DNA of 37,747 bases from positions 1-37,747 of the IMG/VR virus record IMGVR_UViG_3300037692_000053. One strand, 5' to 3'. Below, in pieces: positions 1 through 37,747 of this stretch. This DNA comes from a virus. Taxonomy: Duplodnaviria > Caudoviricetes. Made by a program: the position numbers and the translations under genes. A model generated the notes under the pieces. It saw only the letters and a list, made by a program, of their open reading frames with translations. It was not told the origin of the DNA and did no database searches. How positions within the stretch are numbered: position 1 is the stretch's first letter; each line of letters begins with the position of its first letter.

Positions 1-506
1 CTACCAGTCAGACCACTACAATTACTAGCTTCGCAAAGCCATAACTTTTTAAAGTTTATCTGTGCGTCCATCCCCTCCCCAGGTTTTCCCACCTCTAATG
101 GGTGAAACATCCACGCAGTAAAAAATAACTCGGTGGCAGGAGGAAATACAAACGTTCGTTTGTAGTGATTATTATCTTTATATATAGTGTAATCAGCGAT
201 GAACGATTTAGTTCCACTAAGCTTATACGTACCTGTGTACTTTGTGGTGTCAGGTAGTGCAGTCTGTGCTTCATAACCGCCAATTTGTGCAGCATTTGGA
301 CCTTCGAGGATTTTTTCACCAATTACACCCTTCTCAAAATCATCCCACAGAATAACATGTGGTCCTCCACCGTGTCCGGTAACTGGTATGGTGATGATGT
401 TTCCACTGGAAATTGTTCCTGTTATTGTCCCAGGCATAGTAGGAGCTGCATTAGCGTCACTATAGATGATAAGTAGCAGTGTTAATACTGTTAAGAGATA
501 TCTCAT
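1..506 (-). CDS. Partial (runs off window start) signal-peptide-bearing protein in late operon; possible lectin/lyase-like adhesin
   Basis: Not in ORF track. ATG at 506-504 overlaps the TGA of 503..1240 (ATGA). The frame is open to base 3: MRYLLTVLTLLLIIYSDANA-APTMPGTITGTISSGNIITIPVTGHGGGPHVILWDDFEKG... Confidence 0.75.
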   Translation of the reverse strand, partial: MRYLLTVLTLLLIIYSDANAAPTMPGTITGTISSGNIITIPVTGHGGGPHVILWDDFEKGVIGEKILEGPNAAQIGGYEAQTALPDTTKYTGTYKLSGTKSFIADYTIYKDNNHYKRTFVFPPATELFFTAWMFHPLEVGKPGEGMDAQINFKKLWLCEASNCSGLTG

Positions 507-1240
507 TCTGCCGCTCCTCCTTTGAAGTACGGATACGTAACATACGTTCCGTCAGTGTGTTGTGATACTATTCCAACATTTGTCCCGGTATTGCATGGGT
601 TAGTTGGATCACTAGTAAACGTGTAATCAGGTGTTCCTAAATCAGATGGGCCTGTTCCTGTTTTACCCAACCACACACTAAATGTTGTGTCGTTATTGAT
701 GCCTGAAACTTGAGCTACAAGCCTAGTTGGTGTAGTAATTGCAGCTATCTCAATATATGTCAACGATGCTTCATTTGTTTCTTTTAAACTTTCAATAAGA
801 GTAGATCCATTATAAACTTTAACCGATAGCCTTGTTATGGTTTCAGAGTACCTATACAACTGCACCACGTAATAGTTTCCACTGTTGATTGTCGCATGCC
901 TAAGCGACAATGCATATGTTTGACCGACGACAGGGGTAGCAATTGTAATAGTATCTGCCCATTGGCACTCAACGCCAATTGATGATGATGACCTCAATAA
1001 TCTGTAATAAGGTGACGTGGTCCCGACGTTTCTAACTCCACCCCCGCCAATCTCAAAAGTACTTATATCTTGATAAAACCCTACCAGGTCATCAAACGTT
1101 TTATCTAAAACAACAGTACTTGTCCCACAAGTTCCTGGAGTTACAGAACTAGCATTATATAACTGGATTAATTGTTTAGATCCGCTTATACTTAAATTAG
1201 GAATTGCTAATAAAAATAGAACTAAAAATAATCTAAACAT
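503..1240 (-). CDS. Hypothetical beta-rich protein with N-terminal signal peptide, late operon
   Basis: 245-aa ORF coupled to both neighbours; hydrophobic N-terminus MFRLFLVLFLLAIPNLSISG; rich in S/T/G/Y. Confidence 0.75.
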   Translation of the reverse strand: MFRLFLVLFLLAIPNLSISGSKQLIQLYNASSVTPGTCGTSTVVLDKTFDDLVGFYQDISTFEIGGGGVRNVGTTSPYYRLLRSSSSIGVECQWADTITIATPVVGQTYALSLRHATINSGNYYVVQLYRYSETITRLSVKVYNGSTLIESLKETNEASLTYIEIAAITTPTRLVAQVSGINNDTTFSVWLGKTGTGPSDLGTPDYTFTSDPTNPCNTGTNVGIVSQHTDGTYVTYPYFKGGAAE

Positions 1241-2052
1241 TACTGTCCTCCATCTGTCCAGTGACTTCCATCAACTGTACCTGATAGACAATACCAACCA
1301 TCAGTACTTTCGTATTCACAATAGATAATATCTCCAATAGTACTAGTATTTGTAGCCTTATCTCCATCATCAAGAGCTACACCATCTAAAACCATTCTAT
1401 CATCAGACTGTGTGGCTACAGATACAGCAACAGCTGCACGAGTGATTACAGTAAAATTCATACCTGTAGCTAAAGCATCACAGGCTGTAACTATTGCTGC
1501 CGAAGTGATGTGGATAGTTCCATTGTAACATTCTTTTGAATTATCAGTTCCAACAGTATAAGCTGCAGCCTTAGAATTAACTGTGGGTCTTACTGCATTA
1601 TCTACTAATCCAGCATTAAGAATAAGACCTGTAGAACCTACACCTGAAGACACCGGAACTCTCATGTCAAAGTTTCCTAAATATAATGATCTGTCAGCAG
1701 TAGGATCTTCTACACTAGGAATTATCTGAAACTCATCAACCGTAGCCCCCTCCCAAACTATAGGCCCCATAGTAAGGGAGTTAGCGCCAGACAAATCTAC
1801 ATCACTTGTAGGAGTATAATTAGTAATATTTAAAAGATCACTAAAATTACCTAAGGTTACAGAAGATTCTAAGAAAGGAAATGTTGAAAATGAAGCACGT
1901 TTTAAGACATTACCGGCTTCAGAATCCAGCATTAAGATATAATCTCCTGATACAGGAGTATCTTTTATAGGATAACTATTTGCCCCAGCACCAAAGCAAC
2001 TACTGTAAATAAGAATAAGTAGGGGTGTTAAGTATTTATACATATTCTGCAC
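1240..2052 (-). CDS. Putative tail/fibre-associated protein with signal-peptide-like N-terminus
   Basis: 270-aa ORF; MYKYLTPLLILIYSSCFGA leader; DPTADR-like motif and C-terminal 'KAAAYTV...GMNFTV...DGWY' module typical of phage fibre proteins. Confidence 0.6.
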   Translation of the reverse strand: MQNMYKYLTPLLILIYSSCFGAGANSYPIKDTPVSGDYILMLDSEAGNVLKRASFSTFPFLESSVTLGNFSDLLNITNYTPTSDVDLSGANSLTMGPIVWEGATVDEFQIIPSVEDPTADRSLYLGNFDMRVPVSSGVGSTGLILNAGLVDNAVRPTVNSKAAAYTVGTDNSKECYNGTIHITSAAIVTACDALATGMNFTVITRAAVAVSVATQSDDRMVLDGVALDDGDKATNTSTIGDIIYCEYESTDGWYCLSGTVDGSHWTDGGQ

Positions 2053-2057
2053 CTTAA

Positions 2058-3353
2058 TTAGTTAAACGTTTTTACAAAATTTATAGATAAAGTATCCCAT
2101 ACTAAACCATTTACAAAGTAATCATCGTAGAGAATTAAATAGAAATAATATACGTCAGGAGTTACAACTACATTACTTAAGTTAAGAATTAACTCACCGT
2201 CCCCTCCTGCCCAATCAAACATTTCAGGATTAAGAAGTGAAGTTATTTCTAGATTATTCACATTACTGATGAGAGATATATTTTTCACACTGTATAAATT
2301 TACAGGAAGATCATTACTTAGAAGTTGTAACAAAATTGAGTTATCTCTGTTAAGGAATACAACCTCTTCTACATCTTTAACCTGGTTGGTGGTTAGACTT
2401 TTAATAGAGTAGATTCCGTTAAGTGGGAGAGTAGTATTATCTGCTGAAGCCCTTACCTTAGTTACTGTACCAGGAGATGTAAAAAGATCAGAAATATTTT
2501 CATATGAAGTTAAAATCCCTTCATTTACATCAGTAGAGATATTACCTGAAATGGATAAAGTATCTTGTAATTCAAGAGCTGATAAGATTCCAGATATTCT
2601 CTCAACTGTACCAATTGAAGAATAAGTATCTATAAGAGATTCAACACTTGCCAAAGTTCCTGAGTTAATTGTAATAGTACCAGAACTTATAAAAGTGTCA
2701 GAAGAAATTTCATTAACATCTAATGTACCTATCCAAGTAATCTCTACAGTCCCCGTAGATTCCCACACATCAGCAGATTCAATAACTTCTAAAATTGCTG
2801 AAGATGCATAAGTAGTTCCAGTGAATTCAAGAACATCTAAATCAGTTTCAGTAACTTCTAATGTACCAGAAGTATTTGCAGTATCTTCATTACTTAAGAA
2901 AACATCAGGAGAATCTGTAGCAGCAAGACTACCTGTATTAACAGTAACACTTCCTAATATCTCACAAATATCAGAAGATTCTAATGCTGCAAATATTGAA
3001 AGTGAAGTGTATGCACGTCCAGTACTGTAACAGAAATCTTTTGCACCTTCAACTGCTGCAAGAAAATTAGAAGTTAAATTTACATTTCCTACGCAAGTAA
3101 AAGTATCTTTAACAGAACTCTCAACAGCAGAGAAAGAACCTGAGTTTGTACCTCCATAGGAGTTAAAAGTGTCAGGAGTTGTTAGCTCCTGAGCACTCAT
3201 AGGACCTATAGATGTGACCCATCCATCATAAATGTAATCACCATTTTCGTCAAGGATGAATTCTCCTATAGAATCACGCAGAATTCCGTCTGTATAAAAA
3301 GCATAGAAAGAATCCTGTGAGGATTCTACAGTGGAGAAGTTTCCTGAAGCCAT
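2058..3353 (-). CDS. Putative tail protein with ~12 acidic ~23-aa repeats
   Basis: 431 aa; recurring SG(T)L-x-x-x-E-x-x-(x)-D-x-F-x-x-x-G units; follows the small tail gene 3375..3743. Confidence 0.65.
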   Translation of the reverse strand: MASGNFSTVESSQDSFYAFYTDGILRDSIGEFILDENGDYIYDGWVTSIGPMSAQELTTPDTFNSYGGTNSGSFSAVESSVKDTFTCVGNVNLTSNFLAAVEGAKDFCYSTGRAYTSLSIFAALESSDICEILGSVTVNTGSLAATDSPDVFLSNEDTANTSGTLEVTETDLDVLEFTGTTYASSAILEVIESADVWESTGTVEITWIGTLDVNEISSDTFISSGTITINSGTLASVESLIDTYSSIGTVERISGILSALELQDTLSISGNISTDVNEGILTSYENISDLFTSPGTVTKVRASADNTTLPLNGIYSIKSLTTNQVKDVEEVVFLNRDNSILLQLLSNDLPVNLYSVKNISLISNVNNLEITSLLNPEMFDWAGGDGELILNLSNVVVTPDVYYFYLILYDDYFVNGLVWDTLSINFVKTFN

Positions 3354-3374
3354 AACAAATCCCAGTCCCAGTTA

Positions 3375-3743
3375 TTATGCGTGAGTAATGGTAGCAGCAG
3401 TAAGAGTGATAAGTTCACCTGTTGTAATTGTAACAGAGTCTAAGTTAATATCTGAAGCTGAAGTTCCCACAGTAAGACCTGTGACTATATCAGTACCTCC
3501 AACAGCTGTACGAATTCGTGCGGCTGCAGCAGTACCAGTTCCGTCAGCTATGTCACTTTTAGGAAAACCACTGAAAGTAAGAACTCCTCCAGAGGATGTT
3601 CCTGCAGAAGCATTTAATGTGATGGTGGCTAAGATTGCAGCCATACCTGCAGTGCCAATCTCAATAACTCCAGTAGAACCAATTGCTGTGACTACTGCAT
3701 CAAGACGAGCATTTTTAACTGTGGTTGTGTAAGTTACGGCCAT
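3375..3743 (-). CDS. Small virion structural (tail) protein
   Basis: MAVTYTTTVKNARLDAV...GTAAAARI...GLTVGTSASDINLDSVTITTG is a pattern common in phage virion proteins; AAGGAG RBS. Confidence 0.7.
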   Translation of the reverse strand: MAVTYTTTVKNARLDAVVTAIGSTGVIEIGTAGMAAILATITLNASAGTSSGGVLTFSGFPKSDIADGTGTAAAARIRTAVGGTDIVTGLTVGTSASDINLDSVTITTGELITLTAATITHA

Positions 3744-3770
3744 TTGAAATTCTCCTTAAGAAATTTTGAT

Positions 3771-3799
3771 TTGCTACGTTTAATAATTTAATACAGCAA
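3771..3799. repeat. 29-bp dispersed palindrome copy 1
   Basis: TTGCTACGTT-TAATAATTT-AATACAGCAA, directly after the stop of 3800..4381. Confidence 0.9.
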
Positions 3800-4381
3800 T
3801 TACTCTTCAACTACATGCCCATTACACTGGGCCAACTCTATTGCTTTGTCCTTAATCCGTTGAAGGTCATCAGATGTGAAGTGTGCATGAAGGTTACGAG
3901 TGTTGATAGTTTGAGCAGCCTTACCTAAATGGCGATCCAGAACTCCATTACATTCTTTGAGGATTGAGTTAGCAGAAGCAGTCTGACCATGAACAGTACC
4001 GTCTTCAAGAACTTCCCTGATGCATTTCAAAGCGATGGGGGCTAAGTCCATAATGTCCTTAGCTAAATCAATACAGCCAACGTCTCTAGCAGCGCCCATA
4101 AGAGAAAGACGTTCCTTAACGACTGGTGAGTTACGTACATTACTGACTTGCATCACCGAGAGGGACATTGAGTCAGCGATGTCTTTATTGGTTTCACCCA
4201 ACAAAATGCGCCTCGCGATCTCATGATGACTTTCCCACATCTCTGAGACTTGCCAACCTTTCTTTTTTCCAGATTTAAACCCTTTAGACTTTCGCCCGTC
4301 AGTCCTATCTGACTGCGAATACCTGTCACCATAATCATAAGTAACATGTTCCCCCTGTGCATTAATTGTATTAGTTTCCAC
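3800..4381 (-). CDS. HTH protein, probable terminase small subunit
   Basis: HTH-like HHEIARRILLGETNKDIADSMSLSVMQVSNVRNSP followed by a helical region; first gene of the leftward virion arm; GTG start with GGAG RBS. Confidence 0.5.
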   Translation of the reverse strand: METNTINAQGEHVTYDYGDRYSQSDRTDGRKSKGFKSGKKKGWQVSEMWESHHEIARRILLGETNKDIADSMSLSVMQVSNVRNSPVVKERLSLMGAARDVGCIDLAKDIMDLAPIALKCIREVLEDGTVHGQTASANSILKECNGVLDRHLGKAAQTINTRNLHAHFTSDDLQRIKDKAIELAQCNGHVVEE

Positions 4382-4472
4382 GTTATTCTCCCTATCTTAT
4401 TGCAAATTGTAGAGCTGGTCCAGAATGTCCTCACGCCCTACGGTCGTGCAAGATTCTCCTATCATTCCAATC

Positions 4473-4501
4473 ATATTAACATATGGTGAGTGTGGTGTCA
4501 A
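4473..4501 (-). promoter_or_regulatory. Sigma70-type promoter driving the leftward (late) arm
   Basis: Minus strand TTGACA-17 bp-TAATAT with TGn extended -10, ~90 bp upstream of 4381. Confidence 0.65.
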
Positions 4502-4720
4502 TGTAAAGTTTGGTGTAAGTAATCAACCTTAAGTCAGACTCCTATACATATGATCCTCATACAAATTATCCTCATATGAATGGTAGGACTTGTGGAGAAT
4601 GTCCCCATGTCCTCATTATACATATCGTAAGAAGAGGAAGAATCGACCCACGTACTTCGTCCGTGCGATGAATGTGTTTAGAGCCTCAGCTCCTAAACGG
4701 GCCCACCGTATGAAGACCTG

Positions 4721-4749
4721 TTGCTATGTTGAATTAATAAACATAGGAA
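4721..4749. repeat. 29-bp dispersed palindrome copy 2
   Basis: TTGCTATGTT-GAATTAATA-AACATAGGAA in the divergent intergenic region. Confidence 0.9.
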
Positions 4750-5152
4750 TGTCAGGTATCTTAATGAGTATGCACAAATTGGTACATATAACAAACATAC
4801 CCCGCTGCTTATATGAATGGGTAGAGGTATGGGCCACTGGACAATCCCCCATTACCCCGGCCTGATTCCAGGGCAACGAGATTGTTGTTGCATTTACATC
4901 CACACCATGTTACAATTCATTTAACAATTGAGGACACACCTAATAACGGGTGAATATTTAACATGAGGAGAACCAGCCATGAAATTATACCACGTTATAA
5001 ATTGTTACGGTACGATAGTAGCCAGTAGTTCTAATTATGATATATGTTTGAGGCATATGTACAAATTATCAAAACGTGGATATGGTAACATATCCAATTA
5101 TTCAATCCGGTTAGTAATAGTTAAATAACAATTAAATTAAAGGAGAATAGCC

Positions 5153-5536
5153 ATGACAACCAACAATACAACCAACAATACCACAGTTGAATTTAAAATT
5201 GCTATGGATATCGACGCCAAACGTAAAGGAGATGTGGAAACTGTGAAGTTTCTCATATCGTTTAAAGGTGTGGATGATGACATTATCAGGAAAGCTGCCA
5301 TCGCGAATCAGATTGTCGGGTGGCAATCACAAATACGGAGTCATTGGGATGAGTTTATCAAAGGGGAGTTACCTGAAATAGTGACATTTGGACAGCCCCT
5401 GTTTGCATCAACCAAACGTACCATTACACGTCCTCCTACGGATGCTGAGATTCAGGCTCAAGCCGTGAATATGTTCAAAGGCCGGACACCTGAAGAGATT
5501 ATGTATTTTGTGCAGAATGGGAAGTTTGAGGAATAA
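5153..5536 (+). CDS. Hypothetical protein, first gene of rightward arm
   Basis: 127-aa ORF with AAGGAG RBS, followed by a hairpin. Confidence 0.8.
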   Translation: MTTNNTTNNTTVEFKIAMDIDAKRKGDVETVKFLISFKGVDDDIIRKAAIANQIVGWQSQIRSHWDEFIKGELPEIVTFGQPLFASTKRTITRPPTDAEIQAQAVNMFKGRTPEEIMYFVQNGKFEE

Positions 5537-5551
5537 ATTTTAATAAGCCTG

Positions 5552-5576
5552 GGACAGGAGGAATGTTCTCCTGTCC
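5552..5576 (+). terminator. Stem-loop after 5153..5536
   Basis: GGACAGGAG-gaatgtt-CTCCTGTCC perfect 9-bp stem; weak U tail. Confidence 0.5.
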
Positions 5577-5593
5577 TTCATGAGGAGAAAGTC

Positions 5594-5794
5594 ATGTCTA
5601 ACACAATGATTGTTGAGTTTGCTCACCGACGTATTCATGAGTTGACTGAGGAATTGAAGGATATGGAGAGGATTATTGAGGCATATACTTCTTATGATGA
5701 TACAGGTGTACCGAACGTAGTGAGGGTGAATGGAATGGAATGGAAAAATGGAAAAATGGAATGTCCAAATGTCATACCTACGTTCAATATGTAA
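5594..5794 (+). CDS. Hypothetical protein
   Basis: 66-aa ORF with GAGGAG RBS; 3' part overlaps the left arm of the inverted repeat. Confidence 0.55.
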   Translation: MSNTMIVEFAHRRIHELTEELKDMERIIEAYTSYDDTGVPNVVRVNGMEWKNGKMECPNVIPTFNM

Positions 5795-6212
5795 CTCTCT
5801 CCCATAATTGTAAATGGATGAATACAATTATGGGGGAAATGATAGATAAAAAGCTTGTTGAAAAAAAAAATAAAAAATTAATATAGATATATATATATAT
5901 CTATTCATTTATACATATATTTACATATTTACATTATTATATTATAGTTAACTGTCTTATTTATATATTACTATAAATTATATTAGATATGTATTTAATC
6001 ATTTATAATTATGGGGGAGAGCGTGATAATTTGAACACATATGACATAATGACATATGGATGCATTCCATTTTTCCATTCACAACATTCACAACATTATT
6101 ACATTCATGTCAGCTACGCTGATAATCAACGCTGATAATTACTGTGTAACATAGAATGTTACAAATTGATACATAAGAAGTGTTACAAATTGATACAATG
6201 TTACACGTGTAA
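5738..6212. other. Candidate replication origin: ~75-bp imperfect inverted repeat around an AT-rich core, plus short direct repeats
   Basis: 5738-5815 aligns with the reverse complement of 6001-6080; core has A10 and (TA)n; TGTTACAAATTGATACA at 6157 and 6181; ACGCTGATAAT at 6116 and 6129. Confidence 0.55.
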
Positions 6213-6241
6213 ATATGTGAAATTGTTCATGTTTATATTTA

Positions 6242-6270
6242 TTGACAAATACTCTCCCCCATGATAATAT
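6242..6270 (+). promoter_or_regulatory. Sigma70-type early promoter
   Basis: TTGACA-17 bp-TAATAT with TGn extended -10, upstream of 6318. Confidence 0.75.
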
Positions 6271-6317
6271 AACACAATAACCATTCACATCTCATTTCAT
6301 GGGTAAAGGAGAACATC

Positions 6318-6821
6318 ATGTCAATAGAACCAGTAGGAAGTTTAACAGGTAAGAAAATGCTAAAATCAGCAGAAGAATTTATGCAAAAGTTAATTGACAA
6401 ACATGGGGATAATATTCCTGAAAATCTTTTGAAAGCACACAGTGATTTAGTACAAAAAGGAGAAGAACAACTAATAAAATGTTTAGGAGAATTACCTAAA
6501 GAAATTGTACAACCTCAGGCACCTAAAGAAGTTGTCCAAAACATTAACACAATCAAAAGAGAGTTGAATAAGAATGTTAAATATATCCTTAAACCTTTCT
6601 TCAAAAGTAAAAAACGTTTGGCCAGGCTCAGTCAAGATAACACTGGTATTTGGTGGGCTAATGAAGCCCGAGACTTACGTGATTTAGGTAATTGGTATAT
6701 GTTAGGGGATAAAGATAAACTCATTGAATATAAAAATGAGTCAGAGCAAATTACTGGTATGAAATTAAAATTTGTTGAAGTAAATAAATTTGGCTTTGAA
6801 ACAACTGCGGAGATTCTTTAA
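6318..6821 (+). CDS. Hypothetical early protein
   Basis: 167-aa ORF, AAGGAG RBS. Confidence 0.8.
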   Translation: MSIEPVGSLTGKKMLKSAEEFMQKLIDKHGDNIPENLLKAHSDLVQKGEEQLIKCLGELPKEIVQPQAPKEVVQNINTIKRELNKNVKYILKPFFKSKKRLARLSQDNTGIWWANEARDLRDLGNWYMLGDKDKLIEYKNESEQITGMKLKFVEVNKFGFETTAEIL

Positions 6822-6823
6822 CT

Positions 6824-7177
6824 ATGAAACGTTCAGAGAAGAGTAAAAATAGATATAAACAACGCCAAATACGTCTGAAAGAAATAGAAGAATTGAATCG
6901 TCCCAGACAGAATCGAGAAGTTATGGGATATCTAGTCCACATTGAAACTGGTGAAATAGCAGGAAAGATTGCTTTATATATTGAAGAACAAATTTTCTGG
7001 TTTAATCCAATTCTGCCTGCACGTACAGGGTATAAGAAGTCTTATTATGCTGATAATAGATGGATAAAAGTGGAAGGAGGTGCGGAGAAAATAGCATCAT
7101 TTGAACAGCAAGGATTATATGTCGAACCTCCTAAAGACGGAATGGATAAAATCAAGTTCATGCATGAACTATATTAA
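6824..7177 (+). CDS. Hypothetical early protein
   Basis: 117-aa ORF, coupled to upstream gene, GGAG RBS. Confidence 0.75.
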   Translation: MKRSEKSKNRYKQRQIRLKEIEELNRPRQNREVMGYLVHIETGEIAGKIALYIEEQIFWFNPILPARTGYKKSYYADNRWIKVEGGAEKIASFEQQGLYVEPPKDGMDKIKFMHELY

Positions 7178-7193
7178 TTGAAGGAGCATCCAG

Positions 7194-7472
7194 ATGACTA
7201 ACCCCAACTACACCAATGCCCTAAACAAACTCGTCACCAAAGGTGACACTTGGAGCATCCCCAGTCAACAGCATCTTCAGGAAGGTGACACAGGTGGACC
7301 ACAAGTCAACACCATCAAAGAAATTCTTAAGTTGTGGGCAGCCCTAACTGTAATTGCCCTGGTCATTCTCACCTGCATTTACTCCCTACTCATTGAGGTA
7401 AGTGAACCAGGCACCACAGGACGAACCCTGAAAGTAGTATTGGTGACAGGTTGGGAATGGTTGCTGCGTTAA
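7194..7472 (+). CDS. Hypothetical membrane protein
   Basis: 92 aa; one hydrophobic segment LWAALTVIALVILTCIYSLLI; AAGGAG RBS. Confidence 0.65.
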   Translation: MTNPNYTNALNKLVTKGDTWSIPSQQHLQEGDTGGPQVNTIKEILKLWAALTVIALVILTCIYSLLIEVSEPGTTGRTLKVVLVTGWEWLLR

Positions 7473-7489
7473 ATTAATGAATGCAGCAA
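7461..7489. repeat. 29-bp dispersed palindrome copy 3
   Basis: TTGCTGCGTT-AAATTAATG-AATGCAGCAA, overlapping the stop of 7194..7472. Confidence 0.9.
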
Positions 7490-7502
7490 TGTGCTCGTCA
7501 GC

Positions 7503-7572
7503 AGGGCTGACTCACGATTATGGGGGAGTAGGGCTGACTCACGATGCAGTTTGAGTAGACTGATTCACAAAT
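7503..7572. repeat. 27-bp-period tandem repeat (~2.5 units)
   Basis: AGGGCTGACTCACGAT at 7503 and 7530; degenerate AGACTGATTCACAAAT at 7557. Confidence 0.7.
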
Positions 7573-7633
7573 TACAATTAACTTATGAACCTCACAGCAT
7601 AAGCTAATCAACTTAACATTAGGAGAAATCACC

Positions 7634-7831
7634 ATGAACTTAAAAGAATTGAAAGAAAATCTTAGTAAAGAAATCTTCGGACAAACTAAACAAGAAGCAT
7701 GTAATGAGGGAATTTGCATCTCATGTAAACAGCCTGCAATTCCTAAATGTTATTCTCAGGCTGGCTTACGTGAGTATCAAATCTCTGGGATGTGTGAAGA
7801 GTGTTTTGACAAATTGTTTGAGGAGGGCTGA
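7634..7831 (+). CDS. Small Cys-rich (Zn-binding) phage protein
   Basis: CISC...REYQISGMCEECFD; AGGAG RBS. Confidence 0.75.
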   Translation: MNLKELKENLSKEIFGQTKQEACNEGICISCKQPAIPKCYSQAGLREYQISGMCEECFDKLFEEG

Positions 7832-7998
7832 TGAATCTCCGAGTTATCTTCATCTCAGACATCTTCACCATTATCTTTGGAACATATATTAAGGCACGTG
7901 AAGAAATGGTCATACGTTATGGACGTAACTGGTCTTTCCAATATCCCTCAGCAGAAAAGGCCGGAGTGGAAAGATTCAACTTAAAACATGTAAATTAA
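7831..7998 (+). CDS. Small hypothetical protein (55 aa, not in ORF track)
   Basis: TGATG overlap with the upstream stop; MNLRVIFISDIFTIIFGTYIKAREEMVIRYGRNWSFQYPSAEKAGVERFNLKHVN. Confidence 0.65.
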   Translation: MNLRVIFISDIFTIIFGTYIKAREEMVIRYGRNWSFQYPSAEKAGVERFNLKHVN

Positions 7999-8011
7999 GG
8001 AAGAAATCAGC

Positions 8012-8224
8012 ATGTGTCTAAACCCAAAGAAACTAAAAATAAGTCCTAAGCGACAACTCAGCATCCTCAAATCTCAGGAAGAATTCTCACATCGTCTCCG
8101 CCAGTCAAACTGGTCTTCACCCACTGCTGATGTGCTGTTCAGATTGGCCGCCCTGGCAGCATTCACAGATGGTAGGTCAGACCGTCAGGTGTTTAATTTG
8201 GCAAAACTTAATGAAGGGAGATAA
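8012..8224 (+). CDS. Hypothetical protein
   Basis: 70-aa ORF with AAGGA RBS. Confidence 0.5.
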   Translation: MCLNPKKLKISPKRQLSILKSQEEFSHRLRQSNWSSPTADVLFRLAALAAFTDGRSDRQVFNLAKLNEGR

Positions 8225-8228
8225 GGAT

Positions 8229-8528
8229 ATGAAAAAAGAATTTAAAGAAGACCGAAGACAAGATAAACCAAGTTTACATTTACTTTATGTTAAATGGGCT
8301 GTGGTGCATCTTAAAGAATTACATAAGATGTTAAATAAGTTACATAAATTTAGTAATGGTAATCTACTCTCAGTCACTTTTTGTTTACAAGAAGAAATTA
8401 AAAAACTTGTAAATGAAAATGCTGCTTATAATGATGCCCAACGAATTCTGGAGAGTGTTGATAAGAAATACAGAATCTATGTAAAGAGTTTAGATGTACT
8501 TGATTATGAAGCTGCTGAAGAAGAATAA
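8229..8528 (+). CDS. Hypothetical protein (start revised from 8130)
   Basis: GGAG/AAGGA RBS precedes the in-frame ATG at 8229. Confidence 0.65.
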   Translation: MKKEFKEDRRQDKPSLHLLYVKWAVVHLKELHKMLNKLHKFSNGNLLSVTFCLQEEIKKLVNENAAYNDAQRILESVDKKYRIYVKSLDVLDYEAAEEE

Positions 8529-8599
8529 TTTCTCCCTGCTCCTCAGCAACTCAACTCACCCTGCGGGGCTCGGTTGGGTTGTTGTAGAGTGTGGAGAAA
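8529..8599 (+). other. Long irregular RNA stem-loop (possible RNase III site or small RNA)
   Basis: TTTCTCC pairs with GGAGAAA; CAGCAACTCAAC pairs with GTTGGGTTGTTG using G-U pairs; fills the intergenic gap. Confidence 0.6.
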
Positions 8600-8630
8600 C
8601 AAATATTAACTTAACTTAAAGGAGTAAGTT

Positions 8631-8867
8631 ATGGGCCAAGCAAAGAGAAGAGGTTCTTATGAACAACGTAAGGAATCTTCAATACAGAAAATTTTAGATA
8701 AGAAAATCAAACTTAAACTTCTGGAGGATAATTTCCAATTCAACACTCCAATATTCTACAAAATGACTAAAAGAATAGTTGATCTGAATAGAAGAAAAAG
8801 GTCTAAAGATGTTAGTAATATATTAGAAATTTTAATTCGTTCTATGTTTCCATTAGGAGGTTATTAA
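8631..8867 (+). CDS. Hypothetical basic protein
   Basis: 78 aa, MGQAKRRG start, AAGGAG RBS. Confidence 0.7.
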   Translation: MGQAKRRGSYEQRKESSIQKILDKKIKLKLLEDNFQFNTPIFYKMTKRIVDLNRRKRSKDVSNILEILIRSMFPLGGY

Positions 8868-8868
8868 C

Positions 8869-9093
8869 ATGTCTAAACCCCATTCATACATACCCCTACT
8901 TCAGGGTAAATTCCTAATAACAGTCACAACTGAATGCACCATCCCTGATCACTACCAAGGTGCAGAGATTGAGATATGTATCCGTCACAAACAGTCGTTC
9001 ACCGACTCAGCAAACTGTCTAGCAACAGAAATCTCTGACTTACTCCGTAAGTCCTTATGTCATGTTCAACAATCATCTGAAGAGGAAGGATAA
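8869..9093 (+). CDS. Hypothetical protein
   Basis: 74 aa, AGGAGG RBS. Confidence 0.7.
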   Translation: MSKPHSYIPLLQGKFLITVTTECTIPDHYQGAEIEICIRHKQSFTDSANCLATEISDLLRKSLCHVQQSSEEEG

Positions 9094-9096
9094 GTT

Positions 9097-9309
9097 ATGA
9101 ATATAACTGAAGCAGTAAATATAGCTTGTAAACAACCTACTTTATTAGATGCATTATCTTTTATATGTGTCTGGGAATCTGAAAGAATAGTCAAACAAGC
9201 ACTTTCTAATTATAGAAGTGGTTTAAGTGGTTCAAATGGTACTATGTGGGATACTTGCTTTAAAGTATGCTTAAAAAACGTTTTAGAAAATTATAAGGAA
9301 AAGGTATAG
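9097..9309 (+). CDS. Hypothetical protein (AT-rich)
   Basis: 70 aa, tightly packed in the operon. Confidence 0.7.
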   Translation: MNITEAVNIACKQPTLLDALSFICVWESERIVKQALSNYRSGLSGSNGTMWDTCFKVCLKNVLENYKEKV

Positions 9310-9311
9310 TT

Positions 9312-9848
9312 ATGTCAAAACTGGAACAAATGAAAACACGTGAAGCAACTCACGCCCTCAGCACTAGGGTGGACGCTAGATACTTAGCCACCCTAATGTT
9401 ATTCTGGCGTGATCAACAGTGTCTCCCCACCTCCCTATCTGAACTTACCCGTCTAAGTTTGGAGTCCTTTGCTGAATTCCTTGTAAGTAATGGAATGGTA
9501 GAATTTGTGGAGACTCACGAAGCTGCTCTGGAAATCATGAAAGGTTTGGGAATGAATCCTAAACGTGTCAACTCTAAGTATCTGGCCCAGGCCATCCTGA
9601 AATCTTCAGCAGATATTAATCTCTCCTTCCTTAATAGTCCTGTTGTAGACCACAAGCACAAACTCACAGTGCAGGAGGCTGCGGGAGTCTCATCTATCGA
9701 CGTCAGTAGGGTAATTTCGGCAATGCAGGAATCTGAATCCACTTCTGCCTCAGACCGTGTAAAGGCTGCGCAGGAGAGGGCTGAAGAATTCACCCGTAGT
9801 CTTGGTGAAATTCCTAAAGAAATCAAACCTGTTGATGATGCGGAGTAA
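9312..9848 (+). CDS. Hypothetical protein, possible ribbon-helix-helix regulator
   Basis: 178 aa; N-terminal THALSTRVDARYLATL...SLSELTRLSLE has a strand-helix-helix pattern. Confidence 0.6.
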   Translation: MSKLEQMKTREATHALSTRVDARYLATLMLFWRDQQCLPTSLSELTRLSLESFAEFLVSNGMVEFVETHEAALEIMKGLGMNPKRVNSKYLAQAILKSSADINLSFLNSPVVDHKHKLTVQEAAGVSSIDVSRVISAMQESESTSASDRVKAAQERAEEFTRSLGEIPKEIKPVDDAE

Positions 9849-9851
9849 CTT

Positions 9852-10004
9852 ATGGACATTCTTAAAAAACTCCTAGGAGGATTACCCAACTCAACAAAAA
9901 ATTCAGATCCTCCATTAAAGAAACCAACTAAAGAACTATGGACTTCTAAAGACTTCTCTGATATTGGAGAGAAGGTGAAGAAAATTCTTAAAGGAGATAA
10001 GTAA
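9852..10004 (+). CDS. Small hypothetical protein (50 aa, not in ORF track)
   Basis: GGAG RBS; MDILKKLLGG...KILKGDK. Confidence 0.5.
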   Translation: MDILKKLLGGLPNSTKNSDPPLKKPTKELWTSKDFSDIGEKVKKILKGDK

Positions 10005-10124
10005 ATGACTGAACAAGAAATTAAATTAGAAATTCTCAGAGATCACATAGAACTGGAACAACTATGTTCTACTTACATTCTCCCTATAGCATTTATATGC
10101 TTAATTCTTCTAATCATTATTTAA
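10005..10124 (+). CDS. Small membrane protein (39 aa, not in ORF track)
   Basis: AAGGAG RBS; hydrophobic C-terminus ILPIAFICLILLIII. Confidence 0.5.
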   Translation: MTEQEIKLEILRDHIELEQLCSTYILPIAFICLILLIII

Positions 10125-10136
10125 AGGAGATTTGAA

Positions 10137-10320
10137 ATGAAACTGTGCAAAGACTGCTTGCATCTCTCTAAATTGAAAACTGTAACTACTTCACCATACA
10201 CAAAGTTTTAGAACCTGTCAACGGAACTCAAATCTCTGTACCTCTCCACCCTTCAAATTCTCGGGGAATGAAAGTTACTGCGGCGCCAGTGGGCGCTGGT
10301 TTGCTTCATTAAATAAATAA
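10137..10320 (+). pseudogene. Frameshifted small Cys-rich gene (or two sequencing errors)
   Basis: AAGGAG RBS; MKLCKDC.. / ..NCNYF..EPVNG.. / ..YCGASGRWF lie in three successive frames. Confidence 0.5.
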
Positions 10321-10329
10321 ACATAGCAA
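10301..10329. repeat. 29-bp dispersed palindrome copy 4
   Basis: TTGCTTCATT-AAATAAATA-AACATAGCAA. Confidence 0.9.
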
Positions 10330-10362
10330 TTCATTATTAACTAAACCTGAAAGGAGTCTCCT

Positions 10363-10761
10363 ATGTCTATATCTGGTTATCTAGAAGCTCAGAAAGCTCA
10401 CAAGGAAGTAAAAAGTATTGAAAGATTAAATTGTAGAATATTTAACTTAGCCCAAGAATTTTTCGGCATTGAAAACGTTGTAAAAACTCCTAGTCAAATA
10501 AGTATAACCTTACGTGAACAAGACACTATAAATCGTGAAGTAGAAATCTTTCTGGATGAAATTAATCCTCTATGTGAATCTGTTACTGGTTGGACTCGTC
10601 ACGATACGCGTAATCCCGAGTATAATTTCATATACACTCAATGGGGACCTATTGACATTACTGTTTATTTTAGTGACAAAGTCAGTGCGGCATGTAAAAT
10701 AGTAAAAGTAGGTGAAAAAACTGTTGTTGAAGATGTCTATGAAATTCAATGTGCTGAATAA
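10363..10761 (+). CDS. Hypothetical protein
   Basis: 132 aa, AAGGAG RBS. Confidence 0.8.
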   Translation: MSISGYLEAQKAHKEVKSIERLNCRIFNLAQEFFGIENVVKTPSQISITLREQDTINREVEIFLDEINPLCESVTGWTRHDTRNPEYNFIYTQWGPIDITVYFSDKVSAACKIVKVGEKTVVEDVYEIQCAE

Positions 10762-10776
10762 CTTAAGGATTTTCTC

Positions 10777-11136
10777 ATGCAGACGCAAAATAACCTTTGG
10801 ACCCTCGATCCTGTCACCCATATGGCCATAACCCTACAACCTCAACTCCTACTTAATGCTCGTATTGCCGAATTAACTAGGGAGATTTCTGAAAAAGAAA
10901 TAGAACTCCTACGGGCCAAGAACCTTCTCCACTCCCTTAAATCACATTCCAGGGAGTCCCAAAAGTGCCAATTCATTGCTGAAGGCCGTGTTAAACACAT
11001 CAGGAGGGGACATGAAGTAATTGAAAATTCTCATCCAATCACAACTAAACCAACCTGCAATAAGATTGTGAAGTACTTGGAAAACATGAATGAAATGGAA
11101 CGTCTGAATTTCTTCAAAGATTCTGGCCTCCTATGA
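10777..11136 (+). CDS. Hypothetical coiled-coil protein
   Basis: 119 aa, AAGGA RBS. Confidence 0.65.
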   Translation: MQTQNNLWTLDPVTHMAITLQPQLLLNARIAELTREISEKEIELLRAKNLLHSLKSHSRESQKCQFIAEGRVKHIRRGHEVIENSHPITTKPTCNKIVKYLENMNEMERLNFFKDSGLL

Positions 11137-11438
11137 GACGCTTCAATCCTTTCTGCCCTCACTGTGGCACACTCCGTAATCTCCAAAACACTTCGGTGGT
11201 TAAGAAATATCTTAAGTCTGGAGAGGTCTATGACTGTCTCTACTACATCTGCAAAAGTTGTCAAACCAAGCGAATACTTAAGCAACGTAACAAAAAGAAA
11301 TCAGTTGCTGAACTAACCGAGATGTATAATTGGCACTTAAAAATGTCTGAATTGTATCGTAAGGAAATCTTACATCGAGGAGAAGAAAATGTTACTCATG
11401 AAAATAAAGCAAATAGAATACTTCCACGCTTTAAGTGA
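11133..11438 (+). CDS. Zinc-ribbon hypothetical protein
   Basis: CPHC...CKSC; ATGA overlap with upstream gene. Confidence 0.65.
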   Translation: MRRFNPFCPHCGTLRNLQNTSVVKKYLKSGEVYDCLYYICKSCQTKRILKQRNKKKSVAELTEMYNWHLKMSELYRKEILHRGEENVTHENKANRILPRFK

Positions 11439-11628
11439 ACGGTATTCAAAATTAATAGAAATTTTTGAAGGTCGTCAGGCTACTGGCGATGATTGTAAAC
11501 ACGGAGTAAAAGGAAGAGGCTCTTATACAAAGGCTACTACAGACAATGCAGTAATCATTGATAGTCTTAAATTAAAGTTAGCCCTTGCAGACTTTCAAGC
11601 TATCCTTAAAGAAATTGGAAAATTGTAG
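11389..11628 (+). CDS. Hypothetical protein
   Basis: 79 aa, GAGGAG RBS. Confidence 0.6.
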   Translation: MLLMKIKQIEYFHALSERYSKLIEIFEGRQATGDDCKHGVKGRGSYTKATTDNAVIIDSLKLKLALADFQAILKEIGKL

Positions 11629-11654
11629 GGATGAAAATAAATTTCACCACCTTA

Positions 11655-11683
11655 TTGACAACCATATCCACATGTGTTATATT
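11655..11683 (+). promoter_or_regulatory. Strong sigma70-type promoter
   Basis: TTGACA-17 bp-TATATT with TGn extended -10. Confidence 0.8.
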
Positions 11684-11771
11684 GTCAATTCAACAATGGG
11701 GATCGGCCCCAATCCTGACACCTTCCATAACGGATGTGTCTAACAGTAAATTCTGAATGAGGAATAAGATC

Positions 11772-12185
11772 ATGGCAAAAGAACTCGTAGTCGCTCGCTT
11801 CCAACTTAAAGATGAAAACAACAACGCTATCCTGGATGAAGAAGGAAAAGCAACTTGGCAAGAAGCCTCTGTGGAATATGACTTTGGTGACAACTTGGAT
11901 ATGGCCGTAGAAGCCTGTGGTGCTGACACCGTCTTCTCTAACTTCAAAGCTAACGCTCGTGTAGCTCTGCAAAGTATTGTACGTACCCATCTGAAAGCCG
12001 GTAGTGATGCTGAAAAGATTCAGGCCGTAGCAAACGCTTGGAAGCCTGGTGTTGTTGCTGAGAAAGTTACTGTTGACCCCAAAGCTGCTTTCATGGCTGC
12101 ATTTGCTTCTTACCCACTCGAGAAGAAACTTGAACTCCTGAAACAGTTTGGTGTTCCTGAGGATGCCCTGGCCTCAATGTCGTAA
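11772..12185 (+). CDS. Hypothetical protein in its own promoter-terminator unit, probably highly expressed
   Basis: GAGG RBS before ATG 11772; GCT/GGT/CGT-rich codons; flanked by a promoter and a terminator. Confidence 0.8.
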   Translation: MAKELVVARFQLKDENNNAILDEEGKATWQEASVEYDFGDNLDMAVEACGADTVFSNFKANARVALQSIVRTHLKAGSDAEKIQAVANAWKPGVVAEKVTVDPKAAFMAAFASYPLEKKLELLKQFGVPEDALASMS

Positions 12186-12198
12186 GAGAAGGGTAATT

Positions 12199-12236
12199 TC
12201 CCTGGCGGACTTGTTGTCCGCTGGGGATTTTTATTT
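12199..12236 (+). terminator. Rho-independent terminator
   Basis: TCCCTGGCGGAC-ttgtt-GTCCGCTGGGGA followed by TTTTTATTT. Confidence 0.85.
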
Positions 12237-12282
12237 AACTATGAGTTGCACCAAATAATTCAAATAATCTAAGGAGTCCATC

Positions 12283-12486
12283 ATGACTACCACACAAATC
12301 TATTGGAATACAAAACTAAATTGTTGCATGACACGTCTTTGGTATAAAGAGAAAACTGAGAATGAGAAGGGTGAACTGGTTGTGAAGATAGTTCAGAAAA
12401 TGAAAGAAATTCCTACACCTATGGAAGCAGCAGAAAAATTCATGTCTTCCAGATATTGCACAGTTCAAATAACTCCCGAGGTGTGA
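12283..12486 (+). CDS. Hypothetical protein
   Basis: 67 aa, AAGGAG RBS. Confidence 0.7.
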   Translation: MTTTQIYWNTKLNCCMTRLWYKEKTENEKGELVVKIVQKMKEIPTPMEAAEKFMSSRYCTVQITPEV

Positions 12487-12487
12487 A

Positions 12488-13360
12488 ATGAGTCTCCTCA
12501 AACGTAAAGACATAATGCTAGCCACACCGTTCTCTGAATCCCGCCTCCTCAATCAAGGCAGATTCAGAACTTCGTGGACACCTCCCTACATCATCCAACC
12601 TAAACTTAATGGCGAACGTTGTAGGGCAATTGTTCAGAATGGTCGCTGCCTTCTCCTCAGTAGTACTGACAGCATCATCTCCACTGTCCCTCACATCAAC
12701 CACTCAATGTTAAGTTTGCCTGATGCTGAGTACGATGGAGAACTCTACGTTCACGGTTGGACTTTCTCCGACATACATTCGGTGATATCAACTACTGTAG
12801 GCATCCATCCTAGAGCAGGGGAGATGGAATACCATATCTTTGATATAATCACTGACCAACCTCAACTGTACAGGTGTCAAAACCTTAGTGCAAATTTTGC
12901 CCTGAATTGTAGGGCAATTCCTAGTTGCATCAAAAAGGTCCCATTCTACCCTGTTATGACGCACAAAGACATTATGGATCACTATGACTCTTTCATCGAC
13001 GAAGGCTATGAGGGATTCATCCTGAGGGAAATCTCCTCACCCTATATCAGGAAGCGTAGTCAACAGATGATGAAATTCAAGCCAAAGGCCACTGACATTT
13101 ATCCAATCCTCACACCTATCGAAGCGGTCTCTGAGTCGGGAACACCTCTGAAAATGATTGGTGCTTTTATGTGTATAGATGAAATGGGAACAAGTTTTAA
13201 GGTGGGTGCTGGTAAACTCTCTCACGCACAACGTGCGGAGTATTGGCAAATGTGGCTTGACACTCCTTTCTCCAAATGGCAGTTACGCGTGGAGTATCAA
13301 GTCCTTAGTGACAAAAACAACGTACCATTATTTAGTAGAGCTGTAGAAGTATTAATGTAA
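12488..13360 (+). CDS. lig: ATP-dependent DNA ligase
   Basis: Motif I QPKLNGER, III YDGELY, IIIa YHIFDI, IV YEGFILR, V KFKP, OB-fold GAG. Confidence 0.92.
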   Translation: MSLLKRKDIMLATPFSESRLLNQGRFRTSWTPPYIIQPKLNGERCRAIVQNGRCLLLSSTDSIISTVPHINHSMLSLPDAEYDGELYVHGWTFSDIHSVISTTVGIHPRAGEMEYHIFDIITDQPQLYRCQNLSANFALNCRAIPSCIKKVPFYPVMTHKDIMDHYDSFIDEGYEGFILREISSPYIRKRSQQMMKFKPKATDIYPILTPIEAVSESGTPLKMIGAFMCIDEMGTSFKVGAGKLSHAQRAEYWQMWLDTPFSKWQLRVEYQVLSDKNNVPLFSRAVEVLM

Positions 13361-13389
13361 TCGCTTCATTAAATAAATAAACATAGCAA
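13361..13389. repeat. 29-bp dispersed palindrome copy 5
   Basis: TCGCTTCATT-AAATAAATA-AACATAGCAA, immediately after the ligase stop. Confidence 0.9.
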
Positions 13390-13424
13390 TTTAAAATAAT
13401 CTAAATAATCTGTGAGGTAACAAC

Positions 13425-13625
13425 ATGTGTACATACAAAGATTTAAAATTAATAAGAATTAAAAAGAAATTAAAGGCATTGAAACTGGCTATTAAACCTT
13501 TTGCTGAGAAACCTTCAGAAAGAATGGATTCCTATCCATGTCATTCAGGAATTAACACTAAAGAAAAATGTGGTAGATGTTCTCGTGCAATAGCAGCATG
13601 GGAAGCATTACAGTTACCTGAATAA
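13425..13625 (+). CDS. AT-rich small Cys/His protein
   Basis: 66 aa, CH...CGRC; flanked by a 14-bp direct repeat. Confidence 0.65.
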   Translation: MCTYKDLKLIRIKKKLKALKLAIKPFAEKPSERMDSYPCHSGINTKEKCGRCSRAIAAWEALQLPE

Positions 13626-13645
13626 TCTAAATAAGGCTCACAATT

Positions 13646-13987
13646 ATGAACTCCCCTAAAGTTTACCTCCCTAACCCAGGCTGTCACAACTTCACTGCAG
13701 CCCACAAATATGGAGAACTGATCCATCTCACAACTGGCCGCCTTAAGCTCACTGGCACAGGAAATATCTACCGCCAAATGTACAATATCCTTAAGGACTC
13801 CAGTCCTGACGACCACCTCCTAATCTGTGGCCCAACTATAGCTAACGTAATAGCGACCTCGATCCTCATCTCACTTCATGGCAGGGTGAACACCCTCATC
13901 TTTTGCTCTGACAGTAAGACTGGTCAAGGTCGTTATTTCCTCCGTACCATAAACGTAAACTCCAACGAGGAGAACCCAAATGGCTGA
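13646..13987 (+). CDS. Hypothetical alpha/beta phage protein
   Basis: 113 aa; KVY..N...HN..AA.KYG.L...DD.LL..G pattern. Confidence 0.75.
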   Translation: MNSPKVYLPNPGCHNFTAAHKYGELIHLTTGRLKLTGTGNIYRQMYNILKDSSPDDHLLICGPTIANVIATSILISLHGRVNTLIFCSDSKTGQGRYFLRTINVNSNEENPNG

Positions 13988-14237
13988 ACTCAAATCTGTA
14001 TACTTTGCACCTGACGGCAAATACTTCCCCACCCGTGAAGAATGTGTTCGTTATGAGGAGATTCAAGAACTCTCTAAACTCATAATCACTACCTCAAATA
14101 AGCTTAATCAAAACGAGTCTTACATCTTGGCTGAAAAACTTCATGCTAAGTACAACCTGATTGACAAATCAGTTTATGGTGAAATAGGTGAATTTGCCCT
14201 AAGTATTTATAAGAAAGATCCGGAGGTGAAGAAATGA
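13980..14237 (+). CDS. Hypothetical protein
   Basis: 85 aa, GAGGAG RBS, A.DGK.F.T.EEC..YE N-terminus. Confidence 0.75.
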   Translation: MAELKSVYFAPDGKYFPTREECVRYEEIQELSKLIITTSNKLNQNESYILAEKLHAKYNLIDKSVYGEIGEFALSIYKKDPEVKK

Positions 14238-15202
14238 TAGTCCCAAACCTTCCTGTTCCCTCACATCCTTCCCATGAGATCATGGACAGCACCAAACTCA
14301 AAGAGTACATGGAATGTCCTAGGAAATTCTTCTATAAGTATATTCTAGGCTGGAACTCCTCACGGCCCTCCAATCACTTGGTCTTCGGCAGCGCCGTGCA
14401 TCTGGCCATGGAACACTTAATCATAAACGGCTATCACGCCAATGCTGTGGTCGATGCTATGGAACTCTTCAACTCACACTACCGGGAGCAGTTTCCATCT
14501 GAGACTGACTTCCTGTATGAACCTAAGACTCCTATGCGTTTCTTTGGCCTCCTCCTAGAGTATATTAAGGAATATGCTACTGACCACCATGACTTTGAAG
14601 TCTACAAGACAGAAATCGGAGGAACCATTCCCCTCAGTTCTAATCTGAATCATGTGTTAGCCTGGAAGATGGACACCATCCTCTTCAATCGCCACACGCA
14701 GATGTACTTCTCATTGGAGCACAAAACTAAACAGGGTAACTACATCAATAAGTCTTATGAGATAGATTTCAAAATGGGTCCTCAGGTCGGCACCTATACA
14801 CATGTCCTTAACAGTCTGTTCAATCCTATGGACGTGGAAGGAATAATAATCAATTGTATGTGTATGAAAAAGACCAAACAGCCAGAATTTATCTTAAAAA
14901 GAATTCCTATCCACATGAATAATACCAACATGCTGGTGTGGCTCGAGATGTGTAAATCTTGGCTGGACACCATTCACCAGGACTACCTAGCCCTTAGTGA
15001 AGCTAGTGACAAAGATGACGTCTTGAAACCCTTCAAAATGAATCCTGGCTCATGTAGTAACTGGGGAGCAACCTGCCAATACTGTGATTTATGTACTTCA
15101 TGGCCCAACCCTCTCCAACACCTGAATCAAATGCCCCTCGATATAGAGATGAGGTTCTGGAATCCTTTGGAGGAAGAGTTGAGGGAGAAGATGATATTAT
15201 GA
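14234..15202 (+). CDS. PD-(D/E)XK Cas4/RecB-like exonuclease
   Basis: CPRKFFY, FGSAVH, MD...EHKT catalytic motif, C-terminal C..CQYCDLC (Fe-S ligands). Confidence 0.85.
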   Translation: MIVPNLPVPSHPSHEIMDSTKLKEYMECPRKFFYKYILGWNSSRPSNHLVFGSAVHLAMEHLIINGYHANAVVDAMELFNSHYREQFPSETDFLYEPKTPMRFFGLLLEYIKEYATDHHDFEVYKTEIGGTIPLSSNLNHVLAWKMDTILFNRHTQMYFSLEHKTKQGNYINKSYEIDFKMGPQVGTYTHVLNSLFNPMDVEGIIINCMCMKKTKQPEFILKRIPIHMNNTNMLVWLEMCKSWLDTIHQDYLALSEASDKDDVLKPFKMNPGSCSNWGATCQYCDLCTSWPNPLQHLNQMPLDIEMRFWNPLEEELREKMIL

Positions 15203-15408
15203 AAGATGAAAAAGAAGAATCCCAACACGATCGTGATCTCCGTGCTGAACGCGCCCTACTCTCAATCACCCTTAACATGAATGAAAAGGATCTTACCAAC
15301 TTCCTTACAGAGTTCAACATTGACCGATCTGAATATGACCTCATACTATCCAAACATCAGAGGATAATTGAAAGGTTGATAGAAGAAACTAATAAAAAGG
15401 AGAAATAA
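15199..15408 (+). CDS. Hypothetical protein (start revised from 15091)
   Basis: ATGA overlap with the nuclease stop; 69 aa. Confidence 0.6.
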   Translation: MKDEKEESQHDRDLRAERALLSITLNMNEKDLTNFLTEFNIDRSEYDLILSKHQRIIERLIEETNKKEK

Positions 15409-16158
15409 ATGACTACTACAATCACCCCTCAGGCATCTGCAAATGCTGAGGACATCTACCGTGGCATGAAGTCCCCCCTCATCCTCATAATCGGCAAGTC
15501 TGGCCGAGGCAAGTCAACAGCCATGAGGGATCTCGATCATACTAAAACTTGCGTGATTAATATCCTGGGAAAACCCTTTCCTTTCCCACGTGGAGTACAA
15601 TATAGGGAGAAGGAGAATATGCTGATAAGTTCTGATCCTGGCCAAATTCTCAAATACATGAAGTATGTCTCTGAAGACCCCAAAATGTCTCATGTTACCA
15701 ATCTCATCATTGACGACGGACATTATGAGATGGTCACTGAGTTCATGAACAAATCCTTAGAAAAAGGCTATGACAAATTCACCTCGATGGCCAAGAACAT
15801 TTTCAACATTCTCATCATGGGAACTAAACTTCGCTCCAACTTGAAGGTTTTCTTTCTGTGTCACGAAGAAGATACTGGCTACGAACGTAAGATCAAGACT
15901 CTTGGTAAACTCCTAGACGAAAAGGTCACTCTGGAAGGTCTTAGCACCATAGTGCTCTTTGCCGAGTTGGAAGTAGAGAATGATAAACGAATCTACTACT
16001 TTGCAACTCAAAGTAATGGTCAGACCACAGCAAAGTCACCCTACGATATGTTTCCAATCCGTATCCCTAACGACTTGAAGTTGGTCAGTGACCGAATAGA
16101 CGAGTATTATCAGGAAATCCCCCTGTCCAATTCTAAGTTGGACTTCACCCTAAAATAA
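15409..16158 (+). CDS. Sak4-like AAA ATPase / ssDNA-annealing recombinase
   Basis: Walker A GKSGRGKST, Walker B LIIDD, EKGYDKFT, TAKSP; lies between a nuclease and an SSB. Confidence 0.8.
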   Translation: MTTTITPQASANAEDIYRGMKSPLILIIGKSGRGKSTAMRDLDHTKTCVINILGKPFPFPRGVQYREKENMLISSDPGQILKYMKYVSEDPKMSHVTNLIIDDGHYEMVTEFMNKSLEKGYDKFTSMAKNIFNILIMGTKLRSNLKVFFLCHEEDTGYERKIKTLGKLLDEKVTLEGLSTIVLFAELEVENDKRIYYFATQSNGQTTAKSPYDMFPIRIPNDLKLVSDRIDEYYQEIPLSNSKLDFTLK

Positions 16159-16167
16159 GGAGTAAAA

Positions 16168-16476
16168 ATGTCTGAACTAATCTCAAAGAAGTATGTAAAA
16201 TCTACACCCTCAGGTGCAACTCCCAGTAATACTATTCTTGCTGGGCGCGATGAGCATGTTGAAGCAATCCTATCTGCACCTACAACCTTAACCTCAACTA
16301 CAACTGATGTTGTAAAGGAGTCCACAGTACTGAGTACATTAGAGTTAAGTATGAGAAGCATCACCGACGTCATTACCCTCCTGGACTCCCTACCCAGAGT
16401 TGGAGGGAAACTTCCTGATAAGGTAATCTTAGCCCTTGGCAAACTCCAAGGTGCCCTAAATCTTCTCAGAAAATAA
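16168..16476 (+). CDS. Hypothetical protein
   Basis: 102 aa, AAGGAG RBS. Confidence 0.65.
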   Translation: MSELISKKYVKSTPSGATPSNTILAGRDEHVEAILSAPTTLTSTTTDVVKESTVLSTLELSMRSITDVITLLDSLPRVGGKLPDKVILALGKLQGALNLLRK

Positions 16477-16526
16477 GAACTGCACAATTACTGTGCAAAA
16501 TTAATTTCTAAATTAAGGAGAAATAA

Positions 16527-16820
16527 ATGCCAAAAACATTGCATAATTCAGATGTATCTGGGGCACGTAAAAATGTTTCTGATATAAAAGTAGTTGGTGA
16601 TGGAGATATGTTTAAACTTCTTTGTAAAGCTTCTAGTGAAGCTGAAGGATGGATGAAATCTACAAAAGCTTGTCAAATTGGAGAGTTGGGTTGTTTAGTA
16701 CAAGTAACCACGCAACAAAGAAATATTGACGGTACATACTCTGTTGCAGAAGCATTAACTTTTGTACCTGGAGCCTTCATAGTAGATGATATTTATGGAG
16801 GAAGACGTTTAATTCAATAA
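16527..16820 (+). CDS. Conserved-looking hypothetical phage protein
   Basis: EGWMKSTKA...GCLVQVTTQQ...AEALTFVPG; AT-rich codons. Confidence 0.8.
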   Translation: MPKTLHNSDVSGARKNVSDIKVVGDGDMFKLLCKASSEAEGWMKSTKACQIGELGCLVQVTTQQRNIDGTYSVAEALTFVPGAFIVDDIYGGRRLIQ

Positions 16821-16886
16821 TATTGATAAGTATTTAACTTATCTATTAACTCAAACTCAAACTAAAAACTAAATTGGAGAAACAAA

Positions 16887-17345
16887 ATGTCTGACTACGA
16901 TCCTACTGCTGATTACGAAACTGGTGGCGAAACAATCATTGATGTAGATACTTCTGATGCTGTTGAGCCTTCAGTCGTCGAAGACGGGGAGTACAAGATC
17001 CGTATCACTGGTTTTAATAAGGACAATGGAAAGATTATTCGCATCGACAAAAACGGTGGCAAGTACTTTCTCACTGTCTTCGACATCCCTAATGAACCCG
17101 CTTCAAAATCTTTCTCAAAATTCTTCTCAATCCCTGACGAATCTCAGATGGACAAGAAGAAACTCAACAGTTCCAAATGGGACCTGGAACTCTTCAAAAG
17201 AGCTTTTGGCCTCAGCGAAATCAACTTCTCCACAATGGTTGGAGCTGAGGGTTGGGCTATGTTGGGAACACAAGTAGACGAACAGTATGGGGACAAGAAC
17301 TATGTGAAGAAATTCATAACAGGTCCCGACGAAGGTGCTTTCTAA
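16887..17345 (+). CDS. Putative ssDNA-binding protein (DUF669-like)
   Basis: DGEYKIRI motif, acidic termini ending DEGAF; position after the Sak4-like gene. Confidence 0.65.
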   Translation: MSDYDPTADYETGGETIIDVDTSDAVEPSVVEDGEYKIRITGFNKDNGKIIRIDKNGGKYFLTVFDIPNEPASKSFSKFFSIPDESQMDKKKLNSSKWDLELFKRAFGLSEINFSTMVGAEGWAMLGTQVDEQYGDKNYVKKFITGPDEGAF

Positions 17346-17353
17346 ATCTCTGT

Positions 17354-17382
17354 TTGCTACATTAAATAAATAAACGTAGCAA
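17354..17382. repeat. 29-bp dispersed palindrome copy 6
   Basis: TTGCTACATT-AAATAAATA-AACGTAGCAA. Confidence 0.9.
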
Positions 17383-17394
17383 TCAATCTGTAAT

Positions 17395-17421
17395 CTGGGA
17401 GGGACTAATAATCCCTCTCAG
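17395..17421 (+). terminator. Stem-loop after SSB gene
   Basis: CTGGGAGGGA-ctaataa-TCCCTCTCAG; poor U tail. Confidence 0.45.
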
Positions 17422-17442
17422 TAATTAAAAGGATCTGAAACT

Positions 17443-17751
17443 ATGTCACTCCCATCTTTAGATAATGACTTTCGCCCCAGGTTCTCCGGTGAAATCACCC
17501 CTGCACAGGCCCAAACCCTGTCACAAATCCTCCCTCATGGAATGAAGAAACATCTCGTCCAGGTCTTCGTTAACGGAGTCATTGATCTCCACGCTCGTGG
17601 CGGCCAGACCGCTCTTGGTGCCATAGTTTCAGAATTCATCTCAATCAACCAACTTCTCCTCATTGGCCTCAGAGTTAGTAGGGAGAGGAAGATTAAAGAG
17701 TTGGAGAAGAAATTGGAGGAACTGAGAAATGTACAAAGTAACAATTCATAA
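17443..17751 (+). CDS. Hypothetical protein, possibly DNA-binding
   Basis: 102 aa, AAGGA RBS. Confidence 0.7.
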   Translation: MSLPSLDNDFRPRFSGEITPAQAQTLSQILPHGMKKHLVQVFVNGVIDLHARGGQTALGAIVSEFISINQLLLIGLRVSRERKIKELEKKLEELRNVQSNNS

Positions 17752-18055
17752 CCTAAAAGGGACAGTATTACCTTCTAAATCTTATGATTTTCGTATTGAT
17801 AGGAAATCACCATTAGGTAATCCTTTCTTTATGAAAGGTGAGTATGAACGTCATATAGTATGTGACAAATACGAAGAATACTTTAATAAGAAAGCTTTAT
17901 ATAATCAGCATGTTAAAGTATATCTTAATAAAATCTTAACAGAATTAAAAACTAATAAAAAAGTGAGACTTTTCTGCTGGTGTGCACCTAAACGTTGCCA
18001 TGCTGAAACAATTAAAAAGTGGTTATTAGAAGAGGTGCAGAATGGCCACACTTGA
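17729..18055 (+). CDS. DUF4326 family protein
   Basis: IDRKSPLGNPF...LFCWCAPKRCHAE signature. Confidence 0.85.
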   Translation: MYKVTIHNLKGTVLPSKSYDFRIDRKSPLGNPFFMKGEYERHIVCDKYEEYFNKKALYNQHVKVYLNKILTELKTNKKVRLFCWCAPKRCHAETIKKWLLEEVQNGHT

Positions 18056-18308
18056 CACCTTATCTATCTCTATAACCAAACGTCCTTACCAAGACCTCGT
18101 AACCCTTATCTCAAACATTCGTGCTCAACGCCGTAAGCGTCCTGAGCCTAAGGCGCGTAAGGGCACTGCAAAGTCCTCACGCAATGTGAGTAAAAAGAAT
18201 CCTAAACAACAAGACCTATTTGCCCTAGCCAGTTCTATGTCTAAAAATGACAAAGATGCAATGGCTGCAACTCTTATGAACATGATGAATGAAGGAGGTA
18301 AGTTATGA
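18042..18308 (+). CDS. Hypothetical basic protein
   Basis: 88 aa, GAGG RBS. Confidence 0.7.
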   Translation: MATLDTLSISITKRPYQDLVTLISNIRAQRRKRPEPKARKGTAKSSRNVSKKNPKQQDLFALASSMSKNDKDAMAATLMNMMNEGGKL

Positions 18309-18673
18309 TATTTAAACTAAGCCCTAAAGGACTAAAATTGGCTGAGGAATTTGAACAGTTGTTTGGGGACGTAGAATGCACATGTGCTCTATACGATCCT
18401 GATGTTGAAGAGGTGTGGTTCTGTGCCAAATGCAAGCATCCCGGCAACCCTCAGAACATCCAAGAAGACGACTCTAACATAACCAACATCTTAATCTCAA
18501 AACAGGACGTGTTTGAATCTACTGCATGTTCTCATGTGTGGGGCTACACTAATAACCCACTCAGATTAATAACATCTCAGGAACAATTTAAATCTGTACC
18601 TGATCTGGAAAATATAATCCCTTTCCCTTACTGCCCTTACTGCGGTATAAAACTTCCTAAGGTATCTGTATGA
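18305..18673 (+). CDS. Cys-rich hypothetical protein
   Basis: CTC, CAKC, CPYC motifs; GGAGG RBS. Confidence 0.7.
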   Translation: MIFKLSPKGLKLAEEFEQLFGDVECTCALYDPDVEEVWFCAKCKHPGNPQNIQEDDSNITNILISKQDVFESTACSHVWGYTNNPLRLITSQEQFKSVPDLENIIPFPYCPYCGIKLPKVSV

Positions 18674-20013
18674 AACTAGAAACTCCTGAAATTCCCCTCT
18701 CCTCAATTGAACTCGGTTCACGCTACAGAGACGATTATGGGGATATTCCTCAACTAATCCACAGCATCAAAAAGAATGGACTAATCACACCTATCGCTGT
18801 AGGTGTAGCTGACAAGATCAACATCCCTCGTACCACAAACCTTCCTTACATCCTCCTTGCTGGTGGGCGCCGCATGAAAGCCCTCACAGAGATGGGCTGG
18901 ACTATGATCCCTGTTCGAATCTACGACCAACCTATCTCCATCCTTGACCTCCGTTCTATTGAATTGGCCGAGAATTTCGATCGTAAGGAAATGACCTACC
19001 CTGAACAACTTGCTCTAATGAAAGAGATAGATGATTTACAGATGGCAATCCACGGCCCTAAGATTGCGCGTAGTGCAGGTGCTCCTGGTTGGAGTCAAGC
19101 TGATACAGCCAAACTTCTTAAAAAATCTCCGGCCTCTGTAACTATTGACCTTCAACTGGCCCGTGCTATCGAAGATCATCCTGAACTCCAGTTGGATAAA
19201 TGTAAGAATAAGGCCGAAGCTCTGAAGCGTCTTAAGAATGTAACCAAAATTGTAACCAACAGTCTTCAAGCCCAAACTTACACCAAAACTGTAAACGGCA
19301 CAGGTTCCTCTGATCAAATGTTCCGTAAGCTCTGTTCCAACTACATCATTGCTGACTGTCGTACTATAATGAAAGGTATGCCCTCCAACTCACTCAACTT
19401 CATTGAAATAGATCCACCTTACGCAATCGACCTACCCTCCGTTAAATCAGATAACGAATGTATTGGATACAATGAGGTAAAGGTTAAGGATTATGAACCT
19501 CTAATGAAGACTATCTTATGGGAATCCTATCGTCTTCTTAAGGAAGGTTCATGGCTAATTGTCTGGTTTGCTGCTGACCCTTGGTTCCAGCCAATGTCTG
19601 AGTGGATCAGGGATGCAGGTTTCAAGATGAACCTCCTCCCTGGAATTTGGACTAAACCTCAAGGTCAAACTGCTCAACCGGAAACTTATCTGGGAAACTC
19701 TTATGAAATGTTCTTCTACGCCCGTAAGGGTAAGGCACGTCTACAAAAACCTGGCCGCTCAAACATCTTTGACTTCAAACCTGTGAATCCATCTCTAAAA
19801 TACCATCCGACACAACGCCCCCTGGACCTCATGAAGGAAGTCTATTCTACCTTCGCTTCCCCTAACTCCAACGGCTACATCCCTTTTCTTGGCTCAGGAG
19901 TTGGCCTCCTCACTGCACATGACCTTAGTATGAATATGATAGGCACCGACCTTACGCAAACTTTCAAGGATGGGTACATCTTGGAAATTAAAAAGTTAAC
20001 TGGAGCAAACTAA
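18670..20013 (+). CDS. ParB/Spo0J-like CTPase + HTH fused to beta-class amino (N6A/N4C) DNA methyltransferase
   Basis: ParB: SIKKNGLITPIAV, LAGGRRMKA, ENFDRKEMT; HTH: WSQADTAKLLKKSPASVTIDL; MTase: DPPY, HPTQRP, PFLGSG. Confidence 0.9.
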   Translation: MKLETPEIPLSSIELGSRYRDDYGDIPQLIHSIKKNGLITPIAVGVADKINIPRTTNLPYILLAGGRRMKALTEMGWTMIPVRIYDQPISILDLRSIELAENFDRKEMTYPEQLALMKEIDDLQMAIHGPKIARSAGAPGWSQADTAKLLKKSPASVTIDLQLARAIEDHPELQLDKCKNKAEALKRLKNVTKIVTNSLQAQTYTKTVNGTGSSDQMFRKLCSNYIIADCRTIMKGMPSNSLNFIEIDPPYAIDLPSVKSDNECIGYNEVKVKDYEPLMKTILWESYRLLKEGSWLIVWFAADPWFQPMSEWIRDAGFKMNLLPGIWTKPQGQTAQPETYLGNSYEMFFYARKGKARLQKPGRSNIFDFKPVNPSLKYHPTQRPLDLMKEVYSTFASPNSNGYIPFLGSGVGLLTAHDLSMNMIGTDLTQTFKDGYILEIKKLTGAN

Positions 20014-20014
20014 C

Positions 20015-20566
20015 ATGACAATCGCCTTCTTCGACACTGAAACCCATAAAGACTGGGTCTGTCAACTCGCAGTCCTTGTCACTGATAATGATGGTAACGA
20101 AATTAATACCTTCTCCTCTCTCATCCATTCAGATGGGCGTGAACTTTGTATGAAATACTGTTACCCTGTACACGGAATTTCCCGTGAAAAAAGTGACACC
20201 TATGGAATCCATTACTCCTCTGCTCTAGACATTGCTGGAGAACTTCTCAGTCTTGCTGACACAATAGTGGCTCACAACTTCTCCTTTGATGAACGCTTCT
20301 TACGCAACACTGCTTATGATTGTGGCCCTGACACTCTTGCACAAGTTGTTGAACTGTTCAAATCTCGCAATTGTATCTGCACCATGCAGGAGAGTAAAAC
20401 TTTCTGTGGCCTGAAGAATGTCAAAGGTCAGCCTAAACCTCCCAAACTTACCGAACTCTACAGTATTCTGTTTGATGAAGAATTTGGAGATAGTCACGAT
20501 GCACTTAAAGACACCAGGGCTACAGCTCGATGCTTCTTTGAACTTCGTAAACGAGGCATCTTATAA
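20015..20566 (+). CDS. DEDDh 3'-5' exonuclease (DnaQ-like)
   Basis: FDTET, AHNFSFD, HDALKD. Confidence 0.9.
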   Translation: MTIAFFDTETHKDWVCQLAVLVTDNDGNEINTFSSLIHSDGRELCMKYCYPVHGISREKSDTYGIHYSSALDIAGELLSLADTIVAHNFSFDERFLRNTAYDCGPDTLAQVVELFKSRNCICTMQESKTFCGLKNVKGQPKPPKLTELYSILFDEEFGDSHDALKDTRATARCFFELRKRGIL

Positions 20567-20814
20567 TGATCCTCACAATTGCTCAGCTAGGCATCACCAT
20601 TTTCGGCCTTACTGGATTTCTTATGGTTACACGTGAGACATATAAAGCCCAAGTGCTTGGTGTGATCTGTGGACTCCTGGCCAATCCCTTCTGGTGGATG
20701 ATGGTGATAACTACTGAGCAATACATCTCAATCCCTGTACACTTATGCTACACCTACGGATGGATTCGTAAGGCTGTAGCACTTTATAAAAATAGACCTG
20801 GAGGTCTGATATGA
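20566..20814 (+). CDS. Small 3-helix membrane protein (PnuC-fragment-like)
   Basis: Three hydrophobic segments, G..ANPFW motif. Confidence 0.6.
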   Translation: MILTIAQLGITIFGLTGFLMVTRETYKAQVLGVICGLLANPFWWMMVITTEQYISIPVHLCYTYGWIRKAVALYKNRPGGLI

Positions 20815-20999
20815 ACGATAATTTTAGATCAGAAGCTGATAGAAAAGCTACTATGGATTTTGTAATTCAAAAGATCTTAATACAAAATTGTGGTAGAGTA
20901 TTATCTCCTAATGTAGTTGATGAAATAAAAGAAGAGTTTAAATTTGAAATGTATAAAGGTTCTTGTTCTTGGGCTTTTAATATGTATTTAGGGAGTTGA
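20811..20999 (+). CDS. AT-rich hypothetical protein
   Basis: 62 aa, GGAGG RBS, ATGA overlap. Confidence 0.6.
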   Translation: MNDNFRSEADRKATMDFVIQKILIQNCGRVLSPNVVDEIKEEFKFEMYKGSCSWAFNMYLGS

Positions 21000-21056
21000 T
21001 ATGAACCAGATATTTGAAGATGACTATCCAATCAAAAGAAAAAAGAGGATAAAAAA

Positions 21057-21329
21057 ATGCACCAATTCCAACACAAATCTCTGAGGAGCAACGACTGGAG
21101 GGACTTCGCAATTGAAGTAGGTCATCATATAGATAATTATACAACTAAACAATATGGAGATAAGGGTGAGGACCAATGCACTGACTTCACCATTCAGGAC
21201 TTCCTCACTAAAATAAAGAAGTACTGTAACCGTTGCGGGAAGAATGCCCGCTTGGGGCAGGACAAACTTGACATGATGAAGATTGCTCATTACGCGCAAA
21301 TGGCATATGATAAACTCGACAAGGAATAA
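21057..21329 (+). CDS. Hypothetical protein, DUF3310-like C-terminal motif (possible nucleotide metabolism)
   Basis: IKKYCNRCGKN...DMMKIAHY resembles the KY..R.G.K...DL.KA..Y motif. Confidence 0.55.
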   Translation: MHQFQHKSLRSNDWRDFAIEVGHHIDNYTTKQYGDKGEDQCTDFTIQDFLTKIKKYCNRCGKNARLGQDKLDMMKIAHYAQMAYDKLDKE

Positions 21330-21334
21330 ATGTA

Positions 21335-21363
21335 TTCCTACGTTTAATAATTCAACACAGCAA
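21335..21363. repeat. 29-bp dispersed palindrome copy 7
   Basis: TTCCTACGTT-TAATAATTC-AACACAGCAA. Confidence 0.9.
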
Positions 21364-21388
21364 TCACCCAATGCGGGAGAGGTAAGTT

Positions 21389-21577
21389 ATGACTAAACAA
21401 GAAGCAATAGAAAAAGGTGCCAAGTATTACTGTCCTGGTTGTGGTACAGCTTATACTTACATACCCAAATATTGGGATGATAGAGCAAGCTGTGAAGGAG
21501 CTTATTTTACACAATGCAAACATTGTGATTGTGATATTATACTTCATTTAGAAGATGATTCAATTGTGAGAGTATAA
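21389..21577 (+). CDS. Small zinc-finger protein
   Basis: CPGC...CKHC; GAGG RBS. Confidence 0.7.
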   Translation: MTKQEAIEKGAKYYCPGCGTAYTYIPKYWDDRASCEGAYFTQCKHCDCDIILHLEDDSIVRV

Positions 21578-21578
21578 T

Positions 21579-24125
21579 ATGTATAAAACAAAAGCTACCT
21601 ATGTTCACCCTTCAGGCAACCCTCTCACAGCCAAATACATTATTGTAGGCACTGTTCCAGACAAACTGGACATAATCAAAGGTAAACCGTTCTCTGGTTA
21701 TGATGGAACTGAACTCACTGAGGATCTTCACAAAGCAGGCATCAGTAGGGGTGACTGCTACTTCACATATGTCATTAAGGATGCTGATCGTCCTCTTGCT
21801 TTCTACATAAAACCTCAGTTTAGAAACAAAACCATAACTGGCTACACCATCACGGAGGAGGGCCAGAAATATGTAAACCTCCTCGCAACTGAACTATCCA
21901 AATGCACCTCCTCTAATGTTATAATAGCATTAGGAGATGTACCCCTATTCATCTTGGGTGATCGTCAGGGAATTATGAAGTGGAGGGGCTCAGTCATACG
22001 TCCCACCCTGATGAACGGTAAGAATTTAATCGGGGCAGTTGATCCTAAAACAATTACAGGTGAGTGGGGGAATTATGGCAACTTTAAGAATCGAAGATTG
22101 CTCATCATCGACCTTATCCGCGCTAAGAAAGTGGCTCTTGGAGAGTGGAACTGTATACCACGTTCCATCACTATTAGACCAAGTTTCAATCAATGCTTAT
22201 TATTCCTTAGGGCCTGCGAACAGTATGGACTCCTAGGTAACATTATCTTCTATGATATCGAAGTGGATATGTTTAACGGTGAGATGACCTGTATATCTCT
22301 GGCCTTCACTTCATCCGATGTAATCTCCATTCCGTTCACATGTGAGCACGGAGATTACTTCACACTCCCTCAGGAGATTGAAATCCTACAATTCATCGCA
22401 CGGATTTTGGAGAATTCTGATATTGAAATAGGTGGACAAAACCTAAGCTTCGACTCCAACTATTTAATGAGAAAGTATGGTATCTGCGTTACCTCGATGC
22501 ATGATACGATGGTGGCACAGAAAACTCTTCTTCCTGACTACCCCGTAGGATTACATTTCATCTGCTCCACATACACCGATATTCCTTACTACAAGGATGA
22601 TGGGAAGTATTGGATTAAGGGACAGATTGGAACGTATGAGATGTTCTGGAAATATAATGCAATGGATTCAGTAGTATGTGCTGATGCATTTCCTAAACAG
22701 TTAGAAGCGTTGAAGAAACAGGGGAACTACTCAACATACTTGAGGAAGGTGCGTAGTATTCCGGCCTACGTATATATCATGGAGCATGGGATTAAGATTA
22801 ATCTGGAGACAATGGTTGCAACTTATGACAAACTCAATAGAGACGCTCTTACTGTACTCCAAGAATTGGAGGGAATCGCAGGAACTCACCTAAATCCAAA
22901 TTCGCCAAAACAAATTGCTTCTTACTTCTATGACACTAAGAGACTTCCAGCTTACAAATCTAAATCTGGTGGACGAAGTACTGATGAGAAAGCTCTCAAG
23001 CGAATCTCCCGTAAGGGTTACAAGGAAGCCAAGCTCATCCTTAAATACAGACATCTTATCAAAACTGCTTCCACATTTCTTAACCCTGCCAAAGTTGACA
23101 CAGATGGTAGAATGCGATGTTCCTACAACCCTGTCGGAACACGTTACGCCCGCGCCTCCTCCTCTGAAAACATTTTCGGCACAGGAAATAATCTCCAGAA
23201 TCAACCACACGAAGTACTTACCCACTTCGAGGCTGATCCAAACTATGTATTTTATGGCCTTGACCTTAGTCAAGCCGAGAATAGAATCGTCGCTATGGTC
23301 GGGCGCATCTCGCAGATGATTGAGTGTTTTGAAACTAAGAAAGACGTTCATAGTTTGGTTGCTACTATCATGGCCAACCTGTACTATGGAGGAAAATTAC
23401 CTGTGGGCTTTGATCCCAAGAAAACTCTGGCCCCTATTGGTGACGGCACTAAGTGTTGGCGTGACTGGGGCAAAAAAACTGGCCATGCTGCCAACTACAA
23501 CATCACTTACAAAACCCTCTCCCTGTATAATGAGATACCTGAACGTGACGGAAAGACCATATTAGAAATTTATCACAAAGCTTTTCCTGGAGTCCGAGGA
23601 GGCTACCATGCTTACATCCAACAATGCATTAATAAGAACCGAACCCTCCGCAACCTCATGGGACGGATTACTCTTTTCACTGATAAACTCGACGAGTCCC
23701 TTTATACTGAGGCATACGCATGTATCCCACAGGGTACCGTTGGAGACGTTATTGATGAGCGAGGGCTCAATTTCATTTACTATAACACAAATCCCTTATT
23801 CAAACTTGTGGAGTTGTTGATTCAGGTGCATGATCAGATAGGGTTCCAGATTCCCACCCCTTATCACCCAACTCGTCCTGTGCCATGGGAAGATCATAAC
23901 GCCATTCTTCAAATGGTCAAGGGATCATTGGAGACTCCACTGTACACCCACTATAAGTATAAGTTTGTCATTCCAGTTGATATCACAATCGGGATATCTC
24001 TTAACAAAGACCTTGGTAGGGACTTAAAACAGTTTGATCACAGAACTTTGGAAAGCTGTTACGAAGACCTGTTCTACACAAAGAGAGAGAATTCTCATTA
24101 CTTAATTGAAGAGGCTAAAGCATGA
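21579..24125 (+). CDS. polA: Family A DNA polymerase with N-terminal UDG-like domain and 3'-5' exonuclease
   Basis: UDG4-like N-terminus (G.P..A.YIIVG..P...GKPFSG); exonuclease YDIE, QNLSFD, YNAMD; polymerase motifs A DLSQAENR, B RDWGKKTGHAANY, C VHDQ. Confidence 0.93.
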   Translation: MYKTKATYVHPSGNPLTAKYIIVGTVPDKLDIIKGKPFSGYDGTELTEDLHKAGISRGDCYFTYVIKDADRPLAFYIKPQFRNKTITGYTITEEGQKYVNLLATELSKCTSSNVIIALGDVPLFILGDRQGIMKWRGSVIRPTLMNGKNLIGAVDPKTITGEWGNYGNFKNRRLLIIDLIRAKKVALGEWNCIPRSITIRPSFNQCLLFLRACEQYGLLGNIIFYDIEVDMFNGEMTCISLAFTSSDVISIPFTCEHGDYFTLPQEIEILQFIARILENSDIEIGGQNLSFDSNYLMRKYGICVTSMHDTMVAQKTLLPDYPVGLHFICSTYTDIPYYKDDGKYWIKGQIGTYEMFWKYNAMDSVVCADAFPKQLEALKKQGNYSTYLRKVRSIPAYVYIMEHGIKINLETMVATYDKLNRDALTVLQELEGIAGTHLNPNSPKQIASYFYDTKRLPAYKSKSGGRSTDEKALKRISRKGYKEAKLILKYRHLIKTASTFLNPAKVDTDGRMRCSYNPVGTRYARASSSENIFGTGNNLQNQPHEVLTHFEADPNYVFYGLDLSQAENRIVAMVGRISQMIECFETKKDVHSLVATIMANLYYGGKLPVGFDPKKTLAPIGDGTKCWRDWGKKTGHAANYNITYKTLSLYNEIPERDGKTILEIYHKAFPGVRGGYHAYIQQCINKNRTLRNLMGRITLFTDKLDESLYTEAYACIPQGTVGDVIDERGLNFIYYNTNPLFKLVELLIQVHDQIGFQIPTPYHPTRPVPWEDHNAILQMVKGSLETPLYTHYKYKFVIPVDITIGISLNKDLGRDLKQFDHRTLESCYEDLFYTKRENSHYLIEEAKA

Positions 24126-24442
24126 ACTTAAAACAAAAAGAACTTTGGGATTGGCAGATTAAAAATTTCGGAGCACCTAAGGACTCTTTTCCTTTGGAAA
24201 TGGCTATAGGTATGGGAGAAGAATTAGGTGAAGCTTATCATACTTTACTTAAAGGTATTCAGAAAATTCGTGAAGGAGTTAATGGTGTAGATACAGTTCA
24301 ACTCACTGATGATATCTTCGATGTGTGGATCTACAGTCTTCAACTCCTCAGCTACTTCAATGTGGATGCTGAAGAAGGATTTAAGGAAACTGTTGAAACA
24401 GTCCTTAATCGTGATTGGAAGAAAAATCCTAGTGAGGGGTGA
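24122..24442 (+). CDS. MazG-like nucleotide pyrophosphohydrolase
   Basis: GEELGE...DDIFD all-alpha NTP-PPase motifs. Confidence 0.75.
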   Translation: MNLKQKELWDWQIKNFGAPKDSFPLEMAIGMGEELGEAYHTLLKGIQKIREGVNGVDTVQLTDDIFDVWIYSLQLLSYFNVDAEEGFKETVETVLNRDWKKNPSEG

Positions 24443-24443
24443 A

Positions 24444-24472
24444 ATGCTACATTCAATAATTCAACACAGCAC
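24444..24472. repeat. 29-bp dispersed palindrome copy 8
   Basis: ATGCTACATT-CAATAATTC-AACACAGCAC. Confidence 0.85.
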
Positions 24473-24486
24473 ACGGAGGATATCTA

Positions 24487-24762
24487 ATGGCCATAAAACT
24501 AACAGCTAAAATATTAAGTAACATATTAAAATCAATTACTCCTGATTTATCTAATCCTATTTTTAAAGAAGATAATAAATTATTTATAAAATATGATAAT
24601 ATAAAATTTTCTATTAAAATTGATAGGGTAAAAGTAGAATTTTTCTTTAAAGGTGAACTCTTATACATATTAGAAGAAACTTATAACTCAGGTAATGAAA
24701 TTTATATAAATGGTATAGAGGGGAAAATAGAACTAAGTTTAAAAACTTATGACGAGGATTAA
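24487..24762 (+). CDS. Very AT-rich hypothetical protein
   Basis: 91 aa, GGAGG RBS. Confidence 0.65.
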   Translation: MAIKLTAKILSNILKSITPDLSNPIFKEDNKLFIKYDNIKFSIKIDRVKVEFFFKGELLYILEETYNSGNEIYINGIEGKIELSLKTYDED

Positions 24763-24946
24763 TATGGGAATATTTACTAGCAAATTAGAAACTAAAATTC
24801 ATTTCGTATCGTATATAGCTACTGATGCTGAATTAGATGGTATTATATTAGAAATAATTATACAAGAGGTTGATGGGGGATTTTATATAGGAGAACCTAC
24901 TATTGAAAAGGTTACTTTAGATATAGGAGATGAGATTATATTATGA
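24749..24946 (+). CDS. AT-rich acidic hypothetical protein
   Basis: 65 aa, coupled to the helicase gene. Confidence 0.55.
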   Translation: MTRINMGIFTSKLETKIHFVSYIATDAELDGIILEIIIQEVDGGFYIGEPTIEKVTLDIGDEIIL

Positions 24947-26166
24947 CCTCTCGCAAACTCTCTAACTGGCTCGACGCCTATCTCGACTACACCTACGAGT
25001 CAGAACCTCCTGAAATCTTCCACATATGGACGGGCATCTCCACCGTAGCCTCAGCCCTACAACGTAAGTGTGTTCTGAATTGGGGTCCACTACAATTCTA
25101 CCCCAACTTATACATCGTACTGGTTGCTCCTTCCGGTAAGGCCCGCAAGGGTACGGCTATGGCCTACGGAAAAAACCTTATGAGTAAGTTGGGAATTAAA
25201 ATGGCTGCGGAGTCCATCACCCGGGAAGCGCTGGTCAGGGAAATCGAACAAGCTTACGACACCATCATAGACGACGAAACTGGCTCCATGACTTTCCACT
25301 CCTCTCTCACAGTCTGCGCTCCAGAACTTGTAGTATTCCTCGGCTATAACCAACAACAGTTGATGATGGACCTGACGGACTGGTTCGATTGTGGGCATGG
25401 TCCTGAGGGGCGTTGGACCTATCGTACCAAGACACAGGGTTCAGATGAACTCATTGGTGTGTGGGTTAACTTAATTGGGGCAACTACTCCTGACCTCCTG
25501 CGCTCAACCCTCAGTATGGATGCCATAGGTGGTGGCCTAACCTCCCGCATCATATTTGTCTATGCTGCTGATAAAGGTAAGTCATGCCCCACCCCTTTCA
25601 TCTCTCCTGTGAAAGCAGAACTAGCTGAAGATATCTATTATGATCTGGAACAAATCCGCCTCATGAAGGGGGAGTTCAAATACACTAAGGAATTTATAAG
25701 TCTTTGGACCGACTGGTATACTGCTCAGGAAGGGAAGGAAATCTTCAAAGAACATTCTCTCCAACCCTACTGTGAACGGCGCCCTGTTCACATCATGAAA
25801 CTCAGCATGGTAATGTCTGCCTGCCGTAACTCAAAGATGATCGTCAATGAGGCTGACCTAAGTAAAGCAATTACTCTCCTTGAACACACTGAACGCTTCA
25901 TGCCTAGAGTCTTTTCCGGTATCGGTAAATCTCCACATGCCGAAGTAATTTCTAAAATCATGACTGAGATTGGTCTGCAGGGTAAGGTTGCTAAGTCCAC
26001 TCTTATGGCTAAATTCTACAACGATGCAGACGATAGGGCCCTCAACCTTATGATTGAGACGTTGAAAACCATGAAGTTCCTTAACGTCATCTACGACGCT
26101 ATGGGTAACGAGATTCTCGTCCACTGTAAGACAGGTTCAGGAGGTCAGAATGAAAGCTTTAATTGA
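24943..26166 (+). CDS. DUF3987/YfjI-like P-loop ATPase, putative replicative helicase
   Basis: YPNLYIVLVAPSGKARKGT Walker A-like, GATTP, GLTSRIIFV; ends the replication module. Confidence 0.75.
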   Translation: MTSRKLSNWLDAYLDYTYESEPPEIFHIWTGISTVASALQRKCVLNWGPLQFYPNLYIVLVAPSGKARKGTAMAYGKNLMSKLGIKMAAESITREALVREIEQAYDTIIDDETGSMTFHSSLTVCAPELVVFLGYNQQQLMMDLTDWFDCGHGPEGRWTYRTKTQGSDELIGVWVNLIGATTPDLLRSTLSMDAIGGGLTSRIIFVYAADKGKSCPTPFISPVKAELAEDIYYDLEQIRLMKGEFKYTKEFISLWTDWYTAQEGKEIFKEHSLQPYCERRPVHIMKLSMVMSACRNSKMIVNEADLSKAITLLEHTERFMPRVFSGIGKSPHAEVISKIMTEIGLQGKVAKSTLMAKFYNDADDRALNLMIETLKTMKFLNVIYDAMGNEILVHCKTGSGGQNESFN

Positions 26167-26470
26167 TCTCCTCCACATCCTCCTGTGCCAACAAGAACAC
26201 ACCTACGACGTGATGCGTATTACTACTCGCCAACCCCACGATTCCTACTGCTACTTCTACATCGAGAACGACATTGCAGATGGAGAATCTATGCCTGACC
26301 ATGTACAGTGGAAGAGTATTACAGATAAGTTCAAAACCTCCTTATCACTCAGGAGTGACGAGGAGGCTATAAACTTTCTCAGGGATTTAATCAAGTTGAG
26401 TCAAGACAGTAAGAAGTTGTCCGGTGGGAACATAAACAGGTTGCAATTCATTCAGTCAATTTTATCTTAA
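26150..26470 (+). CDS. Hypothetical protein
   Basis: 106 aa, GGAGG RBS. Confidence 0.7.
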   Translation: MKALIDLLHILLCQQEHTYDVMRITTRQPHDSYCYFYIENDIADGESMPDHVQWKSITDKFKTSLSLRSDEEAINFLRDLIKLSQDSKKLSGGNINRLQFIQSILS

Positions 26471-26482
26471 AGGAGATTAGTT

Positions 26483-26752
26483 ATGACTACAGATATTTAT
26501 GTACACGTGGAATATGATATAGTTAAAGATTTATTTAAGGTAGATTCAAATACTAGAGAACCTAAAGATATCATAATGAATTTTATAAGAATTCAAATGG
26601 GGGCAGGTAAAGATAACACACCTGCTAATATACAAGATATTTATAATATAAAAGTTCATCTTGATCTATCAGAAGATATCTTTACCTGTACTTATGACTG
26701 TGGTAATAAGGAATTAAGAGAAGGAATATTAATGAGATATGTAGAATCTTAA
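26483..26752 (+). CDS. AT-rich hypothetical protein, last gene of rightward arm
   Basis: 89 aa, AAGGAG RBS; stop overlaps the convergent stop (TTAA). Confidence 0.7.
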   Translation: MTTDIYVHVEYDIVKDLFKVDSNTREPKDIIMNFIRIQMGAGKDNTPANIQDIYNIKVHLDLSEDIFTCTYDCGNKELREGILMRYVES

Positions 26753-29700
26753 AACCCCTCAGTACTGAGTCCTCCTTCTAGTCCTCCATCTAACTGTGGT
26801 GGCCTAGGAGGAGTTCCCTTACCAGCCTTCACATATATGCCAAGTAGGATCTCATACCAATCTCCACCATTACTACTAGTCCTTATACTCTTCGCAATCT
26901 GATTGGTCATAGGAATTCCGAATCCCAATCCCAATACCTTACCAACTAATAGTTTGGTCTGCAACTTCTCCTTATCAGTCATATACTCCCAGTCCAAACT
27001 CTTCACTGCAGCCTCTAATGCTTCAGGTGCCTGAGTTGCCAATTCCCCTAACGGACCTAATAAACTAGTACTATACTTAGCACTACCACCAATGATAGGA
27101 ATGACTTCCAAAAATTCCATCATGGCCTTAGCCACAGCTGTCCTATCAGAATCCCCTTCACCTTTACTTTCCCCAAACGCTTGAATAGGTGAAGGATTCG
27201 GAGCATCTATTCCGGCCAACTGAAATGTCATATTGACCAACGCAGCACCTGTTAAATATCTGAGTACTCTCTTAGTCTGTACAGTCTTAGTTATGTCTGG
27301 ATTCTTAATCCCCAATAGATCCCGTGCAATGAAGTTAAAATCAGCTATAGCATACGTCTGCAACATCGTCAGCCACTTCACACTACTTACGCTCTGTATA
27401 GGACTCACCGCACCCCTGATTCCTGCACCCTGAGTTTTCATAACTAAGTCATCTGCCCACTGCACAGCCTTCCCTTCATCCAACTTCAGAACCCTCTTAG
27501 CATACCCATACCCTGCATTCCATCCACTCTCTGCTACCATAGCATCAACAAAGTTCATTGGGGCAGAAGTAATATCATAAGCCATTTTCCTCACACCTAC
27601 CACCTTACCCAGGCTCATAGCCTCAGCTATCTCGGTCAGGATTAACTCGGCACTTCTTACACTAAGTACATTAGATTTCAGTGCTGCTTCAGTCTTTCCT
27701 CTAAGCATGGGTTTCTCTAACATCATCTTACCCACGCCACTAATAACATCCCTAAATGTAGTAAGACTAGCAACTCCCTTGAGTGCCGTCGGCTGAACCA
27801 TTACTGTGCGGAGATTCCCAAAGATCATACCTGCTACTACATTTTTATGTAGGGTGGAGAATCCTCTAGCCACCGTAGGCAACTTTGAGGTGAGTGCAGC
27901 AGTTGAAGGATCAATACCTAAAATTTCATCTGACCATTCCAACAAAAGTTTTCCTAATCCAGGATTCCTGTCCATCAACCTGAAACCTTTCTTTAACTTC
28001 ACCCCTTTCACCTTCACAGGCCCAACCGCAGCTTCCTTCGCCAGTGCTGCAATTGGTGCTACATGAATCTCCTTCATGGCATAGCCCATGTAAGTCTCGA
28101 AGGCATTAAATATGTCTAATTCTAGGGGAATATCTGTAATCTTCCTTGGCTTATCGAATGGAAAGAAAGTTCCTTTAAAGTTCTGCAATGCTCCGTTAAT
28201 CTTCGAAGGTGGGGCAGTCAACAATGAGTCGTTGACTCCAGCTTTCCTTAGAGCATTCTGCTTGTGAATAAATGGGAAGTAATTATCTAATTTCGGCAGG
28301 GGCTTAAGTCCTATATGACTCCTAACATAATTAATTCTATCCCACAACTTATCATACCTCTCCCTCATCTGTGTAATGACCTCAGCCATCTTAGGTGTTA
28401 AGGGTGGAATCTCTTTAATCCCATCAGCAGCCAATGCACTTAATCCACCCTTCTGATCTGCAATAGCATTGATGGACACAGCGCGGCGTTCCTCAGTGGT
28501 GAGGGTCTTAGCAAAGTCCTTAACCTCCTTCACCACAACCCTACGTTCTTTCTCAGAATCTGTTAACTTAGCTAACCACTTATCAAAAAACTCTTCCTTA
28601 ACTCCCTTACCATATCTCTCAAATGCATGAATACGGGTCTCAGTTCCTGCCATGAACTTACCCAATGGACTCGTCCCCCACTCTAACTTACGTGCGGAGT
28701 GAATTGCCTGAAATGTTTTAGCTGTCAGTGGTACATTCTTACGCCCCTTACTATTAGTACTGTTTCTATGCATCACTACAGTACTGGGATCAGGATTAAT
28801 GATCCCTTCAATAATAGGATCAGCTTTCCTAACTTCATCCTGCATTTGTGGTAGCTGCAACATCTGCTCCATTATCTTCCTTGCAGTCTCAGGTTCCACT
28901 CCTATCATATCCAGCATTTCTTCTACTGACTTACCTAGGGACTTAGCCTTCTCCTCAATCCGTTTAAGCTTATCCGCTGCAATCTTAAGGTCCGTAACAT
29001 CTACAGAACCTCTCTCATTATTAAACACATCCCACAGATTCCTAGTACCAGTATCACTAAGTTCCCAATAAGGAGAATCTTCATCAGTAAGACGTTCTGT
29101 GCTTCGATCTCTCTTACCACCTTCTCCAACTTCTTCCAATGAGTCCCAGGCATAATCTTCTAGCTCCTTAAATTCAGGTTCTATATACCAACGTTTGGTC
29201 AACGGATCTTGCGTAGGTCTACCCAACGTTCCAGTTTCTGCAGCGTACTCAACCAGCTCTTCGTAAGTTTTAAAAGTTGCATACTTATCATCTACAATGG
29301 CAAGGTCTGATTCCTTCATAGGTGTCTTTGTTTGATGCTTTTGTACTATATTAAAATCTTTCTTATTAAATACTCTGATAACACTAGCCCCATCTTCAAC
29401 TTGCCAATTACCTTTATAACCTAGATCCTCCAAAGTAAACTTGCTAGCAGGTCTTTCATATACAGCATAGTTACCATCTTCTAAAGACTTCCTTAACATA
29501 CCTTCATTAATAATATTATACTTCTTTTTATATTCCTTAATAAAAGCTTCTACATGTTCAGGATTCCTAGCATCAAATATTTTATCTTTGGGTATTTTTA
29601 CTTCATGAATATTCTTACCAAATTTACTTGCTACTTTAGGATCTTCTGTAGCAAAATATCCTCTATGTCCATCAGGCATATCAGCAGAAGATTTAAGTCT

Positions 29701-31278
29701 AACATTATTACCATGGTATAAGGTATAAGAATTTTCCTGCGTTAAATTATTAAACGCAGCATCCTCATTCAACTTCTCTACCTTCTTAGTCTTCCACTGT
29801 GAATACATCTGCTGAAGGTCTTGAGCTGTACGTGCCTTAACTTTAGGAGTCTCAGGAACTTTAGTCTCCTCTGCCAACTTCTCAGCAGCTTTCCTCTCCT
29901 CCAACTTCTGCTTAAGATCACTTCTGATTTGACGTAAGTCTTGTTCCTTCACAAAATTCAGAGGAAGTACTGGAGTCTCAATCGTTGGGAGACCCTTAGG
30001 TTCTAACAACATTTCTGGTGAAGCCTGTCCTACATACTTCTCCGCTACTTGTTCTCTACTCAGAACAGGTTCCTTAAGAGCTGAAGTAATCTTATCAAAT
30101 TTAGTCTTAACTTCAACTGGGTCTGTAGTCAGGGTTTGAAAATTTCCTTTAGTCTCTCCATCTCGCCATTCATGAACAGTGATTTCTCCAATCTTGTTGG
30201 GTCCCAGATATTCCATCTGAGGAGAAATTTCCCTACCTACCTCCTCAGGAGTTTTAATCTGCTCAACTGGTTTAAGTCCTTCTTGAACTTCCTCAACAGG
30301 TAGAATCTCTGAAGGTTTATTAACTTGATTAATATCCTGTAATATAGGAGCCTGAGCATCTCGTTCCTCCTTAAGTTTCTGAACTAACTTACGCACCTTA
30401 CCTTCGGCCTTAGATATCTTATTCATATCCAGAGTCCCAATATCTTCACCATGGTCCCTTACCACGTCTAGGGCTTTCTGATAAGAAGCTCTCCTAGGAC
30501 CCGTCCTCTTGTCTACTTCCTTCTGTAACCCTTCCAAGATGAATTGATTCTCAGGAAACTTAGCAACAGGAACTTCACCCTTCTTAACTTCTGGCTTAAG
30601 TTTTCCTACTTGACTCAACACATCTGTAAGTATATCAGGTTTAACATCAGGAGTAGCAACTTTAACTTCTTCAATCTCCTTCGGAGTTAGTTTCTCCCCT
30701 CTCTTAATCTTCTTAGCCACATGAGGCAATCCTACCAGAGCTGAATCAAACACAAACTGACCTGCCTTAACTTGTTCATCTGAGCCCCCTAGGGCCTTAA
30801 CTCCAGTCTCAATTCCTTCATGTGCAACTGTAAATGGACTAGCTGCAACTTCAGCCACAGTCTGACCAAATCTACTCTTAGGTTTAAATGAGAAGGATTC
30901 CATAAAGGAGTCCATCCCCTCCTTCGCTGCAGCCAAGCCGGCTGTAGGTTTACCTGCTAATACACCTCCCAATACAGTTGGAGCTTGACTAAGTACAGCA
31001 GGGATGAAACTCGCAGCACCACTAATCACTGCACCAGGCCCTTCAACAAGTCCCTGAGCCACATCAGCACCCTCTCTAAGCAGGGTCTGTCCAGCTTCCT
31101 TTAACATCGGAACTAAATCTCTTGTCTGGGGGACATCGACAGAGGGGTTAGTAGATGTTAATTGAGGAATAGGTTGCTGGACAGATTTATCTATTCCGCT
31201 CTCCGTAGGAGCACTATACTTCTGCCAAGGACTTACACCTTCACTTTCTTTATTATACTTCTCCCACGGATTACTCAT
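26749..31278 (-). CDS. Large internal virion/ejection (polyvalent) protein with ADP-ribosyltransferase-like domain
   Basis: 1509 aa; PWEKY/PWQKY N-terminus; internal LYHG...GYFATED...FG...IFD...LGYKG...IRVF; last of the ejection-gene cluster. Confidence 0.75.
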   Translation of the reverse strand: MSNPWEKYNKESEGVSPWQKYSAPTESGIDKSVQQPIPQLTSTNPSVDVPQTRDLVPMLKEAGQTLLREGADVAQGLVEGPGAVISGAASFIPAVLSQAPTVLGGVLAGKPTAGLAAAKEGMDSFMESFSFKPKSRFGQTVAEVAASPFTVAHEGIETGVKALGGSDEQVKAGQFVFDSALVGLPHVAKKIKRGEKLTPKEIEEVKVATPDVKPDILTDVLSQVGKLKPEVKKGEVPVAKFPENQFILEGLQKEVDKRTGPRRASYQKALDVVRDHGEDIGTLDMNKISKAEGKVRKLVQKLKEERDAQAPILQDINQVNKPSEILPVEEVQEGLKPVEQIKTPEEVGREISPQMEYLGPNKIGEITVHEWRDGETKGNFQTLTTDPVEVKTKFDKITSALKEPVLSREQVAEKYVGQASPEMLLEPKGLPTIETPVLPLNFVKEQDLRQIRSDLKQKLEERKAAEKLAEETKVPETPKVKARTAQDLQQMYSQWKTKKVEKLNEDAAFNNLTQENSYTLYHGNNVRLKSSADMPDGHRGYFATEDPKVASKFGKNIHEVKIPKDKIFDARNPEHVEAFIKEYKKKYNIINEGMLRKSLEDGNYAVYERPASKFTLEDLGYKGNWQVEDGASVIRVFNKKDFNIVQKHQTKTPMKESDLAIVDDKYATFKTYEELVEYAAETGTLGRPTQDPLTKRWYIEPEFKELEDYAWDSLEEVGEGGKRDRSTERLTDEDSPYWELSDTGTRNLWDVFNNERGSVDVTDLKIAADKLKRIEEKAKSLGKSVEEMLDMIGVEPETARKIMEQMLQLPQMQDEVRKADPIIEGIINPDPSTVVMHRNSTNSKGRKNVPLTAKTFQAIHSARKLEWGTSPLGKFMAGTETRIHAFERYGKGVKEEFFDKWLAKLTDSEKERRVVVKEVKDFAKTLTTEERRAVSINAIADQKGGLSALAADGIKEIPPLTPKMAEVITQMRERYDKLWDRINYVRSHIGLKPLPKLDNYFPFIHKQNALRKAGVNDSLLTAPPSKINGALQNFKGTFFPFDKPRKITDIPLELDIFNAFETYMGYAMKEIHVAPIAALAKEAAVGPVKVKGVKLKKGFRLMDRNPGLGKLLLEWSDEILGIDPSTAALTSKLPTVARGFSTLHKNVVAGMIFGNLRTVMVQPTALKGVASLTTFRDVISGVGKMMLEKPMLRGKTEAALKSNVLSVRSAELILTEIAEAMSLGKVVGVRKMAYDITSAPMNFVDAMVAESGWNAGYGYAKRVLKLDEGKAVQWADDLVMKTQGAGIRGAVSPIQSVSSVKWLTMLQTYAIADFNFIARDLLGIKNPDITKTVQTKRVLRYLTGAALVNMTFQLAGIDAPNPSPIQAFGESKGEGDSDRTAVAKAMMEFLEVIPIIGGSAKYSTSLLGPLGELATQAPEALEAAVKSLDWEYMTDKEKLQTKLLVGKVLGLGFGIPMTNQIAKSIRTSSNGGDWYEILLGIYVKAGKGTPPRPPQLDGGLEGGLSTEGF
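29734..29762. repeat. 29-bp dispersed palindrome copy 9 (intragenic)
   Basis: TTCCTGCGTT-AAATTATTA-AACGCAGCAT, read on the minus strand as DAAFNNLTQE. Confidence 0.85.
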
Positions 31279-32030
31279 TACATTTTCTCCCAGTTGTTTG
31301 GATCAGCAGGATTGCCACCCTTGAATTTATACCCACTATCAACAGTGCCTACAGGAGGGGTACCACCAGGATCAGCACCTGCCTCCTTAGACTCTTTCGG
31401 CACCTTGACTAATTCCTTCTTACCTGTAAAAGGAACCTTCCAACTTCCAATAGTCAAAGGTGGTGTGACCTGCTCAACAAACTCTGCTTCTGGATTCTGC
31501 TTGTTATACAAATCCTTATACACCTGTAGGGTCTCAGAATCAACTTCTCTCCCAGCAACTTTACCAGTTTGCAGCACAGTTTCATACCCAGCTAACTTAC
31601 TATCCCTAGCATTTAACTTATCACCCAACAGTACATCTCGTAGCATAGCAGTATTAGGATCTTCTATAGCTCCCCATCCTGCAGGAGGCGGATTGTTACC
31701 AGTAAAATATCTAGGTAAACCATCAGGACTTTGAAACCATCTGCCACCAGGATCTGCTCCTCCACCTACTGGAGCCTTATAAGCATCAACCTGTCCTACT
31801 ACTTCACCGTTAACTATACGATCTTTAACTAACTTCCCATCCTTAACATACTCAGAACTAAGAGTTGTTGTTGGCCGTTGTGCAGCAGCTTCAGGTCGAT
31901 TCATCAATTCTAACAACCTCAGTTGTCTATCCTTCTCCTGATCCAACTCCCTACCTTTTAGTGCCCTAATATCAGTCGCTCCTCCCAACAACATACTTAA
32001 ACTCTTCGCGTCTAGCCCTCTTAGGTCCAT
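31278..32030 (-). CDS. Putative internal virion/ejection protein
   Basis: 250 aa; C-terminal GTVDSGYKFKGGNPADPNNWEK motif; position in cluster. Confidence 0.65.
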   Translation of the reverse strand: MDLRGLDAKSLSMLLGGATDIRALKGRELDQEKDRQLRLLELMNRPEAAAQRPTTTLSSEYVKDGKLVKDRIVNGEVVGQVDAYKAPVGGGADPGGRWFQSPDGLPRYFTGNNPPPAGWGAIEDPNTAMLRDVLLGDKLNARDSKLAGYETVLQTGKVAGREVDSETLQVYKDLYNKQNPEAEFVEQVTPPLTIGSWKVPFTGKKELVKVPKESKEAGADPGGTPPVGTVDSGYKFKGGNPADPNNWEKM

Positions 32031-32047
32031 CCCACCATCAGATGGAG

Positions 32048-32566
32048 CTACCCCAAAAGGGCTTTGGGAAAAGGGACAGAGTGTCCTCCTGTTTGTGTAG
32101 AGTTTGTTTGCATTTCAGCAAGTTGATTAGTTCCAAACTTTTGTACATTTGGACTATTCTTAATCGTAGTAGTAGTTCCGGTCGGACTAACAGAAGTTGT
32201 AAGACCATCAATCCCATCTTGACCCACCGGAGTAACACCTTTAAAAGTGTCCATGATATTCTGAAGTCCTGGATTAGAAGTCTGTTGTTGCTGGTAAGGT
32301 TGTACTCCTTGCAGCATCCCCTGTCCACCACCTAAAGTCTGCTGAAGGTTTACAGGCATCTGAGTACTTGCAGCATTCTGAGGATTCCCTCCTCCCAACA
32401 ACTGTCTCAACAACTGCTCAGTTGAATTTTGCCCCTGAACATTTTGAATAATTTGCGAAGGATCTAACGCCTCACCTACTGATCCACCCCTACCCAACGT
32501 ACTCCCTGCTTGACCTAACAGTTGAAGAAAGTTAGGATTTTGTAACAACTCTGTAAATCCAGCCAT
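32048..32566 (-). CDS. Putative internal virion protein (Q/G-rich)
   Basis: 172 aa, low complexity, GGAG RBS. Confidence 0.65.
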   Translation of the reverse strand: MAGFTELLQNPNFLQLLGQAGSTLGRGGSVGEALDPSQIIQNVQGQNSTEQLLRQLLGGGNPQNAASTQMPVNLQQTLGGGQGMLQGVQPYQQQQTSNPGLQNIMDTFKGVTPVGQDGIDGLTTSVSPTGTTTTIKNSPNVQKFGTNQLAEMQTNSTQTGGHSVPFPKALLG

Positions 32567-32573
32567 AATTTAC

Positions 32574-32602
32574 TCCCTGTGTTTAATAATTTAACATAGC
32601 AA
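32574..32602. repeat. 29-bp dispersed palindrome copy 10
   Basis: TCCCTGTGTT-TAATAATTT-AACATAGCAA; outer bases double as the GGGAG RBS of 32048..32566. Confidence 0.85.
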
Positions 32603-32603
32603 T

Positions 32604-33488
32604 TTATGCAAAGGCTCCAGCCAATCCACCTATAACAGCACCAGCTACAGCCCCAATAGCTGTACCTACCACAGGAACAGCACTACCTACTGTAGCCCCC
32701 ATTGCAGCACCACTCAATGCACCTCCTAAAACTTTAGTAGAAGTACTAGGACCTCCATCACCTGCAACGGACTTAGAAGTCTGTGCCGCTTGCATGGCTC
32801 CAAGTGCTGCTCTCTCATGATCAAGTACGGTGAATGGCCAAAGAGTATTCTTTGCATACATGGCATACTTCTGTTCATTAATATCTAAAGTCCCAGCCAT
32901 ATACATCTGTACTGTTTGTGCATACATCTGAACAATTCCCTTATTCCATTCCAAGGTAGTCTTCCATCTATCAAGGGCCACTGGAATCATAGTATACTTA
33001 AGTCCTGCACTAAATTTACTCAATGACTTAACTCGGGAAATCTCAATGTTAGACTTACCTATAACAAATGTACTACTCATAACAGCATTAAGATCCCTGG
33101 CACCAGTCATAAGACGTGGATAAGAGTTGACCTCAATCTCTTCATCCATCAACTTACCCTCAGCTACAACTAGGGCCTTGATCTCAGCCGAGTTAACAGT
33201 CTCAGTAAATATATCTGAGTACAACTTATCTACATTCACATCCTGCATGTAGGTCTTATGCTTACCAAACATAGACCCATATGCAGCTATAGACATTCCA
33301 GCACCGAGAAAAATACTATTAACATCCAGGGGTGTAAATACTTTAAACGGAGAACTTCCTATAATCTTATCCCTATGAGCAACAATAAGATCTAAAAACT
33401 TCGTATGCTTAGCTTCTACATAAGGAGCGTATCTGATTGTATTAGTCTGGTTCCCACTACTACTCCCTCCTCCACCACTACTACCCAT
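32604..33488 (-). CDS. Putative ejection/pilot protein with glycine zipper
   Basis: MGSSGGGGSS start; C-terminal GGALSGAAMGATVG...AIGAVAGAVIGGLAG. Confidence 0.7.
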   Translation of the reverse strand: MGSSGGGGSSSGNQTNTIRYAPYVEAKHTKFLDLIVAHRDKIIGSSPFKVFTPLDVNSIFLGAGMSIAAYGSMFGKHKTYMQDVNVDKLYSDIFTETVNSAEIKALVVAEGKLMDEEIEVNSYPRLMTGARDLNAVMSSTFVIGKSNIEISRVKSLSKFSAGLKYTMIPVALDRWKTTLEWNKGIVQMYAQTVQMYMAGTLDINEQKYAMYAKNTLWPFTVLDHERAALGAMQAAQTSKSVAGDGGPSTSTKVLGGALSGAAMGATVGSAVPVVGTAIGAVAGAVIGGLAGAFA

Positions 33489-33498
33489 AACATTCTCC

Positions 33499-33927
33499 TT
33501 ATATATTTACAGAATAATTCTTACTTCTTTCACTCATCCCGTAACGTTCAGCCAGTTGCACAATCCTTGGATTCATTGTAGTCATACAAATCTCTGTACA
33601 ATTCATCTTCTTCGCATACTGATAGACAGCTGTAGATTCCTTGACCCAACTCTCCTCTGTACCCAACACAAATGAGTACATAGTCCTGAACACCATCTTC
33701 TTTACCTTACTTATTATATCATACATGAAGGAGACAATTAGGATTCTCAATATCTTACCATCCTCTACACTCATAATACACTGAGCTTTGTCATTCAACA
33801 GATCCAGCAATAAGTTCACACTATACTCTGGCACATCCTTCTCCTGCACCATATCTGCCTTAACCGCTGAGAACTTAATACTTTCCCAATGATCTTTAAT
33901 TTGTGTAGAAGCTAACTTAACTATCAT
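33499..33927 (-). CDS. GNAT-like virion assembly protein (P22 gp14/T7 gp13 position)
   Basis: 142 aa; YAKKMNC.EI...T...R....AERYG pattern; lies between nozzle and ejection genes. Confidence 0.55.
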   Translation of the reverse strand: MIVKLASTQIKDHWESIKFSAVKADMVQEKDVPEYSVNLLLDLLNDKAQCIMSVEDGKILRILIVSFMYDIISKVKKMVFRTMYSFVLGTEESWVKESTAVYQYAKKMNCTEICMTTMNPRIVQLAERYGMSERSKNYSVNI

Positions 33928-33944
33928 CTCATCCCCCCCCCCTG

Positions 33945-35156
33945 TTACTTAATAGTTATAGTGTCCAAGAAACTGAATCCATGCACTACACCGTTGATAG
34001 TTATGGATTCTATCTTCTGAATCTCGCCTTTAAATTTAAATCTAAACTCCCTACCAAAGCAGGGTAAGTGGACAACTCCAAAGGGATTAACATATTTCCA
34101 AGGTGTAGATACAAATTGATCCTTAACTTTGATTCTGTACTCAATCGCAGCTTGGAGTTCTGTAGGATCATCTACCTCAACAATTAACTCAAATATTGTC
34201 TTTTCCTTCGGAGTTCCCATATCATAAGTATCTGTGACAATACTAAAGGTGGGAATCTCTATCTCTCCTGGAGCTACCACAAACATAGTATGATCTTGCC
34301 ATTTAATTCCTGTGACATTATTAGGTCCGACTCCAAAACTATCAGAATCCTCCGAGTAGATGAAACCCTTAACACCATTACAAATATATATTAACTTATT
34401 ATAGCTGTCATAAGACATTACTATATCATCTACATCTAAAAGAAATTCAGAATACCCTAGCTTAGTTACAATATTATCCAGAGAAATTTTATAAAGACTA
34501 TTATTGTTAGCTACAAAATAATGAGCATCTCCAGTATTCACCAGGGCATGCTTGCTCTTAATCCCAATATTGGCAACTCTCTTACTTCCCCAGTAAACTC
34601 CACTGGCACTTAGCCTGACAATCCCGTTAGCCCCGTACACATAAACAATTTCTGAATTCCCTAACCTCTCAATTCCATAAACATACCCATTAAAATCTAT
34701 AGGCATCTTACCTGCAACATTATCCTTACCAATATTAAAATCAAGTGCACCTATGTTTGACCATGCTACTGCATTCTCATCTGGATGCTCCAACGTGTAG
34801 AAAGCCTGAGCTTTAAATCCCTGTCTGTTGGGCCCTCTTGCAATAATTAAAGGATTAGTAAATACAGAATAACTCCCAAATCCTAATCCTGAATAGAGAG
34901 TTGTTCCGAATTCGTCAAAGTTACCATACGCACCTATGCCAATTCCAGGAACATACTTATCTGCTTCAAATCTTAAATCGATAAGTATGTCTAGGTCTGG
35001 AATTCTAAACTTAGTATGATAAGAACTAAATACTGCATGACCTCGGAGAATCATAACAGATTTACTTCTGGAAATATTAGCCTGGACTTCAGCAGAATAA
35101 ACTCCTAACTTTTTATCTCCGAGTATATAACTTCCTAGAAGAATATTTCCAAGCAT
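33945..35156 (-). CDS. Tail nozzle / tubular protein B-like (possibly C-terminal part only)
   Basis: Beta-propeller-like VAWSNIG..., VYGANGI, HYFV; C-terminal GREFRFK. Confidence 0.6.
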   Translation of the reverse strand: MLGNILLGSYILGDKKLGVYSAEVQANISRSKSVMILRGHAVFSSYHTKFRIPDLDILIDLRFEADKYVPGIGIGAYGNFDEFGTTLYSGLGFGSYSVFTNPLIIARGPNRQGFKAQAFYTLEHPDENAVAWSNIGALDFNIGKDNVAGKMPIDFNGYVYGIERLGNSEIVYVYGANGIVRLSASGVYWGSKRVANIGIKSKHALVNTGDAHYFVANNNSLYKISLDNIVTKLGYSEFLLDVDDIVMSYDSYNKLIYICNGVKGFIYSEDSDSFGVGPNNVTGIKWQDHTMFVVAPGEIEIPTFSIVTDTYDMGTPKEKTIFELIVEVDDPTELQAAIEYRIKVKDQFVSTPWKYVNPFGVVHLPCFGREFRFKFKGEIQKIESITINGVVHGFSFLDTITIK

Positions 35157-35162
35157 AATTTC

Positions 35163-35516
35163 TTATCCGTTAATAAGTTTACTGTTATGTGATTGAGTCA
35201 TAAGACATATCATATGCTGAAGCATCTTATCAGGTTTAGGCTCCACCTTACCATCATTAACTTCACACAAACCATTTCTGAGACTCTCAGTAGCTTGCTG
35301 ATTTCCTTCAAGGAAGCGGAGCATTTTCAAACTAATATCATACGACAGTAGGTCCATACAAGCCTTAACAATTAAAGGTTCCTTTCCCTCAGGAGTATCA
35401 TAAAGTTGTTCGAGCCAAGCTATGCAACCCTCCTCACCATCCCAACACTTCTGAGGACACCCTGACTTTCTGAACTTATAAATATTCCTAATACATGGAG
35501 GATTAATCTTAGTCAT
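35163..35516 (-). CDS. Cys-containing tail-fibre-associated protein
   Basis: CP...CIAW...C...E.....ESLRN pattern; downstream of the fibre gene. Confidence 0.6.
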   Translation of the reverse strand: MTKINPPCIRNIYKFRKSGCPQKCWDGEEGCIAWLEQLYDTPEGKEPLIVKACMDLLSYDISLKMLRFLEGNQQATESLRNGLCEVNDGKVEPKPDKMLQHMICLMTQSHNSKLING

Positions 35517-36015
35517 TATTCACCCCTATGAATCCAGGCAGAGATTTAATATACTCATATGCACAAGCAAGAGGATTACTCCTTCCCATCATCTGAGACT
35601 TTTCAAAATACTTTCGATAAGTATTAAGTCGTTTGGCTTCTTCCATAAGATCTAAGTCCTGCTGCTGTACAGATTCCTTATACTTCAATATCAACTTCTC
35701 ATATTCCATTAGGGCATTCTCATAAGCATTAATCTCTGGCTGAGGAGTTGAAGGTGTCCACATTGGAACTAATTTCTCTCTCTCCTTACACAACTCAGGA
35801 TAGACAGGAGAGGGAATTTCCTTCTTATGTTTCTCTATATAATTCTGAATCTCACCCTCTTCAGTAATAATAAAAGTCACGTCATTGAATATAGTAGGTC
35901 CCTCTTTCTTATCAAATGTACTTAGAACAAAAGATACTATTTTATTCTCTACATCAACCTGAAGATTAGTGATCTTAGAGTAAAAATCTTTCTGAATAAA
36001 TCCTTGAAGTGCCAT
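35509..36015 (-). CDS. Hypothetical protein, possible fibre chaperone
   Basis: 168 aa; C-terminal AYEYIKSLPGF; directly after the fibre gene. Confidence 0.6.
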   Translation of the reverse strand: MALQGFIQKDFYSKITNLQVDVENKIVSFVLSTFDKKEGPTIFNDVTFIITEEGEIQNYIEKHKKEIPSPVYPELCKEREKLVPMWTPSTPQPEINAYENALMEYEKLILKYKESVQQQDLDLMEEAKRLNTYRKYFEKSQMMGRSNPLACAYEYIKSLPGFIGVNND

Positions 36016-36032
36016 AACAAACCTCTTTATAA

Positions 36033-37175
36033 TTAATTTTTAGTACATCTAATGACTGTCATGTATCGAGGACTGTAAGTAGACTGTCCAACTACATGAG
36101 TCGTAGGTCCACCATACCCAGTATTCCCTGTTCCTGATGCACCTGAACTTGCTGTATGAGAATGTGCTTGACCACTACCTGCAGTGCTAGTATTAGCTGT
36201 TCCTACATTTACTGTGTGATCTCCGTAACTTCCACTGGCCCCATAATATGCTAATGTAGCTCTAGTATAAGAATGTGCATGTACAGCAAGTTGTGCAACA
36301 GTAAGAATGTGCCCATTAACTATAACAGTATGACTATGATTTGGCCCACTATGTAAATGCGTAGCATGTGCTGCAACTGTAATTCCAGTAGTGAAAGTAG
36401 TAGGTGTAGCTGTACCACCAGTACCATATGAATTTCCTATGATAATACTTCTAGGAGTACTCCAACTACTGTCCAACGTCCATCCAGAAGGGGCTGATGC
36501 TTGAGGAAATAATAGGGCTGTCCCAGATGCAAATGCCTCAGGAATAAATACCTTGTTGGTTGCTAGTAACCATCCGCCTCCACCACTATCCAGTGAGCTG
36601 TCATAGAAAATAGTACTATAAAGTCCTGCTGTTATATCTCCAGAAACACATTCACTGTAAACACCCTGAGCATATTTGAATACCTTTTTACTTGCTAAAG
36701 CATTAACTCCTAACACACTTGCCCCAGTACTGGCATTAACAAACTTAATATTAAAAGCCATTCCAGTAGCATACTCAGTTACTGCAGGATCGAGGGTAGC
36801 TGTGTAAGTGTTGGTGCCTGTAGCAATTCCAAAACAAAGTAAGTTGTTCTGTGACAATACCTCAATCTCATTCACTTTCCCTGCAGTAAGAACTGCTGCT
36901 ATATTATCCCCTGCTGACCAACTCTTAGCAGTAGTACCTTCTTGTGCCCTAGCAATACTGAAAGTGTCTCCTGAGGTTAGTGTAACTTTAACTAACTCTC
37001 TATCAGGATCAAGTGAAGGAGAAGGATATGCTGATCCCCACAAAGCACCCATGAAGTAACCTGTGGCAGGAAACTTAGTTCCTTCAGCAGAAGTTACAAC
37101 TAATGAAGTGTCAGATGAATTAATCCCATCATTCAGAAGTGAAGAAGCAAAATTCTTATTTTTCAAAATAGCCAT
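36033..37175 (-). CDS. Tail fibre protein
   Basis: RAQEGTTA N-terminal module; collar-like FPQASAPSGW; several HxH motifs (HLH, HSH, HAH). Confidence 0.8.
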   Translation of the reverse strand: MAILKNKNFASSLLNDGINSSDTSLVVTSAEGTKFPATGYFMGALWGSAYPSPSLDPDRELVKVTLTSGDTFSIARAQEGTTAKSWSAGDNIAAVLTAGKVNEIEVLSQNNLLCFGIATGTNTYTATLDPAVTEYATGMAFNIKFVNASTGASVLGVNALASKKVFKYAQGVYSECVSGDITAGLYSTIFYDSSLDSGGGGWLLATNKVFIPEAFASGTALLFPQASAPSGWTLDSSWSTPRSIIIGNSYGTGGTATPTTFTTGITVAAHATHLHSGPNHSHTVIVNGHILTVAQLAVHAHSYTRATLAYYGASGSYGDHTVNVGTANTSTAGSGQAHSHTASSGASGTGNTGYGGPTTHVVGQSTYSPRYMTVIRCTKN

Positions 37176-37193
37176 AATAATTTAGCTCCTTAG

Positions 37194-37649
37194 TTAACTA
37201 GTAACTATGTCCTCACCAGTCAGCATTATATTACTAACTGTGAGAGCTGCTCCGTCAGCTACAGTTTGAGTTCCATTAGCATCAAGCCAAGTAATAACTG
37301 CATCTGTGAAATCATCTCCTGCTGTGCTGTCAGTAGAATCATTATAAATGATTGCCCCAACAGTAGCCAACGCCCCACCTGATGCTGTCCACTGAGCATT
37401 GAGAAAAGTGACTTCTGCACGATCTTCAGTATTATCAGTCGTAACTGCATCCAACGTAAGAGTAATTCCTCCTGCTGTATAGCCATTTCCAGTAGGTAAC
37501 TCATATGAACTTACATCCGTGTATGCACGATGATTATCCTTGTCAAAAACAAATCCTTGATCCATCAAGATCATTTTGAAAGTATCAGTCAGAGCATTAA
37601 TCTGCCCTTTCCACAACATACTTTTGACACTATTAGCAATTTGATTCAT
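37194..37649 (-). CDS. Virion structural (tail) protein
   Basis: DTFKMIL...ELPTGNGYTAGG.TL...WTASGG...GAIIY pattern common in phage tail modules. Confidence 0.7.
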   Translation of the reverse strand: MNQIANSVKSMLWKGQINALTDTFKMILMDQGFVFDKDNHRAYTDVSSYELPTGNGYTAGGITLTLDAVTTDNTEDRAEVTFLNAQWTASGGALATVGAIIYNDSTDSTAGDDFTDAVITWLDANGTQTVADGAALTVSNIMLTGEDIVTS

Positions 37650-37652
37650 CTA

Positions 37653-37747
37653 TCAATCTCCCAAGTTATACCCTGCATTTGGAGCACCTATAAGAATTTG
37701 CCCGTTGTAATTACATATAGCCATAGCCGTAGGCACATCTGCTTCTG
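37653..37747 (-). CDS. 3' end of upstream structural gene (partial)
   Basis: Open frame ...EADVPTAMAICNYNGQILIGAPNAGYNLGD* ending 3 bp before the next ATG. Confidence 0.55.
   Translation of the reverse strand, partial: EADVPTAMAICNYNGQILIGAPNAGYNLGD

Follow-up and report, generated by a model that had tools for sequence, protein, structure and literature searches.

The window analysed here is the whole of a 37,747-bp virus record, 78% complete and with a podovirus-like genome, whose nearest named relative is the Desulfofustis phage MD01, accession OP947158. Ten copies of an imperfect palindrome are scattered along it. All ten had been reported in a preliminary description of the sequence and lie at the start positions collected in Table 1; recomputing the gaps between them returned the list given there (950, 2740, 2840, 3060, 3993, 3981, 3109, 5290, and 2840 bp). 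The consensus originally proposed recovers exactly these ten copies in the window when up to three mismatches are allowed, compared with a mean of 0.26 and a maximum of 3 matches in 100 dinucleotide shuffles of the window at the same tolerance, and was here refined to TTSCTRYRTTN-AWTWAWT-NAAYRYAGSAA. A symmetric PWM scores the copies at 31.9-38.9 bits and the next-best position at -0.6, and the window therefore holds no eleventh copy. None of the copies is a perfect palindrome (3-6 of the 14 pairs are mismatched in each), and the spacer letters vary from copy to copy. The near relative G005, which is 100% complete, carries 13 copies, ten of them orthologous to those of the window and three in the part that the window is missing; the order of the ten sites is conserved between G000 and G005, and copy 1 has an orthologous site in G005, L004, L014, and L025. 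The product of the long gene that holds copy 9 is, from its size and position, probably an internal virion protein, and a site falls inside this giant gene in 8 of 11 genomes.

Table 1. Palindrome copies and associated genes in the window
Feature	Position	Strand	Remarks
Palindrome copy 1	3771..3799	.	Abuts stop of small-terminase-like gene (3800-4381, minus strand)
Palindrome copy 2	4721..4749	.	Divergent intergenic region separating the two arms
Palindrome copy 3	7461..7489	.	Overlaps stop of ORF 7194-7472
Palindrome copy 4	10301..10329	.	Just past terminator-like stem 10281-10298; 33 bp ahead of ORF 10363
Palindrome copy 5	13361..13389	.	Abuts stop of DNA ligase gene
Palindrome copy 6	17354..17382	.	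60 bp upstream of RHH-like/basic/ParB-MTase cassette
RHH-like protein, 102 aa	17443..17751	+	First gene of conserved cassette; ribbon-helix-helix by eye, no library match
Basic protein, 88 aa	18042..18308	+	Middle gene of cassette; no known family
ParB/HTH/methyltransferase fusion, 447 aa	18670..20013	+	Candidate palindrome reader
Helix-turn-helix of fusion	19096..19176	+	AF2 helices 143-150 and 154-169
Palindrome copy 7	21335..21363	.	Short distance upstream of DNA polymerase gene
Palindrome copy 8	24444..24472	.	Polymerase gene on one side, primase gene on the other
1509-aa gene	26749..31278	-	Coding sequence holds copy 9; no library match
Palindrome copy 9	29734..29762	.	In 1509-aa gene, ~residue 510, edge of variable linker
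Palindrome copy 10	32574..32602	.	Between two minus-arm genes, adjoining ribosome-binding site of ORF 32048-32566

The even spacing claimed for the array held when compared with random placement. Spacing in the window (CV 0.35) is more regular than expected from uniform placement (p=0.0016) or from random gene junctions (p=0.0012), and none of 5000 draws from junctions with at least 29 bp of room was as even. Ten genomes combined also demonstrate even spacing (Fisher p=4e-10); individually, G015 is not significant (p=0.28) and G011 and G017 are borderline (0.05). The largest gaps are ~5-8 kb in 10 of 11 genomes, the remaining one (G017) having an 11-kb gap, and 99% of the span between the first and last copies in the window lies within 2.5 kb of a site. 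The sites are thus over-dispersed along the whole genome, not clustered as in a centromere region. Pooled over 11 genomes, 68 of 123 sites have a stop codon within 20 bp. Of the 58 promoter-like matches listed for positions 3000-22000, none overlaps the seven copies there, in a scan that performed at chance level (50.3 expected).

The palindrome had been interpreted as a duplex protein-binding site, and the A-C mismatches at its RYR positions bear this out. Among 23 sites from two genomes, the RYR pairs on the transcribed strand comprise 28 Watson-Crick, 27 A-C, 11 G-U, and 3 other combinations, and mismatches in the early arm are strand-biased (56 A-C versus 17 G-U, p=5e-6). The palindromic form and the frequent location after stop codons might instead suggest RNA hairpins, terminators, or processing sites, a reading rendered barely credible by the excess of A-C over G-U on the transcribed strand, by folding energies of 0 to -11 kcal/mol (several copies being close to zero), and by the lack of terminator-like calls among the copies in 3000-22000 and of Rfam matches in the window. 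A tRNA search also found none. In 185,579 bacterial and archaeal genomes, the exact pattern gave five single matches and no array, and when these five genomes were searched with relaxed criteria, each had a single exact site, and in most of them the remaining matches were about as frequent as in the controls. A host factor was rejected as reader of the sites, given this lack of a cellular array and the phage-specific variants of the site described below.

Which protein reads the sites had been left unnamed, and the evidence points to the last gene of the cassette that follows copy 6. Its product joins a ParB NTPase fold (residues ~1-118), a helix-turn-helix (HTH; ~119-200), and a beta-class N6/N4 DNA methyltransferase (~222-440). 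The fusion matches Pfam PF02195 slightly below the 26.3 cut-off (25.8 bits, E 1.1e-5) and PF01555 with E 1.7e-13, while profile matches link its positions 5-200 to residues 4-191 of Noc (E 1.1e-15) and also include CcrM (E 7e-20), ParB, Spo0J, and KorB. Foldseek searches with an AF2 model (mean pLDDT 79) returned CcrM (E 6e-14), Noc, and ParB; for the N-terminal ~200 residues, Noc is the best homologue in both sequence and structure. The NTP-pocket residues (R18, R20, G65, R67, R68, E98, E101, N102, R105) and the GxRR and ENxxR motifs of the ParB NTPase fold are invariant in 69 of 69 fusions. The methyltransferase DPPY is intact in 68 of the 69 and the glycines and serine of FxGSG in all of them; the order of the motifs (DPPY before FxGxG) and the fold are those of the beta class. 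This domain stands in place of the C-terminal dimerisation domain of the ParB family, which is absent. In the model no helix precedes the first NTPase strand, which starts at residue 7, so a Noc-type membrane-targeting helix is missing. The Box I region reads R-x-R, which we take to be a departure from the canonical form, and the nucleotide may therefore not be CTP. Compared with CcrM, the block between the two matched methyltransferase blocks is ~20 residues shorter, which may indicate relaxed specificity.

In ParABS systems, including actinobacteriophage parABS and the N15-type plasmid prophages, a ParB NTPase fold is likewise coupled to an HTH reading a palindrome. Partition of this kind was nevertheless rejected here: ParA (PF13614) exceeded the cut-off in none of five genomes (one sub-threshold P-loop match was seen in G011), the ParA-binding motif was found in none of the 69 fusion proteins, and the over-dispersed sites tile the genome.

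As anticipated in the preliminary description, the motif is found in related phages. Phage-specific versions occur in 77 of 79 contigs of at least 18 kb that encode all three fusion domains, at the de novo motif threshold and in a set that contains near-duplicates. Because codon-repeat patterns also clear the de novo threshold (scores of 61 in G014, 49 in L070, and 38 in L081), the family-type consensus was judged by eye and the negatives were re-scored with 69 PWMs; an exact-dyad test is a weak negative control that misses the window's own degenerate motif. With the 69 PWMs, no array was detected in five relatives without the fusion gene, the best matches being 17 bits in G014 (97% complete), 15.9 in G016, 16.6 in Kuura, 17.5 in PaP2, and one 20.9-bit match in the 12.6 kb of L362; the close relatives among these number three, two of them incomplete. 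Of 140 contigs, 138 have the RHH-like gene and 139 the basic gene upstream of the fusion, and both genes can outlast it. In G016 the RHH gene survives, and in L362 the basic gene, both phages being without fusion and sites, and the syntenic place in G014 probably holds both, as ORFs with weak matches (RHH-like, E 0.047; basic, 5e-4). Since these three phages keep one or both genes and have no sites, it is the fusion alone that the sites track. The correspondence is looser at its edges: L345 (22 kb, fusion gene intact) has weak sites only, and no array was found in Microcystis phage Mel-JY34, which encodes a diverged ParB-MTase.

Protein and site were connected by covariation across 69 non-redundant phages in 31 clades, with 1410 columns of the fusion, the RHH-like protein, the basic protein, and polA. 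Fusion residue 154, which is Pro in the window phage, whose codon occupies 19129-19131, and which opens the second HTH helix in the AF2 model, is the top predictor of site base -6 among all columns (17.6 bits versus 6.3 for the next); it came out on top in all 12 draws of one phage per clade, and its value was reached by none of 144 permutation maxima. Leaving aside the six phages in which base -6 is mixed, the base is G in 22 of the 23 resolved phages with His or Arg at 154, A in both phages with Gln, and T in all 38 with any other residue. On the polA tree, base -6 changed at least 11 times and the class of residue 154 is consistent with it in 61 of the 62 tips that could be resolved, the exception in the training set being L269 (Arg154 with T). 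Held-out loci with the family motif, several of them close kin of training phages, fit the code in 19 of 19 cases as read by eye, three of these being non-T. None of the other pairs put to the permutation test survived the maximum over columns (153/-4, reached by 91 of 144 permutation maxima; 144/-8, by 24; 142/-11, by 139), and the pairs 144/-7 and 159/-3 were only tabulated. The code agrees with the known switch in which ParB R173 contacts guanine and Noc Q158 contacts adenine (accessible text of PMC7383237). A G-x-S turn precedes residue 154 (G151 in 50 of 69, S153 in 48 of 69), comparable to G170-K171-S172 before R173; because phmmer placed the HTH of Noc on the window protein in another register, the equivalence of 154 and R173 rests on the motif pattern and the model. 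The RHH-like protein was rejected as reader, since its columns do not track the site sequence. On these sequence comparisons, the palindromes are very probably parS-like docking sites of the phage's own ParB/HTH/methyltransferase fusion.

The best explanation overall, to which we assign a probability of roughly 0.55, combines docking, clamp sliding, and self-restricted methylation in cis, the last two being the part that we infer. Loaded at each palindrome, the fusion would form a closed clamp under NTP control and travel a few kilobases along the phage chromosome, which it would methylate in cis. It would sit on the two-fold site as a dimer, with the HTH contacting bases -3 to -8, and a hairpin inserted ahead of the HTH (~residues 129-141) probably contacts the outer SCT, which would account for a site longer than parS, itself roughly 16 bp. 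The RYR positions are free, probably because the window phage has Ala rather than Arg at residue 144. The methyltransferase, at the position of the ParB C-terminal dimerisation domain, would close the ring by dimerising. If sliding reaches only so far, the ceiling of ~5-8 kb on the largest gaps in nearly all genomes and the retention of a site in the longest gene would both be explained, and host genomes without an array would leave methylation confined to phage DNA, where it would likely protect against restriction enzymes or label the DNA as self. Among the 50 proteins chosen in PMC12704722 were ParB-N6N4-MTase fusions, none of which is among the NTP binders named in its accessible portions. 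Presence or absence of the fusion gene made no clear difference to palindromic k-mer avoidance, and nothing on MD01 methylation was found in the accessible text of the pink-berry methylome paper (PMC9296519). We regard as evenly balanced the broader proposition that a large lytic podovirus family uses a centromere-type sliding clamp as an enzyme delivery vehicle, methylating outward from a private 25-29-bp address every 3-5 kb, with a cis-restricted self-mark absent from the host chromosome and from rival phages that have another address, and an address reprogrammable by a few residues of one helix. MD01 is predicted to be strictly lytic (accessible text of PMC10370329).

The same protein could read the same sites for a different main purpose, namely to control transcription at long range or to organise the infecting genome in the manner of KorB or Noc, with the RHH-like or basic protein as a clamp-locking partner and the methyltransferase secondary. 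KorB provides the precedent: loaded at dispersed OB sites, it slides in a CTP-dependent manner, reaches promoters as much as 1.5 kb distant, and is locked by KorA, as far as the accessible text of PMC11790492 describes it. The near-constant linkage of the two small genes to the fusion, the concentration of sites at gene junctions (the 68 of 123 near stop codons), the early-arm strand bias, which hints at polarity relative to transcription, and the standing of Noc as top structural homologue of the N-terminal half all agree with such a role. It is nonetheless unlikely, since the methyltransferase motifs are intact in 68-69 of 69 proteins on the same chain, the small genes outlast fusion and sites in some relatives, and the sites are evenly spread, also in mid-gene, with no clustering at promoters. 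The preliminary description had set gene regulation aside, and the junction sites and the distant action of KorB leave room for it; its duplex site, spacing, and relatives stood, and its loading or protection role is compatible with the candidate reader, whereas no evidence specifically favours compaction, ejection, or packaging. A doubtful alternative is that the fusion binds without sliding and methylates only at or next to the site, or is allosterically activated there, producing a local mark or timer. All of the covariation and co-occurrence evidence is compatible with binding alone. A phage ParB without an obvious DNA-binding domain activates a DNA-modifying enzyme with its NTP residues dispensable, so that a ParB domain need not be a clamp (accessible portions of PMC13229309). 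The invariant NTP pocket argues against this reading, and local action leaves the limit on gap size and the site in the longest gene unexplained.

Readings in which the fusion is not the reader fare worse. It is very improbable that the palindromes serve as operators for the RHH-like protein, some other phage regulator, or a host factor: a site precedes the RHH gene in the window (by 60 bp) and, at short distance, in several relatives, and the gene nearly always accompanies the sites, yet its columns predict the site poorly (best 6.0 bits, at -6), the same RHH strand co-occurs with very different sites, G016 has the gene without them, and the host-factor version meets the objections already given. 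It is slightly less probable still that they are recombination or linker sequences (11+7+11, tyrosine-recombinase-like) driving module exchange. The length suits two arms and a 7-bp spacer, and several of the points at which blastn alignments between relatives break off coincide with sites (29733, 3783, 3799, 17386), although conserved islands at gene junctions would mark breakpoints regardless; a phage integrase (PF00589) is found in none of five genomes (four complete), spacers do not match among copies, site order is kept between G000 and G005, and the covariation favours the ParB HTH.

Docking by the fusion, with sliding and methylation in cis, would combine elements of several known systems. 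Noc of Firmicutes has no known ParA partner and its NBS sites are dispersed round the chromosome; it binds the membrane by an N-terminal helix and blocks division, whereas in the phage fusion the NTPase fold comes first and a methyltransferase last. Shared with Noc (PDB 7ng0, 7nfu, 7ol9) is the position in the recognition helix that sets specificity, Arg going with G and Gln with A (accessible text of PMC7383237). With the beta-class enzymes CcrM, M.RsrI, and M1.HpyAVI, the fusion has in common the fold and the order of DPPY before FxGxG, but its targeting would derive from the ParB half. KorB acts in plasmid partition and as a repressor, has a ParA partner, and carries no known enzyme domain; here, by contrast, the carrier is a phage, no integrase or ParA was found in five genomes, a DNA methyltransferase forms the C-terminal domain, and the site measures 25-29 bp. 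Shared with KorB/OB of plasmid RK2 are the ParB family, palindromes far from their targets, and small partner proteins (accessible text of PMC11790492). The same domain pair (PF02195 and PF01555) defines the phage ParB-CTPase/N6_N4 methyltransferase fusions of PMC12704722, the accessible portions of which describe them as frequent in phages and suggest an anti-defence role, and give no binding site, recognition code, or mechanism. In the ParB-dependent phage T-dioxygenases (accessible text of PMC13229309) the ParB activator is a separate protein, whereas here it is fused and accompanied by an HTH and cognate sites.

In the literature searched, which covered few subscription papers, no earlier description of this site/fusion system was found. 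Phages commonly encode such fusions, to which the accessible portions of PMC12704722 assign no mechanism, and ParB steering of DNA-modifying enzymes to particular loci is cited as an untested idea in those of PMC13229309. With its DNA sites, its dozens of naturally matched proteins and sites, and its one-residue code, the phage family makes the steering idea directly testable. If sliding is confirmed, this would be a ParB clamp carrying an enzyme and a lytic phage modifying its own genome only, and might be adapted to deposit methylation across the few kilobases surrounding a chosen address. With partial and distant matches counted, the family comprises 1480 proteins at E 0.001 among 8000 scored candidates, and a relative of the fusion is encoded in 427 of 454 viral stretches.

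Each of the ten palindrome copies listed in the preliminary description was found at its reported start (table). When up to three mismatches are allowed, the pattern has 10 matches in the window versus 0.26 expected, and in a position weight matrix (PWM) scan the tenth copy scores 31.9 bits and the next-best position -0.6 bits. With half-site positions counted outward from the centre, the refined consensus (TTSCTRYRTTN-AWTWAWT-NAAYRYAGSAA) has RYR at -9 to -7 and TT at -6 and -5. Compared with the sites of the near relative G005, differences number 28/110 at the 11 degenerate positions versus 5/180 at the 18 others. The regular spacing suggested earlier also stood (CV 0.35; p=0.0016 versus uniform placement, p=0.0012 versus random gene junctions), and across ten genomes the sites are more evenly spaced than under uniform placement (Fisher p=4e-10; G015 non-significant, G011 and G017 borderline). 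In 10 of 11 genomes the largest gap measures 5.3-7.8 kb; in G017 it reaches 11 kb. By our own ORF calls, 68 of 123 sites lie within 20 bp of a stop codon, and most sites outside the giant gene (probably encoding an internal virion protein) fall at gene junctions, where a packed genome has room. The giant gene (1176-2153 residues) contains a site in 8 of 11 genomes; it falls in a variable linker, and its place there is not the same in every genome. This gene is mosaic relative to G005: about 130 residues past the in-gene site are unmatched, and nucleotide similarity restarts exactly at that site.

Coordinates of palindromes and associated features in the window and in related phages
Feature	Record	Position	Strand
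Palindrome, ten starts	Window	3771, 4721, 7461, 10301, 13361, 17354, 21335, 24444, 29734, 32574	
RHH-like gene of cassette	Window	17443-17751	+
88-aa basic gene	Window	18042-18308	+
Fusion gene, 447 aa	Window	18670-20013	+
Family A DNA polymerase with N-terminal uracil-DNA-glycosylase-like domain	Window	21579-24125	+
Second RHH-like protein (by eye)	Window	9312-9848	
Giant gene, 1509 aa	Window	26749-31278	-
Mosaic stretch of giant gene versus G005	Window	29337-29733	
Family palindrome, nine copies	MD01 (L385, OP947158)	242, 2244, 7681, 15467, 23052, 29963, 37106, 41274, 42970	
Dispersed dyads	VS-ABTNL-3 (L387, MF497422)	174, 6569, 23360, 38801	
Diverged ParB-methyltransferase gene	VS-ABTNL-3	28578-29954	
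Closely paired copies	G011	2306/2382, 21285/21399, 46470/46507	
Closely paired copies	L188	263/315	
Site and duplicated half-site	L004	6971-7036	

The expectation that the motif would recur in related phages was borne out by a de novo search of 13 genomes: 11 of them have a dispersed 28-29-bp palindrome family, with 6-18 copies per genome, and G014 and G016 yielded none. Matches to the exact pattern come from 39 viral and 67 metagenomic stretches, many of which repeat the same contigs as overlapping copies; in 185,579 cellular genomes the scan met five matches, each of them single, and no array. The palindrome is a family trait with phage-private variants: the A/T centre is common to all, the inner positions differ by phage (e.g., TTACA in G013, GGKGA in G018, TTCA in G011), and at the outer part most phages have CT...AG, about a dozen AG...CT. 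The latter class spans more than one clade (L217, L233, L208, L378, L373, L241, L218, L215, L239, L278 and others), and no single residue accounted for the switch after correction. The palindrome of G017 (L160-L162) is one base shorter (28 bp, even centre), and that of L200 also has an even centre. Closely paired copies, 37-114 bp apart, occur in G011 and L188, and in L004 a site is followed 37 bp on by a duplicated half-site, possibly a trace of how new sites arise. The nearest named record, Desulfofustis phage LS06-2018-MD01 (MD01), carries family palindromes (core GTCCCA-N3-TGGGAC) that are unannotated in its entry; its ParB fusion is 41% identical to that of the window and its capsid protein 48% identical to that of G005. 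According to PMC10370329, its host is a prediction from CRISPR spacers and it is predicted to be strictly lytic.

All 11 motif-positive genomes share a cassette of three genes, which encode an RHH-like protein, a basic protein of 88 aa and a ParB NTPase/HTH/beta-class DNA methyltransferase fusion. Of 140 contigs, 138 have the RHH-like gene upstream of the fusion and 139 the basic gene. The motif threshold was passed by 77 of the 79 merged contigs of at least 18 kb with all three fusion domains, the misses being L267 (two family-type copies, at threshold) and L345 (weak sites only). Among shorter loci that the de novo search did not pick up, L220, L227, L271 and L376 match family PWMs at 29-36 bits, L374 has one match (28.9 bits), and L047, L213 and L380 have weak matches only (16-21 bits). 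The cassette genes come apart in three relatives: G014 (97% complete) has, at the syntenic place, ORFs that weakly match the RHH-like and basic genes, G016 (79% complete) retains the RHH gene and L362 (12.6 kb) the basic gene, and all three lack both fusion and array. The more distant Kuura and PaP2 are likewise without fusion and array, and Mel-JY34 has a diverged fusion, its HTH unmatched by the profile used, with no array found. Vibrio phage VS-ABTNL-3 encodes a diverged ParB-methyltransferase and contains four dispersed CAATCG-N6-CGATTG dyads (corrected p=5e-6); having a named host, it is a possible bench model. The basic protein of the window contains the word QQDLF, which resembles a beta-clamp-binding motif; a similar word occurs in only 6 of 69 homologues.

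Covariation between protein and site was assessed in 93 contigs with all proteins and a motif of at least three copies in the 25- or 27-bp register, reduced at 85% identity to 69 phages in 31 clades, by ranking 1410 alignment columns on how well they predict each base of the site in clades that were held out. Fusion residue 154 was the best predictor of base -6 (17.6 bits; next column 6.3, best RHH column 6.0). It came top in all 12 draws of one phage per clade, and none of the 144 permutation maxima taken across all columns reached its score. His or Arg at 154 accompanies G (22 of 23 resolved cases), Gln accompanies A (2/2), and Pro, Lys, Asp, Ala, Val, Thr or Cys accompanies T (38/38); six cases are mixed and L269 is the sole exception. 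Base -6 has changed at least 11 times across a 68-tip polA tree, and it agrees with the residue class at 61 of 62 resolved tips, among them sister pairs such as L355/G019 and L302/L382. Thirty further rows were held out (nine without a de novo motif, two even-register and set aside); all 19 with an odd-register family motif, several of them kin of training phages, obey the code (one His-G, one Arg-G, one Gln-A). Weaker pairs in the same HTH link Arg144 to G at -7 (35/35, versus 16/34 without Arg144), Asp153 to G at -4 (6/6) and Arg159 to C at -3 (6/7, and 6/6 held-out loci), while the permuted pairs 153/-4, 144/-8 and 142/-11 failed the maximum-over-columns test. Ala144 in the fusion of the window would explain the free RYR positions.

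Profile positions 5-200 of the fusion match Noc (E 1e-15), and for its C-terminal half the matches are CcrM and further methyltransferases of the beta class. An AF2 model (10 sequences, mean pLDDT 79) predicts, from N to C, an NTPase fold, a short hairpin (~129-141), two helices (143-150 and 154-169), a long linker helix at 181-210 and the methyltransferase. The specificity switch of ParB and Noc is the residue after G170-K171-S172, where R173 binds guanine and Noc Q158 adenine (PMC7383237), and residue 154 follows the same G-x-S turn. Because phmmer places the Noc-like HTH region in another register, the equivalence with R173 rests on pattern and model.

The computation shows the array, its spacing, the co-occurrence, the covariation and the intact motifs; the array is real and is explained as far as its likely reader. 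The fusion very probably binds the sites as a dimer. We further propose, with a probability of about 0.55, that it loads at the palindromes, closes on NTP, slides and methylates the phage DNA in cis, the methyltransferase taking the place of the C-terminal gate; such methylation would likely serve restriction protection or self-marking. Nine NTP-pocket residues are invariant in 69/69 fusions, and 99% of the spanned DNA in the window is no further than 2.5 kb from a site; KorB, by sliding, reaches targets at distances of up to 1.5 kb (PMC11790492). The loading logic would resemble that of ParB-parS, KorB-OB and Noc-NBS, but unlike ParABS the phage system has no ParA above the cut-off in the five genomes searched, of which four are complete, and its sites are dispersed; the ParA-binding motif occurs in 0/69 fusions. 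Nor is the phage system Noc. The ParB-methyltransferase domain fusion is already known from surveys (PMC12704722), and no description of its sites or recognition code was found in open-access papers and preprints.

Regulation or organisation of the KorB or Noc type by the same protein is an unlikely but sizeable alternative; the Noc-like N-terminal half speaks for it, and the methyltransferase motif DPPY, intact in 68/69 fusions, against it. Two points count against the clamp model: no ParB-N6N4-MTase fusion appears among the NTP binders named in the available text of PMC12704722, and a phage ParB activator is described as functioning without its NTP residues (PMC13229309). Local action by the fusion without sliding would suit the second of these; the invariant pocket counts against it, and we consider it improbable. 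That another protein reads the sites, such as the near-constant RHH neighbour, is very improbable given the covariation with residue 154. A role as recombination sites has still slimmer prospects; in the same five genomes no integrase exceeded the cut-off. RNA hairpins, which placement near stop codons might suggest, are scarcely credible: in the early arm (window sites 7461-24472 with their orthologues from 9 genomes), the transcribed strand has 56 A-C versus 17 G-U mismatches (p=5e-6), and in the late arm 31 versus 33. The early bias could mean that early mRNA avoids hairpins or that the downstream half-site is the stronger one.

The window record (37,747 bp, 78% complete) has a plus-strand replication arm encoding a ligase, an exonuclease, a Sak4-like protein, polA with a UDG domain and a primase, with the structural genes on the minus strand. 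G016 (L158-L159) joins the family structural arm to a different replication module with SSB-like and DnaB-like ORFs (by eye) and no polA within its 38 kb. Of 13 genomes, 7 have clear homologues of the second RHH-like protein of the window, and up to three more, including the motif-less G016, give weaker matches.

Follow-up and report, generated by a model that had tools for sequence, protein, structure and literature searches.

The window, that is, the whole analysed stretch of 37,747 nucleotides, is a linear virus record, a fragment that is about 78% complete. It carries a gene in which a ParB-type domain, a helix-turn-helix (HTH) and a methyltransferase are fused. The gene, its parts and two further large genes are as follows.

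18670..20013, plus strand: ParB-HTH-methyltransferase gene, 447 aa, a core gene lying shortly upstream of the DNA polymerase
18670..19044, plus strand: ParB-type nucleotide-binding domain, residues 1-125, with Box II GxRR and Box III ExxENxxR
19090..19239, plus strand: HTH DNA-binding domain, residues 141-190, with the predicted recognition helix at 154-169
19126-19149, plus strand: covarying residues 153-155, 159 and 160, within the HTH domain
19342..20010, plus strand: beta-class amino-methyltransferase, residues 225-447, with DPPY, a short TRD and then FxGxG, and a predicted dimer interface
21579-24125: DNA polymerase of family A whose N-terminal part is a UDG-family domain, found by Pfam search
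26749-31278, minus strand: gene for a 1509-aa protein with no Pfam or PHROG match

The original prediction had described a ParB domain with GxRR and ENxxR motifs, followed by an HTH and a methyltransferase with the motif order of the beta class, DPPY before FxGxG. All of these elements were located, with LAGGRRMKA at residues 63-71, ENxxR at 101-105, the HTH at 141-157, DPPY at 248-251 and FxGxG at 406-410. Pfam ParB_N matched residues 24-86 at an E value of 1e-5, slightly below the curated cut-off, Pfam N6_N4_Mtase matched residues 243-434 (E 2e-13), and the PHROG families matched were ParB and MTase. The Box II and Box III motifs, as well as the methyltransferase motifs DPPY and FxGxG, are near-invariant in the clade (95-100% conserved), and residues G65, R67, R68, E98, E101, N102 and R105 are 100% conserved over 85 lineages. 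In a sequence search Noc aligned to the N-terminal half (E 2e-8) as the best PDB match there. The AlphaFold model (pLDDT 84.6, pTM 0.63) contains predicted helices at residues 143-149 and 154-169 and a long linker helix at 181-209, followed by a beta-class fold; the best Foldseek matches were CcrM, N4CMT, M.RsrI and M1.HpyAVI, and the N-terminal half matched Noc. The canonical ParB C-terminal domain is absent from the fusion. A homodimer was modelled with a score of 0.76, compared with 0.00 for the best control, the runs agreeing in 100% of the contacts and the partner having pLDDT of at least 77; among solved pairs 20 of 30 attain this mark, and among single chains 1 of 23. In the model the chains meet at residues 302-368, which belong to the methyltransferase, and this interface may reflect likeness to beta-class dimers of solved structure.

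According to Pfam and PHROG scans, the plus strand carries a replication arm with ligase, PD-(D/E)XK exonuclease, Sak4, UDG-PolA and DUF3987 primase, while the structural genes are found on the minus strand. The PD-(D/E)XK protein (14234-15202) adjoins Sak4 and is annotated as an exonuclease. The window had been described as free of any recognisable ParA or restriction enzyme, and among its 62 ORFs neither a ParA nor a restriction endonuclease was matched in Pfam or PHROGs, the window being 78% of the genome and many of the ORFs family-less. The polymerase gene is split into two ORFs in some relatives. The 1509-aa minus-strand protein is probably an internal virion protein; its counterparts in relatives are 900-2550 aa long and tolerate embedded sites. 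Several non-coding elements were also recorded. A 32-nt inverted repeat (5795-5826 and 5990-6021) flanks AT-rich repeats between the two gene arms and is a candidate origin or genome-end signal. A terminator-like GC hairpin lies at 10281-10298, immediately before one of the palindromes listed below (site 4), and a strong sigma70-like promoter at 11655-11683 (11/12, with extended -10) and a clear terminator hairpin at 12199-12227 bracket the ORF at 11757-12185.

Ten palindromes of 29 bp are distributed along the window:

Site 1, 3771..3799: intergenic, adjoins the stop codon of 3800-4381 (minus strand)
Site 2, 4721..4749: divergent region, within a doubtful 91-aa ORF
Site 3, 7461..7489: overlaps the end of 7194-7472
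Site 4, 10301..10329: intergenic, right behind the GC hairpin
Site 5, 13361..13389: immediately behind the ligase stop codon
Site 6, 17354..17382: 1.3 kb upstream of the fusion gene
Site 7, 21335..21363: about 0.2 kb upstream of the polymerase gene
Site 8, 24444..24472: occupies a 44-bp intergenic gap
Site 9, 29734..29762: within the coding sequence of the 1509-aa gene
Site 10, 32574..32602: in the structural arm, where it occupies an intergenic gap of 37 bp

These sites score 26-41 bits, far above the -0.9 of the next position in the window and the maximum of 13.8 over 200 Markov shuffles, and the eight seed sites scored 33-40 bits when each was left out in turn. A pattern search of the window returned the 10 sites and none for the reversed control. 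Gaps between them range from 950 to 5290 bp, and the interval of about 3-4 kb named in the original prediction was thus about right.

Relatives of the fusion protein were collected as 1329 protein clusters with E values of 0.001 or better among 7998 scored candidates. In all 119 loci selected by polymerase and having at least 4 kb of upstream sequence, a set that is partly redundant, the fusion gene lies upstream of the polymerase. In total, 215 loci were sorted into 120 lineages, of which 85 had a locus of at least 8 kb. Co-occurrence of gene and array across related phages had been proposed as a check, and it was found: with a threshold score of 25, a de novo palindrome finder passed 74 of the 85 lineages and none of 85 shuffles, one of the 74 (L214) being a coding-repeat artefact. 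The finder missed degenerate arrays. Four of the lineages below the threshold show two family-type sites each. With a family matrix, degenerate sites came to light in L240, L219, L243, L154, L145 and L006, and weak ones in L161. In L214, a locus of 17 kb with an intact-looking fusion gene, neither the de novo nor the family scans gave a site. Complete records contain 11-21 sites in five of six cases, and about 4-5 degenerate ones in the sixth. GenBank relatives, picked by their primase, had the array in five of five cases in which the gene was present, i.e., Desulfofustis MD01 (9 sites), Mel-JY34 (5-6), ctMlz233 (8), ctLwi270 (5) and VS-ABTNL-3 (4 exact copies, found post hoc).

No close relatives devoid of the fusion gene occurred among the 119 loci, and the negatives are six distant genomes from 26 primase matches, one record standing for 16 Pseudomonas ones. 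The palindrome finder saw no array in the distant gene-less genomes Kuura, Tiera and P5 (scores 13.5, 23.2 and 10.7, respectively; shuffles reach 23). Of the remaining three, vir526 reached 27.3 with two real copies, PaMx41 34.7 with a degenerate set, and EBPR3 47.9 with a different element. An exact count of gapped palindromes splits the two groups only partly, as Mel-JY34 was missed, ctLwi270 was weak and EBPR3 was flagged. In the partial genome of EBPR podovirus 3 (L172), where the fusion gene is absent, a near-identical 16-bp element of a different type is dispersed at positions 9394, 9432, 13809, 29046, 29089 and 38965, partly as inverted pairs that form long palindromes. A distant relative (L355) has three copies of a site with its arms around a short spacer; these arms resemble chromosomal parS.

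In each lineage the geometry of the sites is kept, with an odd centre and an A/T-rich core, and the letters are the lineage's own. APC-corrected mutual information was calculated over 73 lineages, pairing the positions of the half-site with 1198 protein columns, those of the fusion plus the polymerase. Covariation of HTH and palindrome, the other comparison proposed beforehand, was evident: residues 153-159 of the helix were the best partners of bases -6 to -3, the top column being residue 154 for -6, 155 for -5, 153 and 155 for -4, and 159 for -3. For the outer positions, the top column was residue 144 at -8 and -7 and residue 160 at -10. Columns of the HTH hold 18 of the 100 top-ten places, against 4 expected. 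Position -6 was G only where residue 154 was H or R (12 of 12; 56 lineages with neither and 5 mixed; 9 parsimony steps), position -3 was C only alongside R159 (7 of 7; 5 steps), and position -4 was G only alongside D153 (7 of 7; 5 steps). M155 went with A in three lineages, a fourth having the base only (3 steps).

The pairings were followed into a held-out set of 31 lineages, one of them probably an artefact. Eight lineages had both H/R at 154 and the G, two the residue only, one the base only and 19 neither (p 6e-5), and D153 with G was seen in four of four, with 26 having neither (p 4e-5), both p values ignoring kinship. The R159-C pairing held in only two of four. Glutamine at 154, which was not in the training set, was paired with A at -6 in four of four new lineages. 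In contigs from metagenome-assembled genomes (MAGs), R154-G was found in one of two, R159-C in one of two and D153-G in one of one. A further rule, relating 163R to an outer AG, was rejected as ancestry: it has one origin, and the held-out lineages included none with both, two with the residue only and five with the base only. In ParB and Noc, the first residue after G-K-S is reported to contact G if it is R and A if it is Q (PMC7383237), a published code with which the R-G and Q-A pairing at residue 154 agrees. Since G-K-S stands at 151-153 in many relatives, residue 154 is the equivalent of that ParB/Noc position. We take the parS base read by the equivalent ParB residue to lie about 6.5 bp from the dyad, compared with 6 here. 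The site length, 29 bp against the 16 bp of chromosomal parS, had been raised as an objection; it stands as a difference, and the worry is eased by the covarying inner bases, which delimit a core of about the size of parS with a conserved outer extension.

The trees of the fusion and of the polymerase are mostly congruent, which means that a part of the covariation is shared ancestry. Together with the one gene-bearing locus devoid of sites, this would suit a reading in which the palindromes are unrelated to the fusion protein and serve as boxes of a host regulator, promoters, RNA hairpins or terminators. In a test of 28 sister pairs, the recognition-helix set ranked second among 1280 windows, behind a window of the polymerase (rho 0.63 vs 0.67). 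Against such unrelated origins, the lineage-specific letters vary along with the recognition helix, a pairing that arose independently several times and succeeded in the held-out set. A hairpin or terminator role was rejected in its own right, as the arm mismatches are mostly non-pairing and the RNA folds mostly weak (0 to -11.4 kcal/mol). We regard an unrelated origin as barely credible. The link between HTH and palindromes, put forward as a hypothesis only, is now strongly supported by comparative evidence, namely co-occurrence, covariation and the held-out lineages, and from these sequence comparisons we conclude that the ParB-HTH-methyltransferase very probably binds the ten 29-bp palindromes.

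A ParB fold, an HTH and dispersed palindromes are also what a centromere array of a plasmid-prophage with ParABS-like partition would present. Evidence from the relatives speaks against it: ParA was found above the PF13614 cut-off in none of 35 genomes (control 14 of 14), three weak ParA matches span only the first 40 profile positions, and an integrase was found in none of the 35. All 22 loci in the species-genome collection lie on contigs of at most 48.5 kb, i.e., phage-sized, and the relative MD01 is predicted to be strictly lytic (PMC10370329). Partition of this kind is accordingly considered very improbable. The 22 phage-sized contigs of the fusion family (L245-L266) were recovered in MAGs of very different taxa, including Dehalococcoidia, WOR-3, Syntrophomonadaceae and Woesearchaeota, and were probably mis-binned.

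The layout of the sites bears on what the bound protein may do. In 36 of 37 loci the sites are spaced more regularly than random placement would give (in the window CV 0.37 vs 0.83, p 0.0025), and over the 37 loci the median largest gap between sites was 5.4 kb. The majority of 397 sites are situated at gene junctions, with 22 at convergent junctions and 97 deep within mechanically called ORFs; those of the window mostly fill tiny gaps directly behind stop codons. In 40 of 60 lineages a site falls within the giant minus-strand gene, with the reading frame varying, and the density is 54 sites in 295 kb of this gene vs 4 in 182 kb of polymerase. Of 89 mapped pairs of giant-gene sites, 46 are at homologous places. 

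The frequent position at gene junctions, and the presence in many lineages of a site just upstream of the polymerase gene, would fit a global regulator that, bound at the sites, controls phage transcription through long-range repression or as a roadblock, the methyltransferase working locally or in trans. KorB, a ParB-family CTP clamp reported to repress from distal operators (PMC11790492), gives such a reading its precedent. The sites, however, fill gaps of a few dozen bases, and an operator role at sigma70 promoters was rejected, since 0 of 7 sites examined overlapped any of 58 sigma70-like hits. They also occur at convergent junctions and deep within a coding gene of 4-7 kb, their even spacing is not expected of operators, and regulation leaves the invariant catalytic motifs unexplained. 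We hold regulation of this kind to be rather unlikely. Even spacing and sites within a coding gene favour coverage of the molecule over operator function.

In the mechanism which we prefer, the HTH would bind the palindromes as loading sites of the fusion, a nucleotide-gated clamp would spread across the kilobases between neighbouring sites, and the methyltransferase would mark the phage's own DNA in cis. A homodimer joined by its methyltransferase domains is predicted by the model; it would close the ring, the enzyme dimer taking the place of the C-terminal dimer domain of ParB. Nucleotide binding, clamp closure and sliding are proposed by analogy with the biology of ParB, Noc and KorB. The whole model, comprising loading at sites, sliding as a nucleotide-gated clamp and methylation of phage DNA in cis, is in our judgement about evenly balanced between right and wrong. 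A ParB fold is reported to bind CTP, ATP or GTP in a manner that its sequence does not predict (PMC12704722). Fusions with an N6N4 methyltransferase were among 50 proteins screened for nucleotide binding in the same study, and its available text names none of them among the 11 binders (PMC12704722).

The same binding evidence, and an enzyme of the DPPY type with a short TRD, would be compatible with a methylase that is tethered at its site and does not slide, so that its marks are confined to the palindrome and the bases next to it, as a timing or self tag. Phage ParB activators that do not need NTP have been reported; mutants in the NTP site of 5mYOX-associated phage ParBs are described as still functional (PMC13229309). 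The full conservation of the Box II and Box III residues throughout the 85 lineages stands against tethering, as does the selection for even spacing, which implies action at a distance, and we consider it improbable.

The mark may guard the DNA against host restriction upon the following infection, or serve as a self tag in replication and packaging. Anti-restriction is adopted as the default reading by analogy with phage orphan methyltransferases, which are reported to act often in this way (PMC10370329). The palindromic 4-mers CGCG, CTAG, GATC and CATG are under-represented in these genomes, and in bins of distance from the sites the observed/expected ratio of palindromic 4-mers was flat (0.90, 0.88, 0.91 and 0.88). 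No relaxed restriction-site avoidance was thus seen for palindromic 4-mers, either overall or near sites, and composition gives no support for broad anti-restriction. Nor did any di- or trinucleotide bias that would point to a methylated motif split six gene-positive from six gene-negative genomes, AG being over-represented in both alike. This lack of a compositional sign, the even spacing genome-wide and the core position beside the polymerase would suit a genome organiser, in which progeny DNA would be compacted, positioned or labelled for the terminase by clamps loaded at the sites, and methylation would be a secondary tag. The partner ATPase of the ParA family is absent in the 35 genomes, which counts against an organiser; we find it unlikely.

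Within the preferred model of loading and methylation in cis, self may be told from non-self by address and not by motif throughout a large clade of phages that are lytic and podovirus-like. The clamp would load at private palindromes every few kilobases, even within genes, and drag a methyltransferase of low specificity along one molecule, while host and competitor DNA would stay unmarked; each lineage would rewrite its site and the reading helix jointly through a simple residue-base code. We put this forward tentatively, at slightly less than an even chance. Fusions of ParB and methyltransferase occur commonly in phages, with no DNA target or mechanism known for them so far. What is new here is that one large family of them gains its sites, together with a residue-base code that makes exact predictions for swaps, and the cultured phages VS-ABTNL-3 and Mel-JY34 of this family are test cases. 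If loading and spreading are true, they would constitute a new use of the ParB clamp, in which a DNA-modifying enzyme is delivered to one chosen molecule, and with it a new kind of self marking in the conflict of phage and host, as well as a natural set of orthogonal, site-addressed methylases.

The fusion itself is known from the literature, and our search, which covered sources outside subscription journals, found no report on the palindromic sites; the available part of the pink-berry methylome paper (PMC9296519) holds nothing on MD01. The closest precedents by domain content are the phage ParB-N6N4-methyltransferase fusions (PMC12704722) and the ParB-methylase Bce_0392, which have the same domain pair. 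The former are reported to occur often in phages, and an anti-defence role is suggested for them (PMC12704722); for Bce_0392 non-specific nicking of DNA is reported by citing papers. The accessible portions of these reports present no HTH-site pair, cognate sites or recognition code. Phage ParB has also been repurposed for a DNA-modifying enzyme in the ParB-dependent T-dioxygenases, where it is a separate protein and, in the available text, has neither a DNA-binding domain nor a loading site (PMC13229309). The beta-class amino-methyltransferases CcrM, M.RsrI, M1.HpyAVI, M.BceJIV and rotifer N4CMT share fold and motif order with the fusion (Foldseek E 1e-15 to 1e-11), but none of them has a ParB-HTH module, and the identity to them is only 13-21%, so that modified base and target motif are not transferable.

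Chromosomal ParB-parS and Noc-NBS have in common with the fusion the ParB N-terminal domain with Box II and Box III, the HTH and a palindromic site. The fusion differs in that it ends in a methyltransferase domain, is not accompanied by a ParA and belongs to the genome of a lytic-type phage; the phage site measures 29 bp around an odd centre and varies from one phage lineage to another. The OB sites of plasmid RK2 are dispersed, and some are located within genes. Their protein, KorB, is likewise described as a ParB-family clamp of a mobile element which loads at operators and acts at a distance (PMC11790492). KorB is a repressor that works with KorA and has no enzyme domain, whereas the fusion has an intact methyltransferase and evenly spaced sites. 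The system works like ParB, Noc and KorB at dispersed sites, and is neither a ParABS nor a restriction-modification system.
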